A stretch of 64,000 nt of DNA from Sulfuritalea sp. (GTDB taxonomy: Bacteria > Pseudomonadota > Gammaproteobacteria > Burkholderiales > Rhodocyclaceae), in assembly GCF_017302275.1 (NCBI RefSeq), contig NZ_JAFLDR010000016.1, positions 22,156-86,155 on the forward strand, given 5' to 3'. Positions 1 to 64,000 of this stretch are shown here, in pieces. The notes beneath the pieces are model-generated. The model was not told where the DNA came from. It saw only the letters and a list, made by a program, of their open reading frames with translations, and did not search any database. Position numbers and translations under genes: made by a program. Within the stretch, counting starts at the first letter, position 1, and each line of letters begins with the position of its first letter.

Positions 1-140
1 TCGGCGATGTGGTAGCCGATGAACCAGTTGCGCAGGGTAAGGCTGACGTTGACAGCGCGGCTGGCCTGCTCGGCCAGGGCGGCATCCGCCTCGCGGATGG
101 CGGTGACGAGGCCGGCGAAATTGAGGGTCTTGGAACTCAT
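1..140 (-). CDS. YhcG/DUF1016 family (PDDEXK nuclease-associated) protein, N-terminal part, runs off window
   Basis: Not in ORF track; manual translation MSSKTLNFAGLVTAIREADAALAEQASRAVNVSLTLRNWFIGYHIA resembles the DUF1016 N-terminus (AVNxxLxxRNWxIG); lies directly downstream of hsdM. Confidence 0.75.
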   Translation of the reverse strand, partial: MSSKTLNFAGLVTAIREADAALAEQASRAVNVSLTLRNWFIGYHIA

Positions 141-191
141 GGCCGGGACCGCGTCGAGCTTGTGCAAGGGGTCATTGCACAAGTGCGAGCA

Positions 192-1856
192 TCAAAGCTC
201 ATAACCCAGCCCCGCCAGGTTCTTGCGGATTTCAGCCTCCAGTCGGGCGCTCTCGGCGAATTGATCGCGCAGCGTGGCGGTGAGGCGGGCCATCTTGTCT
301 TCGAAGGCTTCGCCGTCCGCCACTTGCGCGGCGGCGCCTACGTAGCGGCCGGGGGTGAGGACGTAGTCGCTCTTGCGGATGTCGATGAGTTCGGCCGCCT
401 TGCAGAAGCCGGGGATGTCTTGATATGCCGCTGGATTCCCGCTTTCGCGGGAATGACGCGGGATGGATTTCCAGGCGTGGAATGTGTCGGCCACCTTGGC
501 GATGTCCTCGGGCTTGAAGTCGCGCAGGACACGGTCTTTCATGTAGCCGAGGTTGCGGGCGTCGATGAACAGGGTTTCGCCACGGCGAGCGCGCACCCCA
601 TTGCGTTCGGCCTTGCTGCGGGTGAGGAACCAGATGCAGGCGGGTATCTGGGTGTTGGTGAAGAGCTGGCCGGGCAGCGCGACCATGCATTCGACCAGGT
701 CGGCTTCGATCAGGGCCTTGCGAATTTCGCCTTCGTTGTTGGTGTTGCTGCTCATCGAGCCATTGGCCAACAGCAGCGCCATGCTGCCGTGCGGCGCCAG
801 GTGGTGAATCATGTGCTGCATCCAGGCGAAGTTGGCGTTGTTGGGCGGCGGCACGCCGTACTTCCAGCGCACGTCGTCGTCCTTCACGCCTTCGTTCCAC
901 TCCTTCATGTTGAAGGGCGGATTGGCCATGATGAAGTCGGCGCGCAAATCCGGGTGCTGGGGTTTGTTGTAGGTGCTGGCCGGCTCCTTGCCGAAGTCGA
1001 AGTCCATGCCGCGGATGGCCATGTTCATCGAGGCTAGGCGCCAGGTGGTGGGGTTGGCTTCCTGGCCGTAGATGGAGAGCTGGCCGATGCGCCCGCCGTG
1101 CTCCAGCACGAAGCGCTCGCTCTGGACGAAGAAGCCGCCGGAGCCGCAGCAGGGGTCGTACACCCGGCCCTGGAAGGGTTCGAGCATTTCGACGATCAGG
1201 CCGACGATGCTCTTGGGCGTGTAGAACTCGCCGCCGCGCTTGCCGGCGGCAATCGAGAATTCGCCGAGGAAGTATTCGTAAACGTGGCCAAGGATGTCCT
1301 TGGCGTGCAGGCTTTCGTGCTTGAAGGGCACGGTGGCCAGCAGGTCGATCAGGCCGGGCAGCGCGCTGTCGATACGCCAGCGGGCGTAGCTCTTGTCGAG
1401 TACGTTCTTGAGCCTGGGGTTCTCCTTCTCGACGGCTTCGAGGGCGTCGTCGAGAAGGCGGCCGATGCCGGTGAATTTGTATTCGAAGGTCTTGCCATTC
1501 CTGACTTCGAGCTTCGTGCCGATGGCGACCTTGGCGCTGGCCTTGAGGAAATCCCAGCGGGCCAGGGACGGCACCCAGAACACGTTCTTCTCGGTGTAGT
1601 AGTCGCGGGCTTCGAGTTCCTGCTCGATCAGCTCGGTGCCGTCTTCGCCGAGATAGTAATCGTTGGCCGGGTCGGCGAAGGCGGCCTTGAGTTCCTCGCG
1701 GCGTTCCTTGAAGGCGTCGGAGACGTACTTGAGGAAGACCAGGCCGAGGACGACGTGCATGTAGTCGCCGGGGTTGAGGTTGGCGCGCAGCTTGTCGGCG
1801 GCGGTCCACAGGCGCTTGTCGAGGTCGTTGAGGAATTGTTGCTGCTTGTCGTCCAT
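192..1856 (-). CDS. hsdM: Type I restriction-modification system methyltransferase subunit M
   Basis: LWxAADKLR N-terminus, GEFYTP, VYDPCCGSGG (motif I), NPPF (motif IV), YVLTPGRYVG; ATG at 1856 chosen over ORF start 1910. Confidence 0.95.
   Translation of the reverse strand: MDDKQQQFLNDLDKRLWTAADKLRANLNPGDYMHVVLGLVFLKYVSDAFKERREELKAAFADPANDYYLGEDGTELIEQELEARDYYTEKNVFWVPSLARWDFLKASAKVAIGTKLEVRNGKTFEYKFTGIGRLLDDALEAVEKENPRLKNVLDKSYARWRIDSALPGLIDLLATVPFKHESLHAKDILGHVYEYFLGEFSIAAGKRGGEFYTPKSIVGLIVEMLEPFQGRVYDPCCGSGGFFVQSERFVLEHGGRIGQLSIYGQEANPTTWRLASMNMAIRGMDFDFGKEPASTYNKPQHPDLRADFIMANPPFNMKEWNEGVKDDDVRWKYGVPPPNNANFAWMQHMIHHLAPHGSMALLLANGSMSSNTNNEGEIRKALIEADLVECMVALPGQLFTNTQIPACIWFLTRSKAERNGVRARRGETLFIDARNLGYMKDRVLRDFKPEDIAKVADTFHAWKSIPRHSRESGNPAAYQDIPGFCKAAELIDIRKSDYVLTPGRYVGAAAQVADGEAFEDKMARLTATLRDQFAESARLEAEIRKNLAGLGYEL
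433..457. repeat. Palindromic ATTCCC-N8-GGGAAT element inserted in frame in hsdM
   Basis: GGATTCCCGCTTTCGCGGGAATGAC; translated as PRHSRESGNP within HsdM. Confidence 0.7.
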
Positions 1857-1984
1857 GGTGCGCAGTCCGGAGAGAAGGGCCAGCGGCAAGCGGTTCAGGG
1901 TGCCCGCCAAATGCCGTTCGACTAGGGGCGAATCATCGCACAGATCGGCGAGGCGTCGGCTATCGCGGAATCGCTGAACACCGG

Positions 1985-2007
1985 AAAAGTCGGCGCTGGC
2001 GGGACGG
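1985..2007 (+). repeat. Dispersed 23-bp motif, short form
   Basis: AAAAGTCGGCGCTGGCGGGACGG, intergenic hsdM/cidA. Confidence 0.85.
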
Positions 2008-2050
2008 CTCTGGCGATATCATCCAGGGCGTCTACATCTGCCGAACGCCC

Positions 2051-2425
2051 ATGCTCCTCGCCCTCACCCTGCTCCTCGTCTACCAACTGCTCGGTGAAGT
2101 CATCGCCCAGTTCTTCGCCCTGCCCGTGCCCGGGCCAGTGATCGGCATGGGCCTGCTGTTCGCCACGCTGGCGGTGCGTGGGGCGGTATCGGACGAATTG
2201 CGCGGCACGGCCAACGGGTTGCTGCAGCACCTGTCGCTGCTGTTCGTTCCGGCGGGGACCGGGGTTATGCTGCATTTCGGCCGACTGGCGGACGAATGGC
2301 TGGCGCTCGTGGCGTCATTGCTGATCAGCACGGTGGTCACCATCGCGGTGAGTGCGCTGCTTTTGCGTGCACTCATGCGCGCACTGATGGCGCGTGGCGG
2401 CGCCGACGCAGGGCGGGAATCATGA
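2051..2425 (+). CDS. CidA/LrgA family holin-like protein
   Basis: 124 aa hydrophobic protein with PGPVIGM and LSLLFVPAGTG motifs; overlaps the lrgB-like start. Confidence 0.9.
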   Translation: MLLALTLLLVYQLLGEVIAQFFALPVPGPVIGMGLLFATLAVRGAVSDELRGTANGLLQHLSLLFVPAGTGVMLHFGRLADEWLALVASLLISTVVTIAVSALLLRALMRALMARGGADAGRES

Positions 2426-3153
2426 ACCCGGTGACGCCGCGCCTGGGCGAGATTTGGGTCTATCTCTCGGCCTCGCCGCTGCTGGGCCTGACGCTGACGC
2501 TGTTGGCCTACCAGGCGGCCTTCTGGCTACACAAGCGCTGCAACGGCCACCCGGCGGCCAACCCGGTGCTGCTTTCGGTGCTGGCGCTGGTGGCGATCCT
2601 GTGGGCGACGGGCACGCCCTATGCCACGTATTTCGAGGGCGCGCAGTTCGTGCATTTCCTGCTCGGCCCGGCCACGGTGGCCCTGGCGATCCCGCTCTAC
2701 GCCCAACTGGCGCGCCTCAGGCGCCTGGCGCTGCCGCTGCTGCTGACGCTGGTGGCGGGCTCGGTCACGGCGGCAGTGTCGGCGGTGGCGGTGGCGGCGG
2801 CCCTGGGCGGCAGCCGGGTGACGCAGTTGTCATTGGCGCCGAAGTCGGTGACGACGCCGATCGCCATGGGCATCGCCGAGCGCATCGGCGGCCTGCCCTC
2901 GCTCACTGCGGTGCTGGTGATCATGACCGGCATCCTCGGCGCCATCGGCGCGCGCTACGTGTATCGCCTGCTGGCCATCAAGGACGAGGCGGTGCGCGGC
3001 TTCGCACTGGGGATCGCCTCGCACGGCATCGGCACGGCGCGTGCCTTCCAGGAAAGTGAACAGGCCGGCGCCTTCGCCGCGCTGGCGATGGGTTTGAATG
3101 GCCTGGCCACGGCGCTGCTGCTGCCCTTGCTGGTGTCGCTGATGACGGGTTGA
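2422..3153 (+). CDS. LrgB/CidB family membrane protein
   Basis: LGPATVALAIPLY, SLAPKSVTTPIAM, GIASHGIGTARA motifs; ATGA overlap with the cidA-like gene. Confidence 0.92.
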   Translation: MNPVTPRLGEIWVYLSASPLLGLTLTLLAYQAAFWLHKRCNGHPAANPVLLSVLALVAILWATGTPYATYFEGAQFVHFLLGPATVALAIPLYAQLARLRRLALPLLLTLVAGSVTAAVSAVAVAAALGGSRVTQLSLAPKSVTTPIAMGIAERIGGLPSLTAVLVIMTGILGAIGARYVYRLLAIKDEAVRGFALGIASHGIGTARAFQESEQAGAFAALAMGLNGLATALLLPLLVSLMTG

Positions 3154-3164
3154 AAGGAGAGGAA

Positions 3165-4160
3165 ATGCAAGCCTGTTACATCCAACGCTACGGCGGCCCG
3201 GAGGTAGTTCAGGTCGGCGTGCTGCCGGCGCCGACTCCCGGCGCCGGCGAACTGGTATTCCGCATGGAAGCGGCGAGCGTGAACCCGGTCGACTTCAAGA
3301 CACGCAACGGCATGCTGCGCGCGCTGCAGTCCTACCGCATGCCGGCGATCCTCGGCAACGATGCGGCCGGCGTGGTGACTGCACTTGGTCCCGGGGTAGA
3401 GGGCTTCGCAGTTGGCGACCGCGTCGCGGCGCGGCTGGACAAGGCGCGCATGGGGGCGTTTGCCGAGTTCGTGCCGGCACGCCAGCAAGACCTGGCGAAG
3501 ATTCCCGCGGGCGTGGATTTCGCGCCCGCCGCGGCGGTGGCATTGGCCGGGCTGACGGCCTGGCAATGCCTGACCGAGGTATTGCAGGTCGCCCCCGGCG
3601 AGCGCGTGCTGATCCACGCCGGTGGTGGTGGCGTCGGCCACCTGGCGATCCAGTTGGCGAAGGGCCTGGGCGCGCAAGTCACTACCACCGCCTCGGCGGC
3701 CAGCCACGACTGGCTGCGAGAACTCGGTGCCGATGTGTGCGTGGATTACCGCCAAGCCGACTTCAGGAACGAGTGCGCGCCCTTCGACGCGGTGCTCGAC
3801 ACGATGGGAGGCGAAACCCTGCTGCGCTCGATCACCCACACGAGGCGCGGCGGCCGCGTGGTCAGCATCGGTGACCTGCCAACGCCGGAAATCGCCGCCG
3901 AGTTTGCCAAGCCCTGGCTGGCGCCGGTGTTCTGGCTGCTCTCGCGCAAGCCGCGGGCGGCGGCTCGTGCGCAGGGAGTGGCCTATCGCTACTGGTTCAT
4001 GCGCGAGGACGGCGCGCAGCTGGCGCTGCTCCTGGACAAGATCGCGCGCGGCGAACTGCGGGTCAAGATCGACCGGGAGTTGCCGCTGGCGCAGGCGCCG
4101 GAAGCGTTGCGCATTTCGGAGACGGGCGGCGTTCACGGCAAGCTGGCGGTACTGCCTTAA
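3165..4160 (+). CDS. NADP-dependent oxidoreductase (MDR/quinone oxidoreductase family)
   Basis: AASVNPVDFK, VLIHAGGGGVGH; RBS AGGAGAGG before ATG 3165. Confidence 0.88.
   Translation: MQACYIQRYGGPEVVQVGVLPAPTPGAGELVFRMEAASVNPVDFKTRNGMLRALQSYRMPAILGNDAAGVVTALGPGVEGFAVGDRVAARLDKARMGAFAEFVPARQQDLAKIPAGVDFAPAAAVALAGLTAWQCLTEVLQVAPGERVLIHAGGGGVGHLAIQLAKGLGAQVTTTASAASHDWLRELGADVCVDYRQADFRNECAPFDAVLDTMGGETLLRSITHTRRGGRVVSIGDLPTPEIAAEFAKPWLAPVFWLLSRKPRAAARAQGVAYRYWFMREDGAQLALLLDKIARGELRVKIDRELPLAQAPEALRISETGGVHGKLAVLP
3217..3239 (-). repeat. Dispersed 23-bp motif, degenerate short form inside oxidoreductase CDS
   Basis: GGGAGTCGGCGCCGGCAGCACGC (reverse strand); encodes VLPAPTP. Confidence 0.5.
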
Positions 4161-4229
4161 GCGGCAAGGGGGTCGCGAAAAATGCATTGATTCGTCGTCG
4201 CGGCAGGGCGAGCGGCGCGTTTCGAAACA

Positions 4230-4259
4230 GAAAAGCGGGAGCGACGCCTCCCGCTTTTC
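4230..4259. terminator. Bidirectional intrinsic terminator
   Basis: GAAAAGCGGGAG-cgacgc-CTCCCGCTTTTC perfect stem with A/T tails, between convergent genes. Confidence 0.85.
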
Positions 4260-4278
4260 GTCGTTGCCGAGGCCGCGA

Positions 4279-4782
4279 TCAACCGAGGCGCGTCCGGCGA
4301 CGCCGGATCACGCCGAGCACTCCGAGGCCTACGAGCAGCATCGCGTAGGTTTCGGGCTCGGGGATGGCGGTCGGAGTCCAGTGTCCCGTCACTCTGACGT
4401 TCTTCCACTCCGGATCGGCCACGCCGCCATTCATTAACTCACCGTTTTTCCAGATCGTTGCGCCGATAACTCCATTTGGCGTATAGAGATCGCCATCTTT
4501 GACCGGGAAAGTACCGTCAGGCGGTGGGAAATCCCGTCCCTTGGTCAGTCTTGCGATTGGCTTGCCGTCATCGCCCAGGTACGAGATTTCCAGGTGCAGA
4601 TCGGTAGCTATGACACCCCTCGTGTTCTTGCATCTATAAAGCATCAATAACCCCCCCGTCGCAAACTCGCTGAAGGAGCAGACGCCGCCAGATATCTGGG
4701 CCTCTTTCTCAGCCCACGCAGCACCAGAACTCGACAAGAACACTGCAAACACTGATGCCGATACCAAGACTCTTATTGACAT
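4279..4782 (-). CDS. PEP-CTERM sorting domain exported protein
   Basis: Signal peptide MSIRVLVSASVFAVFLSSSGAAWA; C-terminus IPEPETYAMLLVGLGVLGVIRRRR; visibly AT-richer than flanks. Confidence 0.88.
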   Translation of the reverse strand: MSIRVLVSASVFAVFLSSSGAAWAEKEAQISGGVCSFSEFATGGLLMLYRCKNTRGVIATDLHLEISYLGDDGKPIARLTKGRDFPPPDGTFPVKDGDLYTPNGVIGATIWKNGELMNGGVADPEWKNVRVTGHWTPTAIPEPETYAMLLVGLGVLGVIRRRRTRLG

Positions 4783-5024
4783 GATTTCTCCAAGAAAAAC
4801 TAACTCAAAATCGGCCAAACACGCCCGACAACGATGACATATGCCTAATATACCAACCCACGATAACTGGTCAATACAGGGTTCTCGGTAGTCCAACTAC
4901 CGGAATCCAAGTAGCGAAATAGTTGTGCTGAATCAGGTCGGAGGCTGCGATCGACCACAGCCTCCTGCTCCGTTGCACGCCAAAGACGTAAAGTGCCGCC
5001 TACCGACCCCGGCCATCTCCTCCC

Positions 5025-5430
5025 ATGAAAATCCCGACCATTCCGCTGCGCCACGCGCTGACCTGGCCGGAAGCCCGGCCATCGGTTGGCAACGGCCTTT
5101 GGGTCATGGCGCTGTTTGCCGCCGGAGTTTTCGTCGCGCGGCAATACGCGGCGCAGATCGAGCAAGTGCTGGCCGGCTACGCGGCCGTGGGAATCGGCAT
5201 ATTCCTCGCCAGTTCGGTAATGGCGGCGCTGCTGCCGCTGCTCGGCAACTTGCCCCTGGTGCCGGCAACCGTGCTGGCCTGGGGTCCGTGGTGGACGGCG
5301 GGCATGCTGCTGTCGGGCTGGATCGTCGGTGCGGCGCTGGCCTTCCTGCTCGGACGCCATGCAGTTGCTGGTCTTCGGCGCTTCGGCGCTGGCCTTCGTT
5401 GCCTGCGTGCGCTGGGTGTGGCGCGGCCCG
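5025..5430 (+). pseudogene. VTT/TVP38 (DedA superfamily) membrane protein remnant with internal deletion/frameshift
   Basis: Hydrophobic N-half (NLPLVP..WGPWWTAGMLLSGWIVGAALAFLLGRH) stops abruptly at ~5360; a terminal TM helix (QLLVFGASALAFVACVRWVW) continues in another frame. Confidence 0.55.
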
Positions 5431-5607
5431 ACCGGCGCGCCGCAGGACGTCACCCGGCCTTGCCCCATCAGCGGAGTCACGCATCGTTCGCGATCCACGC
5501 GGCCGTCCATCCCGACCTGCGCCACGTCACGGCGCTTCGCCAGCTTGGGCATGCTGCAACTGCGTCGGCCTGGTCGCGCGGGTGGCGACGATTCGGCACC
5601 ACCATCG

Positions 5608-5630
5608 CCGTACCACCGGCGCCGACTATT
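5608..5630 (-). repeat. Dispersed 23-bp motif, short form
   Basis: AATAGTCGGCGCCGGTGGTACGG (reverse strand), intergenic. Confidence 0.8.
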
Positions 5631-5927
5631 GCGACGCCACGTCCCGAGCAGTGTCGACGTCGTCGGGTATATAGTCATTCGGCGGCGACACGGCGGTCGC
5701 GAAACCACGGCACCGATGCCGGCCAACCCCAGGAGACTCGACGATGGTCACGATCAGCCTTCTTCACCTCGATTCCGGAGCCTGCAGATTCGACGTCGCC
5801 TGCTACTGGAAATCGCCCATGCCCGTGGTCAAGAACAAGCCGGGCGACGCGCACGGGCGAACCGGCAAACCGCGGCGGCAGATGGCTTGAGCCACCCGTT
5901 CCAGGCATCGGTTCGCGTCGGGCGAGC

Positions 5928-6779
5928 ATGACACCCATCCATTTCCCCGCCAGCGACGGCCACCGCCTCGCGGCCTGCCGCTTCGATCCGCACGGCCCCG
6001 TCCGCGGCCAGGTCGTCATCGCGGCGGCGATGGCCGTGCCGCAGGCCTTCTATGCCAACTTCGCGCGCTTCCTGGCGCGACGCGGCTATACCACCTGGAC
6101 CTTCGACTATCGCGGCATCGGCGACTCGCTGAGCGGTCCGCGCCGCAAGCTGAAGGCCGACCTCAACGACTGGCTGCGCAAGGATTACGACGCCCTGCTG
6201 CGGACGATCGTCGCCGCCACGCCCGACGATCCGCTGTTCGTCGTCGGTCACAGCTTCGGCGGCCAGGTGGCGCCGCTGCTGCCTTCACGCGAGCGCCTCG
6301 CGGGGCTGGTCAACATCGCCGTCGGCAGCGGCGCGACGCGCCACCTGACGCCGCGCCTGAAACGTTCCGCGCCCCTGCTGTGGCACGTGCTGGCGCCCGC
6401 ACTGTGCCCGCTGTTCGGCTACTTTCCCGGCTCCCGCATCGGCGTCGTCGGCGACCTGCCCACCGGTGCCTTGTACCAGTGGCGGCGCTGGTGCCTGACG
6501 CCGGACTACCTGCTCACGGGCGAACCCGGCGCCCGCGAAGCCTATGCCACGGCCGACTACCCGGTACTGGCCCTGACCTTCGCCGACGACGAACTGCTGC
6601 TCGAAGAGGGCTCGCGCCTGCTGCACGGCGCCTACCGGCGGCGCGCCGTCGATTTCCGCCTGGTCGAACCCGCGCAGCATGGCCTCGCGCGCATCGGCCA
6701 CTTCGGCTTCTTCAAGCCGCCGAGCGAGGCCGCGTTATGGCCGCTGGTGGCCGAGTGGCTGGATCACCGGGCGCGATGA
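5928..6779 (+). CDS. Alpha/beta fold hydrolase
   Basis: FDYRGIGDS, VGHSFGG nucleophile elbow, C-terminal IGHFGFF; start 5928 rather than ORF start 5025. Confidence 0.88.
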   Translation: MTPIHFPASDGHRLAACRFDPHGPVRGQVVIAAAMAVPQAFYANFARFLARRGYTTWTFDYRGIGDSLSGPRRKLKADLNDWLRKDYDALLRTIVAATPDDPLFVVGHSFGGQVAPLLPSRERLAGLVNIAVGSGATRHLTPRLKRSAPLLWHVLAPALCPLFGYFPGSRIGVVGDLPTGALYQWRRWCLTPDYLLTGEPGAREAYATADYPVLALTFADDELLLEEGSRLLHGAYRRRAVDFRLVEPAQHGLARIGHFGFFKPPSEAALWPLVAEWLDHRAR

Positions 6780-6805
6780 CGCGACGTCCTTGGCGGGACG
6801 CCACG

Positions 6806-6852
6806 AAAAGTCGGCGCCCCACAGGGACTTCCTTCGGTCGCTGGCGGGGCGG
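6806..6852 (+). repeat. Dispersed motif, long form with 24-nt insert
   Basis: AAAAGTCGGCGC[CCCACAGGGACTTCCTTCGGTCGC]TGGCGGGGCGG, between convergent genes. Confidence 0.85.
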
Positions 6853-6876
6853 CGATCCACCTCCGAGCGATGCCGG

Positions 6877-7704
6877 TCACGCCGGCCGCGAACGACTGGC
6901 GAATTCGCCACCCACCCGGCGCTTCATGATTCGGGCGTAGAGCCCCGGCGCCAGCCGGGAAAGCCACCAGGCCATGCGCGAGGTGCTGTCGGGCAGCAGT
7001 AGCGCGCGGCCTTCCGCCACGGCCGAGAAAATGCGCCCGGCGATTTCCTCGGGCGAGGATTCGCCGCCGGTGGTGATGCGCGGACCGCTGACCGGCGCGC
7101 CGCTGCCGTCGGTGGCGGCGGCGCCGATGCCGGTGCGGATGAACGACGGGCAGACCACGGTGACGCCTACACCGGCGCCTTCCACTTCACTGCGCAGGCT
7201 GTCGAAAAAGCCATGCAGCGCATGCTTGCTGGCGGCATAACCGGTGCGGCCGGTCAGCGGCGCGAAGCCGGCGACGCTGGAGATGGCGACGACGAAGCCG
7301 CGGCGTGCGACGATGGATCCCAGCGCCGCGCGCGTCAGGTTCGCCGCGCCGAAGAAATTCACTTCCATGACGCGGCGGATCACCGCCGGATCGGTGTCCT
7401 GCAAGAGGCTGCGGGCGCTGATGCCGGCGTTGTTGATCAGGCCGTCGAGCGCGCCGAAATGCGCCAGCGTGGCGGCCACCGCCGAGACGCAGGCGGAGGA
7501 TTCGGTGATGTCGCCGGGGATGCCCAGGGCCTCTGCTCCGCCGGCGCGCAATTCGGAAACCAGGGCATCGAGTTTCCGCGCATCGAAATCCAGGGCGGCG
7601 ATGCGTGCGCCGGCGGCGGCATAAGTCCGGCACAGGGCGGCGCCAAGGCCGCCGGCGGCGCCGGTGATGAGAACGACCTTGCCCTTGAATTCGCGGCTAG
7701 TCAT
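6877..7704 (-). CDS. Short-chain dehydrogenase/reductase (classical SDR)
   Basis: TGAAGGLG, NNAGI, YAASK motifs. Confidence 0.92.
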   Translation of the reverse strand: MTSREFKGKVVLITGAAGGLGAALCRTYAAAGARIAALDFDARKLDALVSELRAGGAEALGIPGDITESSACVSAVAATLAHFGALDGLINNAGISARSLLQDTDPAVIRRVMEVNFFGAANLTRAALGSIVARRGFVVAISSVAGFAPLTGRTGYAASKHALHGFFDSLRSEVEGAGVGVTVVCPSFIRTGIGAAATDGSGAPVSGPRITTGGESSPEEIAGRIFSAVAEGRALLLPDSTSRMAWWLSRLAPGLYARIMKRRVGGEFASRSRPA

Positions 7705-7711
7705 TGCACAC

Positions 7712-7742
7712 GGGGCTTCGACAGGCTCAGCCCGAACGGTGG
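7712..7742 (+). repeat. REP-like element (GGGGCTTCGACAGGCTCAGCCCGAACGGTGG)
   Basis: Near-identical copies at 18554-18584 and, inverted, at 18512-18538. Confidence 0.75.
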
Positions 7743-7759
7743 TTTCACCGGCTCAATTG

Positions 7760-8716
7760 TCATCGGGCCTTGCCTTGACGCGAGCGGCGCCACAGGTCGA
7801 AGACCTCGGCGGAGGTCAGTTTCGGCACGTAGCCGAACTCCTCCTTGAGGCACCGGTTGGCCAGCACCGGGCGGTAGCGCAGGAAATCGATCTGCTCGGG
7901 GCCGTACCGGGTCATGCCCAGCTTCTTCAGCAGCCACAATGCCGCCTGCAGCAGGCCGGGCTGAAGCACTACGCAACGCTTGCCGAGGCGCTCGGCGATC
8001 TCGAAAATCGAAAGCTTGCCGTCGCCGGCGACGTTGAAAATGCCGGTCACGGTCGAATCGACACCTTGCACGATGGCGCCGACCACGTCCTGGTCGTGGA
8101 TGAAGACGAAGGGGCTATCGGAGCCTTTGATCGCGATCAGGCGCGGCTTTTCGAAGAGGTCGGTGATCTGGTTATGCACCGTCGCGCCGAGGATGGTGCC
8201 GATGCGGAACACGATCTGCTCCAGTTGCGGCTGGCTGGCGCGGTACTCGGCAAGCATTTCCTCGACCAGGCGCTTGTGCCAGGAATAGGCGAAGCTCTGG
8301 TTGCCGCGCACCGGGTCGGCCTCGCTCAGCCACTCCGGGTTGTCGGCGTGGTAGCCGTAGGCGGCGCCGCTGGACGAAACGATGATGCGCCTGACGCCAT
8401 GCGCCAGGCAGGCTTCGAGCAGATTGCGGGTGCCGCCGACATCGACGCTGAACTCGAACTCGCGATTGCTCTTTTTCCCCGGCGTTACGATCGAGGCCAG
8501 ATGCACCACGACGCGCGGCCGGTGGCGGCCGACGATGGCATCGACCTCGGCGGCGCGGATGTCGGCACTTTCGTAGATCACGCCCGGCAGGCGTTGCGCC
8601 GGGTCGCGCAGGTCGAGCGCGATCACCTCGATGTCGCCGCGCGCCGCCAGCGCCGCCACCACCTGGCTGCCGAGGTAGCCGGAACTGCCGGTGACGAGGA
8701 CGCAGGCCGGGTTCAT
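7760..8716 (-). CDS. NAD-dependent epimerase/dehydratase (extended SDR)
   Basis: TGSSGYLG, HLAS, SSSGAAYG, YSWHK; ATG 8716 overlaps the upstream gene stop. Confidence 0.88.
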   Translation of the reverse strand: MNPACVLVTGSSGYLGSQVVAALAARGDIEVIALDLRDPAQRLPGVIYESADIRAAEVDAIVGRHRPRVVVHLASIVTPGKKSNREFEFSVDVGGTRNLLEACLAHGVRRIIVSSSGAAYGYHADNPEWLSEADPVRGNQSFAYSWHKRLVEEMLAEYRASQPQLEQIVFRIGTILGATVHNQITDLFEKPRLIAIKGSDSPFVFIHDQDVVGAIVQGVDSTVTGIFNVAGDGKLSIFEIAERLGKRCVVLQPGLLQAALWLLKKLGMTRYGPEQIDFLRYRPVLANRCLKEEFGYVPKLTSAEVFDLWRRSRQGKAR

Positions 8717-9612
8717 GGCGGCGGCCGGCGGCTCCAGTAGGTCGACACCGTGAGGCCGGAAACGATGTGCCAGATGCCCCACCAGGCGGTGACGATGGCC
8801 ATGCCGCCGAGGCCGTCGAAGAAATTGAAAATCAGGATCAGGCCCAGCGCCGAGTTCTGGATGCCGACTTCAATCGACACCGCGCGCCGGTCGCGCTCGG
8901 GCAGGCCGCTGAACTTCGCCGCGAAATAGCCGGTGCTCAGTGCGAGTGCATTGTGGAGGAATACCGCGATCACCACGAATCCGACATAGTCGAGGAAGTA
9001 GCGCCAGTTGGCCGCCAGCGCGCCGATGACGAAGAGCCCGAAGACGCCGATGGAAAAAATCTTCACCGGCTTGTGGGCGCGTTCGACGAACACGGGAAAG
9101 CGATGGCCGGCCCACATACCGACGATCATCGGCAGACCCAGCAGGAGGAACACGGCGAGCAGCATGTCCAGCGGATCGAGGGCAACCACCTTGAGGATCT
9201 TTGCCGTTTCCGGGTTCAGCCCGCCCCACAGCGACAGGTTGAGCGGCGTCATGACGATGGCCACGGCGGTGGACAAGGCCGTCATGGTGATCGACAGCGC
9301 GGTGTTCCCCTTGGCGTAGTGCGTCAGGAAGTTCGAGATGTTGCCGCCCGGACAGGCGGCCACCAGCATCATGCCCAGCGCGATGCTGGCCGAGGGCTTG
9401 ATCACCATGATCAGCAGGAAGGTGAAGGCGGGCAGCAGCAGGAACTGCCCGACTATGCCGATGATCACCGGCTTGGGCATGGTCAGCACGGCCTTGAAGT
9501 CCGCCACCTTGAGGTCGAGCGCGACGCCGAACATCACCAGGCCGATGATGGCGTTGAGCAGCCACAGCGAACCCGGATTGAAATTCAGCCGGACCAGGTC
9601 CATCTCGTTCAT
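8713..9612 (-). CDS. Bile acid:sodium symporter (BASS) family transporter
   Basis: MFGVALDL, ACPGGNISN, EVGIQNSALG motifs. Confidence 0.92.
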   Translation of the reverse strand: MNEMDLVRLNFNPGSLWLLNAIIGLVMFGVALDLKVADFKAVLTMPKPVIIGIVGQFLLLPAFTFLLIMVIKPSASIALGMMLVAACPGGNISNFLTHYAKGNTALSITMTALSTAVAIVMTPLNLSLWGGLNPETAKILKVVALDPLDMLLAVFLLLGLPMIVGMWAGHRFPVFVERAHKPVKIFSIGVFGLFVIGALAANWRYFLDYVGFVVIAVFLHNALALSTGYFAAKFSGLPERDRRAVSIEVGIQNSALGLILIFNFFDGLGGMAIVTAWWGIWHIVSGLTVSTYWSRRPPP

Positions 9613-9637
9613 GGCATCGCCTCCGCCCGCGTCTGGA

Positions 9638-11389
9638 TTAAGCCTTCGGTTCCTCGTGCATCTTCTTGAAATGTATCAAACCCGGCGCCCACATGTGCTT
9701 CACCGGATCGACATCGACGTGGATCACGGCGCAGCCGCCGGTCGCCAGCGCGCGTTGCAGCGCGGGTTTCAAAGCCGCCGGATCGGAGACGCGCTCGCCG
9801 TAGGCGCCCATGCTCTCGCCCAGCTTGTCGAACTTGATTTCGCCGAGGTCGGCCTTGATCGTTTCGTCGGGATCGAGGTGCTTGAAGATCATGGTCTTGA
9901 TCGGCCGCAGCATGAACTGCTGGTTCATCTTGACCATGCCCCACTGCTTGTCGGCAAGAACGATGTAGATCACCTGCGCCTTGTTGCGCACCGCCGTCTC
10001 GACTTCCTGCGAATGGAAGCCCATGGCGCCGTCGCCGATGATGCAGCACACCGGCTTGCCCGGCCGCGCCAGCGCGGCGGCCACGGCCTGCGAGGTGCCG
10101 GCGCCGAGCATGCCGAACTTGAAAGTGGAGACCACCGTGTTGGGCACCGTGACGCGGTGGTAGAACATGGCCCAGATCGTCGCGTTGCCGCCGTCGGCGA
10201 CCAGCACCGAATCCGCGGGGAATACTTCCTGGCAGACAGCGCCGATGTGCGCCGGATGCATCGGCACCGCCATGTCGGAAAGCGCCTTGTCCCAGCCGGC
10301 GCGATCCTCCTGCATGGTCTTCGCGTAGCCGGCGACGCGGGCGCGGCGGGCATCAAGCTTGATCTCGCCCTGGCGCTTCTCCAGTTCGTCGCCCAGGCTT
10401 TCGAGGAAGCGTTTGGCATCGGCCACCACACCGAGGTCGGCGGGCTTGTTCAGCCCGATGATGTCGGCATCGATGTCGACCTGTATGGTCTTCTGCTCGG
10501 ATGGATGGCGCCAGTAGGGCGGCTTGCCCCACCAGTCGGTCTCGCCGATGCGCGAACCGAGGATCAGCACCACGTCGGCGTCGTTGCGCACCTTGTGGTT
10601 GAGCTTGACGTGGGGCATGGTGATGGCCAGCGGCGAATCCTCGCTCAACATGCCACGCGCCGCCCAGCTCGTGGTCACCGGCGCGTGCAGCAGTTCGGCG
10701 ACGCGGCGCAGGGCGTCGTAGGCGTGGCAATGGATGATGCCGCTGCCGGCGTGGATCATCGGAGCGCCCGCCGCGATCAGCCAGTCGGCCGCCTGCTTCA
10801 CCTGTTCAAGAGTCGGCGCTGACGGCACGGCGTTGCGGTACTGGTGCGGCGCCCAGAACGCCACCTCGGCCTTGACCTTGCCGTTCATGATGGTTTCCGG
10901 CACGTCCAGATGCACCACGCCGGGCCGGCCTTCCCAGCTCTTGCGCAAGGCCTTGCGCATCAGTTCCGGCACCCGGTCGAAGGAGGACACGGCCGCGCTC
11001 CACTTGCCGATCTTGCCGATGACCCCGCTCTGGTCGAAGCACTGGTAGCTGCCGCCGCGATCGGGATACATGATGGTCGGCCGGCGCGCGCTGGTGATCG
11101 CCAGCACGCGGTTGCCGTCGGCCTGCTCGACCACCAGGCCGGGCAGCAGGTTGGCGACGCCGGGGCCGTTGCTGGCCATGCAGACGCCGAGCTTGCCGGT
11201 CAGCCGGGCATAGGTGCCGGCCATGTGCGCGGCGCAGGTTTCGTGGCGCGGCGTGACGATCTCGATGCCGAGCCGGTGCAGCGCCGAATAGAAACCGAAA
11301 TAGGTGCCGTCGATGATGCCGAAGACCTTCTCGACGCCTTCCTTCTGCAACATGCGGGCGAGGATTTCGCCGCCACTGATTTCAGCCAT
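9638..11389 (-). CDS. Thiamine pyrophosphate-binding enzyme (acetolactate synthase-like / acyl-CoA lyase-like)
   Basis: RHE catalytic Glu, ASNGPG, GDGAMG TPP motif; RBS GGAGG before ATG 11389. Confidence 0.88.
   Translation of the reverse strand: MAEISGGEILARMLQKEGVEKVFGIIDGTYFGFYSALHRLGIEIVTPRHETCAAHMAGTYARLTGKLGVCMASNGPGVANLLPGLVVEQADGNRVLAITSARRPTIMYPDRGGSYQCFDQSGVIGKIGKWSAAVSSFDRVPELMRKALRKSWEGRPGVVHLDVPETIMNGKVKAEVAFWAPHQYRNAVPSAPTLEQVKQAADWLIAAGAPMIHAGSGIIHCHAYDALRRVAELLHAPVTTSWAARGMLSEDSPLAITMPHVKLNHKVRNDADVVLILGSRIGETDWWGKPPYWRHPSEQKTIQVDIDADIIGLNKPADLGVVADAKRFLESLGDELEKRQGEIKLDARRARVAGYAKTMQEDRAGWDKALSDMAVPMHPAHIGAVCQEVFPADSVLVADGGNATIWAMFYHRVTVPNTVVSTFKFGMLGAGTSQAVAAALARPGKPVCCIIGDGAMGFHSQEVETAVRNKAQVIYIVLADKQWGMVKMNQQFMLRPIKTMIFKHLDPDETIKADLGEIKFDKLGESMGAYGERVSDPAALKPALQRALATGGCAVIHVDVDPVKHMWAPGLIHFKKMHEEPKA
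10808..10830 (+). repeat. Dispersed 23-bp motif, short form inside TPP enzyme CDS
   Basis: AAGAGTCGGCGCTGACGGCACGG; encodes VPSAPTL on the minus strand. Confidence 0.8.
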
Positions 11390-11512
11390 GATTGCCTCCT
11401 TGCAAAGAATTCTTGTCATCGCCCGCGAGCGACGCTTTTGCGCAAGATTAGTCGCTTGCCGCAAAACATCGCTTGTCGCAGAATGCCACCCACTTTGTCA
11501 TTTCACGACAGC

Positions 11513-12586
11513 ATGCGACGAACCGATCCCCAGCCCGAGCCCGACCCGGCCGCCGCGCCCGGCGTCGGCGCCGGCTATGCGCGCCGCCTGTGCGAACTGG
11601 TCGAGCGCTTCGGCCTGCCGCGTCAGGGGCTGCTGCGCCACGCCGGCGCCGATCTCGCCGGTTGGGATCCGGCGCAGGCGCGCATCCCGCTCCCGGCACT
11701 GCTCGCGCTGTTTCGTTCGGCGCTGGTCCTCACCGGCCGGCGCGACCTCGGCCTCGAATTCGGCCGCCACGCCCGGCCGGACACCTTCGAGGTACTCGGC
11801 TACGCGCTGATGACTTGCCGCAACCTCGGCGAGGCCATCAGCCTGGTACCCCGCTATCGCCACGTCGTTTTCGACGCCGGCTACAGCGAAACCCGACTTG
11901 CCCGCGAAGGCGATGCCCTCAAGTTCTCCTGGGTCATCCTGCCCGAGGCCAGCGAAGCCGGCCTGCCCTACAGCGACGTCCTGGCGGAATCCCTGATCGC
12001 CAGCTGGTATGGCCTCGGGCGCTGGATCGCCGGCGCCGATCTGCCCCTGCGCGAAGCACGGTTCCGCCATGCCGCGCCGGAAGACAGCCTGCCCTTCGCC
12101 AATTTTTTTGCCTGCCCCGTGCGCTTTGACGCTGGCGAGAACGCGCTGCTGTTCGCCGCCGAACTGCTGGAGCAACCGCTGGTCCAGGCCGATGCCGAAC
12201 TCAACCTGGCAATGTGCGACGAAGCGCGCCGTTTCATCGAGCGCCGCCACGGCGACACCGGCATCGCCGCCCAGGTCCGCCGGGTGCTGGCACCGCTGAT
12301 GCCGAAGTGCGAGGCGACCCTGGCGCACGTCGCCGGCGCCATGGGCATCACGCCGCGCACCCTGCAACGCCGTCTCGCCAGCGCCGACTGTTCGTTTCAG
12401 GGGCTGCTCGACGACACGCGCCGCGAACTGGCGCAGGTGTATCTGCGCGATGCCGCCTTGTCGGCTCTGGATGTCGCCCTGCTGCTGGGCTATGCCGAGC
12501 AAAGCTCGTTCACCCGCGCCTTCCGCCACTGGTTCGACACCACGCCGTCCGCTTGGCGTGCCCGCCACGCACCACCCTCGACCTGA
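11513..12586 (+). CDS. AraC family transcriptional regulator (arabinose-binding_2 type N-domain)
   Basis: C-terminal double HTH: AMGITPRTLQRRL, LLLGYAEQSSFTRAFRHWFDTTPSAWR; divergent from the TPP operon. Confidence 0.92.
   Translation: MRRTDPQPEPDPAAAPGVGAGYARRLCELVERFGLPRQGLLRHAGADLAGWDPAQARIPLPALLALFRSALVLTGRRDLGLEFGRHARPDTFEVLGYALMTCRNLGEAISLVPRYRHVVFDAGYSETRLAREGDALKFSWVILPEASEAGLPYSDVLAESLIASWYGLGRWIAGADLPLREARFRHAAPEDSLPFANFFACPVRFDAGENALLFAAELLEQPLVQADAELNLAMCDEARRFIERRHGDTGIAAQVRRVLAPLMPKCEATLAHVAGAMGITPRTLQRRLASADCSFQGLLDDTRRELAQVYLRDAALSALDVALLLGYAEQSSFTRAFRHWFDTTPSAWRARHAPPST
12370..12392 (-). repeat. Dispersed 23-bp motif, short form inside AraC CDS
   Basis: AACAGTCGGCGCTGGCGAGACGG (reverse strand); encodes RLASADC. 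Confidence 0.8.
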
Positions 12587-12617
12587 ATTGCAGCACCCCC
12601 GTCCCGGAGACAACGCC

Positions 12618-13712
12618 ATGCGCCAACTCATCATGCTTGCCTTGATGATCTTTCCGCCGCTCACCGTCGCGCAATCGCTGGGCAGCATCAAGCTGCCTCC
12701 CGGCTTTTCGATCGAGCATTGGGCGAAGGTAGACAACGCGCGCCAGATGGCGCTGGGCGCGACCGACACCCGGGGTGGCGTGCTCTACGTCGGCTCGCGC
12801 CGGGCCGGCACCGTGCACGCGGTGCGCTTCGACGCCGCCTATCGCGCCGGCGCCGCGATCCGCGTCGCCGCCGGACTGAACATGCCCAGCGGCCTGGCCT
12901 GGCGCAATGGCGCGCTGTATGTCGGCGCGGTGAACCGCGTCCTGCGCTACGATGACATCGACAATCGCCTCGACAATCCGCCAGCGCCGGTGGTGGTCAC
13001 CGACAGCCTGCCGCATGACACCCACCACGGCTGGAAGTTCATTGCCTTCGGCCCCGACGGCAAGCTTTACGTGCCAGTCGGCGCGCCCTGCAACATCTGC
13101 GAACCCGGCGAGCCCTACGCATCCATATTGCGCATGAACGCCGACGGCTCGGGGCGCGAGGTATTCGCGCGCGGCGTGCGCAACAGCGTCGGCTTCGACT
13201 GGAGCCCTGTCGACGGCACGCTGTGGTTCACCGACAACGGCCGCGACCTGATGGGCGACGATGTCCCGCCCGATGAACTGAATCGCGCACCACGCGCCGG
13301 CATGCATTTCGGCTACCCGTATTGCCACGGCGGCGAGATCGCCGACCCCGAATACGGCGTGCGGCGCAAGTGCGCCGACTTCGAACCGCCGGCGCGGAAA
13401 CTCGACCCGCACGTGGCGGGACTCGGCATGCGCTTCTACTCCGGCACGATGTTCCCCGCTGAGTACCGCAACCAGATCTTCATCGCCGAGCACGGCTCGT
13501 GGAACCGCTCGAAGAAGATCGGCTACAGGGTTTCGCTGGTGCGCGTGAAGGATGGCCGCGCCGTGAGTTATGAAACTTTCGCGAGCGGCTGGCTGCAGGG
13601 CGAATCGGCCTGGGGCCGGCCGGCCGACGTGCTGGTGCTGCCTGACGGATCGCTGCTGGTGGCCGACGACCAGGCCGGCGCGATCTATCGCATCCGCTAC
13701 GGCGCGCGTTGA
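12618..13712 (+). CDS. PQQ-dependent sugar / sorbosone dehydrogenase family protein
   Basis: Signal peptide; HHGWKFIAFGPDGKLY, GVRNSVGFDW, DNGRD, GRPADV; RBS GGAG. Confidence 0.88.
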   Translation: MRQLIMLALMIFPPLTVAQSLGSIKLPPGFSIEHWAKVDNARQMALGATDTRGGVLYVGSRRAGTVHAVRFDAAYRAGAAIRVAAGLNMPSGLAWRNGALYVGAVNRVLRYDDIDNRLDNPPAPVVVTDSLPHDTHHGWKFIAFGPDGKLYVPVGAPCNICEPGEPYASILRMNADGSGREVFARGVRNSVGFDWSPVDGTLWFTDNGRDLMGDDVPPDELNRAPRAGMHFGYPYCHGGEIADPEYGVRRKCADFEPPARKLDPHVAGLGMRFYSGTMFPAEYRNQIFIAEHGSWNRSKKIGYRVSLVRVKDGRAVSYETFASGWLQGESAWGRPADVLVLPDGSLLVADDQAGAIYRIRYGAR

Positions 13713-15478
13713 ACGGGCGCCGTCTGCGGCGCAAGCAGCACCGCCAGCGCTTCGCGCAGCTGCTCCAGCTTGACCGGCTTGGTGATGAATCCGTTCATGC
13801 CGGCCGCAGTGCAGGCCACGCCGTAATCCTCGGCCGAATTTCCGGTCATGGCGATGATGGGCAGCGGCGGCCTGCCGCGGTCGCGTTCGCGGGCGCGGAT
13901 CGCGCGCGTCGCGGAGATGCCGTCCATGCCCGGCATCTGCAGGTCCATCAGGATCGCGTGGTAGCCGCCCGCCTCGGCCATCGCCACCGCCTGCTCACCA
14001 TCGGCGGCGACATCGACAACCGCCTGCAGCCTCTGGAGCATCGCGCAGGCCACCAACTGGTTGACCGGGTTGTCTTCCGCCAGCAGCACGCGCAGGCCGG
14101 CACCGGCCGGCGCAGCGACTGCAACGGCGACAGGCGCGGGGGCGATCGGCGCCTGCGCCACGCGCAGCGGCATCACGAGGCTGAAGATAGATCCGCTGCC
14201 GGGGCGGCTAGTGGCTTCCAGCGTGCCGCCAAGAAGTTGCGCCAGCTGACGCGCAATCGCCAGGCCGAGACCCGTGCCGCCATAGCTGCGGGCGATGGAT
14301 TCGTCGGCCTGGACGAAGGGCTCGAACACGGCGCGCAATTTGTCGGCGCCGATGCCGATGCCGCTGTCGCTCACCGCGAGGTGCAGCTTGCGGCCGCCAT
14401 CGGCGGCCGACAGGCGAACGCCGACCGTACCGCTGGCGGTGAACTTGAGCGCATTGGAAATCAGGTTGGCGGCGATCTGCCGCAGCTTGACGCCATCGGT
14501 CTCGATCCATTGCGGCAGGTCCGGCGCCAGGTCGACCTCGAACGCCAGTCCCTTGTCGCCGGCGCGCGCACCGAACAGCGCACGCAGGTCGCTGGCCATG
14601 GCGTTCAGATCGAAGGGCGCCGGTTCGACGCTGACATGTCCAGCGCGCATCCGGGCATGGTCGAGGATGGCATTCACCAGGTCGACGAGATTGCTGGTGC
14701 TGCTCCACAGGGCCTTGACCAGCGGTGCCTGCTCGGGGGAAAGCGTGGACTGGCGCATCAGTTCCACGGTGCCGGCGATGCCGGTCAATGGCGTGCGTAT
14801 TTCGTGCGTCAGGTTGGCGAAGAACCGCTCCTTGGCCTGCGACGCCTCGACCGCCACGTTCCGCGCTTGCGAAGTTTCCTCGAGGGCGCGGCGCAAGGCC
14901 TCGTTGCGTAGCGCCAACTCCCGCGTCAGCCTGCGACGCGCATCGAGCGCGATGTAGGCAAAGAATCCGCTGATGGTCAGGACCGCGATGACCGACATGG
15001 CCATGACCAGTTCGGCCTCGGGCACCACCACTTTGGGCTGCAACCAGCCCTGGCGGGCCGCGACCACCACGCCGACGGTTTCGATGATCGCCACGAGCAT
15101 GCAATACGCCGCCAGGCGGAAACGGCCGAGCATCACCACAGCAACGAAGGGCACCAGCAGCCAGATCACGATGCCGTTGTTGATCGAGGCCAGCAGCAGC
15201 AACTGGTAGCCGAACAGCAGCATACCGAGCGTGATGGCGAGAAGCAGGGAAAAGCCAGGATCGCGACCCGGCACCACGGCGATCAAACCCAGCACCAAGG
15301 CCGCAAGCACATGCGGCATGGCGAACTCGACCGGGCCGCGCAGGCCGTAGATCGCCGCGAACAGCAGCGCCGAGACGGCGCAGAACAGCGTCCCCCGGGT
15401 GATCATGGCGCGAGTCAGGTCGAGTTCCAGCGAATCGCCGGAAACGGTGAGCGGCGGCGCCGCGTGTTTCTGGTCCAT
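13697..15478 (-). CDS. Membrane hybrid sensor histidine kinase/response regulator
   Basis: 5-6 TM helices, HisKA (NLTHEIRTPL), HATPase (NALKFT, DSGIGI, GGTGLGL), REC (LMDLQMPGMDG). Confidence 0.93.
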   Translation of the reverse strand: MDQKHAAPPLTVSGDSLELDLTRAMITRGTLFCAVSALLFAAIYGLRGPVEFAMPHVLAALVLGLIAVVPGRDPGFSLLLAITLGMLLFGYQLLLLASINNGIVIWLLVPFVAVVMLGRFRLAAYCMLVAIIETVGVVVAARQGWLQPKVVVPEAELVMAMSVIAVLTISGFFAYIALDARRRLTRELALRNEALRRALEETSQARNVAVEASQAKERFFANLTHEIRTPLTGIAGTVELMRQSTLSPEQAPLVKALWSSTSNLVDLVNAILDHARMRAGHVSVEPAPFDLNAMASDLRALFGARAGDKGLAFEVDLAPDLPQWIETDGVKLRQIAANLISNALKFTASGTVGVRLSAADGGRKLHLAVSDSGIGIGADKLRAVFEPFVQADESIARSYGGTGLGLAIARQLAQLLGGTLEATSRPGSGSIFSLVMPLRVAQAPIAPAPVAVAVAAPAGAGLRVLLAEDNPVNQLVACAMLQRLQAVVDVAADGEQAVAMAEAGGYHAILMDLQMPGMDGISATRAIRARERDRGRPPLPIIAMTGNSAEDYGVACTAAGMNGFITKPVKLEQLREALAVLLAPQTAPVQRAP

Positions 15479-15517
15479 GGGCTGTCGGTTCTTCAGCCGG
15501 GAGCGCGAGGTATTGCC

Positions 15518-15928
15518 TCAGCCGCCGCCTTGCTGGCGCGCAAGTCCGCCAAAGCCGACAACGAAATCGGCCAGCTTGCGATCGTGGTCGACGACGTGCG
15601 GCAGGAAGGAAAAATCCAGCGCCGGGTGTCCCCGCGCCGCGTCGCCGTTGGGATCGAGCGTGGCTACCTTCATGCGTTCGATGGTTTGCAGGATTTCGTC
15701 ATGCACGCGCTTGTGCTCGATCACCTCGGGAAAGGCAATGATGCGCATCAGCGACTCCTCGACGGCGAAATGAAAGCGCAGCAATTCGTAAAGCCGCACC
15801 ATGAGGTAGTGCACGCTATGCCAGGCTTCCTTCGTCGCGACCGCCTCGATCACGGCAGTGGCCACCTGTTCGATCTCCAGATGCTGCGCGTCGATTTCGT
15901 CGATGCCGGTATGGTACTTGGCGTCCAT
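15518..15928 (-). CDS. Bacteriohemerythrin (single-domain hemerythrin)
   Basis: IDAQH, HFAVEE, EHKRVH, HVVDHD di-iron ligand pattern. Confidence 0.9.
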   Translation of the reverse strand: MDAKYHTGIDEIDAQHLEIEQVATAVIEAVATKEAWHSVHYLMVRLYELLRFHFAVEESLMRIIAFPEVIEHKRVHDEILQTIERMKVATLDPNGDAARGHPALDFSFLPHVVDHDRKLADFVVGFGGLARQQGGG

Positions 15929-16103
15929 GGATAGAATCAGTCGTGGGCAGTGTGTTGAATTGTATGCGACAGCGTACCGGGAATGAAAACCCGGCGCCAT
16001 CCGTATATACCCCGATCCTCACTCGTTCAGCGCACCCGCGACGCGAATGCCCGTGATGCCATCGTTGCCGAAATGCCCCGCCAGATCCAGCCCCGCCAGC
16101 TCA

Positions 16104-16150
16104 CCGTGTCGCCAGCGACCGAAGGAAGCCCCTGCGGGGTGCCGACTCTC
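16104..16150 (-). repeat. Dispersed motif, long form with 24-nt insert
   Basis: GAGAGTCGGCAC[CCCGCAGGGGCTTCCTTCGGTCGC]TGGCGACACGG, abutting the selD stop codon. Confidence 0.85.
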
Positions 16151-18425
16151 AAGCCAGCAAGGAAATCGGCTCCAGCGCCCTGCCCTGCGCCAGGACACGG
16201 CCGATGCGGACGGCCTGCGGATACCCGGCGGCTCGCAGTGCCGCGAGGCAGGCCTCGGCGCGCTCCGCCGGCAGGCTGGCCAGCAGGCCGCCGGCAGTCT
16301 GCGGGTCGAACAGCAGCGGATAGCTGGCGTGGCCCAGGGCCTCTTCCTGGTTCTTCAGCGCGCGGCGCAGGCGCAGGTTGGCTGGCTGCAGCGAACTGAG
16401 GACACCCGCTGCGACGCATTCGGCGGCGCCGGCCAGCAGCGGCAGCGCGGCGAGGTCGAGTTCCGCATCGACTCCCGAAGGCTTGGTCATCTCGACCAAG
16501 TGGCCGAGCAGGCCGAAGCCAGTGAGGTCGGTGCAGGCCGTCGCGCCGTGGGCCAGCAGCACCGGCATCGCGGCGCGGTTCGACACCTGCATCGATTCCA
16601 GTGCGGCATCGATCCACCGGCCGCGCGCTTTCAGCAGCTTGTGCGCGGCGAACAGGGTGCCGGTGCCGATCGGTTTGGTCAGGATCAGCGCATCGCCGGG
16701 GCGCATGCCGCCCTTGGTCAGCACCCCGGCCAGGCGCTCGTCGATCAGGCCGTTGATGGCGAAGCCCAGCGCCAGTTCGCCGCCCTCCCCGGTGTGGCCG
16801 CCGACCAGCGCGCAGCCGGCCTCGTTGAGCACCGAGACCGCGCCCGCCATCATCTGGAACACGATGTCCTCGACCTTGGCTTCCAGCCCCGGGGGCACGG
16901 TGGCGATGGCGGTGGCCGACTGCGCCTCGGCGCCCATGGCGAAGATGTCGCCGAGGGCATGGTTGGCCGCGATGCGGCCGAAAGTCCAGGGGTCGTCGAT
17001 GAAGGCGCGGAAGAAATCGACCGTATGCACCATGGCCTTTCCCACCGGCACCTTCACCACGGCGGCGTCGTCCGGCGCGTGCAGGCCGATCAATACGTCG
17101 TCGCGTTCGATCGGCTGCACGCTGGCCAGGGCACGCGACAGCACGCTGGCGCCGACCTTGGCACCGCAACCGCCGCAGCGCATGGCGACCGCCGAGATGG
17201 CCTGCGACTGCTCCTCGGCCGCCAGCGGCACGTCGTCGCGATCGAACTGGCGCTCGGCTGCCATCGGCGTCAACTCGGTGAACTTGCGCATGAAGCGGCG
17301 GTCGATCCAGTCCTTCCAGCGCCAGATCCAGTCGCCGCGCGCGTAGAGCGCGCCGCGCGAGGCGACGGCGTGGCGGTCGCCGGTGCTGATCAGGGCCAGC
17401 CAGCGCAGTTGCGGTCGATAGCGCGCGAGTTCCTGGCGGGTCAGTGTGCGGCGCAGGTTTTCCGCCAGCGGGCGGCCCATGCGCACGGCGAAGACGCCAG
17501 CCTTTTCCAGCCGCTGACCGCGCATCGAAGCGCAATCGCCGGCGGCGAAGATCTGCGGATCGGTCTCGCTCTGCAGGAAATCATTGACGCGAATGAAACC
17601 CGACTCGTCCAGCGCCAGCCCGGTGTCGGCCAGCCAGCCGGCGCCGCCGGCCTGGGTGACCCAGACAATCTCGTCGGCTTCGAGCGTCTCGCCGGCCTGC
17701 GTTTGCAGGCGCCCGGCATCGACTCGCACCACTTCCGCGGCGCGGTGCGTCACCACGCCCCGTGTCGCCAGCACCGACTCGAAGGCGCGGCGCACCGAGG
17801 TGTTGTGAGTGGGCAGGATGGCCGCCTCGGCGGAAAACAGGTGGAAGCGCAGTTCGTCGGGATTGCGCCCGAGCGCGACGAGTTCGTTGCGCAGCCGGTA
17901 TTGCATCGCCAGCGTAAGCTCGACCCCCGCGGCGCCGGCGCCGACCACGGCGATGGTGGTCGTCCCGGCATGGGCGCGCACGCGCTCGAACAGTGCCAGC
18001 CAGCGTTCGTTGAAGCGGCGGATCGGCTTCACCGGCACCGCATGGTCGGCGGCGCCTGGCACCCGGTCGAGCCTGGGCGTCGAGCCGATGTTGATCGACA
18101 GCGCGTCGTAGGCGACGGGCGGTCGATTGCGGCAGATCACCTTGCGTTCGCGGCGGTCGATGCCTGTCACCTCGTCGCGATAGTAGCGCGCACCGGCGAA
18201 TTCGGCCAGGCGGCGCAGGTCGATGTGGACTTCGTCGAAGCCGTAATGCCCGGCGATGTAGCCCGGCAGCATGCCCGAATATGGCGTATCGGTATCGGTG
18301 CAGATCACCGTCAGGCGCACGCCGGGCAGCGGCTTCATGGCGAACATGTGCAGCACGCCGACATGGCTGTGGCCGCCGCCGATCAGGACGATGTCGCGCA
18401 AAACAGGTGATGCCTTGGCCTGCAT
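16149..18425 (-). CDS. selD: FAD-dependent pyridine nucleotide-disulfide oxidoreductase fused to selenide,water dikinase (Cys form)
   Basis: N-domain LIGGGHSH, YSGMLPG, FAAGDC; C-domain CGGCGAK, DDAAV, TVDFF, GGHT, TDLTGFGLLGHL, DPQTAGGLL. Confidence 0.93.
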   Translation of the reverse strand: MQAKASPVLRDIVLIGGGHSHVGVLHMFAMKPLPGVRLTVICTDTDTPYSGMLPGYIAGHYGFDEVHIDLRRLAEFAGARYYRDEVTGIDRRERKVICRNRPPVAYDALSINIGSTPRLDRVPGAADHAVPVKPIRRFNERWLALFERVRAHAGTTTIAVVGAGAAGVELTLAMQYRLRNELVALGRNPDELRFHLFSAEAAILPTHNTSVRRAFESVLATRGVVTHRAAEVVRVDAGRLQTQAGETLEADEIVWVTQAGGAGWLADTGLALDESGFIRVNDFLQSETDPQIFAAGDCASMRGQRLEKAGVFAVRMGRPLAENLRRTLTRQELARYRPQLRWLALISTGDRHAVASRGALYARGDWIWRWKDWIDRRFMRKFTELTPMAAERQFDRDDVPLAAEEQSQAISAVAMRCGGCGAKVGASVLSRALASVQPIERDDVLIGLHAPDDAAVVKVPVGKAMVHTVDFFRAFIDDPWTFGRIAANHALGDIFAMGAEAQSATAIATVPPGLEAKVEDIVFQMMAGAVSVLNEAGCALVGGHTGEGGELALGFAINGLIDERLAGVLTKGGMRPGDALILTKPIGTGTLFAAHKLLKARGRWIDAALESMQVSNRAAMPVLLAHGATACTDLTGFGLLGHLVEMTKPSGVDAELDLAALPLLAGAAECVAAGVLSSLQPANLRLRRALKNQEEALGHASYPLLFDPQTAGGLLASLPAERAEACLAALRAAGYPQAVRIGRVLAQGRALEPISLLA

Positions 18426-18511
18426 TCAATGCTCTCCGGATGGGCCGCCGATCATACGCGAAGCCGCGCGTGCGGCGGCGGCGAAGCAAACCGTGGAAAC
18501 CCTGATTTGGT

Positions 18512-18584
18512 CCGTTCGCGTTGAGCCTGTCGAAACGCAAGTCTGCCAGATCAGGGGCTTCGACAAGCTCAGCCCGAACGGTGG
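18512..18584. repeat. Inverted pair of REP-like elements forming a long hairpin
   Basis: CCGTTCGCGTTGAGCCTGTCGAA ... TTCGACAAGCTCAGCCCGAACGG; same family as 7712-7742. Confidence 0.8.
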
Positions 18585-18603
18585 ATACTGGATCGGCGCT
18601 TCC

Positions 18604-19437
18604 CTACCTCCGGATGTCGTTGAGGCGCCAGTCGTAGTCGAGGAACTCCAGCTTGTAGTCGCCATTGCGCACCCTTGCCTGCGCCTCGGGTGTGGCCGCG
18701 AGCTGCGCGGCGTGGCGGGCGAAGGTGGTCTTCAGCGAGTCATAGCCCTTGTGGCCCTTCTCGAAATCCTTGCCGTACCAGTCGAAGATCTTCGACACCT
18801 GCAGGCGGCCCGCGGCGGCATCGAAGCGATTGCGCGTGCCGTCGGCGAGGAAGCGTTTCATGCCGTCGTCGAGTTGGGCATCGAGCTTTTCCGGTGTGAA
18901 GGCGTCAGGCCGCAGCATCGGGCAACCGATCGAAGCGCAGACCACGCCGACGTGGATGCGCGGGTCGTCGAAGGCACCAGGCGCGCGGATGATGCCGTGC
19001 TCGATGTCGTCGAGATGTCGCTCCTGCCCCAGCAGGGTGAAGAACTTTTTCTTCCACGGCGACGAGAACACCGAGCCGAGGTCCTTGATCGATTCGATAT
19101 CCGGGTATTTGCTCAGGATCAGCTCGACGGTGAAAGCGTTGTAGGCATTGATCAGGAAGGCCAGGCGCTGGGCCTTGTTCCACTTGCCGTAGTCGGCTTC
19201 GCCGACCGCCGAGAGCGCGGCGAGGTAGCCCTTGAGCGCCGTGTGCTCGGCCTTGATCGCGGCGTAATCGACGGCGCTGGCATTGCCGCTGGCGAAAGTC
19301 TTGACGTGCTTCGCCAGCAGCGCGTTCCAGGCCGCGTGCGAGTGGTCGAAGCCTTGCGCGCGCGCCAGCGAGGCGCCGGCGAGAAGCATCACGGACAGCG
19401 CGATGGTAAACAGGTTTCGTGCGAGTTTCATGCTCAT
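18604..19437 (-). CDS. DUF547 domain exported protein
   Basis: Signal peptide; FDHSHAAW, AFLINAYNAFT, DPRIHVGVVCASIGCP. Confidence 0.9.
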   Translation of the reverse strand: MSMKLARNLFTIALSVMLLAGASLARAQGFDHSHAAWNALLAKHVKTFASGNASAVDYAAIKAEHTALKGYLAALSAVGEADYGKWNKAQRLAFLINAYNAFTVELILSKYPDIESIKDLGSVFSSPWKKKFFTLLGQERHLDDIEHGIIRAPGAFDDPRIHVGVVCASIGCPMLRPDAFTPEKLDAQLDDGMKRFLADGTRNRFDAAAGRLQVSKIFDWYGKDFEKGHKGYDSLKTTFARHAAQLAATPEAQARVRNGDYKLEFLDYDWRLNDIRR

Positions 19438-21584
19438 TCTCCCCGCCGCCAGGCATGGAAGCGCGCCACCCAGGCGAGCAGCCCTTCCGGCGCGTGCGCC
19501 TTTTTCCAGACGCCGGCGACGTACTTGTTGGCCTCGGCGAGCGTCGGGTAGATGTGGATGGTGCCGAGGATCTTGTTGAGGCCGATGCCGTGCTTCATGG
19601 CCAGCACGTACTCGGCGATGAGGTCACCGGCGTGCTCACCGACGATGGTCACGCCGAGGATGCGGTCCTTGCCCGGCACGGTCAGCACCTTGATGAAGCC
19701 GTGGGCCTCGCTGTCGGCGATGGCGCGGTCGAGGTCGTCGATATCGTAGCGGCTGACTTCGTAGGCGATTCCCTTCTCCTTGGCTTCGGTTTCGTTGAGG
19801 CCGACACGCGCCACCTCGGGCTCGGTGAAGGTGGCCCAGGGGATCACCGAGTAGTCGGTACGGAATTTCTTGAAGGGGTCGAACAGCGCGTTGACGGCGG
19901 CATACCAGGCCTGGTGCGCGGCGGTGTGGGTGAACTGGTAGGGCCCGGCGACGTCGCCGCAGGCGTAGATGTTGGGGTAGGTGGTCTGCAGGAATTCGTT
20001 GGTGTCGACGGTGCGCGTCGCCGCCACGCCGATCTCTTCCAGGCCGTAGCCCTTGAGGTTGGCGACGCGCCCCACCGCGACCAGCACGGCATCGAAGGGG
20101 ATGCGCACTTCCCTGCCTTCATGTTCGGCGATCAGCGTCTTCTCGCCGTTCTCGGTGGTGAAGCGCATCGCCTTGTGGTTGAGCAGCACATCGACGCCTT
20201 CCTCGCGGAAGCGCGCGGCGACGAGCTCGGAGACTTCCGGGTCTTCGCGGATCATCAGCCGCGGCAGCATCTCGACCTGGGTCACCCTGGCTCCGAAGCG
20301 GGCGAAGGATTGCGTCAGCTCGCAGCCGATCGGCCCGCCGCCCAGCACCACCAGGCGTTTGGGCAGTTCGCGCAGGTTCCAGACATTGTCCGAGGTCAGG
20401 TAGCCGACTTCCTCGATGCCGGGAATCGGCGGCACGAAGGGGCGTGCGCCGGCGGCGATGACGATGCTGCGCGTGCTGAGTTTCCCGGTGGCGCCGTTGT
20501 GGCGCACGAACTCGACTTCCCAGGGCGAAACGATTCTCGCGCTGCCTTCGATGACGTCCACGCCGAGCCCGGTGTAGCGTTCGACCGAGTCGTGCGGCTC
20601 GACGGTCTTGACCACGCGCTGCACGCGCTCCATTACCTCGCTGAATTGAAAGTCGGCGCTGGCGGTACGGCGAAATCCGAACTCCTCGGCGCGCGCGACA
20701 TGCGAGAGGAACTTCGCCGAGCGGATCAGCGCCTTCGAGGGCACGCAGCCGGTGTTGAGGCAGTCGCCGCCCAGCTTGTGCTTCTCGATCAGCGTCACCT
20801 TGGCCCTGACCGCCGCGGCGATGTAGGCGGTGACAAGACCGGCGCTGCCGCCGCCGATGACGACGACGTTGCGATCGAACCTGGACGGCTTGGTCCAGCG
20901 CGCATAGACCTTCTTTGCCTTGACGCCGTCGACGATCTTCTTCGCGATCAGCGGGAAGATGCCGAGCAGGGCGAAGGAGCCGATCAACGCAGGCGAGAGG
21001 ATGCCGCGCAGGCTGTCGATGCCGGCCAGTTGCGTGCCGGCGTTCACGTACACGATGGTGCCGGCGAACATGCCGACCTGGCTGACCCAGTAGAAGGTCC
21101 AGGTGCGCATCGGCGTCAGGCCCATCACCAGGTTGATCATGAAGAAGGGGAAGGCCGGCACCAGGCGGAGGGTGAACAGGTAGAAGCCGCCATCCTTCTC
21201 CACGCCGCGATCGATGGCCGCCAGCCGCGGGCCGAAGCGCGCCTTGACCCAGTCGCGCAACAGGAAGCGCGCGGCTAGGAAGGCCAGCGTCGCGCCCAGG
21301 CTGGAGGCGAAGGACACCAGCACCGTGCCCCAGAGCAGGCCGAATACTGCACCGCCGGCGAGCGTCATGATCGCCGCGCCGGGCAGCGACAGCGCAGTGA
21401 CGGCGACATACACGACGAAGAAGATCGCCGCCGTCAGCCAGGGATGGGCCTGGCGATAGGCATCCAGCGCCGCCTGCTGCGCCTTCAGCGCGTCGAGGCT
21501 GAAAAAGCGGCCGAGGTCGAGCGCGAAATACAGCACGATGAACGCGGCAACGGCGGCAAGGAAGGAGAGTTTGCGCAGTGACAT
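19434..21584 (-). CDS. VTT (SNARE_assoc/DedA) domain fused to class I pyridine nucleotide-disulfide oxidoreductase (MerA/LpdA-like)
   Basis: N-terminal ALSLPGA / LRLVPAFPF VTT motifs; GGGSAG, GGDCLNTGCVPSK redox CxxxxC, GGGPIGCE, IHIYPT. Confidence 0.9.
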   Translation of the reverse strand: MSLRKLSFLAAVAAFIVLYFALDLGRFFSLDALKAQQAALDAYRQAHPWLTAAIFFVVYVAVTALSLPGAAIMTLAGGAVFGLLWGTVLVSFASSLGATLAFLAARFLLRDWVKARFGPRLAAIDRGVEKDGGFYLFTLRLVPAFPFFMINLVMGLTPMRTWTFYWVSQVGMFAGTIVYVNAGTQLAGIDSLRGILSPALIGSFALLGIFPLIAKKIVDGVKAKKVYARWTKPSRFDRNVVVIGGGSAGLVTAYIAAAVRAKVTLIEKHKLGGDCLNTGCVPSKALIRSAKFLSHVARAEEFGFRRTASADFQFSEVMERVQRVVKTVEPHDSVERYTGLGVDVIEGSARIVSPWEVEFVRHNGATGKLSTRSIVIAAGARPFVPPIPGIEEVGYLTSDNVWNLRELPKRLVVLGGGPIGCELTQSFARFGARVTQVEMLPRLMIREDPEVSELVAARFREEGVDVLLNHKAMRFTTENGEKTLIAEHEGREVRIPFDAVLVAVGRVANLKGYGLEEIGVAATRTVDTNEFLQTTYPNIYACGDVAGPYQFTHTAAHQAWYAAVNALFDPFKKFRTDYSVIPWATFTEPEVARVGLNETEAKEKGIAYEVSRYDIDDLDRAIADSEAHGFIKVLTVPGKDRILGVTIVGEHAGDLIAEYVLAMKHGIGLNKILGTIHIYPTLAEANKYVAGVWKKAHAPEGLLAWVARFHAWRRGE
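20648..20670 (+). repeat. Dispersed 23-bp motif, short form inside VTT-reductase CDS
   Basis: GAAAGTCGGCGCTGGCGGTACGG; encodes RTASADF on the minus strand. Confidence 0.8.
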
Positions 21585-21597
21585 GGAGTTTCCCGGG

Positions 21598-22167
21598 CTA
21601 AAGCAGCTTCAGCACCTTGGCCAGATAGTCGAAGAACAGACAATACAGCAGGATCGGCAGCGGCAAGCCGAGCAAGGTGCCCGTCAGGTAGGGCCGCAAG
21701 CGGACCCCCGACATCGCCAGCGTGTAGTTGAGCGCCGGCACCGTCTGGAACAGCATGCGCAGCACGACGATGCTGGTAACCGGGCGTTGATCGAGCCGGC
21801 CCAGCAGGTAATTGGCGACCCGGTTGTCCATGCGGCGCAGCGCGTCGCCGCCGACCAAGCGGATGACGAGGAAGGTCATCACGCAGGAAACGCTGGCGGC
21901 GACGTAGGTCGCCAGGCCGCCCGAGCCGCGCCCCAGGGCCAGCACCGCCGCCGCGAGGAACAGCCAGCCGGGTATCTGGATCAGGTTGCCCAGCGAAAAC
22001 AGCAGGACGAAAACCAGCAGGCCACCCAGCGGGTGGTCGCGGATCAACTGCTGCAGGAAGCCCACGGTGAAATGCTCCTTGAGGCCCGTCAGCGCGAAGA
22101 CCGCGTACAGGATCGCCAGGAACAGGAGCACCGCTAGCAGCCTTTGGTATTTTCGCAGCAGCGACAT
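21598..22167 (-). CDS. VTT/TVP38 (DedA superfamily) membrane protein
   Basis: GNLIQIPGW, LRMLFQTVPALNYTLAMSGV, YLTGTLLGLP; hydrophobic. Confidence 0.82.
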   Translation of the reverse strand: MSLLRKYQRLLAVLLFLAILYAVFALTGLKEHFTVGFLQQLIRDHPLGGLLVFVLLFSLGNLIQIPGWLFLAAAVLALGRGSGGLATYVAASVSCVMTFLVIRLVGGDALRRMDNRVANYLLGRLDQRPVTSIVVLRMLFQTVPALNYTLAMSGVRLRPYLTGTLLGLPLPILLYCLFFDYLAKVLKLL

Positions 22168-22210
22168 TCGGACTCCGGTCTCGCGCGCCATGGCAGGCAT
22201 CGCGCCTGGA

Positions 22211-22747
22211 TCACTGCATTCTATGTCCATTGTCGCGGCGCGCTATCAGGTGGTCGATCGATACGGCCCCCGGCCCCCGGGCGACGAGGAACAGCAGCAC
22301 CGCCGCCCAGACGCCATGGGTCGGGTAGGCATCCGGATACACCAGCAGTTGTATCGTCGCCGTCATCACCAGCAGCGCCAGCGCCGAAAAGCGCGTGGCC
22401 AGGCCGATCAGGATCAGCAGCGGAAACAGGTGTTCGGCAAAGGCCGCCATGGGCGCGGCGAGTTCGGGCGGCAGCAGTGGCAGCTTGTATTCCTCGCGGA
22501 ACAGCGCCACCACGGAATCCGAAAGCTGGGGCAGGCCGAGCTGGAACTCGCCATTGACAATGTCGATGGCAAAGCCCTGCACCTTGGTCTGGCCGGATTT
22601 CCAGAAGACCGCGGCAATCGAAAAGCGGCCGAGCAAGGCGATCGCGTCGTCCGGAATGCGTTGCAGCGCGGCGATGCCGGCGCGTAGCAGGCGGACCGGC
22701 AAGGGGCAGGCGCCTCCGGCGGCGCTGGCTGTAGCTAGCGTGTTCAT
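22211..22747 (-). CDS. DoxX family membrane protein (BufD-like)
   Basis: FWKSGQTK, LFREEYKLP, EHLFPLLILIGLATRFSAL, RGPGAVSID; ATGA overlap with the DUF2063 gene. Confidence 0.88.
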   Translation of the reverse strand: MNTLATASAAGGACPLPVRLLRAGIAALQRIPDDAIALLGRFSIAAVFWKSGQTKVQGFAIDIVNGEFQLGLPQLSDSVVALFREEYKLPLLPPELAAPMAAFAEHLFPLLILIGLATRFSALALLVMTATIQLLVYPDAYPTHGVWAAVLLFLVARGPGAVSIDHLIARRDNGHRMQ

Positions 22748-23529
22748 GCGTCGGTCCTCCTCGGGGTGGTGATGCCGGTGATCGCGCCGCAGCGGATCAG
22801 CAGGGCCAGCGTCGTCACCGGGTCGAAATCCGCATCCGCAGCCATCGACTCGGCGGTCGCCGCGGCAAAGGTGGCGGCCTGTTGCAGCAGGCCGATGAAA
22901 AGCGCCGTGCCGTGCCCGACGCGCCGGATTTCGACTTCCAGTCCGATGCGACAAAGCAGCGCCGACTCGGCCCGCGCCGGATCGACGGCAGCCAGCGCCA
23001 GCGCCGGCGACTCCGCCTGGTGCGCGGCCCACAGTGAAACCACGGCATGCTCCGACGGCAGCGCGAACAGCGCCGGATGCAGCGAAAGCAGCGAATCCGG
23101 CAGGCCTTCCGGCTCGGCCAGCACGGCGGCGATGCGTTCCGAGGTGACGGCGTCGACGTCGGCCGCGTGCCAGGACCTTACACGCAGGTATTCGAGGCGC
23201 GCGAGGTCGGCCAGGTAGGGCAGCCCGGCGGCCGGCGGAAAATTCCCGATGAAGCCGGGGAATCCGTCGCCATACAGCGCCAGCACCGGCGAGCGCGGCG
23301 GCTGTGCGCGCACGAACTCGCGCGCCATGGCACGGAAGAAGTCCTCGCCGACCATCGCCTGCGTCACCGGGAAACTGTCCGCCAGCGCATCGACCAGGCC
23401 GACGATGACATTGTTGCGATACACCGCGAAGCGCTTGTCCGGCGCCGACCCGTTCCAGGTCGTCAGGCCAGGCGGGCACGCCGCAGCGGGCGCCAGCAGG
23501 GCTTCAGCAAATACGGCCGGGCCGCTCAC
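22744..23529 (-). CDS. DUF2063 RiPP-recognition partner (BufC/HvfC-like)
   Basis: [36 protein letters not shown]; GTGA overlap with the DUF692 gene. Confidence 0.88.
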
Positions 23530-24419
23530 GCCGCGACCCCGCGCGCGGCAGGAAGCAGCCGCTCCAGGATGCGTTCCGCTTGGCGCGCCTCGGCCAGCAG
23601 CACCGGCAGCGCCGGTATGTCGTTGTCGCGCTCGATCAGGGTCGGCAGCGGCCCGGTCAGGTCCAGGGCATGGCAATACAGCGCCCACACGACTTCGGCC
23701 ACCGGCGCGCCATGGCTGTCGATCAAGAGCGGCGCACCGGCGGCATCGGTGTCCTCGGCAAAGCCGGCGAGGTGGATCTGCGCCACCGCAGCTAGCGGCA
23801 GGGCGCCGATGTAGTCGCGCGCATTGCGGCCATGGTTGGTGCAGGAAATATGGACATTGTTCACATCGAGCAGCAGGCCGCAGCCGCTGCGGCGCACCAC
23901 CTCGCCGATGAAATCCGTTTCGGCCAGCGTCGACGCGGCGAATTCGACATAGGTGGCGGGGTTTTCCAGCAGCATGTGGCGCTTGAGGCGATCCTGGACG
24001 CGGCCGATGTGCGCGCAGACGCGATCCAGCGTGGCGGCGTCGTAGGCCACCGGCAGCAGGTCGCTGTAGAAGTTGCCGCCATGGCTGGACCAGGCCAGGT
24101 GCTCGGAAAAGGATTCGGGCTGGTAGCGATCGAGCAAGGCCGCGAGTCGTTCGAGGTGGGCCTCGTCAAGCGGCCCCTCGCCACCGATCGAAAGCCCGAC
24201 GCCGTGGATCGACAACGGATAGCGCTCGCGGATGCGCGTCAGGTAATGGTGGAAGGGGCCGCCGTCCACCATGTAGTTCTCGGCATGGATTTCAAAGAAG
24301 CCGATGTCCGGCAACGTGTCGAGGATGTCGCGGAAGTGCTCGGGCTTGAGCCCGATCCCCGCCCTTGCGGGCAGGGATCGGTGCTTGCGCGCCGGCAAAC
24401 GGCTCGTTGCGGACCGCAC
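23526..24419 (-). CDS. DUF692 multinuclear non-heme iron oxidative enzyme (MNIO, BufB-like)
   Basis: [52 protein letters not shown]; exact start uncertain. Confidence 0.93.
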
Positions 24420-24442
24420 GGCATGCGTCCCGAGGCAACCGG

Positions 24443-24757
24443 TCAGGCCTTCTTTTCCTTGAACTCCGCCAGTTGCCCGTTGCCGGTCGGCGAGGTCTTG
24501 GACATGGTCTTCTCGCAAGTACCCTTGGGTACCATCGACCAGGCATTGCCCTGATAGTCGGTCTTCGAGGTTCCGGCGCAGGTGGTGCCGGCGCCCGCCT
24601 TGCAGTCGTTCTTGCCCTTCAATGCCACGCCGTAGCACTTTTCGGTCTCCGCCTTCATGGCGCCGCCATGCGAAGCGGCAATGGCGGGCGCGGCGGCGAT
24701 GCCCATGGCGGCACCGAAGGCAAGCGCGAGGGAAGCGGCGGAAAGGGTTTTGTTCAT
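24443..24757 (-). CDS. DUF2282 bufferin-type RiPP precursor (BufA1-like)
   Basis: Signal peptide, then [24 protein letters not shown]...W..VPKGTCEK (4 Cys); RBS AAGGAG. Confidence 0.9.
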
Positions 24758-24830
24758 GATGATCTCCTTGATGGACTGGGGGATGCGGATTGCTCCGTGC
24801 AGGCGCGAAAGCCGCCCTGCTGCTCCGTGA

Positions 24831-24856
24831 GTCGGGCAGGAAATGGAATCCTTACA
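24831..24856 (-). promoter_or_regulatory. Candidate ECF (SigF/ECF16-like) promoter of the bufferin operon
   Basis: Minus strand TGTAAG-N16-CGAC ~75 bp upstream of bufA, resembling GTAACC-N16-CGAA. Confidence 0.35.
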
Positions 24857-24985
24857 GCTTCAAGTATTATTTCGGCGGGGCCGGTCCGGGCGGCGTCGGC
24901 CGGGTCGCCGGCTGCGGGTGGGAGCTGTCCCGCAAGGCCGGAGGAGCTACGGGACGCGTGCGGGGTACATGGGCACGGCGCCCTT

Positions 24986-25008
24986 GAAAGTCGGCGCTGG
25001 CAATACGG
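24986..25008 (+). repeat. Dispersed 23-bp motif, short form
   Basis: GAAAGTCGGCGCTGGCAATACGG, intergenic. Confidence 0.8.
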
Positions 25009-25331
25009 CGATTGGTAGCGGGGATGGCGGCGGGAGGCGGCGATGGCGGGCTAACCGCCCCGGGCGATACTCGTCGATCCTGGTCGCGCTCCCCCTCAGG
25101 CTGGGAAGAGACACTCAGAATTTCGGGGTGACTGACGCCTAGGTGCCCCGAGGATACATCCGCCATCCTGATCTCATTGCCGTAGAGCTGCCGTTCACCC
25201 CTGCACACCCGCATAGGCACCCACTGGAGGAACGGCGGCAACGATGGCGATGCCTGCCAGTGCGGCCCAGGCAGTGATGAAGACACGGCCCGTGGCCCGG
25301 GACCAAATGCAGGGGCTGCACGCTCAGTTAG

Positions 25332-27386
25332 CTAGCGCGGCCGTTGGCCCTCCATCCTCTCGTCCGCGCGGCGAGGCGGCACCACCAGTGACGCGTGGTC
25401 CTTGACGACTGGCCACGCGATATTCATCGCCATGATGTTCTTGACGGCCTTGTGTCCGAACTCGTTGGGGTGGATTGTGCCCGTCGCCTTGTCCGGTCCG
25501 GTGTTTTCGATGGTCGCAGCTTCCCGTTCCCGGCGGAACCAGCGCATCCTGGGCTCATGCAGTCGCTCGGCGACGGGGTGCCCCGGCGCGAAATCATCGG
25601 CGTCGTAGGGCTCCCAGGCACAGGCTCCATGCGGCTCCATTGCATCGCGGATGCCCCCGATATAGGCCCAGCCGTTGGCCGCGGCAGCCTGCTGCACGGC
25701 ATTGTTCAACGGCGTCAGCACGTTCCGCGCGGCCCACCGCAACTCCTCCGCATTCGCCTCCAGGCCGCCCGGCGCGAGGTTGGGCGCAATCGAGTTGAGG
25801 ATCTGCTCGCACTCGGCCAGCCCGCCTCCCAAGGTCATACCCAACAGCGTTCTCGGTGGATGGTCCATCATGCCGAAGTTTGGGTACTCGACAAGATAGA
25901 CGTTGGGCGCCTGGATTTGCCTGGCCACCAGATCGGCCTTGACCAAGGCGTACGAGTTCCCGATGCCGTTGAGACCGCCGAGCAGGTCGCTCCAGTCGGC
26001 TATCCAAGAAAAGAATGAAATCGAGTTTTCGACCTCGGCCCAGTCTCCGGTCTTCACGCCATGCTCGATCTTTTCAAAATTCACAATGTACCGATAGAAC
26101 CCGTCCCGCATGACTAGGCCTGCCGCAGCGTTGGCGAACCCTGCATCGTTGCCGCCCGCCGTGATGATGAGCGCATCGATCCGACGCTTACCCGCGATGT
26201 CCTTCAACTGCTTCAACTGGCCGGGCAAGGGGTCGGCGGCGTCATGGAAGCGAGCGGTCTTGACGCCACCGTAGGGCCCGAGAAGGCCGCTGCTGAGCCT
26301 TGCGCCGGACATCGCGAGGTTGACGTAGGTGACGGAGGACTTGTCGCTGCTCTGCTCAAGCTCCAGCGCAAGTTGCGAACTGGCCGTGAAACTCGACCGA
26401 TGCGAGCGATAGTGCTGCTTATGTGTCGACGAGAACTGACTGAAGTCCGGTAGCCGCGCAGTCATCTTGACAGGTGTGCCAACACCGGCGAGGACGACCG
26501 CCGTGTTGTTTTCGACCACGACCTCTGGGTAGTGTCGACCGTCATCAGCCCAGAGGGTGAACGAGAATCCCCTTCTATGTTCGTCGCGAAGTTGAGTGCG
26601 TGCCCATTCGCGGTTGGCATGTGTATTCTGACGACCTGCGACAAGTTCCAGATTCGAAACGATCCGTCGCTCCGGTGTGCCTTCGCCAGAACCGTACGAA
26701 TCGCCGAGCTGCACAATGAACAGATCCTCAACCGATATGACGCGTCGTACGACATCCGACTGTCCGGTGTAGTTATCCACGGCGGTCAGCGTGATCGAGT
26801 AGTCCCCCTCGGGCAGGCACACGTCCGTTGTGTAGGGCGCCCCGTGAAGGGTAGGGGGCAGCTCCAGCGGCGGAACAAGCGCAGCCCCTTCGATCTTCCA
26901 GCTGGTCTGGCGCATCCGCACGCGCATCCGAGCATATTCGATCGCCGGGTCGGTGACGGGCTCAAAAGCGCCTGAGGCCGGCATGGCAGGGGCGGGCTGC
27001 TCGGGACGCAACGGCACGATCGGTGGATAGCTGGTTGCCGAGGTATCCAGAATGACGCGGAACTGTGGGGCGCCGTTCTCGCAGTCGTCCGCGACGCAGG
27101 AACAGCCCTGCGGGTTCCACGAGGGCAGGTTGTGCGTGTACTCGAAACTGTTCGGCAGATCGATGATCCCGTTGTTGTTCAGATCGAGTCCGTAGCGCGC
27201 GGGACGGCGCCAGGTGAAGGCGGCATCGATCTGACCCGCCGGGGCCCTCTGCCCCCGCTCCTGTGCGTGCTCTCGAGGGATAACGCGTTCCAGTTGCTGC
27301 CCGAGCGCGCCGGAAATGGTCACGGCCGTCAGGAACACAGGAAAGCACAGCGGGCTCAGGATGGCTTGCCGGCAAGCTTTGTTCAT
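25332..27386 (-). CDS. Secreted SGNH/GDSL hydrolase domain protein
   Basis: N-terminal signal peptide; QLGDSYGSGEG (block I), TAGGND (block III), TIHPNEFGH (block V); atypical codon usage. Confidence 0.75.
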   Translation of the reverse strand: MNKACRQAILSPLCFPVFLTAVTISGALGQQLERVIPREHAQERGQRAPAGQIDAAFTWRRPARYGLDLNNNGIIDLPNSFEYTHNLPSWNPQGCSCVADDCENGAPQFRVILDTSATSYPPIVPLRPEQPAPAMPASGAFEPVTDPAIEYARMRVRMRQTSWKIEGAALVPPLELPPTLHGAPYTTDVCLPEGDYSITLTAVDNYTGQSDVVRRVISVEDLFIVQLGDSYGSGEGTPERRIVSNLELVAGRQNTHANREWARTQLRDEHRRGFSFTLWADDGRHYPEVVVENNTAVVLAGVGTPVKMTARLPDFSQFSSTHKQHYRSHRSSFTASSQLALELEQSSDKSSVTYVNLAMSGARLSSGLLGPYGGVKTARFHDAADPLPGQLKQLKDIAGKRRIDALIITAGGNDAGFANAAAGLVMRDGFYRYIVNFEKIEHGVKTGDWAEVENSISFFSWIADWSDLLGGLNGIGNSYALVKADLVARQIQAPNVYLVEYPNFGMMDHPPRTLLGMTLGGGLAECEQILNSIAPNLAPGGLEANAEELRWAARNVLTPLNNAVQQAAAANGWAYIGGIRDAMEPHGACAWEPYDADDFAPGHPVAERLHEPRMRWFRREREAATIENTGPDKATGTIHPNEFGHKAVKNIMAMNIAWPVVKDHASLVVPPRRADERMEGQRPR

Positions 27387-28042
27387 GAGATCAAAGGATA
27401 GGAAATTCAAGCCACATGTGGCAGTACCTTCCACCCTGGTGCATACGTCATTTTCGCCGACGCGTAAACTTTGCGACAGAACCGCACCGTACGCCCACGA
27501 TCAATCCGAAGCAATAGCTGACCTGCTTGAACCCAGAACTACACTATGACAGAAGCGATATTCGTTGTGCGAAGCAGCATGCACGGCCGAACGGGTACTC
27601 TGGCGCATTGAGCGGAAAGCACCGCAATGCAGCATTCCGGCATCAAATGTTTATATGGAGATGGCACCGGAGTTTAATTCAGGAGTGGCCCGTCAAAACG
27701 AACTCCGCGACCTGGAAACCCATATCTGGAGAGCCATTGGAGGCGATGAATGTGGTGTCGATTTGAGCGACGGGCTAACGAATTCAGCACCGCCGATTCG
27801 ATGACCGGTTCCGATTAATTGAGCCAAACGAGTGACCAATGGAGAAACGGCGCCACCAGCTGGTCCTTGCCGACTGTACTCGGCGGGACTTCGAAGCTGA
27901 ATGACCGCTCGCGCTGCATTGCTTACTTCTCGACGCTACGCCCCGCCCGTCGGCGAGGTCCGCTAATGCCGCTTCCGCATAAGCACCCACGACTCCGCTT
28001 CAACCCCACCAACCCGCAAGTCATCGACGCACCGCCGCCCTC

Positions 28043-28089
28043 AATAGTCGGCGCCCCACAGGGACTTCCTTCGGTCGCTGGCGACACGG
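28043..28089 (+). repeat. Dispersed motif, long form with 24-nt insert
   Basis: AATAGTCGGCGC[CCCACAGGGACTTCCTTCGGTCGC]TGGCGACACGG, intergenic. Confidence 0.88.
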
Positions 28090-28291
28090 CGCTATTCGCC
28101 CTGTTTCGGCAGGATCAAGTATGAGTGCGGCCGCTACTTGCCCGCCCTGCGGCAGGACGTGGTTGCAAATTCCGCAGCGCCGGATTCGCCGCCAGCAGCC
28201 ACGCCCACCCACGAACGCCCCCCGTAGAACTACTTATTGCATCGCAGCAAGCAAGCGCTATGATGTTCATGTTTGCTTTTGGAGCACCCCC

Positions 28292-29710
28292 ATGAACGCG
28301 TTCCAGCCCGCCAATTCGGAGTACATCGAGAATCGCACCTTCGACGAGATCAGCGTCGGCGACAGCGCGACCCTGGTGCGCACGCTGCGCCACGAGGACA
28401 TCCAGATGTACGCCATCATGTCGGGGGACATCAATCCCTCGCACGTCGATCCGGAATACGCGAATTCGTCGATGCTGCGCGAGGTGATCGCCCACGGCAT
28501 GTGGGGTGGCGCGCTGATTTCCAACGTGCTGGGAACCCAGTTTCCCGGCCCGGGCACGGTCTACAAGGATCAGACGCTGCACTTCGCGCAGCCGGTGCGG
28601 GTCGGCGATACGCTGACGGTGACCGTCACCTGCGAGAAGAAATTCCCGCGCAACCACCACATGGTGTTCGACTGCCTCTGCGTCAATCAGGACGGACAGA
28701 AGGTCATCACCGGCACGGCGGAAGTGCTGGCGCCGACCGAGAAGGTCAAGCGCCTCAAGGCCAACCTGCCCGATTTCAAGCTGTCGGAAACGCGCAAGGC
28801 GCGCTTCGAGCACCTGCTGGAAATCATGCGCGGCCTGACGCCGATCTCGATGGCGGTGGCCCACCCCTGCGATACCGAGTCGCTGCGGGGCGCGCTGCTG
28901 GCGCGAGATCGCGGCCTGATCGTGCCGACCCTGGTCGGGCCCGAGGAGAAAATCCGCCAGATCGCCGAAGCCAACGCGCTCGACCTGTACGGCTGCACCC
29001 TGATCAACGTCGCCCACAGCCATGCGGCCGCCGAAGTGGCGGTGTCGCTGGCACGCGAAGGCCAGGTCGAAGCGCTGATGAAGGGCTCGCTGCACACCGA
29101 CGAACTGATGAGCGAAGTGGTGGACAAGGCGACCGGCCTGCGCACCGAACGGCGCATCAGCCATGTGTTCCTGATGGACGTGCCGACCTATCCGCGCCTG
29201 CTGTTCATCACCGACGCGGCGGTCAACGTCGCGCCCGACCTGGAAACCAAGGTCGACATCGTGCAGAACGCCATCGACCTGGCGCGCATGCTGAAGATCG
29301 CCGATCCCAAGGTGGCGATCCTCGCCGCGGTGGAAACCGTCAACCTCAAGATGCAGGCCACGCTCGACGCCGCCGCGCTGTGCAAGATGGCCGACCGCGG
29401 CCAGATCACCGGCGGCCTGCTTGACGGCCCGTTGGCCTTCGACAACGCGATCTCGGTGGTCGCCGCGCGCACCAAGGGCATCAAGTCGGCGGTGGCCGGC
29501 CAGGCCGACATCCTGCTGGTGCCGGACATCGAATCGGGCAACATGCTGGCCAAGCAACTGGAATACCTCGCCGATGCGCTGACCTCGGGCATCGTGCTCG
29601 GCGCCCGGGTGCCGATCGTGCTCACCAGCCGCGCCGACTCCGCCGAAACCCGCACCGCCTCCACCGCGGTGGCGATGGTCATGGCCCACGCCAAGCGCAA
29701 GAAGGCTTGA
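28292..29710 (+). CDS. Bifunctional MaoC-type enoyl-CoA hydratase / phosphate acetyl(butyryl)transferase
   Basis: SGDINPSHVD, IAHGMW (MaoC); LMKGSLHTDE, DGPLAFDNAIS, VPDIESGNML, LTSRADS (PTA/PTB). Confidence 0.93.
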   Translation: MNAFQPANSEYIENRTFDEISVGDSATLVRTLRHEDIQMYAIMSGDINPSHVDPEYANSSMLREVIAHGMWGGALISNVLGTQFPGPGTVYKDQTLHFAQPVRVGDTLTVTVTCEKKFPRNHHMVFDCLCVNQDGQKVITGTAEVLAPTEKVKRLKANLPDFKLSETRKARFEHLLEIMRGLTPISMAVAHPCDTESLRGALLARDRGLIVPTLVGPEEKIRQIAEANALDLYGCTLINVAHSHAAAEVAVSLAREGQVEALMKGSLHTDELMSEVVDKATGLRTERRISHVFLMDVPTYPRLLFITDAAVNVAPDLETKVDIVQNAIDLARMLKIADPKVAILAAVETVNLKMQATLDAAALCKMADRGQITGGLLDGPLAFDNAISVVAARTKGIKSAVAGQADILLVPDIESGNMLAKQLEYLADALTSGIVLGARVPIVLTSRADSAETRTASTAVAMVMAHAKRKKA

Positions 29711-29801
29711 CGCCCATGGTTTCGACGAGCCACACAACTGCATGACAAATCGCACTTCCGTCACGCAGCGGGCTAGAAAATGGGCCCGCCCCTCCCATCC
29801 T

Positions 29802-29840
29802 CCCCTCGCGGGGAGGCTACTGATCGGCTCGCTGCGCTCG
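29802..29840 (+). repeat. REP-like element family 3
   Basis: CCCCTCGCGGGGAGGCTACTGATCGGCTCGCTGCGCTCG; 35/39 identical to the reverse complement of 36519-36557. Confidence 0.75.
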
Positions 29841-29895
29841 ATGATGGCTTGGCGCGCCGATCAGTTTCCCTCACCTCGACTAGCGGCAACCCACC

Positions 29896-31095
29896 ATGGC
29901 TGATGGAATCCTGACCCTCAACGCCGGATCGTCCTCGATCAAGTTCGCGCTGTTCGCGCGGGAAGCCACCATTCCGCGGCAGCCGGTGCTGGTCGGCCAG
30001 ATCGACGGCATCGGCGCCGCCGGCCAGGCGGCGCACCTGAAGGCAAAGGATGCCGCGGGCAGGACCCTGGACGACGCCGACCTCGACCTCGACGGCCCGG
30101 CCCTGACGCCGCACCAGGCGGCGTTGCGCCACCTCGTCGGCTGGCTGCACCGACACGAGGCCGGCTGGCGCATCGCCGGCGTCGGCCACCGCGTGGTGCA
30201 TGGCGCGCAGCAGTTCTCCAGGCCGGTGGTGCTCGACGACGCGATGATCGCCGCGCTGCGCGGCTTCATCCCGCTGGCGCCTCTGCACCAGCCGCACAAC
30301 CTGGCAGGCATCGACGCGATGCGTTCGGCATCGCCCGGCCTGCCCCAGGTGGCCTGCTTCGATACCGCCTTCCACCGCAGCCAGCCGGAGGTGGCGCAAC
30401 TCTTCGCGCTGCCGCGCGCGATCACCGCCGAAGGCGTGAGGCGCTATGGCTTCCATGGCCTGTCCTACGAATACATCGCCGACGTGCTGCCGCAACACCT
30501 CGGCGACGAACGCGCCGATGGTCGCGTGGTCGTCGCCCACCTCGGCAACGGCGCCTCGATGTGCGCCATGCGGGGACGCCGCAGCCAGGCCTCGACCATG
30601 GGCTTCACCGCCGTCGATGGCCTGATGATGGGCACCCGCACCGGCAACCTCGATCCCGGCGTGCTGCTCTATCTGATGGATTACCGCAAGATGGACGTCG
30701 CCGCGCTGACCCGGCTGCTCTACAAGGAATCCGGCCTGCTCGGCGTTTCCGGCATCAGCCAGGACATGCGCGTGCTGCTGGATTCCCCGGCGCCGGAGGC
30801 GCGCGAGGCGGTGGACCTGTTCTGCTATCGCATCGTGCGCGAAATCGGTTCGCTGGCCGCGGCGCTGGGCGGTCTGGATGCGCTGGTGTTCACCGGCGGC
30901 ATCGGCGAACACGGTGCGCCGGTGCGCGAACGCGTCTGCGCCAGCCTCGGCTGGCTCGGAATCGAACTGGATGGGCCGGCAAACGCCGCCAACGCGGCGA
31001 AAATTTCGGCGACAAGCAGCCGGGTTGATGCTTGCGTGATACCCACCAACGAGGAATGGATAATCGCGCGCCACACGGCGGGCCTCATCGGCTGA
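29896..31095 (+). CDS. ackA: Acetate/propionate kinase
   Basis: LNAGSSSIKF, GHRVVHG, APLHQP, FDTAFH, RRYGFHGLS, HLGNGAS, GTRTG, FTGGIGE, IPTNEE. Confidence 0.95.
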   Translation: MADGILTLNAGSSSIKFALFAREATIPRQPVLVGQIDGIGAAGQAAHLKAKDAAGRTLDDADLDLDGPALTPHQAALRHLVGWLHRHEAGWRIAGVGHRVVHGAQQFSRPVVLDDAMIAALRGFIPLAPLHQPHNLAGIDAMRSASPGLPQVACFDTAFHRSQPEVAQLFALPRAITAEGVRRYGFHGLSYEYIADVLPQHLGDERADGRVVVAHLGNGASMCAMRGRRSQASTMGFTAVDGLMMGTRTGNLDPGVLLYLMDYRKMDVAALTRLLYKESGLLGVSGISQDMRVLLDSPAPEAREAVDLFCYRIVREIGSLAAALGGLDALVFTGGIGEHGAPVRERVCASLGWLGIELDGPANAANAAKISATSSRVDACVIPTNEEWIIARHTAGLIG

Positions 31096-31256
31096 GCAGG
31101 TACTTTCGCGTTTTTCCAGGCCTGTGGCGTCTGTCAACCCCCTTCATGGGATGCCAGCCGGCCCTCAAGCAATAAGCGGCCCAAACCGGCTTCAGCCCAT
31201 GCCTTGAAAAGCAGCGCCATCCCGCTGTTTTTCTTCCAATTTCACACCAACAAAAC

Positions 31257-31272
31257 ATACTATATCTAGTAG
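31257..31272. promoter_or_regulatory. NrdR box
   Basis: ATACTATATCTAGTAG matches acaCwAtATaTwGtg, upstream of a ribonucleotide reductase. Confidence 0.7.
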
Positions 31273-31416
31273 GGCGCACCCGGCAGTCGCACTAGGCGTT
31301 TTCGTAATTCATTGTTTTTGTTTGATAAAAAATTTTCCACTTTTCACGAACGAGAGCCGGGGTTATGCTTCGGCGCTCACTGGAACCTTAATCGGAACTG
31401 CCATTCGGAAGAGACC

Positions 31417-34311
31417 ATGACCACGACAATAAATAATACTGAGGAATCATCAAGCTACGAGTACACCGGGCAAATGGACCTGCCCCTGCCGCAAGAAATT
31501 TCAGGCGAAGTCCTGGTCGAGAAGTACGCCAAGGGCACTGAACGCGACGTTCGCGATGTCCGCAGCCGCGTTGCCCGCGCCCTGGCCTCGATCGAAACCG
31601 AAGACAAGCGCGCGCAATGGGAAGCGCGCTTCCTCGAAGCCCAGGAAAACGGTTTCGTCCCCGCCGGTCGCATCAACTCCGCCGCCGGCACCGACCTTTG
31701 CGCCACGCTGATCAACTGCTTCGTGCAGCCGGTGGGCGATTCGATCTCCGAGGTCGTCGACGGCCGTCCCGGCATCTACACTGCACTGCTGCAGGCCGCC
31801 GAGACCATGCGCCGCGGCGGCGGCGTCGGCTACGACTTCTCCTCGATCCGCCCGATCGGCGCCCACGTCAAGGGCACCCAGTCGCGCGCCTCCGGCCCCG
31901 TCTCCTACATGCGCGTCTTCGACCGCTCCTGCGAGACCGTCGAATCGGCCGGCAGCCGCCGCGGCGCGCAAATGGGCGTACTGCGCTGCGACCATCCGGA
32001 CATCGAGGAATTCATCCACGCCAAGGACGCCGGCGACCTGACCAACTTCAACATCTCGGTCGGCGTCACCGATCCCTTCATGCAGGCCGTGGAAGCCGAC
32101 GGCGACATCGAACTGACCCACCGCGCCACGCCCTCCGCCGACATCAAGGCCGCCGGCGCCTACCAGCGCGGCGACGGCCAGTGGGTCTATCGCAAGGTGC
32201 GCGCGCGCGACCTGTGGGAGCAAATCATGCGCTCCACCTACGATCACGCCGAACCGGGCATCCTGTTCCTCGATCGCATGAACAAGGACAACAACCTCTA
32301 CTACTGCGAGACCATCGAGGCCACCAACCCCTGCGCCGAACAGCCGCTGCCGCCCTACGGCTGCTGCTGCCTCGGCTCGATCAACCTGACGCTGTTCGTC
32401 AGGGAAGCCTTCGGCAAGACGCCCAGCTTCGACTTCGCCGCCTTCGGCCGCGTCATCGACACCTCGGTGCGCATGCTCGACAACGTGCTCGACGCCACGC
32501 ACTGGCCGCTCGAACAGCAACTCAAGGAGGCGCAGAACAAGCGCCGCGTCGGGCTCGGCTTCACCGGCCTCGGCGACGCGCTGATCATGCTCAAGCTGCG
32601 CTACGACAGCGACGCCGCGCGCGCCATGGCGACCCGGATCTCCGAATACATGCGCGACCGTTCCTACCTGTATTCGGTGGAGCTGGCCAAGGAACGCGGC
32701 GCCTTCCCGCTGTTCAACGCCGACATGTACCTGTCCGGCGGCAACTTCGCCTCGCGCCTGCCGCAGGAGATCAAGGACGCGATCCGCAAGCACGGCCTGC
32801 GCAACTCGCACCTGCTGTCGATCGCCCCCACCGGCACCATCAGCCTCGCCTTCGCCGACAACGCCAGCAACGGCATCGAGCCGCCCTTCTCCTGGACCTA
32901 CACGCGCAAGAAGCGCATGGCCGACGGCACCTTCAAGGAGTATGCGGTCGAGGACTACGCCTGGCGCCTTTACAAGCATCAGGGTGGCGATATCTCGAAG
33001 CTCCCGGACTACTTCGTCACCGCGCTGGAAATCTCGGCCCAGGCGCACGAGCGCATGGTCGCCGCGGTCGCCCCCTACGTCGACACCTCGATCTCGAAGA
33101 CGGTGAATGTTCCCGCCGACTATCCCTACGAGGATTTCGAGGACCTCTACATGGTGGCCTGGAAATCCGGCCTCAAGGGTCTTGCCACCTACCGTCCCAA
33201 CTCCGTACTCGGCAGCGTGCTGTCGGTGACGCCGACCGCCTCGGAAACCGCGCAAAAGCAGCCGCAGGACGTCACCATCGACCACGCCAACCGGCGCCTG
33301 TCGATCGGTGCCCTGCCGGCCCCGGTGCTTGCTTCCCTGCGCTGGCCCGGCCGGCCGCGCATGGCGGACGGCAATGCCGCCTGGACCTACATGATCGAGG
33401 CGCCGCACGGCGAGTTCGCCCTCTTCGTCGGCCAGATCGAGAACGACCTGGGCCGCGACGTACCCTTCGAAGTCTGGGTCAATGGCGCCGAGCAGCCGCG
33501 CGGCATCGGCGCCGTGGCCAAGACCCTGTCGATGGACATGCGCGCCAACGACAAGGCCTGGCTCAAGCTCAAGCTCGACGCGCTGGCCCGCACCCCTGAC
33601 GACGATTCCTTCGAACTGCCGATGCCGCCCAACGGCGAGCGCAAGCTGGTCCCCGGCGTGGTGTCCGCGCTAGCCCAGGTGGTGCGCTACCGCTGCGAGA
33701 AACTCGGCGCGCTGGAAGGCACCGAAGCCACGCCCGTGATCGACTGCATGTTCAGCCGCGACGAACCCAAGACCGGCACCGACGGCACGCTGTCATGGAC
33801 GGTGGACGTGGTGAATCCGGCGGCCAGCGAGGAATTCGTGCTCGGCCTCAAGGAAATCACCCTGCCCGACGGCGTCACGCGGCCCTACTCGGTGTGGCTC
33901 TCCGGCCATTATCCGCGCGCGCTGGATGGCCTGACGCGCCTGCTCTCGCTCGACATGCGCGTGCTCGATCCGGCCTGGATCGGCATGAAGCTCCGCAAGC
34001 TGCTGAACTACGCCGAACCGCTGGGCGATTTCATGGCCCGCGTCCCCGGCTCCAGCAAGCAACAAAACTGGCCCTCGACCGTGGCCTACATCGCGCGCCT
34101 GATCATGCACCGCTACGCCATGCTCGGCATCCTCGACGAGAACGGCTACCCGACGCGCGAAATGGGCATCCTCGAAGTCCCCGAGCAGAAGAGCGGCGGC
34201 GTCAAGGTGATGCAGGGCTCGCTGTGCAGCGAGTGCGGCAATTACACCGTCATCCGCAAGGACGGCTGCGATTTCTGCTCCGCCTGCGGCGCGGTGGGAA
34301 GTTGCGGCTGA
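31417..34311 (+). CDS. nrdJ: Adenosylcobalamin-dependent (class II) ribonucleoside-diphosphate reductase with TSCPD-type C-terminal region
   Basis: [44 protein letters not shown]-terminal CxxC...CxxC; no nrdB partner adjacent. Confidence 0.92.
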
Positions 34312-34338
34312 GCGACCCGGAGCGCTTTCGTTTCACCG

Positions 34339-34374
34339 AAGCCCCGGAGCCGCAATGCGGCCGGGGCTTTTTTT
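34339..34374 (+). terminator. Intrinsic terminator of nrdJ
   Basis: AAGCCCCGG...CCGGGGCTT followed by a T7 run. Confidence 0.85.
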
Positions 34375-34376
34375 CG

Positions 34377-34399
34377 CCGTGTCGCCAGCGCCGACTCTT
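34377..34399 (-). repeat. Dispersed 23-bp motif, short form
   Basis: AAGAGTCGGCGCTGGCGACACGG (reverse strand), just after the eamA-like stop. Confidence 0.88.
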
Positions 34400-34406
34400 G
34401 TACTGC

Positions 34407-35327
34407 TCAGCTCCGCCGCGAGGCGACGAAGATGCCGGCGACGATCAGCAGGAAGGCCAGCCCGTGGTAAGCCTCGGGCCATTCGCCGATGACCAGAACC
34501 GAGAGCACGGCGGCGATCAGCGGTGTCAGGTTGTAGAAGATCGCCGCCATCGCCGGCCCTGCCTCCGCTACCGCCAGTCCCCATGAGCGGTAGGCGATGA
34601 CCGATGGACCGACGGCGATGAAGACGATGGTGGCGACCAATCGCCAGTTCCAGTCGGGCGTCATCGAGGGTGCGACGGCTTCGCCGATGCCGGCGGCGGC
34701 GAAGCCGATGACCACGCCGAACAGGCATTGCGCGAACAGGAACTCGGCCCAGTTCCAGTCCGGCCGCGCGGCGCCGCTCATGTGCGCCGGCGGCCGCGCC
34801 AGCATCCAGCTGTAGACCGCCCAGCCGATGATGGCCAGCACCATCAGCAGGTCACCCTCGACCGGCTGGATGCGCAGCAGGACATCCGGGTCGCCACGCG
34901 ACAACACCGTCAGCACGCCGGCCAGCGAGAGCATGGCACCGAACGATTGCGGCCGCGTCGGATGCACGCGGTAGAAGAGCGCGCCGACAATCATCGACCA
35001 CAGCGGCAGGCTGGCGGCGATCAGCGTCACGTTGAGCGGCGTGCTGGTGCGCAGGGCCACGTATTGCAGGCCGTTGTAGGCGCCGACGCCGATCAGGCCG
35101 AGGGTGCCGAGATGGACCCAGCGTGCGCCGATCCTGGCGCGCGCCTCGGCGGTCGCCAATACCTTCCAGCCCAGCGGCAGCAGGATCAGCAGCGCCAGCC
35201 CCCAGCGCAGGGCGTTGAGCCAGAGCGGGCCGATGCTGTTGATCGCCAGCCGGGCGAACACGGCATTGCCCGCCCACAGCAGCGGCGGCAGGATCAGCAG
35301 GAGCACCAGGCGCGGGGACAGATGCAT
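34407..35327 (-). CDS. EamA/DMT family transporter
   Basis: LLWAGNAVFAR, 10 TM pattern, duplicated EamA halves. Confidence 0.9.
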   Translation of the reverse strand: MHLSPRLVLLLILPPLLWAGNAVFARLAINSIGPLWLNALRWGLALLILLPLGWKVLATAEARARIGARWVHLGTLGLIGVGAYNGLQYVALRTSTPLNVTLIAASLPLWSMIVGALFYRVHPTRPQSFGAMLSLAGVLTVLSRGDPDVLLRIQPVEGDLLMVLAIIGWAVYSWMLARPPAHMSGAARPDWNWAEFLFAQCLFGVVIGFAAAGIGEAVAPSMTPDWNWRLVATIVFIAVGPSVIAYRSWGLAVAEAGPAMAAIFYNLTPLIAAVLSVLVIGEWPEAYHGLAFLLIVAGIFVASRRS

Positions 35328-35358
35328 GCGGGGTCGGGGCCGTGCCCGCGCCGTCGCC

Positions 35359-36177
35359 TCAGGCGGCCGCTGCCGCTCGATCGAGCCGCGCGATCCAGTC
35401 GAGCACGGCCGCCGTGGTTTCCTCGGGCTTCTCGAAGGGGAACAAGTGCGTACCCTCGATCCAGCTGATGCGCCCCTGTGTCAGCTTATGCGTCGCCGCG
35501 AGGCCTACCTGCCCCACCTCGCGCGACCGCGTGCCGGCGATGAAGGCGATCGGCCCGCCCGGCGGATGCGTGCGCAGGTAAGGCACCAGGCGATGCGGTA
35601 CCGTGGAGTAGATGCTGGCCTCGATGTCGGGGCGGAACTTGAGGCGTCGCGCGGCACCGGCGGCATCGGCCGGATCGGGCTCGGTGCCGTGGCGCACGTA
35701 GTCATCCAGCATCGCCGGATGCCAGCGCGCGAACATCGGCTTGGCGGCGAAATGACTATGGACTTCGCCTAGATCGGACCAGCGATCGCGGCGGCGCAAC
35801 GCGCCGGCGGCCGGAGAGACGCGCGGCATCTGGCCGGCGGCCTTGACCACGCTGATCAGGCCGGACTTCCAGCCGTGGATGATCGGCGCGTCGAGCACGA
35901 TGACGCCGCGTACCCGGCGCGGCCGCTGGCCGGCGGCGAGCAGGCTGAGGTAGCCGCCCATCGAGTGGCCGACCAGCCACAGGCGGGGTTCCGCAAGGCC
36001 GTCGATCAGCGTCGTCAGTTGCTGCGTCATGCCCTGCCAGCGCCGGTCGACGGGAAACTGCGCGTCATGGCCGAAATGCTCGACGGCGGCGACCTCGTGG
36101 CCGGCGGCGCGCCAGCCATCGAACAGGCGTTGATAGGTGGAAGCGCAATAGCTGTTGGCGTGCGAAAAAACGATCAT
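35359..36177 (-). CDS. Alpha/beta fold hydrolase
   Basis: FSHANSY, VGHSMGG, GTHLFPFE. Confidence 0.85.
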   Translation of the reverse strand: MIVFSHANSYCASTYQRLFDGWRAAGHEVAAVEHFGHDAQFPVDRRWQGMTQQLTTLIDGLAEPRLWLVGHSMGGYLSLLAAGQRPRRVRGVIVLDAPIIHGWKSGLISVVKAAGQMPRVSPAAGALRRRDRWSDLGEVHSHFAAKPMFARWHPAMLDDYVRHGTEPDPADAAGAARRLKFRPDIEASIYSTVPHRLVPYLRTHPPGGPIAFIAGTRSREVGQVGLAATHKLTQGRISWIEGTHLFPFEKPEETTAAVLDWIARLDRAAAAA

Positions 36178-36190
36178 GGCATGGCTCGGA

Positions 36191-36475
36191 TCATGCGGAT
36201 GTGGCAAGCGGATTCAAACTCATGCCGGCCGCCAGGGCGCGCTTTTGCGCCGCGCTGAGCTGCTTGATGCTGTGTTCGGCCTTCGACGCCGCCGAGCGGT
36301 CGGCATGGGCCTCGGCGGCCAGCATGCGCAGCGGCGGATGCGCCCGCGTGTAGTGCCCGCCGCGCCCTTCGCGGTGGGCGGCGAAGCGCGCCGCCAGGTC
36401 CACCGTGATGCCGGTGTACAGGCTGCCATCGACGCATTCGATCAGGTACACGAACCAGGTTTTTGGCGCGGCCAT
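36191..36475 (-). CDS. GIY-YIG nuclease family protein (UPF0213/YhbQ-like)
   Basis: FVYLIECVDGSLYTGIT, RFAAH, YTRAHPP, ASKAEHSIKQLS. Confidence 0.9.
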   Translation of the reverse strand: MAAPKTWFVYLIECVDGSLYTGITVDLAARFAAHREGRGGHYTRAHPPLRMLAAEAHADRSAASKAEHSIKQLSAAQKRALAAGMSLNPLATSA

Positions 36476-36518
36476 GGAGTTAGCGGGAAACAATTCGTTC
36501 GGAGCAGCGGGTGGTAGC

Positions 36519-36623
36519 CGAGCGAAGCGAGCTGACCAGAAGCCTCCCCGCGAGGGGGCGAGGCGGCAACTCGCGACGCATGCGTCGCGCCGCCGCAGCC
36601 GGCTGGCTGTGCAAAGCCAGCCG
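36519..36623. repeat. Composite repeat: family 3 element plus family 4 hairpin element
   Basis: 36519-36557 matches 29802-29840 (inverted); 36585-36623 matches 48407-48445. Confidence 0.7.
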
Positions 36624-36711
36624 TGGGCCGCGCAGCGGATGGGTGGGGCGGGCCACTATTTCGCTTTTCGCGTGTTTCATCATCGGCGGGTGTCTCCCAC
36701 TGCCATGAGCG

Positions 36712-37146
36712 TCACGTCAGCAGCGGATGCATCCAGACGAACAGCACCTGTCCCTGGGCGTCGGCCAGGCGCGCCAGGTCCGCCAGGTCGAGGACCAGTG
36801 CCAGCACCTCCTCGGGATCCCAGTGCTCCATCTCGAAATCCTCCGTGGCCGCCAGTTCGGCGGCGACGAGTTCCAGTGCCTCCTCCTCCAGCGTCGCCAG
36901 CCGCTCGGTGGCTTCATCGGCCAGGCGCAGCACCACCGCCCCCTCGCCGCCGACATGGACCGGCTCATAGGTGCTGATCGCCAGGTCGAACTCCTCGCCG
37001 GTAAGCAGGCAGTGCAGCGTGGCGATCTTGGCGGTGTCGATGCCGCGCCGCTCGATGCCGCTCCACTCTTCCAGCGGACGCAGGGATTCGCCGATGGCGA
37101 CACATTCGTCTTCCTCGGCGGCAACGATTTGCGTGAGTATTCCCAA
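36712..37146 (-). CDS. Conserved hypothetical acidic protein
   Basis: 144 aa, TTG start with AAGGAG RBS, host-like codon usage. Confidence 0.65.
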   Translation of the reverse strand: MGILTQIVAAEEDECVAIGESLRPLEEWSGIERRGIDTAKIATLHCLLTGEEFDLAISTYEPVHVGGEGAVVLRLADEATERLATLEEEALELVAAELAATEDFEMEHWDPEEVLALVLDLADLARLADAQGQVLFVWMHPLLT

Positions 37147-37216
37147 GCCTTAACTCCTTTGTACGAGGCCCGCGGATCATAGCGGAAACCACCCACCATG
37201 CCGAAACCTGCGGCGA

Positions 37217-37657
37217 TCAGCGCCGCCGCCGGCCCGCCTTCAGGGCGACCACCGCGGGCAGGCCCAGCGCCAGCCGCGAAAGGCGATCCGCCTCGGCGTT
37301 GCGATGGCGCGGAATCCAGACCAACTCCACGTCCACGAATGGCCGCAGGAGCTCGCCGGCCCGCAGCGCGAGCAATGACAGGCGCTCGATCCGCGTCGCC
37401 GCGGGCACGCGCGCATAACGCAGCGCGACATCGCTGTCGCTATGCAACCGCAGGCGGCAGACGCCCGCCGCAGCCGCCAGTTCCAGCGCGGCGCACAGCG
37501 CATGCAGTTCGGCTTCGTTGTTGCAGCCGTGAGCGCCGGTCAGCGATGAGTTTTCCTTCCGGGTCCCGTCCGGGGCGACGAGGACCACGCCGATGCCGAT
37601 CTTCCCCGGATTGGGCAGCGCCGACCCATCGCACCAGGCCTGCCAGAGCGGCTCGAT
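37217..37657 (-). CDS. Ribonuclease HI family protein (RNase_HI_like)
   Basis: AWCDGSALPNPG, NNEAE, HSDS, WIPRHRNAEADRLS; no canonical start near the domain, ATC at 37657 proposed. Confidence 0.8.
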   Translation of the reverse strand: MEPLWQAWCDGSALPNPGKIGIGVVLVAPDGTRKENSSLTGAHGCNNEAELHALCAALELAAAAGVCRLRLHSDSDVALRYARVPAATRIERLSLLALRAGELLRPFVDVELVWIPRHRNAEADRLSRLALGLPAVVALKAGRRRR

Positions 37658-37665
37658 GTCGGGCC

Positions 37666-37941
37666 TTAGAAAAGACTGCCGACCACGAAGCGATCGCGCG
37701 CCGCGAGCTTTTCGAGGCCCTTCACCACTTCCAGCGAAGCGCCCCACTTCACGATGTGGGCGAGAAAAGTGGTCATGGCCTGCGACAGCGCGTAGCCGGT
37801 CTCCTTCCAGTCGCGGCGGAACTCGTCGAATCCCACGGTCTTGGCCGAGAGTCGGCCGCTCCTCATCGGCACCAGGGTAACGCTGTCGCCCCGGTTGCGA
37901 ATCACGATCGCGGTAGTTCGTTTGCCGTTGATGACGACCAC
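37666..37941 (-). CDS. Hypothetical protein (91 aa)
   Basis: GTG start with GGAGG RBS; host-like codon usage. Confidence 0.65.
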   Translation of the reverse strand: MVVINGKRTTAIVIRNRGDSVTLVPMRSGRLSAKTVGFDEFRRDWKETGYALSQAMTTFLAHIVKWGASLEVVKGLEKLAARDRFVVGSLF

Positions 37942-38032
37942 ATGCGCCTCCCTTGCCTATCCGACGGGGCAAGCCTATCCGCCGTGACCGGCGCACGAGC
38001 CACGGAAAAAACCGTCTTTTCGGGGCCAGCTT

Positions 38033-39958
38033 TCAGGCCTTGGCTTCGAGCGCTTCCCAGCGCTGCAATGCGGCGTCGATTTCGGCATCGACGGCGGCAA
38101 GCCGGTCCTGTGCCTGACGCTGCAAATCAGCGGCTTCCAGATAGAAGGACGGATCGGCGAGGCGGCCGTGCAGCGCGGCCTGCTCGGCTTCCAGTGCGGC
38201 TATGCGCGCGGGCAATTGATCGAGTTCGCGCTGCTCCTTGAAGCTGAGCCTCTTGCCCGCTGCCGGCTTTGCCGGCGCCGTGTCGCCGGCGCCGACTCTT
38301 GCGGTACCGCGAAGGTCGGGACCTCCGGTGGCATCGAAACGCGCCGCCACCGCCGCCGGCCGCTGCCGCAGCCAGTCGCTGTAGCCGCCGACATATTCCT
38401 TCCACCGGCCGCCGCCTTCGGCCGCGATGGTCTGCGTCACCACGTTGTCGAGGAAGGCGCGATCGTGACTGACGAGGAAGACCGTGCCGCTGTAGTCCTG
38501 CAGCAGGGCTTCGAGCAGTTCCAGGGTTTCGATGTCGAGATCATTGGTCGGCTCGTCGAGCACCAGCACGTTGGCCGGGCGCGCGAAGAGGCGCGCCAGC
38601 AGCAGGCGGTTGCGCTCGCCGCCGGAGAGCGACTTGACCGGCGAGCGGGCGCGCTGCGGCGCGAACAGGAAGTCTTCGAGATAGCCGATCACGTGCTTCT
38701 TCGAACCGCCGATCTCGACGTAGTCGGAGCCGGGGCTGATGATCTCGCACAGCGGAGCCTCGGGATCGAGCTGGCTGCGGAACTGGTCGAAATAGGCGAC
38801 CTCGATCCTGCTGCCCAGGCGTACCTGTCCGGCGTCCGGCTGCAGTTCGCCGAGGATCAGGCGCAGCAGCGTGGTCTTGCCGGTGCCGTTGGCCCCGACC
38901 AGGCCGACCTTGTCGCCGCGCTGGATGCGGCAGGAAAAGTCCTTGACCACGGTCTTGGCGCCCGCTGTTGTCACATAGCGCTTCGAGACATCCTCAAGTT
39001 CGGCCACCAGCTTGCCGGAAGCATCGCCACGCACCACCTTGAAGTCCACCTTGCCCAGTTGCTCGCGCCGCGCCGCCCGCGCCGCACGCAGCTGTTCCAG
39101 GCGCTGGACGCGACCGACGCTGCGCGTGCGCCGCGCCTCGACGCCCTTGCGGATCCAGACCTCCTCCTGCGCCAGCATCTTGTCGGCACGCGCATTGGCC
39201 AGCGCCTCTTCGTTGAGCATGAATTCCTTGCGTTCCTGGTAGGCGGCGAAACGCCCTGGAAACGAGACCAGCTTGCCGCGATCCAGCTCGACGATGCGCG
39301 TCGCCACGCCGTCGAGGAAGATCCGATCGTGGGTGATCACCATGATTGCGCCGGCATAGCCGCGCAGCAGGTCCTCCAGCCAGAGGATGCCGTCGACATC
39401 GAGGTGGTTGGTCGGTTCGTCGAGCAGCAGCAGGTCCGGCTCCGCCACCAGCGCGCGGGCCAGCGCGACGCGCTTCTTGCCGCCGCCGGAGAGCGCGTCG
39501 ACGCGCGCATCGCCGTCCAGCGCCAGGCGCGATATGGCCTGCTCGACGCGCGAATTCAGGGTCCAGCCGTCGTTGGCTTCGAGTTGCGCCTGCAGATGCT
39601 CCAGGCGATCCAGGGTCGCCGTGTCACCAGCGCCGACTTTATGGGTGACCTCATGGTATTCGGCCAGTACCCGCGCCACCTCGCCCAGGCCCGCGGCGAC
39701 AGCATCGAACACCGTGTCGTGGCTGGCGAATTCCGGCTCCTGCGGCACGTAGGCGACCGAGAGGCCGGGCTGGCGCCAGAGCAGGCCGTCGTCGAGCGCG
39801 CCGAGTCCGGCAAGCGCCTTGAGCAGGCTCGACTTGCCGCTGCCGTTGCGGCCGATCAGGCCGACGCGCTCGCCGGCATCGATCTGCAGCGCGGCATGGT
39901 CGAGCAGTGCCACATGGCCGTAGGCGAGGCAGGCGTTGTCGAGGGTCAGGACGGGCAC
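38033..39958 (-). CDS. uup: ABC-F family ATP-binding protein (Uup-like)
   Basis: Two ABC domains (GRNGSGKS/LSGG; GANGTGKT/LSGGE), C-terminal KRLSFKEQREL domain. Confidence 0.88.
   Translation of the reverse strand: MPVLTLDNACLAYGHVALLDHAALQIDAGERVGLIGRNGSGKSSLLKALAGLGALDDGLLWRQPGLSVAYVPQEPEFASHDTVFDAVAAGLGEVARVLAEYHEVTHKVGAGDTATLDRLEHLQAQLEANDGWTLNSRVEQAISRLALDGDARVDALSGGGKKRVALARALVAEPDLLLLDEPTNHLDVDGILWLEDLLRGYAGAIMVITHDRIFLDGVATRIVELDRGKLVSFPGRFAAYQERKEFMLNEEALANARADKMLAQEEVWIRKGVEARRTRSVGRVQRLEQLRAARAARREQLGKVDFKVVRGDASGKLVAELEDVSKRYVTTAGAKTVVKDFSCRIQRGDKVGLVGANGTGKTTLLRLILGELQPDAGQVRLGSRIEVAYFDQFRSQLDPEAPLCEIISPGSDYVEIGGSKKHVIGYLEDFLFAPQRARSPVKSLSGGERNRLLLARLFARPANVLVLDEPTNDLDIETLELLEALLQDYSGTVFLVSHDRAFLDNVVTQTIAAEGGGRWKEYVGGYSDWLRQRPAAVAARFDATGGPDLRGTARVGAGDTAPAKPAAGKRLSFKEQRELDQLPARIAALEAEQAALHGRLADPSFYLEAADLQRQAQDRLAAVDAEIDAALQRWEALEAKA
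38278..38300 (-). repeat. Dispersed 23-bp motif, short form inside uup linker
   Basis: AAGAGTCGGCGCCGGCGACACGG; encodes RVGAGDT. Confidence 0.85.
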
Positions 39959-40056
39959 GGGAAACAAGCCGGGAAAAGGGGGAGCGCGATTATAGGCGCC
40001 GACTCCCGCCTCCGCCCGGAGAAGGCATACGCGCTGTTATAGAATTCGGGCCTTGC

Positions 40057-40132
40057 GCCCTTGTAGCTCAGTGGATAGAGCGACCGCCTCCTAAGCGGTA
40101 GGTCTCAGGTTCGATTCCTGACTTGGGCGCCA
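40057..40132 (+). tRNA. tRNA-Arg(CCT)
   Basis: 76 nt cloverleaf: TAGCTCAG D-arm, ACCGC/GCGGT anticodon stem with loop CT-CCT-AA, TCAGG-TTCGATT-CCTGA T-arm, encoded CCA; two U-U mismatches in the acceptor stem. Confidence 0.93.
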
Positions 40133-40163
40133 GAACACCTTAGTCGGGCGTATTATTCGCGCA

Positions 40164-40823
40164 ATGATTGCCGATCTCTCGTCCCTCGAAGAGCAGTTGA
40201 TCCTGGCCCAAGCCGATTCCCGCGACATGAAGCGCACGGTGATCGCGCTGCGCTCGGAACTCGAAGCGGCGCATGCCGAAATCCATGCGGCGGCGTTGCG
40301 CGTTACACAAGCCAATGCGGCCGAAATCGCCCAGCTCAAGACCACGGTAGGTGTCCTGCGCGAAGAACTGGAAGGCGCGCGCACCGAGCGCGAAACCGCG
40401 GTCCAGCAGGAACGCGTCGCCGCCAGCCAGGAAATCCAGATGCTCAGGGCCACCGCCGCGGCCTTGCGCGAGGAACTGGAACGATCGCGCGCCGAGCGCG
40501 ACCATGCGGTGCAGCAGGAGCGCGTCGCCGGGCACAACGAAATGCAGCAGCTGAAAGCCACATCGACGGCGTTGCGCGACGAACTGGAGCGGGCGCGGGC
40601 CGATACGGACAATGCCGTACGCACCGCGCTGGTTGGGGCCCAGGGCGAGATCGCGCAACTGCGCCAGACGGTCAGCGGCCTGCGCGAAAACCTCGAGCTG
40701 GCACAGATCGACCGTGCCAATGCCATCAGCCGCGAGCGCAGCCTTTTTGCCGACGAAGGCTCCCAGCTGCAGATCACCATCCAGGCCCTGCGCGACCAGG
40801 TCGAAAGCTTGCGCCGCAGTTGA
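40164..40823 (+). CDS. Coiled-coil protein made of tandem 36-aa repeats
   Basis: Units such as EIAQLKTTVGVLREELEGARTERETAVQQERVAASQ and EIQMLRATAAALREELERSRAERDHAVQQERVAGHN. Confidence 0.8.
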   Translation: MIADLSSLEEQLILAQADSRDMKRTVIALRSELEAAHAEIHAAALRVTQANAAEIAQLKTTVGVLREELEGARTERETAVQQERVAASQEIQMLRATAAALREELERSRAERDHAVQQERVAGHNEMQQLKATSTALRDELERARADTDNAVRTALVGAQGEIAQLRQTVSGLRENLELAQIDRANAISRERSLFADEGSQLQITIQALRDQVESLRRS

Positions 40824-40834
40824 AGGCGATCACC

Positions 40835-43135
40835 ATGAACAATCCCGCCGAGCCCATCGAACACCGGAAGCGAACGACCGCCGAACGCGACCAGGAGGGC
40901 CGTCGTCGCCTGCGCCACCTCGAACTGCTGCTCGAGGTCACGCGCCGCATGGCCGGCTACGGCACGCTCGACCAGGTGTTGCAGGCCCTGGTGGAAATGA
41001 CCACCACCGAACTGAATGCGGAGCGCGGCTCGCTGTTCCTCAACGACCCGGACACCAACGAGTTGTATTCGCGCGTGGCGCAGGGCAACATCCAGCGCGA
41101 GATACGCATCCTGAATACCAGCGGCGTCGCCGGCTACGTGTACACCGCCGGCGAGGCGCTGATCATCCATGATGCCTACGCCGACGACCGCTTCAACCGT
41201 TCGATCGACGAGCAGACCGGCTTCACCACGCGCAATATCCTTTGCGTGCCGATCAAGACGGTGAAGGGCGAGATCATCGGCGTCGCGCAGACGCTCAACA
41301 AGCGCACCGGAAAGTTCACCAGGCAGGACCTGAACCTGCTCGAAGCCATGACCAGCCAGGGCACGCTGGCCCTGCAAAGCGCGCAGTTCATCGAGCGCAT
41401 GCAATCCATTCGCCGCCAGGAGATGGAATTCATCGACGTCGTTTCCGAAGTCACGGCGGACATCAAGCTGGGCTCGCTGCTGCAGAAGGTCATGGGCGAG
41501 GCGACGCGCCTGCTCAATGCCGAGCGCTCGACGCTGTTCCTCAACGACGAAAAGACCAGCGAACTGTGGTCGGAAGTCGGCCAGGGCCTGGAGTCGGTGC
41601 AGATCCGCCTGCCCAACCACCTCGGCATCGCCGGCGCGGTGTTTTCCTCGGGCAAGGCGATCAATATTCCGTATGCCTACGCCGACCTGCGCTTCAACCC
41701 GGCCTTCGACAAGAAAACCGGCTATTTCACGCGCTCCATCCTCTGCGTGCCCATCGTCAACAAGCACGGCAAGGTGATCGGGGTGACGCAGGTGCTGAAC
41801 AAGCGCGGCGGCCCCTTCACCGGCGAGGACGAATCGCGGCTGCGCGCCTTCACCGCGCAGATATCGATCGCACTGGAGAACGCCAAGCTTTTCGCCGATG
41901 TGCAGAACATGAAAAACTACAACGAGGCAATGCTGGAATCCATGTCGAACGCGGTGATCACGCTCGATGAAGCGGAGAAGATCGCCACCTGCAATGCCGC
42001 CGGCCTGCGCATCCTGCGCGTGACGCCAGCACAGATCCTGCAAAAGCCGGCTGTGGAGTTCTTCGCCGGCAGCAATGCCTGGGTGCAGGAGAAGCTCAAG
42101 CGCGTCGGCGAAACGCAAACCACCGAACTGGCGATGGAAGCGGAACTCATCGTCGGCGAAGAAAAGCTTTCGGTGAACCTGACCGCCCTGCCCCTGCTCT
42201 CGGCGGAGAAGAAGCGCCTGGGCTCGATGCTGATGCTGGAGGACATCTCCAGCGAAAAGCGCATGCGCTCGACGATGTCGCGCCTGATGGACCCCGGCAT
42301 CGCCGACCAGATGCTGGCCGGTGGCGTGGACGCGCTGGGCGGCAAGAACGTCGTGGCAACCGTGCTGTTCTCCGACATACGCGGCTTCACCACGATCACC
42401 GAATCGCTTGGCGCACAGGGCACGGTCGCCCTGCTCAACGAATACTTCACGCTGATGGTGGATTGCATCCAGCGCGAGGAAGGCATGCTCGACAAGTTCA
42501 TCGGCGACGCGATCATGGCCGCTTTCGGCATCCCGGTCGGGCATGACGACGATGCCGACCGCTCGGTGCGAACCTCGATCGCCATGATCCGCGAGCTGTG
42601 GAACTGGAACAAGCTGCGCGTCAACGAGGGCAAGCTGCCCGTCGACATCGGCATCGGCCTCAATACCGACAACGTCGTGTCGGGCACCATCGGCTCGAAG
42701 AAACGCATGGACTACACCATCATCGGCGACGGCGTGAATCTTGCCGCACGGCTGGAGTCAGCCTGCAAGCAGTATGGTGCGCACATTCTGATCAGCGAGT
42801 TCACCTACAAGCAGTTGCGCGGCACCTATTACAGCCGCGAACTCGATCTGGTGGTGGTCAAGGGCAAGACCAGGCCGGTGGCGATCTATGAAGTGCTCGA
42901 CTACCACACCGACGAGAGCTATCCGCAGATGACCGACGCCCTGCGCCATTTCAGGTCGGGGCTGATGAAATACCGGCAGCAGAAATGGACCGACGCAAGG
43001 AACGAGTTCGGTGAAGTACTCGCGCTGAACACGCAGGACAAGGCGGCGAAAATCTACGTCGAGCGCTGCGACCATTTCCGCGCCAATCCGCCCGGAGATG
43101 ACTGGGATGGCGTCTGGGTGATGGAGTCGAAATAA
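40835..43135 (+). CDS. Class III adenylate/guanylate cyclase with two GAF domains and a PAS domain
   Basis: Two GAF repeats (DxRFNxxxDxxTGFxTRxILCVPI), LFSDIRGFT, DKFIGDAIM, DYTIIGDGVNLAARLE, C-terminal TPR-like tail. Confidence 0.93.
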   Translation: MNNPAEPIEHRKRTTAERDQEGRRRLRHLELLLEVTRRMAGYGTLDQVLQALVEMTTTELNAERGSLFLNDPDTNELYSRVAQGNIQREIRILNTSGVAGYVYTAGEALIIHDAYADDRFNRSIDEQTGFTTRNILCVPIKTVKGEIIGVAQTLNKRTGKFTRQDLNLLEAMTSQGTLALQSAQFIERMQSIRRQEMEFIDVVSEVTADIKLGSLLQKVMGEATRLLNAERSTLFLNDEKTSELWSEVGQGLESVQIRLPNHLGIAGAVFSSGKAINIPYAYADLRFNPAFDKKTGYFTRSILCVPIVNKHGKVIGVTQVLNKRGGPFTGEDESRLRAFTAQISIALENAKLFADVQNMKNYNEAMLESMSNAVITLDEAEKIATCNAAGLRILRVTPAQILQKPAVEFFAGSNAWVQEKLKRVGETQTTELAMEAELIVGEEKLSVNLTALPLLSAEKKRLGSMLMLEDISSEKRMRSTMSRLMDPGIADQMLAGGVDALGGKNVVATVLFSDIRGFTTITESLGAQGTVALLNEYFTLMVDCIQREEGMLDKFIGDAIMAAFGIPVGHDDDADRSVRTSIAMIRELWNWNKLRVNEGKLPVDIGIGLNTDNVVSGTIGSKKRMDYTIIGDGVNLAARLESACKQYGAHILISEFTYKQLRGTYYSRELDLVVVKGKTRPVAIYEVLDYHTDESYPQMTDALRHFRSGLMKYRQQKWTDARNEFGEVLALNTQDKAAKIYVERCDHFRANPPGDDWDGVWVMESK

Positions 43136-43149
43136 CTGGGCTTAGCCCC

Positions 43150-43171
43150 GGAAAAAAAGGGCGGCGCCCTA
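43150..43171 (-). terminator. Intrinsic terminator after sspB
   Basis: Minus strand AGGGCG-cc-GCCCT-like GC stem followed by a T run. Confidence 0.55.
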
Positions 43172-43585
43172 CTTGACCCGGGTGAGGACAGGCTTGCCGG
43201 TGGGCCGCTCGGTCGGCGTGCCGGCCTCCGCTGCCGGGCTCGCGCCGGTCGCGGCAGGGTCGGGGGTGACCGTCACGACCTCGCTCACTTCGAACGCCAT
43301 GCCTTCGCCATTTTCGCTGGCATAGATGGCGGCGACACGCTCGATGGGAACCACGACCGGGAATGCCTTGCCGCCAAACCGCGCCTGAAAGGTGATCTCC
43401 TCGTTGCCCACGGACAACTGGTGGGTCGCTTCGAGTCCGACGTTCAGCACGATCTCGCCATTCTTCACGAACTCCCGTGGTACGCGCGTGCTTCCGTCGA
43501 CCTTGACCCCGAGGTAAGGCGTGAAGCCCTGATCCATACACCATTCATGGATGGCGCGGATCAGGTAGGGTTTGGTGGACTTCAT
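43169..43585 (-). CDS. sspB: ClpXP protease specificity-enhancing factor SspB
   Basis: STKPYLIRAIHEWC, NGEIVLNV, F.ARFGG, AIYASENGEGM, C-terminal LTRVK. Confidence 0.95.
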   Translation of the reverse strand: MKSTKPYLIRAIHEWCMDQGFTPYLGVKVDGSTRVPREFVKNGEIVLNVGLEATHQLSVGNEEITFQARFGGKAFPVVVPIERVAAIYASENGEGMAFEVSEVVTVTPDPAATGASPAAEAGTPTERPTGKPVLTRVK

Positions 43586-43631
43586 GGACGTGCGCCGGAA
43601 CGTGCCGGGCGGCCGCCGAAAAAGATGCGCC

Positions 43632-44228
43632 TCAACGGCGCATCATCTTTTCCGTGGGAGTCAGCGCGTCGATGAAGCCCTGCCGCGAGAAGATACGTTC
43701 GGCATACTTCATCAACGGCGCCGCGGTCTTCGGCAACTCGATCGCGTAATGGTCAAGACGCCAGAGCAGGGGCGCAATCGCCACGTCGAGCATGGAAAAG
43801 TCTTCGCCGAGCAGGAACTTCTGCTTGTTGAACATGGGCGCCAATTCAATCAGGCGATCGCGCATATGCATGCGCGCCTTGTCGGCCGATTTCAGGTTTT
43901 TTTCCACGGCGTCGATGTAGCTGAACAACTCGTGTTCCATCGTGAATAGCAGTTGCCGCGCCTTGGCGCGGGTCTGCGGATCCGGCGGCATCAGTTGCGG
44001 ATGCGGAAAGCGCTCGTCGATGTACTCGTTGATGATGTTCGACTCGTAGAGCACCAGATCGCGATCGACCAGCACCGGAACCCGGTTGTACGGGTTGATG
44101 ATGGCGATGTCTTCCGGCTTGTTGAACAGGTCGACGTCGATCACCTGGAAGTCCATCTGCTTTTCGTAGAGGACGATCCGGCAGCGGTGGCTGAACGGAC
44201 AGGTGGTGCCCGAATACAGGTTCATCAT
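43632..44228 (-). CDS. sspA: Stringent starvation protein A (GST-like)
   Basis: MMNLYSGTTCPFSHRCR, NPYNRVPVLVDR, NEYIDERFPHP. Confidence 0.93.
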   Translation of the reverse strand: MMNLYSGTTCPFSHRCRIVLYEKQMDFQVIDVDLFNKPEDIAIINPYNRVPVLVDRDLVLYESNIINEYIDERFPHPQLMPPDPQTRAKARQLLFTMEHELFSYIDAVEKNLKSADKARMHMRDRLIELAPMFNKQKFLLGEDFSMLDVAIAPLLWRLDHYAIELPKTAAPLMKYAERIFSRQGFIDALTPTEKMMRR

Positions 44229-44337
44229 GGCGCTGGTGCCCCACGAGTAATCCGCGTCACGCACCACTTTGCGGACCGGTGGTGCGTTCATTTCTCGATG
44301 CCCCATAGTTTGCATTCGCGTACCAGAGTTAGTGGAA

Positions 44338-45048
44338 TTAATGGATGTCTTTCCAGTACTCGCGTTTCAGCGCGTACGCAAAGACAAAGATCACGGACAG
44401 GAAAATCAGCACGATCACACCCAGCTTCTTGCGGAACTCGCCTACCGGCTCGCCCATGTACTTGAGATAGGCCACCAGGTCACCGACCATTGCATCGTAT
44501 TCCTGCGGCTTCATCCTGCCGGGCTTGACCAGGGCCAGCTTGCGGTCGGAGCCCATCACTTGCTCGCCTTGCAGTTCCCAGAGCGCATGCGGCATGCCGA
44601 CGTTCTCGAAGACGACGTTGTTCCAGCCAGTCGGGCGACTTTCATCGCGGTAGAAGGTGCGCAGATAGGTGTACAGCCAATCGGCGCCACTGCCGTGCTC
44701 CGACGCGCGCGCCCTGGCGATGATGGTCAGATCCGGCGGCCCGGCGCCGAACCAGGCCTTGGCTTCCGCACGCTGCATGGCGATCTTCATCGGCTCGCCG
44801 ACCTTCTCGGCGGTGAACATGAGATTGTCCTTGATCTGCGCGTCGGTAAGGCCAATATCCTGCAGACGGTTGTAGCGCATGTAGGACGCGGAATGGCAGT
44901 TGAGGCAGTAATTGACGAAGATCTTGGCGCCGTTCTGCAATGCGGCCATGTCATTGGACTTGTCTGGCGCGCTATCGAGGTGCAGCGTGGCTCCCGCAGC
45001 GAACGCCAGGATCGGCGCGAACAGGATTGCGGTAAGGAATTTCTTCAT
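44338..45048 (-). CDS. petC: Cytochrome c1
   Basis: CLNCH haem motif, PPDLT, GMPH, C-terminal TM + WKDIH. Confidence 0.95.
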   Translation of the reverse strand: MKKFLTAILFAPILAFAAGATLHLDSAPDKSNDMAALQNGAKIFVNYCLNCHSASYMRYNRLQDIGLTDAQIKDNLMFTAEKVGEPMKIAMQRAEAKAWFGAGPPDLTIIARARASEHGSGADWLYTYLRTFYRDESRPTGWNNVVFENVGMPHALWELQGEQVMGSDRKLALVKPGRMKPQEYDAMVGDLVAYLKYMGEPVGEFRKKLGVIVLIFLSVIFVFAYALKREYWKDIH

Positions 45049-46340
45049 TTCATCGTCACCCGGTCCGGTTCCGGCTTGCAGCGATCCAGGGAAGACCAGA
45101 TCGGCATCGTCAGGAAAAACAGGAAGTAATACACACTGAGCAGTTGCGCGACCGGGGCGCCAGGAATGAAGCCGAAAAACTTGTAGGCCGGATCCTTGGT
45201 ACCAAGAAAGCCAAGGATGAAGAAGCCGACGACCCAGACCGCGAGCAACCACTTGGTGATCGGACCGCGATAGCGGATCGATTTCACCGGGCTGCGATCA
45301 AGCCATGGGAGGAAGGCAAATATCAGGGTACCGGCGCCCATTGCGACCACGCCCCAGAACTTGGCATCGATGCCGAACAAAGGATAGGTCACGGCGCGCA
45401 GCAGGGAGTAGTACGGCGTGAAGTACCAGACCGGCGCGATGTGCGGCGGCGTCACCAGCGGGTCGGCGGGGAAGAAGTTGTTGTATTCGAGAAAATAGCC
45501 GCCGCCCTCGGGCATGAAGAAAACCACGATCGAAAAGACGAAGAGGAAGACCACGACGCCGACGATGTCCTTCACCGAATAGTAGGGGTGGAAGGGGATG
45601 CCGTCCAGCGGAACGCCGTTCGCATCCTTCTTCTTCTTGATCTCGATGCCGTCCGGGTTGTTCGAACCGACTTCGTGCAGGGCGATGATGTGCGCCCCGA
45701 CCAGGCCGATCAGCACAAGCGGCATGGCGATGACATGGAAGGCGAAGAAGCGGTTCAGCGTCGCGTCGCCCACCACATAGTCGCCGCGCAGCCAAATCGA
45801 CAGATCCGGCCCGATCAACGGGATCGCGGAGAACAGGTTGACGATGACCTGGGCGCCCCAGAAGGACATCTGGCCCCAGGGCAGCAGGTAGCCGAAGAAG
45901 GCCTCGCCCATCAGGCACAGGAAGATGCCGATGCCGAACAGCCAGATCAGTTCGCGCGGCTTGCGGTAGGAACCGTAAAGCAGGCCGCGAAACATGTGCA
46001 GGTACACGACAACGAAGAACGCCGAGGCTCCGGTCGAGTGCATGTAGCGGATCAGCCAACCCCAGGACACGTCGCGCATGATGTACTCGACGCTGGCGAA
46101 GGCGACGGGCACGCCCGAGGCGTTCAGCGCCGCATCCGGCTTGTAGTGCATGGTGAGAAAGATGCCGGTGACGATCTGGATCACCAGCACCAGCATCGCC
46201 AGGGACCCGAAGAAGTACCAGAAGTTGAAGTTCTTCGGCGCGTAGTACTCGGCCAGATGGGCCTTCCAGTTCGACGTCAGCGGAAATCGCTCATCGACCC
46301 AGTTCAGCGTGCCTTGCAGCAGTGCGTTCACTTTGCTCAT
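45045..46340 (-). CDS. petB: Cytochrome b
   Basis: RYMHSTGAS, LPWGQMSFWGA, RFFAFH, PPHIAPVWYF. Confidence 0.97.
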   Translation of the reverse strand: MSKVNALLQGTLNWVDERFPLTSNWKAHLAEYYAPKNFNFWYFFGSLAMLVLVIQIVTGIFLTMHYKPDAALNASGVPVAFASVEYIMRDVSWGWLIRYMHSTGASAFFVVVYLHMFRGLLYGSYRKPRELIWLFGIGIFLCLMGEAFFGYLLPWGQMSFWGAQVIVNLFSAIPLIGPDLSIWLRGDYVVGDATLNRFFAFHVIAMPLVLIGLVGAHIIALHEVGSNNPDGIEIKKKKDANGVPLDGIPFHPYYSVKDIVGVVVFLFVFSIVVFFMPEGGGYFLEYNNFFPADPLVTPPHIAPVWYFTPYYSLLRAVTYPLFGIDAKFWGVVAMGAGTLIFAFLPWLDRSPVKSIRYRGPITKWLLAVWVVGFFILGFLGTKDPAYKFFGFIPGAPVAQLLSVYYFLFFLTMPIWSSLDRCKPEPDRVTMK

Positions 46341-46344
46341 CGCA

Positions 46345-46938
46345 TCAGGCCTTCTTGTCTTCGCCAATGATCAGCTTGGCGTCGCCAAGGTACATGTGCG
46401 GCGGAACTTCCAGGTTATCCGGGGCCGGCTTGCTCTTGTAGACACGACCGGCGAGGTCGAAGGTGGAACCGTGACAGGGGCAGATGAATCCGCCCGGCCA
46501 GTTGGGATCAACGCCCGATTCGGCACCAGTCTTGAATTTTTCGGTCGGCGAACAGCCGAGGTGGGTGCAGATGCCTACGGCGACGAGGATTTCCGGCTTG
46601 ATCGAACGCGTGTCGTTCTTCGCATACTCCGGCTGCATGTTCTTGTCGGACTTGGGATCGGCCAGCTGATCGCCGATCTTTGCCATGGAGTCCAGCATTT
46701 CCTTGGTGCGATTGATGATCCAGACCGGCTTTCCGCGCCACTCCACGGTCATCATCTGACCGGGCGCTAGCTTGCTGATATCGACCTCGACCGGCGCGCC
46801 GGCTGCCTTGGCCCGCTCGGAGGGCAGCATGCTGGCCACGAAGGGCACCGCAGCTGCCACGCCGGCCACTCCGCCCACGGTTGCCGTGGCAACCAGCAGA
46901 CGCCGTCGCCCGCAATCGACTTTTTCGTCACAACTCAT
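46345..46938 (-). CDS. petA: Ubiquinol-cytochrome c reductase Rieske iron-sulfur subunit
   Basis: Tat-like RRRLL, CTHLGC and CPCHGS motifs. Confidence 0.97.
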   Translation of the reverse strand: MSCDEKVDCGRRRLLVATATVGGVAGVAAAVPFVASMLPSERAKAAGAPVEVDISKLAPGQMMTVEWRGKPVWIINRTKEMLDSMAKIGDQLADPKSDKNMQPEYAKNDTRSIKPEILVAVGICTHLGCSPTEKFKTGAESGVDPNWPGGFICPCHGSTFDLAGRVYKSKPAPDNLEVPPHMYLGDAKLIIGEDKKA

Positions 46939-47085
46939 GGTGTTAGTCCCTGAATGCTGAAGAATGCTGGAACGCAAACTCGGAAAGACGGCAATTGTAG
47001 CGAATCTCTCGACGTGATTAAAGCCCCGAACTGGGCCGACTTGTCACCGTTGACAGATGCAAGCTATTTTTATCTTTAGAAACCG

Positions 47086-48297
47086 TTAGATAACCCCATC
47101 GTTTCGCAACTGAACCAGATCTTCCGGGGAGTATCCGAGGCGACCGAGCAGCAGCTCCGTGTGCTCGCCAAGCTCCGGTCCCAGCCACTCGGTCTCACCC
47201 GGCGTCAAGGTCAGCTTCGGGACGATGCCAGGAATCAAAAACTCTTTTCCACCAGGTAGTTGGACCTTTTCCAGCATCTGGCGAGCGAGAAACTGGGGAT
47301 CACGGAACATGTCCGCCACCGAAAAAATCCGGCTGGCCGGCACCTGTGCCTGTGCTGCAATGCGCAAAACTGCTTCTTCGTCATTCGCCGCCACCCAGGC
47401 GTCGATCACGGCATAGATTTCCACGGCACGCGCATCGCGACCGGCGTTGCTGGCAAGCTGCGGATCGTCAGCAAGGTCGGCGCGACCAATCGCCCCCATC
47501 AGGCGCCTGAAGATCGCGTCGCCGTTGGCACCGATGATCAAGTGCTTGCCATCCCGGGTCGTGTGCGTATTCGAGGGCGTGATGCCCGGCATCACGTTGC
47601 CGGTGCGCTCGCGGACGAAGCCGAAGACGTCGAACTCGGGTACCAGGCTTTCCATCATTGCGAACACCGCTTCGTAGAGCGCTACATCGACCACCTGCCC
47701 GCCACCGCCTTTCACTTCGCGATGGCGCAGCGCCATGAGCGCTCCCAGGGCACCCCACAGTGCGGCAATCGAATCGCCTATGGAAATGCCGGTCTTGACC
47801 GGCGGCCGGTCGGCGAAGCCGGTGACGTAGCGCAGGCCACCCATGGACTCGCCGATGGCGCCGAAGCCCGGTTGGCTCGCCATCGGCCCGGTCTGGCCGA
47901 ATCCGGATAGGCGCACCATGACCAGCCCCGGATTGAGTGTCGATAGCGTCTCCCAGCCCAAGCCAAGTTTTTCCATGACGCCTGGCCGAAAATTCTCCAC
48001 CACGATGTCGGCCTCGGCAATCAGGCGCTTCGCGATCTCGATGCCTTCCGGATGCTTGAGGTTGAGCGCAAGGGATTGCTTGTTGCGCGCCTGAACGAAC
48101 CACCACAGCGAAGTTTCGCCATCGCCGGTGGGATACAGCTTGCGCCACTTGCGCAAGGGATCACCCTCCCCCGGCGCCTCGACCTTGACCACCTCGGCGC
48201 CGAATTCGCCAAGTATGCGCGAGCAGAACGGTCCGGCAATCAGTGTGCCGAACTCGATGACCTTGACGCCGGCAAGTGGCTTGGCGGTAGCGTTCAA
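47086..48297 (-). CDS. CaiB/BaiF (class III) CoA transferase
   Basis: IAGPF, GAEVVKVE, RNKQSL, ENFRPG, GFGQTGP, LGEHT; TTG start. Confidence 0.9.
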   Translation of the reverse strand: MNATAKPLAGVKVIEFGTLIAGPFCSRILGEFGAEVVKVEAPGEGDPLRKWRKLYPTGDGETSLWWFVQARNKQSLALNLKHPEGIEIAKRLIAEADIVVENFRPGVMEKLGLGWETLSTLNPGLVMVRLSGFGQTGPMASQPGFGAIGESMGGLRYVTGFADRPPVKTGISIGDSIAALWGALGALMALRHREVKGGGGQVVDVALYEAVFAMMESLVPEFDVFGFVRERTGNVMPGITPSNTHTTRDGKHLIIGANGDAIFRRLMGAIGRADLADDPQLASNAGRDARAVEIYAVIDAWVAANDEEAVLRIAAQAQVPASRIFSVADMFRDPQFLARQMLEKVQLPGGKEFLIPGIVPKLTLTPGETEWLGPELGEHTELLLGRLGYSPEDLVQLRNDGVI

Positions 48298-48406
48298 TCC
48301 AGACTCAAAGCTTGTGAAGAAATCGTCGCGAGCGGGCCGCAGCGGGGTGCGGCCGGAGTGCAGCTACCGGAACATATGTCGTTATATTTGAGGGCGAGGC
48401 GGGGTT

Positions 48407-48445
48407 TCGCGCCGCCGCAGCCGGCCGGCTGTGCGAAGCCGGCCG
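48407..48445 (+). repeat. Family 4 hairpin repeat
   Basis: TCGCGCCGCCGCAGCCGGCCGGCTGTGCGAAGCCGGCCG; matches 36585-36623 with a compensatory stem change. Confidence 0.7.
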
Positions 48446-48503
48446 CGGAAGAGCACCGCCCAAGCCCCGATCCGGCACGCGCAGTAGATTTATTCATAAG
48501 CTT

Positions 48504-49118
48504 TCAAACGAAGTCGCGCCGCTCGCGCAGCGCCTGCGCCACAGTCGCGGCGTCCGAGAATTCCAGTTCCCCGCCCACCGGCAGACCGCGCGCGATGCGG
48601 CTGACCTTCAGCCCGCGCGCGTGCAGCAGCTCCGAAAGGTAATGCGCCGTGGCCTCGCCTTCGTTGGTGAAATTAGTGGCGAGAATCACTTCACGCACCA
48701 AGCCGTCGGCGGCGCGCGAGAACAGGCGTTCGAAGGCCAGTTCCTTGGGCCCGATGCCGTCGAGCGGCGAGAGCCGGCCCATCAGCACGTAGTAGAGGCC
48801 GTTGTAGGCGTGGGCCTGCTCCATGCTGATTGCGTCGATCGGCATTTCGACAATGCACAGTTGCGTCGCATCGCGTCGCGACGAAAGGCAGCGTTCACAG
48901 ATTTCGGCCTCGGTGAAGTTGTTGCAGCGAGCACAGTGGTGCAGGTATTTCAGCGCCGCGTCGAGCCCTCGCGCGAGGCGGTCGGCGCCTTTGCGGTCGC
49001 GCTGCAGCAGGTGATAGGCCATGCGTTGCGCCGACTTCGGACCGACGCCAGGCAGACAACGCAAGGCCTCGATCAGTTCGTCGAGGCTAGACGCCACGCT
49101 GAGCCTCGAGGAACTCAT
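48504..49118 (-). CDS. recR: Recombination mediator RecR
   Basis: [12 protein letters not shown]4 zinc finger, TOPRIM ([11 protein letters not shown]), GLPVGGELE. Confidence 0.97.
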
Positions 49119-49214
49119 CCAAACTACAACCTCCCCCTATCCCCCGCCAGTGGCGGGGGCTACTCATTTGCTCGCCTCGCTAGAAATCACGGGCCACGTC
49201 CGCCGCAACATAGC

Positions 49215-49538
49215 TCAGAACGGAAGTTTCATTCCAGGCGGAAGGTTGAGCCCGGCCGCGAAGCCACCCATCTTTTCCGCCGTCGTTGCTTCGGCGCGCC
49301 GGTTGGCGTCATTGAGTGCCGCCGCCACCAGGTCTTCCAGCATCTCCTTGTCGTCCATCACCGACGGATCGATCGTGACGCGCTTGACGTCGTGCTTGCA
49401 GGTCATCACCACCTTCACCGCCCCGGCGCCGGACTGGCCCTCGACCTCGATCTGCGCCAACTGTTCCTGCGCCTTCTCCATGTTGGCCTGCATCTGCTGG
49501 GCCTGCTTCATCAATCCGGCTATGCCACCCTTCATCAT
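49215..49538 (-). CDS. ybaB: YbaB/EbfC nucleoid-associated protein
   Basis: [30 protein letters not shown]; between dnaX and recR. Confidence 0.95.
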
Positions 49539-49555
49539 GCTGTGTGCTCCTTGAA

Positions 49556-51178
49556 CTAAACGGGTTTGATCGTCGATTCGTCGATGCTGGCGTCGAACAG
49601 GTCCACCACCTCCCGAACGAAGGGGTCCTTTTCGATCGAGGCCACGGCCTTTTCCTGTCGTTCGCGCTGGGCGTTGCGGCTGCGTTCAGCCGGGGTTTCG
49701 GCCGCCGGTTCGGCAACGTCGATTTCCAGCCGCAGCGGGCGGCCGAAGTGGTTCTGCAATTCGCTTTGCAGCTTGTCCTGCTGCGCCTTGCCCAGCAGGT
49801 GCTTGTGCAGTGGCGCCAGACGGAGGCGAACCGAGGCATCACCGCGTTCGGCAAGCTCGCAGTGCTGGGCCAGTTGCCTTGCCATGCCGGTCAGCGATAG
49901 CTGCGCCACCAGGGCGTGCCAGTCGTTCTCGCCCGCAACCGGCGTGGCGGCGGGCGGCGTCGCTGGCACGCCTTGCCGTTGGCCTGCGGCTGCCGCGGGA
50001 TCGGGAGTCGGCGCTGGCGGTACGGCGGCTTTCGCCGGCGCGACTGGCACAGGCGTCGATTGACGCGGCGGCGCGGACGCGGCAACCGCAGCCGCGCGCT
50101 CCGGACGGAAGGCATGCAGGCGGAGCAGGCTCATGGCGAAACCGGCGTATTCGTCGGGCGCCAGACCAAGCTCATCGCGACCATGGACCGCGACCTGATA
50201 GGCCAGTTGCAGGTATTCGGCATCGAGGGCGCGAGCATAGGGAGTCAGGCGCTCACGCTCGGCGTCGTCCAGCAGCGCTTGCGGGGCGAACTGCGCCAGC
50301 GCGATGCGATGAAACAAGGTCGCCAGTTCCTGGAGGCCGCCGTCGAAGGACAGGCTGCGCGCATCCATCAGCCTGGCGACGTCGAGCATTGCCGACACAT
50401 CCTGCGCCACGAGCGCATCGAGCAGTGCGAACAGATGCTCGTCACCGACGGTGCCGAGCATCGCGCGCACCCCTTCGTCCTCGATCCTGCCCGCACCGTG
50501 GGCGATGGCCTGGTCGAGCAGCGACAGGGCATCGCGCATGCTTCCGGCCGCGCCTTTGGCCAGGTGGCGCAGGGCCGCGACTTCGAACGCCACGCCTTCC
50601 GCTTCGAGAACCCGCGACAGATGGTCGACAATCTGGGTTTGCGGCATCTGCTTCAGGTTGAACTGCAGGCAGCGCGAAAGAACCGTGACCGGAATCTTCT
50701 GCGGGTCGGTGGTGGCGAGGACGAACTTGACATGCTCCGGCGGTTCTTCCAGGGTCTTCAGCATCGCGTTGAAAGCGTGGCCGGAAAGTTGGTGCACCTC
50801 GTCAATGACATAGACCTTGAAGCGCCCGATGGTCGGCGCGTAGGTGGCGCGTTCGAGCAATTGCGTCATGTCATCCACCCCGCGGTTCGACGCCGCATCG
50901 AGTTCGATGTAATCGACGAAGCGACCGCTGTCGATTGCCGCACAGGCGGAACACTTGCCACATGGCGTGGAACTGACGCCGGTCTCGCAGTTCAGGGCCT
51001 TGGCCATGATGCGCGCCAGCGTGGTCTTGCCGACGCCCCGTGTCCCGGTGAAAAGGTAGGCGTGGTGGAGGCGGTTTTGGTCCAGCGCATGAGTCAGCGC
51101 CCGTACCACGTGCTCCTGGCCAACCAGTGTGGCGAAGGACTTGGGGCGCCACTTGCGGGCGAGGACCTGATAACTCAT
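49556..51178 (-). CDS. dnaX: DNA polymerase III subunit gamma/tau
   Basis: [42 protein letters not shown]. Confidence 0.97.
50003..50025 (+). repeat. Dispersed 23-bp motif, short form inside dnaX linker
   Basis: GGGAGTCGGCGCTGGCGGTACGG; encodes VPPAPTP on the minus strand. Confidence 0.8.
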
Positions 51179-51209
51179 GCGACGATTTTATCAGGGCGTG
51201 CACGGCAAA

Positions 51210-51243
51210 CGGGGCAGCCCGCGCAAACAGGCTGCCCCGCTTT
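51210..51243 (-). terminator. Hairpin/terminator after the Spy-like gene
   Basis: CGGGGCAGCC...GGCTGCCCCG perfect 10-bp stem. Confidence 0.65.
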
Positions 51244-51258
51244 CCACTCTGGAATCGC

Positions 51259-51801
51259 CTAGCTCTTGTGTCCTTCGTGGCCGACAGGTGCGCCGGGGCC
51301 CTCGCCCCTGGGGCCGCCGCGACCAGGACCGTTACGGCCCTTGCCCATGGCACTGAAGTGCTTGTCCGCCATGGCCTTCTGCTCGGGGCTCAAATCGGCG
51401 TAGAGGCGCTTGAAGGATTCATTCACGGTTTCCATCGCGGCTACGCGCTCCTTCATCCTGCTTTGCATCAGCGCCATCCGATCGGGTGCGCTGAGCGGTT
51501 TGTCGTCCGCCATGCGCTCGCGCATCGCCTGCATGGCCTTGCCGGCTTCAGCCTTCGACCGCTCAGCGAAAACCTGCCACAGCGGTTCCTGTTGCCGGGT
51601 CAGCTTGAGTTCGCTTTTCAGGCGATTCAGGCGCTGCTCGACCCGAGCCACCGGATCGACCATCCCGTCCCTCTGCATCGAACTGCGCTTCATGCCCGGA
51701 CGGCCTTCGCCATCGCATCCCGGACCCTGTGCATGGGCGATGCCAAAAAATGCGGCGCTGGCGGCAACGAAGCCCGCGACGAGTAGTTCCTTCCGGTTCA
51801 T
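51259..51801 (-). CDS. Spy/CpxP family periplasmic chaperone (LTXXQ motif)
   Basis: Signal peptide; LKLTRQQ and LSPEQK motifs; Gly/Met/Arg-rich ends. Confidence 0.85.
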   Translation of the reverse strand: MNRKELLVAGFVAASAAFFGIAHAQGPGCDGEGRPGMKRSSMQRDGMVDPVARVEQRLNRLKSELKLTRQQEPLWQVFAERSKAEAGKAMQAMRERMADDKPLSAPDRMALMQSRMKERVAAMETVNESFKRLYADLSPEQKAMADKHFSAMGKGRNGPGRGGPRGEGPGAPVGHEGHKS

Positions 51802-51923
51802 GTTCTGCTCCTGTCTTGAATGCCTCATGGCAGAACGTATTTGAACGATGACCTGTAAGCCCGATGTGACCGGGCGGCAATCTTTGTAAGGGAAAGTTGC
51901 CAAACAATGACTGCGCAAATGGA

Positions 51924-52029
51924 GGTGCGGCGAGCCTGACCCCCGGCACTTGCAGAAAACGGCTGTGGCTGCTTCCTTCCGGACCTGACCAGGTTCACCG
52001 CCCCGCAATGCGGGGAGACCCGCCGCACC
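51924..52029 (-). ncRNA. ffs: Signal recognition particle RNA (4.5S)
   Basis: Conserved GGTCAGGTCCGGAAGGAAGCAGCC core; terminal GGTGCGGCG/CGCCGCACC pairing; near dnaX. Confidence 0.93.
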
Positions 52030-52149
52030 AAGATTTTAGCAGCTTTCGATTGCGGTCCCTGATAACCCTGGCAGTACGCTGTCGCGGCAAACGAAACAGC
52101 CTCGGCACAGACGAGCACGGATCCTTCACGGTCGAAGCGCGACAGAGGA

Positions 52150-52500
52150 TCAGCGCAAAACCCGGCAAGCTACAGCCATCTTTTCCGACATGCCCCCCGG
52201 AACCTTGCTGTTTTTGCTCTCAAGCGTGCACCACCCGGCCTCCACCTTTATCCCGGTTACCATGAAACTATCGGAGACCATCCCGCTATCGCGTTGGTAC
52301 TGAAAAGGAATCACGTCACCGACGCTGATGATTTCCGGAAGCCGTATGCCACCATACCGCCCGCCGCCGGTGGGTCCGGCTTCCGAGGGCCGATCCAAGC
52401 CTGCAAGCCCCTGCGGTGCGATGGAGATCGCCGTTTCCTGAGCGGTTGCCAACGGCGACCAACATAGGAAAAGTGCAATGGAAATGAGATTCTTCTTCAT
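52150..52500 (-). CDS. Hypothetical exported protein
   Basis: Signal peptide MKKNLISIALFLCWSPLATA; AT-richer than flanks. Confidence 0.65.
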   Translation of the reverse strand: MKKNLISIALFLCWSPLATAQETAISIAPQGLAGLDRPSEAGPTGGGRYGGIRLPEIISVGDVIPFQYQRDSGMVSDSFMVTGIKVEAGWCTLESKNSKVPGGMSEKMAVACRVLR

Positions 52501-52590
52501 GGCCCGGCTCCCGAATGGTTTAGTTGCTGCCCAAAAGCGTAGTCCTGTTCGCAGCGAAAGTCATGGGCATGCTTCACGTCGGAGTCGACG

Positions 52591-52866
52591 TCAACCACCG
52601 CCGCGCTGGTAATAGAGCGTGAAGCGTTGCATGAAGCGTTCCTGCTCCTCCACGCTCAATCCGTCGAAGTCGATTTCGACGCGATGACGTTCGAGCCGCA
52701 CAAGGCCGATCTCCAGTGGCGCGATGCGAGTCAGCCGAAGCGACCAGCCGCTGCCGCGAAAGCCGCCATCCATTTCGTCGATCGCGTTCTGGCCGGTGGC
52801 CAGTGGCAACAGGCGCACGAAATCGTCACGCGTGGTTGTCGCGTCGTAGGCAAACGGGAATCTCAT
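52591..52866 (-). CDS. Small protein at end of AOR operon (AorE-like)
   Basis: ATGA overlap with the MoaD-like gene; ends YQRGGG. Confidence 0.65.
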   Translation of the reverse strand: MRFPFAYDATTTRDDFVRLLPLATGQNAIDEMDGGFRGSGWSLRLTRIAPLEIGLVRLERHRVEIDFDGLSVEEQERFMQRFTLYYQRGGG

Positions 52867-53117
52867 CCGCCCGCTACGGGTGGCCAGATCGCCAGTGTTT
52901 CACCGTCACGCAATATGCGCCCGGCGCGCTCCGCCGGCGGCACGAAGTTGCCATCGATCAGAACCAGATGCACCAGCTTTTCGGGCAGGCTGAAGCGCGT
53001 GATGAGTTGATCGACCGTGGGCGCTTCCGCCAGGTCCAGGCTCAACGCATTGGTTTTCCTCCCCTCCGGGGGCAGGTAATCCTGGAGCGTGGCAAAGAGC
53101 TTGAAGGTGACCTTCAT
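52863..53117 (-). CDS. MoaD/ThiS family sulfur carrier (AorD-like)
   Basis: KLFATL, LAIWPPVAGG C-terminal di-glycine. Confidence 0.9.
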   Translation of the reverse strand: MKVTFKLFATLQDYLPPEGRKTNALSLDLAEAPTVDQLITRFSLPEKLVHLVLIDGNFVPPAERAGRILRDGETLAIWPPVAGG

Positions 53118-54367
53118 GCGGCTTTCTGCGCGGTGGCCAGGTAGGCGGCCATGAATTGCGTCGGGTCGGCGAGCAGGCGGGCCTTCCATTGGCCCAGCGG
53201 CGCCTGCGTCTGCACCAGGCCGCGCAGGGCGCCGACATGGTCGGTCCAGCCGATGCTGGTGGCGCCGATCAGCACGTCGTCCTTGAACTGCAGCGAGAGG
53301 TAGCCGTTTCTGGCCGGATCGACCCGTTCCACGCCGGACCCGCCCGCGGCGGCCGGCACGCCCTGCCACTGGCCGAAGGAGGTGGAGATCAGCCCCAGGG
53401 TGTCGAGCACGTTGATCGCCAGACTGCCGCCGCTGCTGGAGGCGCCACCGGCCATGTTGTGCGCGGCGACGCGCGCCTGGTCAACGGCATTGGGCTGGAT
53501 GGCGTTGAGTTCGGGCTGCCCGGTATGGAAACCCGGGGCTTCGGTGACGTCGCCGGCGGCATAGATGTCGGCGATGCTGGTGCGCATCGCGTTGTCGACC
53601 CGGATCCCGCGCTCCATGCTGATGCCGCTGCCGGCAAGGAATTCGATGTTGGGCCGCACGCCGGCGGCGCAGATGACCAGGTCGGCCGTAAGTTCGCCGC
53701 CGGTACTGAGCGTGACCGCAAGGGCGCCGTCTTTTTGCGCCACCGCGGTGACGCCGGTGTTGCAATGCACCGCCACCCCCTTGCCTTCGACCCAGGTCTT
53801 GATCATGGCGCCGGCGGTCGGGGTCATCATGCGCGGTACCATGCGGTCGCCCATTTCGACGACGGTGAGCGTGACGCCACGCGCGGCAAGCGCTTCCATG
53901 ATGATGCAGCCGATGAAGCCGGCGCCCAGTTGCAGTACGCGGCTGCCCGGCTTGGCCTTGGCCGCAATCGCCCGGGCGTCTTCCAGGGTCCAGCAGGTGT
54001 GCACGTTGGGCAGGTCGATGCCGGGCACCGGCGGCAGGATCGGCCGCGAGCCGGTGGCGATCAGGAGCCGGTCATAGGGCAGCCGGTCGCCGCTGGCGAA
54101 TTCGATCTGCCTGGCCTGGGGATCGACCCGGGTGACGCGCCCTTCGATCAAGTGGATGCCGTGTTTGGCGTAGTGGTCGTGGGCCTTCCTCAAATGGGTG
54201 CCGACTTCGGCAATGTTACCGTGCAGGAAATAGGGGATCGCCATGCGCGAGTACGGCGGTTCCTTCTCGTCGCCGATGAGGGCGATCTCGGCCTCGGGTT
54301 GCAGCCGACGCAGGGTTTCGGCGGCGACCAGTCCGGTCGGGCCATTGCCGATGATGACGTGTTTCAT
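53114..54367 (-). CDS. FAD/NAD(P)-dependent oxidoreductase (AorC-like)
   Basis: IIGNGPTG, PYSR, LLIATGSRP, GAGFIG, IYAAGDV. Confidence 0.88.
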   Translation of the reverse strand: MKHVIIGNGPTGLVAAETLRRLQPEAEIALIGDEKEPPYSRMAIPYFLHGNIAEVGTHLRKAHDHYAKHGIHLIEGRVTRVDPQARQIEFASGDRLPYDRLLIATGSRPILPPVPGIDLPNVHTCWTLEDARAIAAKAKPGSRVLQLGAGFIGCIIMEALAARGVTLTVVEMGDRMVPRMMTPTAGAMIKTWVEGKGVAVHCNTGVTAVAQKDGALAVTLSTGGELTADLVICAAGVRPNIEFLAGSGISMERGIRVDNAMRTSIADIYAAGDVTEAPGFHTGQPELNAIQPNAVDQARVAAHNMAGGASSSGGSLAINVLDTLGLISTSFGQWQGVPAAAGGSGVERVDPARNGYLSLQFKDDVLIGATSIGWTDHVGALRGLVQTQAPLGQWKARLLADPTQFMAAYLATAQKAA

Positions 54368-54430
54368 GGGGTTTCCTTGAAAGCGATCAGGGGACCGGCT
54401 GGGCCGATCCCCTGAAGGGTGGGGCAGGAG

Positions 54431-56281
54431 TTACAGGCCGAGGCGATCCAGGGTTTCCTTGGTCGGCACGCCTTCGGGCGACCAGCCACGCACCTTGTAG
54501 TACTCGGGTCGCATCTTGTCGACGCCATTGACCAGACCCTTGGCCGGACCGGTCTTGGCCGGCTCGTTCTTCAGCCGCGGCGGCAGGTCGTCGTCCTTGG
54601 CGGTGAAGCCGGCGGCGTTGTTGAAGACGCGTTCCATGTTCCATACGCGCTCGCCCAGGAGCGCCAGCTTTTCCATGGTCCAGTTGCCTTCGCAGGCGGC
54701 GTCGAGTTGCGGTTGCAGGTCGGCCAGCGTCCAGGCGAAGGTGGTGAACACGCAGACGCCGGCACTGTCGAATACGCTGGTGGCGTCCTGGAAGGCCTTG
54801 ACGAGATCGGCCTTGCCTTCGGTGACCAGCGGATCGGTCTTGACCGGGATGCCCAGCACTTCGGAGGCGACAGTGTAGCCACGCAGGTGGCAGGCGCCCC
54901 GGTTGGAGGTGGCGTAGGCCAGCCCCATGCCCTGGATGCCGCGGCTGTCGTAGGCAGGGAATTCCTGGCTCTTGACGCCCATCGACAGTTCCGGGCGGCC
55001 GTACTTGGCGCACAGGCGTGCCGAGCCCAGGCCAAGTTCCTTGCCGAAGCCCTCGCCCTTGGCCGTCATCTCGGCCAGCGTGATCAGGGCCTGCGCGGAA
55101 CCGAAGGGGGCTTCGAGGCCGATCTGTTCCTTGGTCAGGATGCCCAGGTCGTAGAGTTCCATGGCCGCGGCCACGGTGGCACCGAAGGAGATGGGGTCGA
55201 AACCGTCTTCGTTGCACAGGACGTTGGCGTATTGCAGGGCTTCCAGGTCGCCCACGCCGTTGGCCGAGCCCAACGCCCAGGCGGCTTCGTATTCGAGACC
55301 GCCGGAGGCGCCCCAGTATTCGGGCTTGTTCACGACGCTGAAGTGGGTTTCGTCGATCCTGGAGATGCGCCCGCAGGCAATGGTGCAGCCAAAGCAGGCG
55401 GCATTCGTCACCAGGTGGCTCTTGCCGTCGGTGGGCCGCTTCTCGTGCATGGCTTCACCGGAAATCTTGCGCGCATCCTCGAACTGCACATCGCGGTGAT
55501 TGCGCGTGGGCAAGGCGCCCATTTCGTTGATGACGTTCATCAGGACCTGGGTGCCGTAGGTCGGCAGGCCCTGCCCGGTGACGGCGTTGTCGGCGAGGAC
55601 TTTCTTGGCGGCCTTGGTGGCAGCCATGAAGGCTTTGGGGTCCTTGATCGCGCCGCCGCTGCCCTTGGTGCCGCGCACGGCGACGGCCTTGAGGTTCTTG
55701 GCTCCCATCACGGTGCCGACCCCGGAACGCCCGGCGGCGCGGTGCAGATCGTTGACGATGCAGGCGAACTTGACGCCGCTCTCGCCGGCGCGACCGATGG
55801 AGCAGATCCGCATCTGCGGGTCCTGGTGGCTCTTCTTGATGATTTCTTCAGTCTGGAACACGGTCTTGCCCCACAGGTGGGCAGCGTCGCGCAGTTCGAC
55901 CTTGTCGTCTTCGATGGAGAGATACACGGGCTTGGCGGCCTTGCCTTCGAAGATGATCATGTCCCAGCCGGCAAACTTGAGTTCGGCGCCAAAGTAGCCG
56001 CCGGAGTTGGAGCAGGCGATGGCGCCGGTCAGGGCCCCCTTGGTGACGACGGAGTAGCGTCCGCCGGTGGAGGCAACCGTGCCGGTCAGGGGGCCGGTGG
56101 TCATGATGAGCTTGTTGTCGGGCGAGAGGGGATCGACTTTGGGGTCGACTTCTTCAACGAAATACTTGGTGGCGAGCCCGCGCTGCCCCAGGTATTCTTG
56201 GGCCCATTCCATGTTGAGGGCTTCGGTCTTGCAGCTGCCGGTGCTCAGATTCACGCGCAGAAATTTCTTGTTCCAGGCCAT
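54431..56281 (-). CDS. Tungsten-dependent aldehyde:ferredoxin oxidoreductase catalytic subunit (AorB-like)
   Basis: SNSGG, RAAGRSGVGTVMGAKNLKAV, CFGCTIACGR, EYE, YDSRG, RGACH, DDDLP, YY..RGW. Confidence 0.93.
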   Translation of the reverse strand: MAWNKKFLRVNLSTGSCKTEALNMEWAQEYLGQRGLATKYFVEEVDPKVDPLSPDNKLIMTTGPLTGTVASTGGRYSVVTKGALTGAIACSNSGGYFGAELKFAGWDMIIFEGKAAKPVYLSIEDDKVELRDAAHLWGKTVFQTEEIIKKSHQDPQMRICSIGRAGESGVKFACIVNDLHRAAGRSGVGTVMGAKNLKAVAVRGTKGSGGAIKDPKAFMAATKAAKKVLADNAVTGQGLPTYGTQVLMNVINEMGALPTRNHRDVQFEDARKISGEAMHEKRPTDGKSHLVTNAACFGCTIACGRISRIDETHFSVVNKPEYWGASGGLEYEAAWALGSANGVGDLEALQYANVLCNEDGFDPISFGATVAAAMELYDLGILTKEQIGLEAPFGSAQALITLAEMTAKGEGFGKELGLGSARLCAKYGRPELSMGVKSQEFPAYDSRGIQGMGLAYATSNRGACHLRGYTVASEVLGIPVKTDPLVTEGKADLVKAFQDATSVFDSAGVCVFTTFAWTLADLQPQLDAACEGNWTMEKLALLGERVWNMERVFNNAAGFTAKDDDLPPRLKNEPAKTGPAKGLVNGVDKMRPEYYKVRGWSPEGVPTKETLDRLGL

Positions 56282-56292
56282 GTCGGTCTCCT

Positions 56293-56772
56293 TTAAGCGC
56301 CAGCGCGCGGTTGGGTGTCGGTCTTGCCGGCCCAGGCCCGCATCTTGTCGAGCCCCGTCCAGTCGGCAGCGACGTAGGTGATGGCACCCGTCGGGCAGGC
56401 GTCGGCACAGGCCGGCTCGCCTCCGCACAGGTCGCATTTCTGCACCTTGCCGGTCGCGACGACATAGTTCACCGTGCCAAACGGGCAGGCAATGGTGCAT
56501 ACCTTGCACCCGACGCAGACGTCTTCATGCACGACCTTCGCCCCCGTCTTGCCATCGATCCGGATCGCATCAACCGGGCACGCCGTCATGCACCACGCTT
56601 CCGCACATTGCGTGCAGGTGTACGGCACCTTCCGCCCCGCATGCTCGAAATTGAATACCTTGATCCGCGACTTGGAGATGTTGAACACCCCATGGTTCTC
56701 GTACGAACACGCCATCTCGCATTGCAGACAGCCCGTGCATTTGTTGGGATCGATGTGCAACGATTTTTGCAT
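56293..56772 (-). CDS. 4Fe-4S dicluster electron-transfer subunit (AorA-like)
   Basis: CTGCLQCEMAC, CTQC..AWCMTACP, CVGCKVCTIACP, CDLC....CADACP. Confidence 0.92.
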   Translation of the reverse strand: MQKSLHIDPNKCTGCLQCEMACSYENHGVFNISKSRIKVFNFEHAGRKVPYTCTQCAEAWCMTACPVDAIRIDGKTGAKVVHEDVCVGCKVCTIACPFGTVNYVVATGKVQKCDLCGGEPACADACPTGAITYVAADWTGLDKMRAWAGKTDTQPRAGA

Positions 56773-56933
56773 GATGCCTCCGGTAATTGGTTGCGGCGCA
56801 AGCGCCTTTCGGCTCGCACCAAGCTGGCTCAAACGCGGGCCGGTATATGCGACCGAATGCCTATTCTAGGCCGCGGAAAATTTTGACATGCAAACTTTCG
56901 ATGCTGCTTAGCAGCATGGCCTGACGGGAAAGA

Positions 56934-57788
56934 TCAGGCCAGGAGAAACTCCCGCACCGGAGCGACCTGCCCGGAATCCATCAGCATCGGCGCATGTCCC
57001 ACGCCGGGAACTTCGACCAGGCGGGCACGCGGTCCGCGAAGGCCCATTTCCAGCGCCGCCTCATGGGTCAGCAGGTCCGATGTCGCACCACGCAACAGCA
57101 GCGTCGGACAGGCGATGCCGTCATAGGCCGGCCACAGTTCGATATCTTTGCCGCCGCTGGCGGCCTGCACTTCGCGGAACGCCTGGGCTATGCCCGGATC
57201 ATAGGCAAACTCCACCTTGCCATCGGCCGCGACACGGGTGACGTGCACCGTGAGGTGGCGCCACTGGGCGTCATCGAAGTTGCCGAAACTGGCCGAAACG
57301 AAGCGCACGAAGGCCTCGGCCTGTTCGATGCCGTCGAAGCGCGGCGCGGCGCCGAGGTAGGTGCCGATGCGTTCCAGCGAGGCCGCAGTGATTACCGGGC
57401 CGACATCGTTGAGCACCAGGCGCCGGATCGGTGTTTCCGGCTGGGAAGCGAGCACCATGCCGATCAATCCGCCCATCGAGGTGCCGACCCAATCGACGGT
57501 CTCCGCGCCGAGCTTCGCCAGCAGCGTCGTCATGTCGGCGCAATACTGCGGCAGCGCGTAGAGGGATTTGTTGCGCAGCCAGTCGCTGCGCCCGCGCCCC
57601 ACCACGTCGGGGCATACCACGCGGTAGTCCGCCGCCATCGCCTGCGCCAGGAAATCGAAATCGCGCGAGCAGCGCGACAGACCATGGACGCAGACCAGCA
57701 CCCGGGGATTCGTTGCGTCGCCCCACTCGACATAAGCCATGTGGTGAAAGCCTGCGGCACTCAAACACTTCACTTTTCCTTCACGCAT
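56934..57788 (-). CDS. Alpha/beta fold hydrolase
   Basis: CVHGLSR, DVVGRGRS, GTSMGG, GVGHAP. Confidence 0.88.
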   Translation of the reverse strand: MREGKVKCLSAAGFHHMAYVEWGDATNPRVLVCVHGLSRCSRDFDFLAQAMAADYRVVCPDVVGRGRSDWLRNKSLYALPQYCADMTTLLAKLGAETVDWVGTSMGGLIGMVLASQPETPIRRLVLNDVGPVITAASLERIGTYLGAAPRFDGIEQAEAFVRFVSASFGNFDDAQWRHLTVHVTRVAADGKVEFAYDPGIAQAFREVQAASGGKDIELWPAYDGIACPTLLLRGATSDLLTHEAALEMGLRGPRARLVEVPGVGHAPMLMDSGQVAPVREFLLA

Positions 57789-57925
57789 TTCCATCTTCGC
57801 TTCTCCAATTCCGCGGGCAAAGCCCGCCCTATTTCGTCGCCCCCTTCCCTCGCAAGGGGGATGGGGGGGGACGGTCTTATACAGAGCCCTCGGCAAGGGA
57901 TGAGGGCGATTTACGCTCTCATTCC

Positions 57926-58915
57926 TTACCGGGGCGCCAGCGGAGGCTCCTGCATTATCGCGATCTGCTCGCGCAGTTCGAGTATGCGTTCTTCCCAGTA
58001 ACGATTGGTCGCGAACCAGGGGAATGCCGCCGGAAACGCCGGATCGTTCCAGCGTCGTGCCAGCCAGGCCGAATGATGCATCAGGCGCAGGGTACGCAGC
58101 GCCTCGATCAGGTGAAGTTCGCGGTCGTCGAACTCGCGGAAGGTTTCGTAGCCGGCCAGCACGTTGCCGAACTGGCGGCCCATCTCCTCGGCGTCGCCGG
58201 ATAGCAGCATCCACAAGTCCTGGATCGCGGGCCCCATGCGGGCATCGTCGAAATCCACGAAATGCGGGCCGTCCGGTGTCCATAGCACGTTGCCCGCGTG
58301 GCAGTCGCCATGCAGCCGCAACAACTTCACCTTGCCCGCACGCGCATAGCATTGAGCAACGCCTTCCAGCGCCTGCTCGGCGACGCCCTGCCATACCGAC
58401 TCCAGATCCGGCGGCAGTGCCTGGTTGGCGAGCAGCCAATCCAGCGAGTCCGTGCCGAAACTGTGCAAGTCCAGCATCTCGCGCAACGCGAAATCCTCGC
58501 GTACTCCGACCTGGTGGATGCGCGCCATGAGCCGTCCCATCCATTCCAGGATGGCCGGCTCGGCGAATTCCGGCGCCCGTCCGCCTTGTTTGGGAAAAAC
58601 CGAAAAATGGAAGCCACCATGACTAAACAGCGTCTTGCCACCGATGGCGAGGGGCGCCACCACGGGCAGTTCGTCGGCCAGCATGGCGGCGCAGAAGGCG
58701 TGCTCCTCTTCGATCTGCCCGTCGCTCCAGCGACCTGGACGGTAGAACTTGGCGATCAGCGGACGATCGCCTTCAATGCCGACCTGCCAGACGCGGTTTT
58801 CGTAGCTGTTGAGCGCCATCAGGGCGCCGTCGCAACGGTAACCCACGCTCTCGATCGCGTCGAGAATGCGCTCCGGCGCCAGGCCGGCAAAGGGAATCGT
58901 GTCGGTCGCGCTCAT
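57926..58915 (-). CDS. srkA: Stress response kinase A (RdoA/YihE family Ser/Thr kinase)
   Basis: LNSYENRV, KFYRPGRW, RLHGDCHAGN, DFDD, AIQDLWMLL, AFPAAFPWF. Confidence 0.93.
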   Translation of the reverse strand: MSATDTIPFAGLAPERILDAIESVGYRCDGALMALNSYENRVWQVGIEGDRPLIAKFYRPGRWSDGQIEEEHAFCAAMLADELPVVAPLAIGGKTLFSHGGFHFSVFPKQGGRAPEFAEPAILEWMGRLMARIHQVGVREDFALREMLDLHSFGTDSLDWLLANQALPPDLESVWQGVAEQALEGVAQCYARAGKVKLLRLHGDCHAGNVLWTPDGPHFVDFDDARMGPAIQDLWMLLSGDAEEMGRQFGNVLAGYETFREFDDRELHLIEALRTLRLMHHSAWLARRWNDPAFPAAFPWFATNRYWEERILELREQIAIMQEPPLAPR

Positions 58916-58944
58916 CGCCGTGCCCGGGGAGGTTCAGGCGCGGA

Positions 58945-61329
58945 TTATAGGGTCGGCTGCGAATGCCAGTAGCGACGCCGGAGTTCGCGCTCGTGGCGGA
59001 AGACGACACCGGTTCCGTCAATCGCGATGCCGATCGCACCGTGGGCGTCGGTACGATGCAGGCGTGCGCCGCTTTGCACATAGCGCTCCAGCACATCCTG
59101 CTTCGGGTGGCCGAAGCGGTTGCGATAGCCGACTGGAAAGACCACGTCACGCGCTGCGACGGCGGCAACGAACTCGGGAGTCGATGAAGTGCGACTGCCG
59201 TGGTGCGGCGCCGTCATCACCGACGCCGCCAGCCGGACGCGATTCGTAGCCAGCAGTGCCTGTTCCGAGACCGCCTCGATGTCCGAGGTGAGCAGCATCG
59301 ATCGACCGCCCGCCGTCACCCGCAGCACGCAGCTGAGGTCGTTGCTCTTGCGCGACAGGGTTTGCGCGCCGGGATGCAGCACTTCAAAGCGCACCCCGTC
59401 CCACTCCCATGCATCCCCATCACGACAGGTTTCATGCGCCACCGGCAGCGCCGACAGCGCGTGCTCGAACGGCAGCGAACTCTTGAGCACGGTCACCGGC
59501 AGTGCGGCGATCACGGAGGCGGCGCCGCCCTCGTGGTCCTTGTCGCCATGGCTGATGACCATCGCGTCGAGCCGGCGCACGCCTTGCGCGCGCAGGTAGG
59601 GCGCGATGATGCGGTTGCCGCTGTCGGCATCGGCCGAGTAGGCCGGCCCGGCGTCGAACAGCAGGTCGTGGGTGGCGGTCTGGACATGGATCGCCAACCC
59701 CTGGCCGACGTCGAGCACGGTGACCGCGGCCGCACCGGCCACGGGCCTCGGTGGCAGCAGGGTCAGCAGCGGCAGGAAAGTCAGCAGGCCGAGCCAGCGC
59801 GCCGCGACACCGCGCGGCAGCAGCAGCCAGAGGCTGCCGGCAAGCGCCAGCAGCACGGACCATGGCGGCGGCGCCGCCTGTTGCCAGACAGCGAGCGGCA
59901 GGGCAGCCAGCCAGTCGATGAACAGCATCAGCCAGGCGGTGAGCAGCTGTGCCAACGACAACAGCGGATCGAGCAAGGGCAGGCTGCCCAGCAGGGCCAG
60001 GGGCGTAATGACCAGGCTCACCAATGGAATCGCCAGCGCATTGGCCAGCGGCGAGACCAGCGAAAACTGCTGGAACAGGGCCAGCAGCGCCGGCAGCATC
60101 CCCAGCGTGACGGCCCATTGCGCGCGCCCCCACTCGAGCAGCCAATGTGCAGGTCCCAGGCGCCCGCCGCCGATGTGGAACAGCAGCGCCACCGCGGCGA
60201 AGGAAAGCCAGAAACCGGCCGCCAGCACCGCCAGTGGATCGAGCAGCAGCACCAGCATCAAGGCCAGAGCCAACACCCTCGATGCGGCCACTTCACGGGC
60301 CACCAGGTGCGCCAGCGCGACCACGCCGAGCATGTACAAGGTGCGCTGCGCCGGCACCGCGAAACCCGCCAGCAGGCAATACAGGATCGCCGCCAACAGA
60401 CCGCCCAGCGCTGCCGCATGCTGCGCGGGAAGGCGCAGCGGCAAGCGCGTCGAGCGTCGCCACAGGCAGTTGGTCAACGCATAGGCCAGCGCCGCGAGCA
60501 TGGTCACGTGCAACCCGGAAATGCTCATGAGATGGGTGATTCCGGTGCGGGCGAACGTCTGCCACAAGCCGGCGTCGATCGAGTGCTGGTCGCCGATCGC
60601 GAGCGCGATCAGGATGCCGGCATACGGCGCCTCGGGCAGCGCACTGCGAAACCCGTCACGTATCGCTTCGCGCAGCATCTCGATCGCATACCCGGGCCGC
60701 CATACGCGGGCCTGCAGGCGTTCCGCCGAGCGCGGACGGACGTAACCCGTGGCGCGGATACCGCGCTCGAACAGCCATGCCTCGTAGTCGAATCCGTGCG
60801 GGTTGAGGTTGCCGTGCGGCCGCTTCAGGCGCACCGTGAAGCGCCAGCGCTCGCCGGCCCGCACCGGAATCCGCGGCGTCGCGTCATCGTCCACGTCGTC
60901 GCGACCGCGATACCATGCCAGCGCAACATGCGGCGGCACGCCAGTTGGCGACTGCTCGACATCGAATTCGTAGCGCACGCCGCACTCCAGTTCCTGAGGC
61001 AGTCCGGCGACCACGCCGACCAATTCGATGTCGCGCCCTTCCAGGTCCGGCGCGAGTTCATTTGCCAGGCGCAAGTGGGCATATCCGCACGCCCAGGCGA
61101 AACCGAGGCAGGCGGCCGCTCCGGCAAGCATCGCCAGGCCGACCGGACGCCGTGGCGCCAGCGACCGAAGGAAGTCACCTTGGGGTGCCGACTCATCGAC
61201 GTGCCGACCAAACAAAAAGAGAATCGGCGCAGCAGCGACAAGGCCCGCAAGCCAGCCGACTCCGGGCAATGCGGGTTGCTGCTGCAGCAGCCAGATGCCG
61301 AAGGCAAATGCCAGGACAAAAATGCGCAT
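58945..61329 (-). CDS. comEC: DNA internalization competence protein ComEC/Rec2
   Basis: DUF4131/OB region, HLMSISGLHV, VPAQR, GFWLSF, LDVGQG, SHGDKDHEGG, N..SCVL, LLTSDIE, PHHGS. Confidence 0.95.
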   Translation of the reverse strand: MRIFVLAFAFGIWLLQQQPALPGVGWLAGLVAAAPILFLFGRHVDESAPQGDFLRSLAPRRPVGLAMLAGAAACLGFAWACGYAHLRLANELAPDLEGRDIELVGVVAGLPQELECGVRYEFDVEQSPTGVPPHVALAWYRGRDDVDDDATPRIPVRAGERWRFTVRLKRPHGNLNPHGFDYEAWLFERGIRATGYVRPRSAERLQARVWRPGYAIEMLREAIRDGFRSALPEAPYAGILIALAIGDQHSIDAGLWQTFARTGITHLMSISGLHVTMLAALAYALTNCLWRRSTRLPLRLPAQHAAALGGLLAAILYCLLAGFAVPAQRTLYMLGVVALAHLVAREVAASRVLALALMLVLLLDPLAVLAAGFWLSFAAVALLFHIGGGRLGPAHWLLEWGRAQWAVTLGMLPALLALFQQFSLVSPLANALAIPLVSLVITPLALLGSLPLLDPLLSLAQLLTAWLMLFIDWLAALPLAVWQQAAPPPWSVLLALAGSLWLLLPRGVAARWLGLLTFLPLLTLLPPRPVAGAAAVTVLDVGQGLAIHVQTATHDLLFDAGPAYSADADSGNRIIAPYLRAQGVRRLDAMVISHGDKDHEGGAASVIAALPVTVLKSSLPFEHALSALPVAHETCRDGDAWEWDGVRFEVLHPGAQTLSRKSNDLSCVLRVTAGGRSMLLTSDIEAVSEQALLATNRVRLAASVMTAPHHGSRTSSTPEFVAAVAARDVVFPVGYRNRFGHPKQDVLERYVQSGARLHRTDAHGAIGIAIDGTGVVFRHERELRRRYWHSQPTL
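61150..61196 (-). repeat. Dispersed motif, long form with 24-nt insert, in frame inside comEC
   Basis: ATGAGTCGGCAC[CCCAAGGTGACTTCCTTCGGTCGC]TGGCGCCACGG; encodes ESAPQGDFLRSLAPR between two TM segments. Confidence 0.85.
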
Positions 61330-61409
61330 CCGGCATTATGTCCCCGGCGTGAGCCGGGGACGGTATCCCCGTGATATGTCCCCGGCGTGCGCCAGGAACT
61401 GGCGCCGCA

Positions 61410-62000
61410 TCAGGCGTGCAGTGCGGCGCTGATCTCGGCGAAGTTCTGTGCGATCTCGACGGTTTCCACGGGTTCGCCGAGTTGCAGGGCGATCTGGGAA
61501 CAGGACAACAGGCCGCGCAGCACCTGGTGGCCCTTGTCATCTTCATCCACCACCGCCGCGTGTCGTCGCCCGGTGGCCTTGAGGGTTGCCACGACGTGGC
61601 CGACATGGGCATGCAGCACGTCGTCCATGCTGATCACTTCGAGGCGACTGGCCGGCGTCATGATGTCGCGCACCAGCGCATCGGCGCGGGAAATTCCGCG
61701 GGCGCTGATGCACTGCAAGGTCTTTTCGCCGATCAGGTCGTTCGAGGTGATGATGCCGATGACCACGTTGTCGACATCGACCACCAGCAGCAAATGCACC
61801 TTGCGCCGGCGCATGACGCGTGCCGCCGTATCGACACTGACATCGGGATCGATGGTGAAAGCCGGCACCTTCTGGAAATCGGTCATCACCGCTACCGCCG
61901 CATCGTCGAGGGTTACACGTGGTGGCAGATCCTGGCGAGGCACGTGGAAGCTGGTCTCCGATTGCAGCGCCCGGCGAGGCAGCACGGAATAATTGCGCAT
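61410..62000 (-). CDS. CBS domain pair protein
   Basis: VMTDF, LLLVVD...VIGIITSNDL, VRDIMTP; RBS GAGGAG. Confidence 0.85.
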   Translation of the reverse strand: MRNYSVLPRRALQSETSFHVPRQDLPPRVTLDDAAVAVMTDFQKVPAFTIDPDVSVDTAARVMRRRKVHLLLVVDVDNVVIGIITSNDLIGEKTLQCISARGISRADALVRDIMTPASRLEVISMDDVLHAHVGHVVATLKATGRRHAAVVDEDDKGHQVLRGLLSCSQIALQLGEPVETVEIAQNFAEISAALHA

Positions 62001-62273
62001 GGTGTTTTCTCCTCGATGTGTTGTCGAATCCGCCTCTGCGTGCGGGTGGAGCGGATTCTTCTCCGCAAACCAGCCCACCGTCAAAACCATTTTTTTGATA
62101 TGACCATTGATTCACTCCGAATTCCTGCAGTGCAGCAAGATTCTGCGATACCACCAACCGGGCGGCATCCCTGCCGTGACAACGATATCGTCGCGAACGT
62201 CCTGTACCGCCACCGGAAGAAATGCTGCGCCCCGCCAGTGAGCGATAATCGCCCACTACACTCAGGAGCCGCC

Positions 62274-62972
62274 ATGAACCATGTCTTCCCCCCCGCACCC
62301 ATTCCCGTCGTTCCCGTCGCCGGGAACACCTCCGGCTTTCCCGTGCGCCGCATCTATTGCGTCGGCCGCAACTACGCCGCCCATGCGCGCGAAATGGGTT
62401 CGGATCCGGACCGCGAGCCGCCCTTCTTCTTCTGCAAACCAGCGGATGCGGTGCTACCGGTGGCGCCCGGCGCCACCCGAGAACTCGCCTATCCGAGCGA
62501 AACAGCGAACTACCACCACGAAGTGGAACTGGTAGTGGCGATCGGCAAGGGTGGCCAAACTATCCGGGCCGAGTCGGCCAACGACCACGTCTTCGGCTAT
62601 GCCGTCGGCTTCGACATGACGCGGCGCGACCTGCAGTTCGCCCTGCGCGACAAAGGCCGTCCCTGGGAACTGGGCAAGGCCTTCGACCAGTCGGCGCCGA
62701 TCTCGCCCATCATGCCCGTTGCACGCAGCGGCCATCCGGCGGCCGGACGCGTCTGGCTCACCGTCAATGGCACGCTGAAGCAGGAGGGCGACCTCGCCGA
62801 CCTGATCTGGTCGGTTCCGGAAACCATCGCCCACCTGTCGAAGTACTTCGAACTCTGTCCCGGCGACCTGATCTTCACCGGCACTCCGGAGGGCGTCGGC
62901 CCGGTGGTGCGTGGCGACCGGATGGTCGGCGCGGTGGACGGCATCGGCGAACTCTCGATCCGCGTCGTCTGA
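62274..62972 (+). CDS. Fumarylacetoacetate hydrolase family protein
   Basis: RIYCVGRNYAAHAREM, HHEVELVV, DMTRRD, GKAFD, GDLIFTGTPEGVG; RBS AGGAG. Confidence 0.92.
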   Translation: MNHVFPPAPIPVVPVAGNTSGFPVRRIYCVGRNYAAHAREMGSDPDREPPFFFCKPADAVLPVAPGATRELAYPSETANYHHEVELVVAIGKGGQTIRAESANDHVFGYAVGFDMTRRDLQFALRDKGRPWELGKAFDQSAPISPIMPVARSGHPAAGRVWLTVNGTLKQEGDLADLIWSVPETIAHLSKYFELCPGDLIFTGTPEGVGPVVRGDRMVGAVDGIGELSIRVV

Positions 62973-62999
62973 GGGGAAGCGAGGACTTCCGTCCGGCCC

Positions 63000-63551
63000 A
63001 TGCGTCGCCACATCCGCAAGTACCTGCCCGACCACGAAGCGATCCGCGCCAACCGCTGGCTGGCGCCGTTCGAAAACACCCTGCTGCATCCACGCCTGTG
63101 GGATCTCAACCGCCATTCGGCGGCGGGCGCGGTGGCCGCCGGACTGTTCTGCGGCCTGATTCCGGGGCCCTTGCAGATGCTCGGTGCCGCCATCTGCGCG
63201 GTGGTGTTTCGCGTCAATCTGCCGCTCGCATTGCTGACTACGCTCTACACCAACCCCTTCACCATCGTCCCCTTGTACATCGCCGCCTTCGCCATCGGCC
63301 AGTGGGTCTTGCCCGGTTCCGGACAAAAATTCATCGAGCCGCCCGAAGCGGGCGACGCCGGTTTCGTGGCCTGGTTTCATGCGCTGGTCGACTGGATGGC
63401 CAGCATGGGCGCGCCGCTGGCGCTGGGCCTGCTGCTGCTGGCCTCCGCACTGGCGCTGGCCGGCTACCTGTTGATGCAACTGGCCTGGCGCGCCTACCTG
63501 ATCCATGCCTGGCGCCAACGCAGCCGAAGGCGCGCGGCGCAAGGGCGCTGA
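63000..63551 (+). CDS. DUF2062 family membrane protein
   Basis: LLHPRLW.LNRHS.AGAVA.GLF, NLP, YTNPFT. Confidence 0.88.
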   Translation: MRRHIRKYLPDHEAIRANRWLAPFENTLLHPRLWDLNRHSAAGAVAAGLFCGLIPGPLQMLGAAICAVVFRVNLPLALLTTLYTNPFTIVPLYIAAFAIGQWVLPGSGQKFIEPPEAGDAGFVAWFHALVDWMASMGAPLALGLLLLASALALAGYLLMQLAWRAYLIHAWRQRSRRRAAQGR

Positions 63552-63552
63552 A

Positions 63553-64000
63553 TCAGCCGCGCAGGAAGCCGTCCTCCAGATGCGTCAACCGGTGCGCACG
63601 CGCCGCGAGATCGGTATCGTGTGTCACCAGCACCATCGCCGCGCCGCGCTCCCTGCACAACTCCAGCAGCAGGTCGAATACCGCGTGCGCCGAAGCCCGA
63701 TCGAGGTTGCCGGTCGGCTCATCCGCCAGCAGGCAGGTCGGCGCGGTGACCATGGCGCGTGCCACCGCGACGCGCTGGCGTTCGCCGCCTGAAAGTTCGC
63801 CGGGGCGGTGCGTCAGGCGATGGCCAAGTCCGACGCGTTCCAGCACGGCGCCCGACCGACGCAGCGCCTCGCCGCGATCGATGCGCCGGATCAGCAGCGG
63901 CATCGCGACGTTTTCCAGCGCGGTGAATTCCATCAGCAGGTGATGAAACTGATACACGAAGCCCAGCGCATGGTTGCGCAGCCTGCCACGCTCCGCCTCG
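63553..64000 (-). CDS. lolD: Lipoprotein-releasing ABC transporter ATP-binding subunit, C-terminal part (runs off window)
   Basis: [56 protein letters not shown]. Confidence 0.9.

Follow-up and report, generated by a model that had tools for sequence, protein, structure and literature searches.

A dispersed 25-bp DNA word in Sulfuritalea-type Rhodocyclaceae has properties of a DNA uptake signal and carries small hairpin-bearing inserts

Introduction

The DNA uptake signals DUS and USS are well-described hyper-abundant words. The DUS of Neisseriaceae has 12 nt and is bound by the minor pilin ComP, and the USS of Pasteurellaceae has a 9-nt core within a motif of roughly 30 nt. About half of the DUS and USS copies lie in terminators, often as inverted pairs. 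We analyzed a word of similar distribution in a 64,000-nt stretch of Sulfuritalea sp. DNA (hereafter the window). Like DUS and USS, it is hyper-abundant and asymmetric, lies on both strands and in genes as well as spacers, with what looks like an excess in the latter, arises by substitution where conservation is poor and in a few benign frames, keeps its positions among related species, is clade-wide with slight dialect-like differences, and builds up in temperate phages. It differs from them in being unrelated in sequence, in belonging to a different family (Rhodocyclaceae), in being longer (25 bp, with three GGCG units) and rarer (about 1 per 4–7 kb, 5–10 times less dense), in having no terminator-forming inverted pairs, and in being a target for small inserts. 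To our knowledge, no counterpart of such motif-targeted inserts has been described for DUS or USS.

Other abundant repeats show partial likeness. REPs are palindromes that lie strictly outside genes, with RAYT transposases as their presumed mobilisers. Insertion sequences that target REP/BIME include IS1397 and IS621 in E. coli and ISPpu9/10 in Pseudomonas. As with REP/BIME, the word studied here is an abundant repeat that appears to be a landing site of site-specific mobile DNA, with mosaics of motif and optional hairpin modules. However, its short form is not palindromic, is 60% genic and arises by substitution, and the inserts have only 21–75 nt and no known transposase. The long form in comEC and the linker variants in uup resemble Rickettsia palindromic elements (RPE), which enter protein genes in frame, in being small hairpin-bearing in-frame inserts tolerated in loops and linkers. 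RPE have about 100–150 nt and occupy varied sites, whereas these inserts of 21–75 nt lie inside a pre-existing 25-bp word, which in its short form is no insertion. HIP1 of cyanobacteria (GCGATCGC) is likewise hyper-abundant inside and outside genes, with clade-wide maintenance at the level of DNA; HIP1 is an 8-bp palindrome, whereas the present word has 25 bp and is asymmetric.

Results

Form and abundance of the word

The motif was written as RRN-AGTCGGCRC-YGGCR-NN-ACGGCG. The window contained 15 copies, 11 short and 4 long (Table 1), compared with about 0.01–0.24 expected by chance. The core AGTCGGCRC had 24 matches in the window, where dinucleotide shuffles gave 3.0 ± 1.9. When up to 3 mismatches were allowed, the 23-mer was found 12 times against 0.24 expected, and the gapped pattern AGTCGGCRC-N{0,30}-YGGYRNNACGG 12 times against 0.01. 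A logo of 71 copies included a 5′ RAA and a 3′ CG and gave a length of 25 nt, with the consensus RAA-AGTCGGCGC-YGGCR-NN-ACGGCG. About 25 positions are specified or biased, and three GGCG units stand within the word (AGTC-GGCG-CT-GGCG-NNAC-GGCG). Over-representation relative to composition, as in DUS and USS, was observed in the window and in eight loci of related species. Folding of the short copies did not exceed that of shuffled sequences (z between −1.9 and +0.4), and the copies were not palindromic; neither terminal inverted repeats nor target duplications were found at them. In an Rfam search of the window, only SRP RNA and tRNA-Arg reached the gathering threshold, and the motif matched no family.

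An earlier note had listed 14 copies of a motif of about 23 bp. All 14 were found at the same places and on the same strands, and the motif was real and enriched, but its length is 25 nt, and the uup copy at 39617–39641 (−) and a weak copy at 17760 (−) had been missed. The terminal ACGG is indeed kept in 12 of the 14, the exceptions being the copies placed at 3217 (ACGC) and 6806 (GCGG), and the peptides VPSAPTL, RLASADC, RTASADF, RVGAGDT and VPPAPTP were all read as reported. To the seven coding copies named in the note has to be added the one at 5608, which also lies in an ORF (alpha/beta-hydrolase), and the supposed flavin reductase is instead a DedA–pyridine nucleotide-disulfide oxidoreductase fusion.

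Table 1. Positions of the word in the window, with host gene or spacer
Form	Position	Strand	Location	Frame or detail
Short, AAAAGTCGGCGCTGGCGGGACGGCT	1985–2009	+	Intergenic, 75 nt ahead of the earliest possible hsdM start codon	Non-coding because of this position
Short, degenerate	3215–3239	−	Zn-dependent dehydrogenase/quinone oxidoreductase gene	VLPAPTP, directly ahead of ADH_N domain; ends ACGCCG
Short	5606–5630	−	Pfam-less N-terminal half of alpha/beta-hydrolase ORF	AVPPAPTI
Long, short motif + 24-nt insert	6806–6854	+	Intergenic, between convergent genes	27 nt beyond stop codon of alpha/beta-hydrolase ORF
Short	10808–10832	+	TPP-enzyme gene, linker between N and M domains	VPSAPTL
Short	12368–12392	−	HTH region of AraC-type regulator	RRLASADCSF
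Long	16102–16150	−	Begins at stop codon of Pyr_redox_2–AIRS (SelD-like) fusion gene	Hairpin variant CCCC-GCA-GGGG
Weak, 3 mismatches	17760–17782	−	Within Pyr_redox_2–AIRS (SelD-like) fusion gene	Core AGTCGGTGC
Short	20648–20672	+	DedA–pyridine nucleotide-disulfide oxidoreductase fusion gene	RRTASADF
Short	24986–25010	+	Intergenic, adjoins MbnB/DUF692-type RiPP cluster	
Long	28043–28091	+	Intergenic, ~200 nt upstream of pta	
Short	34375–34399	−	9 nt past EamA gene stop codon	Followed by G+C-rich hairpin
Short	38276–38300	−	uup linker ahead of C-terminal domain	RVGAGDTA
Short, 2 mismatches	39617–39641	−	First ABC domain of uup	KVGAGDTA
Short	50003–50027	+	dnaX linker, domain III to tau C-terminal domain	AVPPAPTP
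Long	61148–61196	−	comEC loop	ESA[PQGDFLRS]LAPRR

DNA-level constraint and origin of short copies

Synonymous codons were shuffled in the seven host genes, with protein and codon usage kept. The shuffled genes held a mean of 0.64 copies (maximum 3 in 1000), far below the 8 observed. The constraint therefore acts on DNA and not on protein, as had been claimed. In the codons GTC, GGC and ACG of the motif, the third base was identical in 40 of 45 ortholog pairs; the gene-wide figure was 0.69.

Host proteins were compared with homologs, solved structures among them. The oxidoreductase copy (20648–20672) was gap-free against mercuric reductase (MerA) structures, and the AraC copy (12368–12392) was of ordinary length with no obvious change, as judged by eye. 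At the uup copy at 39617–39641, the window protein was one residue shorter than E. coli Uup. The TPP copy (10808–10832) added only one residue relative to the BbmA structure, which has KP-APT there, and stands on a pre-existing P-APT. These alignments showed that genic short copies arise by substitution and not by insertion, the DUS-like outcome of the two that the note had distinguished.

Placement, frames and strand

Of 99 copies, 60 were genic and 39 intergenic. The copies in genes occupied variable loops and linkers. The word occurred in six frames and in spacers, but 49 of the 60 genic copies were confined to three of these, whose codons specify G, A, P, S, T and D. Frame and location biases of this kind have been described for USS and DUS (PMC2817400; bioRxiv 10.1101/2025.10.24.684340). 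Many intergenic copies lay just past stop codons, and one (34375) abutted a hairpin. Terminator-forming inverted pairs were not found; the nearest two copies stood 259 nt apart. Strand use in the 64-kb window was 7 (+) and 8 (−).

Long forms and their inserts

The long form equals the short form except for 24 additional nt (CCCACAGGGACTTCCTTCGGTCGC), which separate AGTCGGCGC from TGGCG. Long forms are not a second motif but short copies with the same 24-nt hairpin-bearing insert at one exact internal position; the view implied in the earlier note, of one signal that exists in a long and a short version, was wrong in this detail. In different genomes, 10 loci had the insert at precisely this internal position. 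Neither a significant fold nor covariation support was obtained for the long form.

Comparison with the loci of relatives indicated that the 24-nt and larger inserts within the word behave as insertions. In the comEC loop, most of the 120 orthologs listed have the short form (E/K)SA(L/P)AxRR, and among them only the window genome and P0122/L140 have the 24-nt insert. The two inserts have diverged by point changes. In the spacer upstream of pta, the related MAG L143 has a short copy where the window has the long copy at 28043–28091, in identical orientation. Further insert types in the word were of ~21 nt, of ~39 nt, and a palindromic one of 75 nt; the same ~39-nt insert was common to uup and comEC motif copies of different genomes. 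The 24-nt insert has expanded in the lineage of the window genome. As a pattern, the word is a preferred landing site for small hairpin-bearing inserts, and these motif-targeted inserts hint at an enzyme acting on the word. The idea of a site-specific element footprint was not supported for the short copies, which show no indels against distant homologs; the word is, however, a target of small site-specific inserts, which give the long forms.

Conservation, clade and decay

Eight syntenic loci from other species, fetched via uup or comEC and not via a motif match, had motif densities of 0.09–0.23 per kb. Densities estimated from motif-ascertained loci are biased. Positions kept across species included both uup sites, the comEC loop, the dnaX linker and the site past the EamA stop codon. 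The uup linker copy (38276–38300) was present in most of the 120 orthologs listed, some with extra inserts there. At the uup ABC-domain site (39617–39641), VGAG was found in 114 and KVGAG in 79 of the 120 orthologs listed. The copy past the EamA stop codon (34375–34399) was conserved at L143:15311 and L126:15262, and the dnaX linker copy (50003–50027) in L125:57 and L143:154.

Exact contiguous matches in a genome-collection sample came mainly from Sulfuritalea, Sulfurisoma, Sterolibacteriaceae and Rhodocyclaceae records. Judged from these sequences, the word appears to be a signal spread genome-wide in a Rhodocyclaceae clade centred on Sulfuritalea. The carriers are Sulfuritalea-type sewage and groundwater bacteria, with MAGs of other Rhodocyclaceae among them.

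One motif-free lineage was nested among motif carriers in the uup tree. Across 44 kb of its syntenic DNA, no copy was found at up to 3 mismatches; relics with 4–5 mismatches stood at several orthologous sites, and the proteins were retained. This decay argues for active maintenance elsewhere. As with DUS and USS, the word is thus shared by several genera of a clade and has decayed in a nested lineage. The motif-free lineage also retains an intact comEC. The presence of comEC in the window, the only competence gene seen and cited earlier in favor of uptake, lends no such support, as this lineage keeps the gene too, and no receptor candidate emerged.

Temperate phages

In 120 motif-positive viral contig stretches (1.17 Mb), 168 copies were found. 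Their hosts included genes for terminase, portal and Mu-type transposase and DarB-like genes, and they used the frames seen in bacterial genes. The word was observed to accumulate in temperate phages of the host clade, as do USS in temperate Pasteurellaceae phages (PMC6776037).

Discussion

The best explanation of the word is a DUS/USS-like DNA uptake signal, to which we give a probability of about one half. This reading fits every computable property tried: substitution, frames, intergenic excess, position conservation, clade spread, phages and decay. A candidate surface component of the competence or type IV pilus machinery would prefer DNA with the word. Alleles nearing the word by point mutation would enter other cells and recombine there more frequently, and the word would build up and then be held wherever proteins or spacers tolerate it. 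Resident temperate phages would gather it too, and copies would decay once the preference is lost. No documentation of competence in these bacteria was found in the literature searched. The greater length and lower density of the word relative to DUS or USS, the lack of terminator-forming inverted pairs, the intact comEC of the motif-free lineage and the inserts that target the word also speak against this reading. The overall interpretation of the earlier note was partly supported, in its DUS-like pattern by computable properties, and not in the element footprint for short copies.

Instead, the word could be bound by an abundant chromosomal protein that has no part in uptake and serves the nucleoid, segregation, repair or as a 'self-tag', and copies could be kept by selection on chromosome function. 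Such a protein would account for the constraint on DNA, for positions that are conserved and free of strand bias, for the restriction to a clade and for decay on loss of the factor; phages replicating in the host could profit from its sites too, and the three GGCG units resemble a multi-contact protein site. We nevertheless consider it less likely. We know of no nucleoid or partition protein with about a thousand asymmetric, high-information 25-bp sites in coding regions, per-site selection would probably struggle to hold so many of them, and in frame use, intergenic placement and presence in phages the word agrees in every point with what is published on uptake signals. Still less probable is a conversion-type drive, in which a motif-specific nuclease, a recombinase or a reverse-transcriptase-templated process rewrites near-cognate sites and copies inserts between copies. 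Activity on the word is suggested by the identical position of the 24-nt insert at 10 loci and by the ~39-nt insert shared between uup and comEC copies of different genomes, and short copies do appear at pre-adapted sites without indels. However, copies within a genome are not homogenised, their spacer positions differing among copies and being inherited at orthologous sites; the comEC insert of the window differs by point changes from its L140 ortholog; arms of 12–13 nt are generally too short for ordinary homologous recombination; and no candidate enzyme was found.

A reading of the short word as a miniature mobile element in its own right, of MITE, REP or RPE type and transposing also in frame into genes, is very improbable. 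It is dispersed on both strands, partly intergenic and near gene ends, and larger hairpin-bearing forms exist, but genic short copies show no length change against distant homologs, short copies lack terminal inverted repeats, target duplication and a fold beyond shuffles, and their positions are conserved across species and not polymorphic. REPs are extragenic, whereas the word is 60% genic. A REP/MITE-type repeat was thus largely refuted for the short form by fold, genic share, unchanged length and conserved positions. That the word is polar on the chromosome like Chi or KOPS, or results from protein motifs, codon usage or mere chance, is hardly credible, even though it is G+C-rich like the genome, GCTGGCGG within it resembles E. 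coli Chi (GCTGGTGG), and some host peptides pre-exist, such as P-APT in TPP enzymes. Polar motifs have 5–8 nt and a strong skew to one strand per replichore. The word has 25 bp, occurs in six frames and in spacers, is split 7 (+) to 8 (−) within 64 kb, and is reproduced by neither dinucleotide nor synonymous-codon shuffles; the shuffles and strand counts refuted a Chi/KOPS-type or chance origin.

If the uptake-signal reading is right, the word may be a third self-recognition uptake signal beside those of Neisseria and Haemophilus. We put forward more tentatively that it is an independently evolved third uptake specificity with a 25-bp tripartite signal, parasitised by hairpin inserts of 21–75 nt that home to fixed internal positions. 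Such inserts, if they are site-specific mobile DNA, would be far smaller than any element known to us. Should this hold, Sulfuritalea-type Rhodocyclaceae would have a third uptake specificity system whose signal hosts minute site-specific mobile DNA.

Results

In the window, the 9-nt core AGTCGGCRC was counted 24 times; dinucleotide shuffles gave 3.0 ± 1.9. The 23-mer of the earlier note was found 12 times at ≤3 mismatches (0.24 expected), and a gapped pattern joining both halves also 12 times (0.01 expected). All 14 copies listed in that note were in place, and one more was found in uup, giving 11 short copies and four long forms, which carry a 24-nt insert. Inspection of every core with its flanks showed that the 3' end of the motif extends to ...ACGGCG. 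A sequence logo built from 71 short copies, taken from the window and from related genomes, gave the consensus R-A-A-AGTCGGCGC-Y-GGC-R-N-N-ACGGCG. Nine of the 15 copies are genic and six intergenic. The host genes, assigned by Pfam and by reading of the sequence, are a Zn-dependent dehydrogenase, an alpha/beta-hydrolase ORF, a TPP enzyme, an AraC-type regulator, a DedA-oxidoreductase fusion, uup (two copies), dnaX and comEC (long form). Nine more AGTCGGCRC cores lack the 3' half (935, 13076, 13372, 22959, 29631, 39996, 49028, 54198 and 62689), the expected total of cores being about 3. These sites may be copies in decay, nascent copies or a codon-usage effect (EVGA).

Features located in the window
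Feature	Position	Strand	Remark
hsdM, type I restriction-modification methylase	192-1910	-	ordinary
Pyridine nucleotide-disulfide oxidoreductase + AIRS/AIRS_C (SelD-like) fusion	16149-18425	-	758 aa
MbnB/TglH/ChrH (DUF692) RiPP-modification enzyme adjoining DoxX-containing protein	22211-24638	-	
ORF without Pfam match at E ≤ 1e-5	25332-27434	-	700 aa
Extra motif copy	39617-39641	-	in uup; absent from the earlier list
tRNA-Arg(CCT)	40057-40132	+	ordinary
Small SRP RNA gene	51926-52024	-	ordinary

The DUF692 enzyme and its DoxX neighbor are probably a small RiPP gene cluster, and the short copy at 24986 lies just upstream of these genes. The motif-free stretch at 40-48.5 kb by the tRNA-Arg gene was considered as a genomic island and rejected; its synteny (petABC-sspAB and neighbors) is conserved in relatives.

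Seven host genes were shuffled among synonymous codons with protein and codon usage kept. Over 1000 shuffles the mean was 0.64 copies and the maximum 3; the real genes have 8. The motif also uses each of the six frames and lies in spacers as well. These results rejected a protein or codon artefact and agreed with the earlier proposal that the constraint acts on DNA and not on protein. For the motif codons GTC, GGC and ACG, 40 of 45 ortholog pairs had the same third base; the value for gene-wide four-fold sites was 0.69.

Host genes were compared with solved homologs, which showed no insertion at the motif, indicating that these copies arose by substitution. At the uup copy (KVGAGDTA), E. coli Uup is longer by one residue. 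The oxidoreductase copy (RRTASADF) aligned without gaps to mercuric reductases, and the AraC-type regulator had residues replaced in its HTH region and no evident difference in length. VPSAPT of the TPP enzyme aligned to KP-APT of BbmA, indicating that this site was pre-adapted. Genic copies are located in linkers and variable loops. In a census of 99 copies in ~490 kb, 39 were intergenic and 60 genic; gene calls were crude, and a few assignments wrong. By the same calls, three frames, KVGAG(D/E)TA, AVxPAPT and RRxASADF, took 49 of the 60 genic copies, and frames giving arginine runs were rare.

The nearest relatives of the window Uup and ComEC were proteins from 'Sulfuritalea sp.' and Rhodocyclales MAGs (74-97% identity). 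The exact window DnaX matched only short Logan metagenome contigs, and the window DNA was present in activated-sludge and wastewater metagenome runs. We scanned 185,579 species genomes. Among the matches listed, contiguous ones (gap 0) came mainly from Sulfuritalea, Sulfurisoma sediminicola (an isolate), Sterolibacteriaceae and Rhodocyclaceae records, and a few from MAGs labelled Propionivibrio, Azonexus, Rugosibacter and Methyloversatilis; gapped ones in Actinobacteria and other phyla were scattered singletons and look like chance. Eight syntenic loci from other species, chosen via Uup or ComEC orthologs and not via a motif match, contained 0.09-0.23 copies per kb, compared with 0.17 in the window. 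Stretches L010, L013, L032, L047, L055, L058, L094 and L134-L138, mostly from lower-G+C relatives (0.57-0.64, one 0.67), preferred GGG in the spacer, and several ended in ACGGCA or ACGGCT, not ACGGCG; this may be a motif dialect. The motif string was in no paper found, and nowhere in the literature searched were uptake sequences linked to Rhodocyclales or Sulfuritalea.

Several sites were occupied across species. The first uup site encoded VGAG in 114 of 120 orthologs and KVGAG in 79, and the uup linker site was present in most of 120. The comEC loop (E/K)SA(L/P)AxRR was retained in most of 120 orthologs despite hypervariable flanks, and the sites in dnaX and after the EamA stop codon were occupied in other species. 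Between orthologous copies the degenerate positions varied, and spacer bases were common by descent. As judged from these alignments, the copies are of long standing and were inherited vertically. Intergenic copies often lie ≤~45 nt past a stop codon (window 34375, 16102 and 6806; in stretches from other genomes, L013:6330-6380, L143:15311, L126:15262, L123:10624 and L141:18443). At each of these (~6-7 independent sites) the motif has the same sense as the preceding gene, a possible sign of a function or constraint at 3' ends.

Across 44 kb of syntenic DNA, one lineage (proteins P0089, P0103, P0104 and P0222) had no copy at ≤3 mismatches; 6-7 were expected from the density in carriers. The core 9-mer was absent from its first locus and occurred once in the second. 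Relics with 4-5 mismatches were found at several orthologous sites with the protein retained, e.g. LKVGAGDTVA to LTVGAGETVA. Because this lineage was nested among carriers in a Uup distance tree (a single gene), loss followed by decay is the simplest reading, suggesting that the copies depend on a lineage-specific force and are actively maintained.

A scan of viral contigs gave at least 168 copies in at least 120 stretches (1.17 Mb). Beyond the ascertaining copy, the listed viral stretches contained 0.041 copies per kb vs 0.092 in host stretches ascertained likewise. PHROGs analysis placed copies in genes for terminase large subunit, portal protein, Mu-type transposase and DarB-like or methyltransferase proteins, in the same favored frames as in host genes. 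In temperate Pasteurellaceae phages (Mu-like ones, IMG/VR assemblies included), the Pasteurellaceae uptake sequence (USS) is reported to accumulate as a function of time with the host (PMC6776037; PMC7371117). Viral contigs had further features. In L205 (629-2123 and 3489-4058), an integron-integrase-like ORF adjoins a 316-nt unit in 4.7 repeats of 91% identity; the units have attC-like ends (TAAC...GTTAGGC) and one motif copy each. The terminase large subunit of L244 (3925-7302, minus strand; 1126 aa) is closely related to that of L224 (1418-3577, minus strand; 720 aa) and has an extra block of ~400 aa, with its PHROG match in three stretches; the block looks like an intein.

Each of the four long forms in the window equals the short motif with an insert of exactly 24 nt, CCCACAGGGACTTCCTTCGGTCGC or a close variant of it, separating AGTCGGCGC from TGGCG. 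Most comEC orthologs have a short copy, and ESA[PQGDFLRS]LAxRR, with the 24-nt insert, occurred only in the window genome and ortholog P0122 (stretch L140). Upstream of pta, the window has the long form and a related Sulfuritalea-species MAG (Uup 93% identical) a short copy in the same spacer and orientation. These comparisons suggested that long forms derive from short copies by entry of one and the same insert at one internal position. The site-specific element suggested in the earlier note therefore fits as regards a target site for long forms; a footprint does not fit short copies, which show no insertion relative to solved homologs.

The insert contains a small CCC-loop-GGG hairpin with a variable stem (CACC/GGTG; GTCCC/GGGAC). 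A structured-RNA reading was dropped: neither the long form, folded as RNA, nor the short form, folded as DNA, did better than shuffles, and covariation was absent. An Rfam scan of the window gave the SRP RNA and tRNA-Arg and nothing else. Long forms, 4 of 15 copies in the window, are rare elsewhere (L013, L140 and six metagenome contigs). In sludge metagenomes, read depth rose ~7- to 30-fold over the long-form element and contigs ended there, indicating that it is multi-copy. Public runs were examined for short/long polymorphism at the comEC site; no read connected the two sides of the 24 nt, and these data indicated only a multi-copy long form. The string CTTCCTTCGGTCGC was confined to long forms in the window and L013. 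A metagenome scan for the insert gave 13 matches, six in motif context and the others unrelated.

Other inserts were found inside the motif: a ~21-nt type in the uup linker (RVPGGTQSAGAGDTA), a ~39-nt type in uup and comEC copies of different genomes, and a 75-nt palindrome in L142, which has GGGAyTCCGCTTCGCGG in common with the 39-nt type and resembles GGGACTTCCTTCGG of the window. These types suggested that the word is a hotspot for small hairpin inserts, which recall the insertion sequences that target REPs. Neither a full-length parent of the 24-nt insert nor an enzyme or parent element for the hairpin inserts was found in the window, L013, the metagenomes or plasmids (blastn). The repeated inserts at one position in the word point to a putative, undescribed site-specific insertion process. 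An unrelated in-frame insert encoding FQCRLTPDSSALSEAAGTK lies just past the motif in the uup linker of L125 (11650-11800; proteins P0026, P0029 and P0041). It contains a perfect 8-bp-stem hairpin, TAACGCCG-GATTCAT-CGGCGTTA, and seems to be another kind of small repeat that this linker tolerates.

Discussion

An uptake signal like USS or its Neisseriaceae counterpart (DUS), the first reading of the earlier note, is the best supported candidate for the word, at about even odds (0.5). Traits in common with published DUS/USS are high information and asymmetry of the word, copies on each strand, substitution at tolerant sites as the mode of origin, biased reading frames, an apparent intergenic excess, positional conservation, clade-wide spread, phage accumulation and decay on loss (PMC2817400; bioRxiv 10.1101/2025.10.24.684340; PMC6776037; PMC7371117). 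About a thousand 25-bp copies would be hard to hold by per-site selection, from which we infer that a drive, for example biased uptake with subsequent recombination, is favored. Compared with DUS or USS, the word is longer and its copies are 5-10 times sparser, and, unlike these, it formed no inverted-pair terminators among the copies examined.

An array bound by a protein with no part in uptake is an unlikely alternative, and a product of conversion-type drive is less likely still. A MITE- or REP-like origin of the short form was rejected on the features tested (no insertion, genic copies, no fold), as was a polar motif.

To our knowledge, sequence-specific DNA uptake occurs in only two bacterial families, both host-associated. 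If the word is an uptake signal, it would be a third, unrelated one, in free-living Betaproteobacteria that abound in wastewater and groundwater, and self-preferring transformation would evolve repeatedly. There would be a new receptor to seek, with the motif-free sister lineage as a ready-made comparator, and the word would serve as a marker that separates core from recently acquired DNA and links phages to hosts in metagenomes. If it is not, it would still be a roughly thousand-copy, 25-bp, actively maintained word without a known reader, which is unusual in itself.

Follow-up and report, generated by a model that had tools for sequence, protein, structure and literature searches.

The REP/REPIN system, with its RAYT (TnpA-REP, a Y1 HUH transposase), resembles the 24-nt unit described here in habit: like the unit, REPs are short, non-coding, high-copy, non-autonomous and persistent within lineages. 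Some lie within genes, and a single REP family can contain loop variants of several lengths (PMC3733652); the survey that describes these loop-length variants does not contain the unit sequence. REPs resemble the ends of IS200/IS605 elements (PMC3333891) and are targeted by IS1397, ISKpn1 (loop of palindromic units) and the IS110-family elements ISPpu9 and ISPpu10 (PMC1525189, PMC8450116). The IS200/IS605 elements and their ORF-less derivatives (PATEs) share with the unit the lack of inverted repeats and duplication, a precise present/absent difference, small sub-terminal hairpins, a link to single-stranded or hairpin DNA and perhaps a short conserved flank on one side only.

The unit nevertheless differs from each of these. 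In Rhodanobacter, Pseudoxanthomonas and Anaerolineae it is nested inside REPs and is not itself a REP: it is no palindrome, lacks a GTAG/CGTC head and does not fold into a stable hairpin, its sequence stays the same from phylum to phylum, unlike that of REPs, which changes with the genus, and it also occupies non-hairpin hosts (an uptake sequence, coding sites), with no RAYT found adjoining. Unlike a MITE, it has neither terminal inverted repeats nor a target-site duplication. Compared with PATEs, it is 24 nt long, with stems of 3-4 bp, a loose CWGS flank and no TnpA found at the loci examined; to our knowledge, the smallest IS200/IS605 derivatives are far larger, at roughly 100 nt or more. 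REP-targeting insertion sequences have a target in common with the unit, the apex or centre of REP hairpins, but are 1-2 kb long and encode their own transposase. IS3 ends are TG...CA, the unit shows nothing similar, and we know of no 24-nt scar left by REP-targeting insertion sequences.

Rickettsia palindromic elements, to which an initial annotation of this DNA had likened the unit, are about 100-150 nt long, palindromic and found mainly in Rickettsia; the likeness extends to in-frame tolerance and stops at size, symmetry and range, the unit being 24 nt long, non-palindromic and present in several phyla. Very short GC-rich modules are also known from yeast mitochondria (mobile GC clusters and 'byp' elements) and from E. 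coli, whose BIMEs have extra-PU motifs (L, S, r and others). Like the unit, these are insertions that may be present or absent within other sequences, genes included, or they form part of a composite-repeat mosaic. They differ from it in sequence and come from another domain of life or another taxon; in translation the byp elements are skipped, whereas the 24-nt unit is translated, and BIME motifs sit between REPs and are enterobacteria-specific. We propose, at a probability of about 0.5, that this discrete 24-nt unit is a non-autonomous nano-element that would be mobilized in trans.

The Unit and Its Host Motif

The window, the whole 64,000-nt stretch of Sulfuritalea-like Rhodocyclales DNA that was analysed, contains exactly four matches to the pattern CCCNNNGNNRCTTCCTTCGGTCGC (Table 1), and 0/100 dinucleotide-preserving shuffles contained any. 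These are the same four sites at which the initial annotation had reported an extra 24 nt, with the sequences that it gave. The unit follows the formula 5'-YCCC-NNN-GGGACTTCCTTCGGTCG-3' and has fixed ends; its 3' 13 nt are identical in 4/4 window copies, and the 5' part and the flanks are variable. A search of the window for the 13-mer TTCCTTCGGTCGC with up to two mismatches gave no convincing copy outside the host motif, and no half-sites of a longer master element were found there. The unit is non-coding and free of stop codons in all six frames, so that, at 24 nt, copies in coding repeats are tolerated as 8 added residues.

The host is a 20-nt motif, AGTCGGCRC|TGGCG... (word AGTCGGCGC|TGGCG), in which the unit occupies one fixed position; the earlier placement of the insert between GTCGGCRC and TGGCG is right for 4/4 window copies. 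The gapped, filled pattern matches 4 times in the window against 0.06 expected, and the empty motif is present in ten good copies and one weak copy against 0.12 expected. A loose, fuzzy scan of the window, which also gives chance matches at many other distances, singled out just two distances between the halves of the motif, empty and empty + 24 nt.

Table 1. Positions in the window of the unit, of its host motif in the filled and empty states, and of comEC.
Feature	Position	Strand	Setting
24-nt unit, copy 1 (CCCACAGGGACTTCCTTCGGTCGC)	6818-6841	+	equivalent register 6817-6840; inside host motif 6809-6852; convergent genes on either side, 5900-6779 (+) and 6877-7704 (-, SDR)
24-nt unit, copy 2 (CCCGCAGGGGCTTCCTTCGGTCGC)	16115-16138	-	inside host motif 16103-16147, which starts 1 nt past TGA of gene 16149-18425 (-)
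24-nt unit, copy 3 (CCCACAGGGACTTCCTTCGGTCGC)	28055-28078	+	inside host motif 28046-28090; ~200 nt upstream of MaoC/phosphate acetyltransferase gene (probable start 28289)
24-nt unit, copy 4 (CCCAAGGTGACTTCCTTCGGTCGC)	61161-61184	-	inside host motif 61149-61193, within comEC
Empty host motif (AGTCGGCGCTGGCGGGACGG)	1988-2007	+	
Empty host motif	10811-10830	+	antisense in TPP-enzyme gene 9638-11464 (-)
Empty host motif	12370-12389	-	
Empty host motif	17760-17779	-	sense, inside gene 16149-18425 (-)
Empty host motif	20651-20670	+	antisense in Pyr_redox gene 19434-21584 (-)
Empty host motif	24989-25008	+	intergenic
Empty host motif, perfect consensus (AGTCGGCGCTGGCGACACGG)	34377-34396	-	past stop codon of EamA gene 34407-35327 (-)
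Empty host motif	38278-38297	-	sense, inside ABC-F gene 38033-39967 (-)
Empty host motif	39619-39638	-	sense, inside ABC-F gene 38033-39967 (-)
Empty host motif	50006-50025	+	antisense in dnaX 49556-51178 (-)
comEC	58945-61329	-	carries copy 4; homologs with Pfam DUF4131, Competence, Lactamase_B

Distribution and Hosts

The unit YCCC-NNN-GGGACTTCCTTCGGTCG occurs in >114 stretches among the matches listed from a scan of 185,579 species genomes, against ~9 chance matches by our own rough estimate; since the search pattern prescribed the 3' 14 nt of every copy retrieved, their conservation outside the window is ascertained, not measured. The unit had been thought specific to the dispersed motif of the window, a view that does not stand: the same 24 nt lie in unrelated repeats of Proteobacteria, Chloroflexi and Spirochaetes. 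Hosts include the REP hairpins of Rhodanobacter, Pseudoxanthomonas, Solimonas and Anaerolineae, with the unit at the hairpin loop or adjoining it in Xanthomonadales and Chloroflexi; the DNA uptake sequence of Kingella and Conchiformibius, TT|CAGGCTGCCT, which in Kingella is split at TT^CAGG; repeats of Brachyspira, where a 62% G+C unit resides in a 28% G+C genome; and an IS630 pseudogene in Caballeronia. The position of the unit inside the Kingella uptake sequence suggests by analogy that the Rhodocyclales host motif is a candidate uptake sequence. The sharing of one parasite or passenger by REP hairpins and uptake sequences across phyla is direct evidence of horizontal traffic of sub-repeat modules.

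One locus (L013) carries a pair of inverted copies that flank mrdA and mreCD, with no transposase. A phage origin was rejected on a single match in 2.9 million viral contigs, and a plasmid origin on matches to only two Caballeronia megaplasmids, in which the unit lies inside the IS630 pseudogene. No match to 13-14-nt words of the unit or to the encoded peptides was found in the published literature.

Ends, Junctions and Structure

The boundaries of the unit agree within 1 nt in at least five host families. There are no terminal inverted repeats, the ends YCCC... and ...GGTCG not being reverse complements, and the consensus YCCCNNNGGGACTTCCTTCGGTCG has no GTAG or CGTC on either strand; the GTAG seen in Anaerolineae copies is part of the host REP. 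The base 5' of CCC is a pyrimidine in 117/128 copies, and the central NNN differs by lineage, each lineage having its own dominant variant. The initial annotation took a CGC at both ends of the insert for a short target duplication; CGC stands there in 2/4 window copies and CAC precedes the other two. The alignment in the window can be shifted by 1-3 nt, and the apparent GC/CGC repeat reflects that ambiguity. At the unambiguous Pseudoxanthomonas junction, CCCCTCTC|T...G|CCGG, no base is duplicated, and insertion removes no host bases.

The usual placement is immediately 5' of C-W-G-(G/C). The right flank is C[AT]G[GC] in the large host families, 6/20 flank clusters having it against a 10% background (p about 0.01), a weak preference, with many copies having other flanks and the last C (the first flank base) fixed by the search pattern. 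Within the unit, two small sub-terminal hairpins are present, YCCC/GGGR and GACT/GGTC, with stems of 3-4 bp. The flanks of copies pair better on average than random flanks (-15.6 vs -12.2 kcal/mol); hairpin-apex targeting was rejected as a general rule, many copies, those of the window included, lying outside real hairpins.

Selection for a function could also preserve such a sequence. The unit would then be a module, perhaps a site bound by a conserved DNA- or RNA-binding protein or a modifier of REP terminators or stabilisers, that is repeatedly recruited rather than selfish, as the invariance of the 3' 13 nt in the window amid variable surroundings, the many copies in REP hairpins downstream of genes and the persistence of filled sites at 78-88% flank identity would lead one to expect. 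We regard this as improbable. Relative to genes the unit has no strand bias (18 sense vs 24 antisense), which places any constraint on the DNA and not on a transcript. Filled copies were compared with shuffled sequences, and one of four folded better (z = -2.9; others -0.8 to +0.8); RNA structure was rejected, the folds of filled and empty copies on either strand being non-significant apart from one copy. Rfam gives no match at copies, whether the gathering score is applied (to the window and 19 loci) or E values up to 10 are allowed, so that likenesses to SRP RNA domain IV, the P4 region of RNase P RNA and the tRNA-Lys3 primer-binding site were dropped as coincidences. ARAGORN finds no tRNA or tmRNA at copies, its only match in the window being tRNA-Arg at 40057. 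The phyletic distribution is patchy, with no copy in 885 kb of related betaproteobacterial loci, and a function would hardly account for the copies in coding sequences and in a pseudogene.

Filled and Empty Alleles

In comEC the unit is exactly 8 codons long and is read in frame, as the initial annotation stated, PQGDFLRS forming residues 49-56. Ortholog comparison identifies this N-terminal loop of ComEC as an insertion hotspot. The motif-encoded (E/K)SA(L/P)A is present in most of 120 ComEC orthologs, and besides the window only one, P0002 (ESAPHRDFLRSLA), has the extra 8 residues, the additions being PQGDFLRS or PHRDFLRS. A neighbour-joining tree groups the filled window protein with the empty P0001, and the filled P0002 with the empty P0003 and P0004, all outgroups being empty, a topology that needs at least two events. 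Between the window and its relative L115, the comEC difference in DNA is exactly 24 nt; it falls in a 1-kb recombinant tract, and for this reason the difference may stem from an imported allele rather than from an event in situ.

Beyond ComEC, a Kingella acyl-CoA dehydrogenase has an 8-residue insertion: six close relatives share ATEGSPFG, encoded in frame, and about 54 other orthologs lack it. This gain is independent of the ComEC gain, and in both cases the insertion is in frame and the protein is kept. The unit explains recurrent 8-residue indels in protein alignments (PxGDFLRS, HRDFLRS, ATEGSPxG).

A second window site lies past the stop codon of gene 16149-18425, which encodes Pyr_redox_2 and AIRS (SelD-like) domains (Pfam). 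It is filled only in the window and in L082 (90% nt identity); orthologs at 82-85% amino-acid identity (L123, L126-L130) have an empty motif at the corresponding position, where the copy in L138 is partly degenerate. Judged from these alignments, the ancestral state at two of the four window sites, this one and comEC, is empty, and the 24 nt entered pre-existing motif copies, as dozens of orthologs are empty and only the closest relatives filled. Of the insertion and excision suggested by the initial annotation, the discrete insertion with its empty and filled states is borne out and the excision is not, parsimony pointing to gain at the two window sites where direction is inferable. At the copy 1 site (6809), the relative L199 (SDR 96% identical) is also filled; L201, with an empty motif in opposite orientation and broken synteny, was rejected as a comparison.

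The filled/empty pairs that comparison of orthologous loci was expected to yield extend to REPs, where exact 24-nt pairs are seen between Pseudoxanthomonas sp. F11 and P. mexicana and, six times, among Rhodanobacter species; exact 24-nt present/absent differences at orthologous sites are found in four host families. Many filled sites are common to species whose flanks are only 78-88% identical, which implies slow turnover; no recent event was caught.

The opposite polarity, in which the 44-nt form came first and deletions between the short direct repeats TCGGCGC and TCGGTCGC repeatedly produced the 20-nt motif, is disfavoured and very improbable. Near-repeats do flank the 24 nt in the Rhodocyclales motif, and decayed copies with small deletions exist (e.g., L059). 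Yet two sites each have dozens of empty orthologs and 2 filled ones, so that the 24 nt would have had to be deleted exactly, and independently, many times; the 24 nt are present or absent also in hosts without those direct repeats; and slippage between the actual repeats removes 23 nt, which would break the comEC frame.

Possible Routes of Spread

The 24-nt unit goes as a block into pre-existing DNA, without duplication or loss of host bases, and lands in the short abundant repeats of each genome. In the proposed nano-element cycle it would be mobilized in trans, by an enzyme whose gene lies at another place in the genome. The likeliest candidate would be a single-strand-DNA transposase of the HUH/Y1 type (RAYT, IS200/IS605 kind), acting through a single-stranded intermediate. 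Such an enzyme would fit the lack of duplication and of inverted repeats, the two sub-terminal hairpins, the conservation of one flank only and insertion at sites that hairpin formation leaves single-stranded. The fixed orientation relative to the asymmetric host motif (42 to 0) also counts for this reading. Against it stand the shortness of the hairpins (3-4 bp), the weakness of the flank preference and the outcome of the enzyme search. The Pfam scan of the ~40 window genes found no transposase, integrase, reverse transcriptase or HUH enzyme (Y1 included), and the rest of the window matches L115/L116, where gene calls have no such enzymes, in line with the earlier remark that the window holds no cognate transposase or recombinase. 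All-against-all comparison of ORFs from 115 loci of 8-22 kb gave no protein family common to copies of different taxa; the families that recur near copies are generic (e.g., response regulators, ABC transporters, LysR), and a shared neighbour gene as in the REPtron was rejected on this basis.

The unit may spread with no dedicated enzyme, through one illegitimate entry followed by copy-choice (template switching, stalled forks) or short-tract gene conversion via the repeat arms, and between species by recombination or transformation. Arm-to-arm conversion of palindromes predicts what is seen in a Rhodanobacter REP doublet, where L055 and L071 carry the unit on one arm and L096 carries it on the opposite arm; the imported 1-kb tract at comEC, the dominant NNN variant of each lineage, the fixed orientation of the unit relative to the asymmetric host motif (42 to 0) and the negative enzyme search (window genes; 115 loci) fit this route as well. 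We nonetheless consider it rather unlikely: the unit has the same ends in host repeats without mutual homology, copies lie in non-repeat coding sites and in the IS630 pseudogene, the Rhodocyclales arms offer just 9-13 nt of homology, and in the 28% G+C Brachyspira genome unselected drift would erode the 62% G+C unit, which persists.

Mobilization in trans, the reading that we prefer, has a stronger form, which we put forward tentatively: the unit would be the smallest mobile DNA element known, and an enzyme that passes horizontally between genomes, be it an HUH-type transposase or a template-directed 'writer', would write it into single-stranded sites, namely REP loops, uptake sequences and the Rhodocyclales word. 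This would account for the nesting of one 24-nt sequence in unrelated repeats of Proteobacteria, Chloroflexi and Spirochaetes alike, and for the repeated addition of 8 residues to proteins. If mobilized as such, the unit lowers the size limit for mobile DNA elements and points to an enzyme with very compact recognition that inserts a defined 24-mer without duplication, which would be of interest for genome evolution and possibly for DNA-insertion tools.

The unit also explains spurious ORFs in GC-rich genomes and causes contig breaks in metagenomes. In sludge metagenomes, contigs break inside copy 3, and 28046 and 28091 are end points of many contigs unrelated to each other; with these loose ends and a 13-fold depth in the assembled contigs of the runs that contain the window, the 45-nt filled motif is a repeat there.

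The 24-nt unit and its host word in the window

Within the window (65% G+C), the pattern CCCNNNGNNRCTTCCTTCGGTCGC has exactly four matches and none in 100 shuffles, which confirms the initial annotation's report of four 24-nt inserts at one motif position. Every copy is flanked by AGTCGGCRC and TGGCG (4/4), the two parts of a 20-nt Rhodocyclales repeat, the host word (also written AGTCGGCGCTGGCGACACGG), filled when it carries the unit and empty when it does not. The CGC target duplication proposed alongside does not hold: CAC precedes the insert in two copies, and the apparent repeat is an alignment ambiguity. With 0.12 expected, the window has ten empty host words (consensus AAGAGTCGGCGCTGGCG-NNN-CGGCG) and an eleventh, weak one; the word (AGTCGGCGCTGGCG-NNN-CGGCG) recurs about once per 4 kb of the window in both orientations, and its empty copies lie partly between genes and partly within conserved genes, namely dnaX, an ABC-F gene (twice), and TPP enzyme, Pyr_redox and SelD-like genes. 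A loose fuzzy scan, run on the window together with related loci, drew chance matches at many other spacings too, but only the empty and empty + 24 spacings of the two halves were enriched. The orientation of the unit relative to this asymmetric word is constant, 42 to 0. Orthologous sites retain the word, and its behaviour appears closer to that of an uptake-sequence-type word than to that of a REP (short palindromic) hairpin.

The source organism is a Sulfuritalea-like member of Rhodocyclales from activated sludge. A Pfam scan covered approximately 40 genes of the window, all of ordinary chromosomal kinds, and found no HUH enzyme, reverse transcriptase, integrase or transposase among them; the gene calls of two related loci aligned to the rest of the window, L115 and L116, contain no such mobility gene there, in keeping with the original statement that the window lacks a cognate transposase or recombinase.

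Coordinates of the unit, its host words and other features in the window and in fetched loci (L-numbers)
Feature	Sequence	Position	Strand	Remark
Unit copy 1	window	6818-6841	+	between two convergent genes
Unit copy 2	window	16115-16138	-	begins 1 base past stop codon of Pyr_redox/AIRS (SelD-like) gene
Unit copy 3	window	28055-28078	+	upstream of MaoC/phosphate acetyltransferase gene
Unit copy 4	window	61161-61184	-	inside comEC; in-frame translation PQGDFLRS
Empty host words (starts)	window	1988, 10811, 12370, 17760, 20651, 24989, 34377, 38278, 39619, 50006	both	
Recombinant tract	window; L115	60400-61350; 9972-11000		comEC first kilobase
Unit in uptake sequence	L070	2463-2486 and ~2803-2826		
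Unit in uptake sequence	L039	3240-3263		
Unit in uptake sequence	L109	1032-1055		
Unit in IS630 pseudogene	L118	3001-3026		Caballeronia sp. SBC2 plasmid pSBC2-3; likewise SBC1
ACCTGAAGGACTCCCTGCGGTCG or tandem modules	L064; L113; L025; L102; L015	~6914; ~770;; 1009; 7112-7150		
hsdM	window	192-1910	-	type I restriction-modification methylase gene
MbnB/TglH/ChrH-family gene	window	23526-24638	-	RiPP-modifying enzyme
tRNA-Arg(CCT)	window	40057-40132	+	
Small SRP RNA	window	51926-52024	-	

Filled and empty alleles at orthologous sites

In most of 120 ComEC orthologs (74-91% identity), the motif is present at this position as the encoded (E/K)SA(L/P)A, and eight extra residues are confined to the window protein (ESAPQGDFLRSLA) and the ortholog P0002 (ESAPHRDFLRSLA); at the DNA level, comEC of the window or L116 differs from that of L115 by exactly 24 nt. 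A neighbour-joining tree built from the remaining ComEC sequence, ((window filled, P0001 empty), (P0002 filled, P0003 empty, P0004 empty)), has empty outgroups throughout. With directions of change assigned by parsimony, this topology needs at least two events and points to empty as the ancestral state. The opposite course, an ancestral long form followed by repeated deletions, fits less well and is highly improbable.

L115 is 97-100% identical to the window on either side, yet only ~80-85% identical in the first kilobase of comEC. In an otherwise very close relative, this makes it a recombinant tract, and the allele difference between the two may have been imported by recombination, not made in place. 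The imported tract fits the main rival account of the unit, copy-choice or short-tract conversion among repeat copies without a dedicated enzyme. L115 also carries an IS (DDE_Tnp_1) just upstream of comEC that the window lacks. The N-terminal loop of ComEC (residues ~40-60; window 61150-61210) is an insertion hotspot: nine other orthologs (P0011, P0045, P0067, P0072, P0091, P0094, P0098, P0101 and P0118) have inserts at or beside the motif, 22 residues long in P0101 and P0118, and further inserts include ..ARSACLGFR.. and ELCEAVSP, the latter being the host word in inverted form.

The second site, past the stop codon of the gene at 16149-18425, was compared across 80 orthologous metagenome loci. 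It is filled only in the window and L082 (90% nucleotide identity); the motif is empty directly past the stop codon in six loci (L123, L126-L130; 82-85% amino-acid identity), partly degenerate in L138 (83%), and decayed or absent in more distant orthologs. Empty and filled orthologs at both sites show that the unit entered motif copies already present. In the 885 kb of these loci, chosen independently of the unit, there are 18 empty motifs and no real unit copy; the unit is therefore restricted to certain lineages.

Unrelated host sequences

A pattern search of 185,579 species, each represented by a single genome, found the unit in more than 114 stretches, a lower bound among the matches listed, against ~9 chance matches by our own rough estimate. 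Their flanks fall into unrelated families, so the specificity for the dispersed motif claimed by the initial annotation does not hold either; what stands of its proposal is a real insertion, its empty and filled states (in ComEC and past the 16149-18425 stop codon), and the addition of peptides to proteins (in ComEC, where PQGDFLRS is in frame, and in an acyl-CoA dehydrogenase). The hosts are the same AGTCGGCGC|TGGCGACACGG word as in the window in Sulfuritalea, other Rhodocyclales and Methyloversatilis; a REP hairpin, CTCCCCCTGC..GCAGGGGGAG, in Rhodanobacter and Dyella; a hairpin, CCCCTCTCCC..GGGAGAGGGG, in Pseudoxanthomonas and other Lysobacteraceae, and a similar one in Solimonas; a GTAG-type REP, GACGAGGC..GCCTCGTCCCTAC, and a CCCCTCTCCG hairpin in Anaerolineae; repeats in Usitatibacteraceae; GC-rich islands in the AT-rich genome of Brachyspira pilosicoli; and the 12-nt DNA uptake sequence of Kingella and Conchiformibius. 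Single copies occur in Elusimicrobia, Planctomycetes and a deltaproteobacterium. Many of these loci come from metagenome-assembled genomes, with taxonomy as deposited and with flanking repeats and base composition typical of the lineage. The unit is nearly absent from viral contigs and from plasmids.

Not every target is a hairpin. In Kingella and Conchiformibius, the unit interrupts the uptake sequence as TT^CAGGCTGCCT (split at TT^CAGG), in loci with 4-14 uptake-sequence copies. With the 24 nt taken out, both L070 sites and the L039 site read as a perfect AGGCAGCCTGAA, and the L109 site as a copy with one mismatch. One such site lies within an acyl-CoA dehydrogenase gene (product QP[ATEGSPFG]EN); the insert is common to five close homologs (91-96%), and exactly these eight residues are missing in ~54 more distant orthologs. 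On Caballeronia megaplasmids, the unit sits in a frameshifted IS630-family transposase pseudogene; a unit-bearing IS copy could be a vehicle between genomes.

Ends, variation and flanks of the unit

Rhodanobacter and Pseudoxanthomonas REPs are mostly empty (2-5-nt loops), with a minority filled, and in Rhodanobacter the unit is found in either orientation relative to the REP. One REP that is filled in Pseudoxanthomonas sp. F11 has an empty ortholog in P. mexicana, an unambiguous 24-nt difference (TCCCACGGGGACTTCCTTCGGTCG), and six more orthologous REPs are filled or empty among Rhodanobacter species (flanks 64-86% identical). In this register, all host families share Y-CCC-NNN-GGG-ACTTCCTTCGGTCG within 1 nt. 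In every fetched locus the search pattern itself set the 3' 14 nt and the following C, which makes conservation at these bases an ascertained one; the bias spares only the window copies, L116 and the Kingella proteins. A pyrimidine begins the unit in 117/128 copies, variation falls on NNN, whose majority form is ACA in Rhodocyclales, AAA in Rhodanobacter and ACG in Lysobacteraceae, and host bases are neither lost nor duplicated at the insertion. A related shorter module, ACCTGAAGGACTCCCTGCGGTCG (23 nt), occurs in Rhodanobacter, in the 3' tails of REPs, and in Brachyspira, whose GC-rich islands hold tandem, diverged modules.

In the large families, bases 2-4 past the unit read W-G-(G/C): Rhodanobacter and Kingella have CAGG, Sulfuritalea has CTGG, and Solimonas and Usitatibacteraceae have CAGC. 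This preference is weak: the C[AT]G[GC] type, its first C set by the search, accounts for 6/20 clusters of flanks, where the background is 10% (p ~0.01). Taken over all copies, base pairing between the flanks is somewhat better than for random flanks, but many copies, including those of the window, lie outside real hairpins.

Mechanism and relation to known elements

These comparisons demonstrate that a block of fixed sequence and fixed ends has been added to pre-existing DNA, at positions that are homologous among short repeats, several times independently, in unrelated host sequences and without duplication, and that coding sequence tolerates it as 8 residues. Because its ends are constant across hosts that share no homology, the unit itself would be what is recognized, most likely by a trans-acting enzyme encoded elsewhere. 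The best fit would be single-strand HUH/Y1 transposition of the RAYT and IS200/IS605 kind (PMC3333891), since the unit has no inverted repeats, no duplication, small hairpins near both ends, a one-sided flank preference and a link to REPs; we give mobilization in trans by such an enzyme a probability of about 0.5. Copy-choice or conversion, the main rival but less likely, fits the lineage-specific variants and an inverted Rhodanobacter REP doublet (L055 ~3080-3200), where L055 and L071 have the unit on one arm and L096 has it on the other, which looks like an arm-to-arm switch within the palindrome; this rival leaves unexplained the identical ends in unrelated hosts and the copies at unique coding sites. 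That the unit is a selected functional motif fits less well and is improbable: it lies sense to genes in 18 cases and antisense in 24 by a crude gene call, and this lack of bias counts against a strand-specific RNA role. Rfam gave no family match at any threshold tried, no tRNA-like gene was found at the unit, and folding of its copies was not significant.

The nearest relatives of the unit in kind are non-autonomous elements of the REP/REPIN and IS200/IS605 types, and its target choice resembles that of REP-targeting insertion sequences (PMC1525189). REP families have coexisting loop variants of different length and are sometimes intragenic; a survey of GTAG/CGTC REPs does not include the unit (PMC3733652). 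As a REP, a MITE or an RPE, the unit failed the defining tests of all three. A literature search found no paper describing its sequence or its peptides, and there is a substantial chance that this member of the small non-autonomous repeats is something new.

In the assembled contigs of the runs that include the window, no gain or loss within a population was seen. The unit does break assemblies of activated-sludge metagenomes. Contigs from four runs (X1, X7, X8 and X12; window 27778-28411) break within it at 28062/28063, where depth rises ~13-fold.

Follow-up and report, generated by a model that had tools for sequence, protein, structure and literature searches.

A recurrent cassette of a ThDP enzyme, a BASS symporter and two SDRs in Sulfuritalea and other bacteria, with a probable role in sulfonate catabolism

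The window analysed here, a 64,000-nucleotide stretch of the genome of a Sulfuritalea species, contains a cassette of four genes encoding a ThDP-dependent enzyme, a BASS-family symporter, an extended SDR and a classical SDR. The cassette is present in at least 573 species genomes. Of 81 loci fetched from other species, most have these four genes in this order (ThDP-BASS-extSDR-SDR), so the arrangement is not due to chance. Its most frequent neighbour is xsc, and the cassette probably has a role in sulfonate catabolism, as a proposed 'upper pathway' that would act on a small organosulfonate with a hydroxyl group, most likely 3-sulfolactate. Conversion of sulfolactate through sulfopyruvate to sulfoacetaldehyde is the best reading that we can offer, although we put it forward tentatively.

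Organization and distribution of the cassette

All five genes recognised in the initial annotation, the four of the cassette and a divergent AraC gene, are in place, and Pfam matches confirm them. On the minus strand, the ThDP-dependent enzyme (9638..11389; 583 aa; TPP_enzyme_N/M/C) is followed after 25 bp by a BASS/SBF-family Na+-coupled organic-anion symporter (8713..9612; 299 aa; SBF, 111.9 bits), whose stop codon overlaps the ATG of the extended SDR in a 4-bp ATGA. The extended SDR (7760..8716; 318 aa; Epimerase, 98.5 bits), which has the NAD-dependent epimerase/dehydratase/3beta-HSD fold, is separated by 55 bp from the classical SDR (6877..7704; 275 aa; adh_short, 174.7 bits). This gap contains a 24-nt element (7711..7734, minus strand) with a second copy at 18553-18576 (two matches against none expected), which folds no better than shuffled sequence; in other loci the two SDR genes abut or overlap. 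Three open reading frames are longer than the genes within them. The ThDP frame (9638..11464, minus strand) has its real start, MAEISGG, at 11389, giving 583 aa as in all homologues; the extended SDR frame (7760..8782, minus strand) has its real start, MNPACV, at 8716; and the frame of the AraC regulator (10844..12586, plus strand) bears its Pfam domains in the C-terminal 357 aa, with a conserved start at 11513 that is kept across loci as ATG or GTG, whereas an upstream ATG at 11483 is not kept.

A divergent intergenic region of 123 bp separates the ThDP gene from this AraC/XylS-family regulator (11513..12586, plus strand; 357 aa; Arabinose_bd (PF12625) and HTH_18), which scored below the cut-offs of the QhpR and GliR models. 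Within this region lies an operator-like block (11471..11510, without strand assignment), reading on the operon strand TGTCGTGAAATGACAAA, eight variable bases and GGCATTCTGCGACAAGC; in the window a local direct repeat marks it, and its end lies a short way upstream of a -10-like TAATCT (11445-11450 in plus-strand coordinates). The block is nearly invariant in 13 aligned AraC-type loci while the flanking DNA diverges; a generic sigma-70 scan gave no match. The cassette had been described as AraC-controlled, and in the Sulfuritalea lineage the divergent AraC-type activator probably does control it, but this is not general: AraC accompanies the cassette in about 13 of the 81 loci, and elsewhere the neighbours are IclR-xsc, TauE, TetR or unrelated genes.

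The symporter aligns to ASBT_NM (3zux/8oyf; E 1.6e-40) and keeps the Na+-site motifs CPGGxxSN and IEVGxQNS, so that fold family and motifs are common to it and the ASBT_NM/PanS carriers. The extended SDR carries GSSGYLG and YSWHK, and a search for a close solved relative found none. The classical SDR, with TGAAGGLG, NNAG, Ser and YAASK, exceeds the cut-off of NF004825 (283 bits against 215).

Carriers of the cassette include Rubrivivax, Limnobacter, Wenzhouxiangella, Rhodoblastus and Gemmatimonadota, and the flanks are otherwise unrelated, with 199 clusters among 278 neighbour genes. Natural fusions join ThDP to the extended SDR (P0123, P0276), the extended to the classical SDR (L107) and an SDR to ThDP (P0162), which indicates physical coupling of the enzymes. 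In the wider clade a D-2-hydroxyacid dehydrogenase is fused to ThDP (P0233), so that this region of the superfamily shows the succession of 2-hydroxy acid, 2-oxo acid and ThDP step. A sister subfamily (53-56% identity; Myxococcota, Planctomycetota) has a TetR gene at the head of ThDP-extSDR-SDR and no transporter. The earlier view of an uptake, redox and C-C-cleavage unit is supported.

Placement of the ThDP enzyme

The ThDP enzyme lies outside the ALS, Xsc and HACL families, and its sequence relationships indicate a subfamily that is new within the ALS/POX/HACL (decarboxylase-type) superfamily. In profile comparisons it fell below every curated NCBIfam cut-off, scoring 274 bits against 538 for TIGR00118 (ALS), 247 against 676 for TIGR03457 (Xsc) and 213 against 600 for NF058623 (HACL/HACS/OXC); TIGR03845, used for comparison with ComDE, gave no match. 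On the tree its clade, which has no characterised member, neighbours the Oxc/HACL group and is separate from ALS and Xsc, and its homologues in 80 species genomes are 72-99% identical.

A role in branched-chain amino-acid synthesis had been discounted, as had the presence of an ALS small subunit, and both judgements hold: the enzyme does not group with IlvB/IlvI, and the only small subunit of the genome (G000:C12:39759-40229) adjoins the true large subunit, with none near the cassette. Although the enzyme has its superfamily and three Pfam domains in common with IlvB/IlvI (partners of IlvN/IlvH), is matched by TIGR00118 and has homologues labelled 'acetolactate synthase large subunit' by JGI pipelines, an extra acetolactate/acetohydroxyacid synthase isozyme is hardly credible, and we rejected this identity on the sub-cut-off score, the separation from the IlvB/IlvI/Gcl clade, the lack of an adjacent small subunit and the location elsewhere of the true ilvI (828 bits) and sole ilvH.

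No characterised clade lies nearer on the tree than the HACL/HACS/OXC group, whose proteins are among the top fold and sequence matches. These proteins and the cassette enzyme have in common a three-domain ThDP fold, a catalytic Glu and a W that follows the Mg motif, but identity is 24-27%, the cassette enzyme has Asp for Asn at the Mg ligand, and no CoA ligase or transferase is linked to it. The HKA synthase BbmA (PDB 8x3x) was the best PDB match both in sequence comparison (213 bits) and in Foldseek (TM 0.83-0.91). This biosynthetic carboligase is 28% identical, retains NN in the Mg motif and stands in another gene context. Xsc belongs to the superfamily too, has [KR]QWG following its Mg motif and likewise lacks the first Asn, but is 26-30% identical and forms a separate clade. 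The AF2 model (pLDDT 94.3) has HKA synthase and HACS/HACL as its nearest folds (TM about 0.83-0.86), with benzaldehyde lyase and formolase also among them, and its likeness to lyase folds is no higher than to AHAS. The nearest characterised relatives, CoA-ester lyases and carboligases, are only 24-28% identical and so are uninformative on sulfonates.

The cofactor-activating Glu50 lies in PRHE, and the Mg motif reads GDG-x24-AD-KQWG (G452-D453-G454 ... A479-D480). In the PDC of Z. mobilis the residues of this motif are D440, N467 and G469. We take Mg to be bound by a single residue of the pair, the one that follows the GDG Asp by 27 positions and is Asp in this enzyme; the position before it is unconstrained even in true Xsc, where the pair is H-N. 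The initial annotation, which saw a Mg-binding Asn pair replaced by Ala-Asp, was therefore right as to the motif but overstated the pair, only the second position being taken as ligand. The Asp is invariant in the cassette ThDP family and is the majority state (75/119) among the nearest cluster representatives, and is thus a marker of the clade and not a defect, which weakens the description of an atypical TPP enzyme.

Linkage to xsc and a proposed pathway

Analysis of the gene neighbourhoods, as the initial annotation had proposed, revealed repeated association with xsc and TauE. The neighbouring xsc is bona fide (946-958 bits, the two cut-offs being 620 and 676) and in 12 loci lies 10-13 bp upstream, co-oriented and behind a divergent IclR gene; because every xsc-linked locus comes from Rhodocyclales-like kin, these counts overstate their independence. 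No fewer than 2-3 gains or losses are required to explain the association on the ThDP tree. Elsewhere the same xsc subclade and IclR head precede TctCBA, SauS (784 bits, cut-off 600 bits), a gene for a CoA ligase, and pta, and the cassette occupies the slot of these sulfoacetate-to-sulfoacetaldehyde genes. The xsc-linked cassette loci resemble this sulfoacetate cluster (IclR/xsc-TctCBA-SauS-SauT-pta) in their head and, as we propose, in combining a transporter with enzymes that would deliver sulfoacetaldehyde to Xsc, but the cassette transporter and enzymes are unrelated to it, and in the window the head is AraC and xsc is found on other contigs.

A TauE/SafE gene (sulfite/sulfonate TSUP) is the divergent neighbour in five gammaproteobacterial loci, and another TauE adjoins the TetR gene of a 56%-identical fusion homologue; the family is common, with eight copies in the Sulfuritalea genome itself, so adjacency by chance is possible. 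Across genomes, xsc was found in 27 of 50 carriers of the cassette (54%) against 38 of 250 genomes drawn evenly from the order (15%), a 3.6-fold enrichment, and in the sole other carrier from that order sample, xsc and the ThDP gene lie side by side as a bare pair. Xsc is not obligatory, however, since 22 of the 50 carriers lack it, two Wenzhouxiangella isolates among them. The Sulfuritalea genome (100% complete) has two bona fide xsc genes, one of which adjoins pta; searches of it for ComDE, a SuyB-family protein and a second HisD-like (HpsN) gene found none of them, and known C3-sulfonate routes were thus not found there. A 2026 review lists SuyAB, Xsc, CuyA and glycyl-radical routes only (PMC13436972).

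In the pathway that we propose, the BASS carrier would bring in the anion with Na+, and the two SDRs, probably one for each enantiomer, would oxidise the 2-hydroxyl to give 3-sulfopyruvate. The ThDP enzyme would then decarboxylate this to sulfoacetaldehyde, as a putative non-orthologous replacement of ComDE, and Xsc would cleave the product to acetyl phosphate and sulfite. The Roseobacter-group sulfolactate route consists of the SlcD/SlcC/ComC dehydrogenases, the ComDE sulfopyruvate decarboxylase, Xsc and Pta. Like that route, the cassette has two enantiomers to handle, a genomic linkage to xsc and a proposed order of dehydrogenase, ThDP decarboxylase and Xsc, but no cassette protein is orthologous and the function is a proposed one: the ThDP enzyme is a single 583-aa protein of ALS/HACL type and not split as ComD/ComE, the cassette's dehydrogenases belong to the SDR family, and its carrier to BASS and not to TTT or TRAP. 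The sulfolactate reading draws on the xsc linkage, the exchange of modules behind IclR/xsc, the TauE neighbours, the co-occurrence with xsc, the fusions and the known C3 routes not found in the genome. Against it we count the carriers without xsc, the lack of sulfonate genes seen nearby in about 65 of the 81 loci, and the sister subfamily, which lacks the transporter and in three contexts with recorded nearby genes (L107, L109, L110) also sulfonate genes. Furthermore, no sulfolactate dehydrogenase known to us is an SDR.

Alternative substrates and chemistries

It is possible, if somewhat doubtful, that the cassette serves a small non-sulfonated substrate, either a 2-hydroxy/2-oxo carboxylate or an acid with a vicinal diol (similar to pantoate, glycerate or lactate), which would be imported by BASS, oxidised by an SDR and decarboxylated or cleaved as an acyloin by the ThDP enzyme, the second SDR taking the aldehyde or the other enantiomer. 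The only NCBIfam matches of the symporter are to general BASS and PanS (ketopantoate/pantoate carrier) models, those to TIGR00841 and the PanS equivalog being below cut-off (146 bits against 400 for PanS); with its alignment to ASBT_NM, the D-2-hydroxyacid dehydrogenase fusion, the pairing of sister-clade genes with SDR or Zn-ADH, the 44% of carriers without xsc and the TetR-type trio without sulfonate context, these agree with such a substrate. The placement behind IclR/xsc, the bare xsc-ThDP pair, the TauE neighbours and the enrichment of xsc would then be unexplained, and no aldehyde dehydrogenase or other downstream gene among the neighbours of the loci travels with the cassette.

Sulfonate catabolism by lyase chemistry, starting from 2,3-dihydroxypropanesulfonate (DHPS), is unlikely, although the xsc and TauE evidence applies equally to it. 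The two SDRs would oxidise both DHPS enantiomers at C2, as HpsO/HpsP, and the ThDP enzyme would cleave the resulting alpha-hydroxyketone, 3-hydroxy-2-oxopropanesulfonate, in the manner of HACL, BAL or formolase to sulfoacetaldehyde and a C1 unit. The position sister to an Oxc/HACL-type clade, the HACS/HACL, benzaldehyde lyase and formolase folds and the lack of HpsN in searches of the genome are consistent with this, but the likeness to lyase folds does not exceed that to AHAS, the released formaldehyde has no linked gene to handle it, and the 2-hydroxyacid dehydrogenase fusion in relatives favours 2-oxo-acid chemistry. We know of no precedent for ThDP cleavage of 3-hydroxy-2-oxopropanesulfonate. 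The two-enantiomer problem is a known feature of DHPS catabolism (PMC13436972), and two SDRs would fit it.

A biosynthetic carboligase module, in which the ThDP enzyme would form an acyloin or alpha-hydroxy-beta-keto acid (or attach a two-carbon branch to a keto-sugar in the manner of YerE/YerF) for reduction by the SDRs and export by BASS, is distinctly unlikely. BbmA as best PDB match (213 bits; TM 0.83), the sugar-nucleotide epimerase/dehydratase fold of the extended SDR and the GT-C/GT87 glycosyltransferases that adjoin the TetR-type trio in one or two contexts (L109, L110) would suit it. BASS proteins, however, work as importers driven by Na+, and this one retains the motifs of the Na+ site; genes for precursor supply or tailoring do not accompany the cassette; AraC with Arabinose_bd and IclR, the regulators observed, are of kinds usual in catabolic operons; and the xsc linkage has no biosynthetic reading.

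Transformation of steroids or bile salts by a bile-acid-type carrier with 3beta-HSD-like and hydroxysteroid-type SDRs is very improbable: it is suggested by the BASS family name, a 3Beta_HSD match (54 bits) on the extended SDR, the filing of Sulfuritalea in Sterolibacteriaceae and a homologue in a Sterolibacterium MAG, but Epimerase outscores 3Beta_HSD, the NCBIfam description of PanS has bacterial BASS moving small hydroxy/oxo acids (ketopantoate, pantoate, pantothenate), genes for steroid degradation are not linked to the cassette, its carriers span many lineages not known as steroid degraders, and to our knowledge steroid catabolism has no ThDP step. Among the substrate classes first suggested, sulfonates have gained comparative support from xsc, TauE and the module exchange, whereas nothing specific favours steroids.

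The cassette is best explained as a self-contained, horizontally mobile catabolic unit, and the proposed sulfolactate pathway would give a function to a widely shared, tightly packed set of four genes for which none had previously been described.

The operon and its partner proteins

The ThDP enzyme is encoded on the minus strand (9638–11389) and comprises 583 amino acids from its start MAEISGG, a length common to all homologues. It is followed on the same strand by genes for a BASS/SBF carrier (8713–9612), an extended SDR of 318 amino acids (7760–8716) and a classical SDR (6877–7704), each recognized in Pfam and NCBIfam scans of candidate open reading frames. From the ThDP gene onward, successive genes are joined by a 25 bp spacer, a 4-bp ATGA overlap and a 55 bp spacer. 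A regulator of the AraC/XylS type with an Arabinose_bd ligand domain is divergent from the operon; its start at 11513 is conserved as ATG or GTG in relatives, and an upstream ATG at 11483 shows no such conservation. A Sulfuritalea metagenome-assembled genome carries a locus (L013) 99% identical to that of the window, which spans G000:C8:22156-86155. The AraC gene is adjoined by a gene for a GSDH/PVC-type haem-binding-domain (DUF7133) protein (12450–13712); a GSDH-like gene beside the cassette is conserved in several Sulfuritalea loci, its link to the operon not being evident.

The 55-bp gap between the SDR genes holds one copy (7711–7734) of a 24-nt element that recurs at 18553–18576, with 0 copies expected by chance. 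It resembles a minor insertion into the operon, because the two SDR genes abut or overlap in other loci. The intergenic copy folds no better than shuffled sequence, and a generic scan of sigma-70 promoters and terminators gave nothing usable.

The gene content described in the initial annotation, an operon of TPP enzyme, BASS symporter and two SDRs opposite an AraC regulator, is confirmed, since coordinates and domains agree and the cofactor and catalytic motifs of the SDRs and the Na+-site motifs of the carrier are all kept. The carrier scores 111.9 bits against Pfam SBF (cut-off 24.3) and lies below the cut-offs of the TIGR00841 subfamily (326) and of PanS (400); its CPGGxxSN motif, a Gln in TM3 and IEVGxQNS align with ASBT_NM, at positions that we take to be the Na+ sites of the 3zux structure. 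The classical SDR has TGAAGGLG, NNAG, SSVAG and YAASK, with the Ser-Tyr-Lys triad, and reaches 283 bits against NF004825 (cut-off 215). GSSGYLG and YSWHK are present in the extended SDR, which scores 98.5 bits against Pfam Epimerase and reached no specific NCBIfam equivalog; searches of the PDB with both SDR sequences returned distant generic matches only.

The regulator has Pfam HTH_18 (61.8 bits) and Arabinose_bd (140.8 bits) domains and falls below the cut-offs of the named equivalogs QhpR, GliR and CypR. Control of the operon by AraC, as originally proposed, could apply to only part of the family. An AraC gene accompanies the cassette in only about 13 of the 81 loci compared (Sulfuritalea and some Rubrivivax). 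In these, a block of approximately 40 bp in the divergent promoter, corresponding to 11471–11510 and lying just upstream of a −10-like TAATCT, is almost invariant amid diverging flanks, which makes a good circumstantial case for control of the operon by AraC in the Sulfuritalea lineage.

A subfamily of ThDP enzymes apart from acetolactate synthase

Annotation pipelines call the ThDP enzyme ‘acetolactate synthase’. The TPP_enzyme_N, M and C domains all exceed Pfam gathering scores, which places the protein in the ThDP-dependent superfamily of POX/ALS/decarboxylase type, and its AF2 model has the canonical fold (pLDDT 94.3), yet it scores below every curated NCBIfam cut-off. Against the biosynthetic ALS large subunit (TIGR00118) it reaches 274.3 bits, where 538.35 is required and the genome's true copy (C12:40247-41935) scores 828. 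The only match to the ALS small subunit (TIGR00119) in the genome is at C12:39759-40229, directly downstream of the true ilvI, so the absence of a small subunit near the operon, already noted from the sequence, stands. Xsc is rejected on a TIGR03457 score of 247 bits (cut-off 676.4) and 26–28% identity to the genome's own Xsc, and HACL/Oxc on an NF058623 score of 213 bits (cut-off 600). ComDE-type membership fails as well, the genome-wide TIGR03845 search yielding a single hit of 59 bits, located on a different contig, and nothing at the ThDP gene.

A maximum likelihood tree of 93 sequences, anchored by E. coli IlvB, IlvI, Gcl, Oxc and PoxB, the genome's own ALS and Xsc and the cassette-linked Xsc, agrees with these scores. 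The genome's ALS groups with IlvB and IlvI in a clade of their own (SH-aLRT 95) that has Gcl as its neighbour (SH-aLRT 87), and the ThDP enzyme falls outside it, which upholds the view that this is not an enzyme of branched-chain amino acid synthesis. Its family is a single clade (support 99), joined with support of 100 by relatives of 46–53% identity (P0124 and P0125, on contigs too short to reveal their gene neighbourhood) and nested in an uncharacterized clade of 29 rows whose sampled members carry x-D-xxWG[ML]. That clade is sister to the group holding E. coli Oxc, rather than inside it, and is apart from ALS/Gcl and from Xsc, itself a separate clade with support of 100. An exhaustive, profile-free homology search returned the same compact family, with close homologues at 72–99% identity, a few at 46–56% and the rest below 38%. 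In the PDB, both sequence and fold comparisons place the enzyme closest to the HKA synthase BbmA, HACS/HACL, benzaldehyde lyase and AHAS, at just 24–28% identity and a TM-score of about 0.83–0.86; an ESM Atlas look-up gave generic ThDP clusters only. We regard the locus as a catabolic operon with a new ThDP subfamily at its core.

The initial annotation considered the enzyme atypical for having Ala-Asp in place of the Asn pair of the Mg motif. The motif does read GDG-x24-A-D-KQWG, and A-D falls on N-N in a HMMER alignment with actinobacterial HACL; E. coli IlvI, IlvB, Gcl and Oxc all have N-N. The first position is not essential, since the genome's own bona fide Xsc has H-N. From Z. mobilis PDC (D440/N467/G469) we take it that Mg is bound only by the residue 27 after the Asp of GDG, that is, by the second Asn; in the ThDP enzyme this position is Asp480, which may serve as the ligand instead. 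Asp480 is invariant in the family (C-D in 108 and A-D in 12 of 120 close homologues), is matched by Asp in 119/120 sequences of the next subfamily, and recurs at the ligand position in 75/119 of the nearest 50%-identity cluster representatives. Hence the site is ordinary for its clade, and these residue counts mark the Asp variant as a clade signature; they do not point to an impaired or unusual site. G452-D453-G454 is also invariant, as is the cofactor-activating Glu50 (PRHE) in an alignment of 60 sequences.

Distribution and rearrangement of the cassette

A scan in which each species was represented by one genome gave at least 573 species-level carriers, of which the best 80 were fetched. 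These belong to Rhodocyclales, Burkholderiales (Rubrivivax, Rhodoferax, Limnobacter and Ottowia), Wenzhouxiangella, Lysobacterales, Steroidobacteraceae, Rhodoblastus, Hyphomicrobiales and Gemmatimonadota, and most of them retain the order ThDP-BASS-extSDR-SDR. By comparison, an evenly drawn sample of 250 genomes from the same order contained the ThDP gene in only one further genome. Its occurrence is thus rare and patchy, and the cassette has moved between phyla; a tblastn search of plasmid sequences gave no match. Its linkage survives rearrangement: in three loci (L071, L080 and L084) the BASS-extSDR-SDR block is inverted and convergent to the ThDP gene, yet still adjacent. Outside the four genes almost nothing is held in common, 278 neighbouring genes falling into 199 clusters. 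Across loci the ThDP enzyme is 72–99% identical, compared to 44–98% for the BASS carrier, 49–93% for the extended SDR and 37–84% for the SDR, and the carrier and SDRs each split into two identity classes with no co-variation, which suggests recombination between cassette variants.

Natural fusions indicate that the three enzymes act together. ThDP and extended SDR are fused in P0123 (56% identical to the window's enzyme) and P0276, extended SDR and SDR in L107, SDR and ThDP in P0162, and a D-2-hydroxyacid dehydrogenase and ThDP in P0233. In Myxococcota, Planctomycetota and further groups, a sister subfamily occurs as ThDP-extSDR-SDR opposite a TetR gene and lacks the transporter, and more distant ThDP relatives pair with a single SDR or Zn-ADH. 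Within this region of the superfamily, the supply of a ThDP enzyme by a 2-hydroxy-acid dehydrogenase is a design that recurs. Seven gammaproteobacterial loci (L086, L083, L087, L088, L090-L092) have a wax-ester synthase/DGAT gene downstream of the cassette, and L001 has PlsC-like acyltransferase and CdsA-like genes there; these neighbours are probably lineage synteny.

Cassette DNA is present in activated-sludge and wastewater metagenomes. Sludge metatranscriptome contigs from three studies, derived from close relatives at 95–99% identity, cover parts of all five genes and span the BASS/extended-SDR junction, with gaps in cover carrying no meaning. DNA carry-over being possible, these contigs are a weak hint of expression in sludge and no proof of an operon transcript.

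Association with xsc and the proposed function

The only recurrent functional neighbour of the cassette is xsc. At 12 loci an Xsc gene (946–958 bits; cut-offs 620 and 676) ends 10–13 bp before the ThDP gene, co-oriented with it and behind a divergent IclR gene; on the ThDP tree this linkage requires at least 2–3 changes. One such locus, L019, is nested among the AraC-type Sulfuritalea and has IclR-xsc in place of AraC at the same chromosomal site. The L019 site (1615-7000) shares a GSDH-like gene with the 11513–13712 region of the window at 81% identity. A MaoC-PTA gene is adjacent in L019 and the window's pta homologue (28292–29704) is 15 kb away, so in the window some 15 kb of additional DNA separates GSDH from pta; the proximity of pta in L019 was rejected as a functional link and reflects local synteny.

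We compared twelve other genomes whose xsc scores in the same range as the cassette-linked gene. In 11 of them no ThDP gene of the family adjoins xsc; the twelfth is the sole further carrier of the order sample (L117, G186:C67:66627-70122), where a two-gene unit consists of just xsc and the ThDP gene, 11 bp apart, surrounded by unrelated signalling genes and a Crp-type regulator, and no BASS or SDR gene occurs within 8 kb. Among the 11, IclR is divergent from xsc in seven, and six have SauS (784 bits, cut-off 600, in the one locus scanned) and a CoA ligase behind xsc, mostly with TctC or TctCBA transporter genes in between; pta is next in two of these six. TctC/TctCBA, SauS, CoA ligase and pta behind xsc are the genes of the pathway from sulfoacetate to sulfoacetaldehyde. 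The cassette thus stands in the position of a module of ‘transporter plus sulfoacetaldehyde-producing enzymes’. Furthermore, 27 of 50 cassette genomes possess xsc, compared with 38 of 250 genomes in the order sample, and in five gammaproteobacterial loci the neighbour divergent from the cassette is a TauE/SafE gene. Near the distant ThDP relatives P0123 and P0140 lies a group-II PLP decarboxylase gene (Pyridoxal_deC), then an unannotated protein, and beside the P0123 fusion also a TauE/SafE gene next to TetR; the decarboxylase may denote a cysteate or taurine-type link.

The window's genome, which is 100% complete, has two bona fide xsc genes (G000:C1:217756-219510 and G000:C23:37777-39531) that are 93% identical, one in a LysR-xsc-pta arrangement with IclR and MFS genes upstream, the other alone opposite IclR. 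No ComDE, SuyB-family protein or second HisD-like gene was found in it, and in carriers of this kind none of the known SuyAB, ComDE and HpsN routes is seen.

We tentatively propose, as a plausible reading that falls short of probable, that the ThDP enzyme represents an undescribed class of sulfopyruvate decarboxylase, or a sulfoacetaldehyde-making ThDP lyase, in a new mobile route that mineralizes C3-organosulfonates (sulfolactate or 2,3-dihydroxypropanesulfonate, DHPS, from sulfoquinovose) in freshwater, groundwater and wastewater Proteobacteria. The BASS carrier would import a small hydroxylated sulfonate; the two SDRs, one per enantiomer, would oxidize its 2-hydroxyl; the ThDP enzyme would decarboxylate 3-sulfopyruvate to sulfoacetaldehyde; and Xsc and Pta would finish desulfonation. 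Each enzymatic step is predicted from gene content, linkage and family placement, which are observed. The known SlcD/ComC-ComDE-Xsc route has the same chemistry, but the cassette proteins are unrelated to it, and the decarboxylase role suggested for the ThDP enzyme concerns its mode of working, not membership of the ComDE family.

A non-sulfonated 2-hydroxy- or 2-oxo-acid is nearly as likely a substrate, since 22 of 50 carriers lack xsc (two Wenzhouxiangella isolates among them), most cassette loci have no sulfonate gene nearby, the xsc-linked loci are kin to one another, and the TauE family is common, with 8 copies in the window's genome. Likewise, none of the three TetR-type sister loci for which neighbouring genes are on record (L107, L109 and L110) has sulfonate genes close by, and two of them (L109 and L110) adjoin glycosyltransferases. 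Within the sulfonate model, the degradation of DHPS might instead involve cleavage by an alpha-hydroxyketone lyase reaction. Less likely are a role as biosynthetic carboligase, the conversion of steroids and true ALS, the last being at odds with the tree and the TIGR00118 score.

For sulfur release from sulfolactate and DHPS, a 2026 review names no routes other than those of SuyAB, Xsc, CuyA and glycyl-radical enzymes (PMC13436972). Our literature searches found no description of the cassette or of an ALS/HACL-type sulfopyruvate decarboxylase, and nothing relevant on BbmA or on the gene combination. Both sulfolactate and DHPS rank among the major currencies of organic sulfur cycling. If the cassette is a further entry to Xsc, the reading of sulfonate-degrading potential from metagenomes would change, and HACL/ALS-type ThDP enzymes would gain a new substrate class. 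Even with a non-sulfonate substrate, a recurrent operon, present in at least 573 species-level genomes and annotated as ‘acetolactate synthase’, is now defined.
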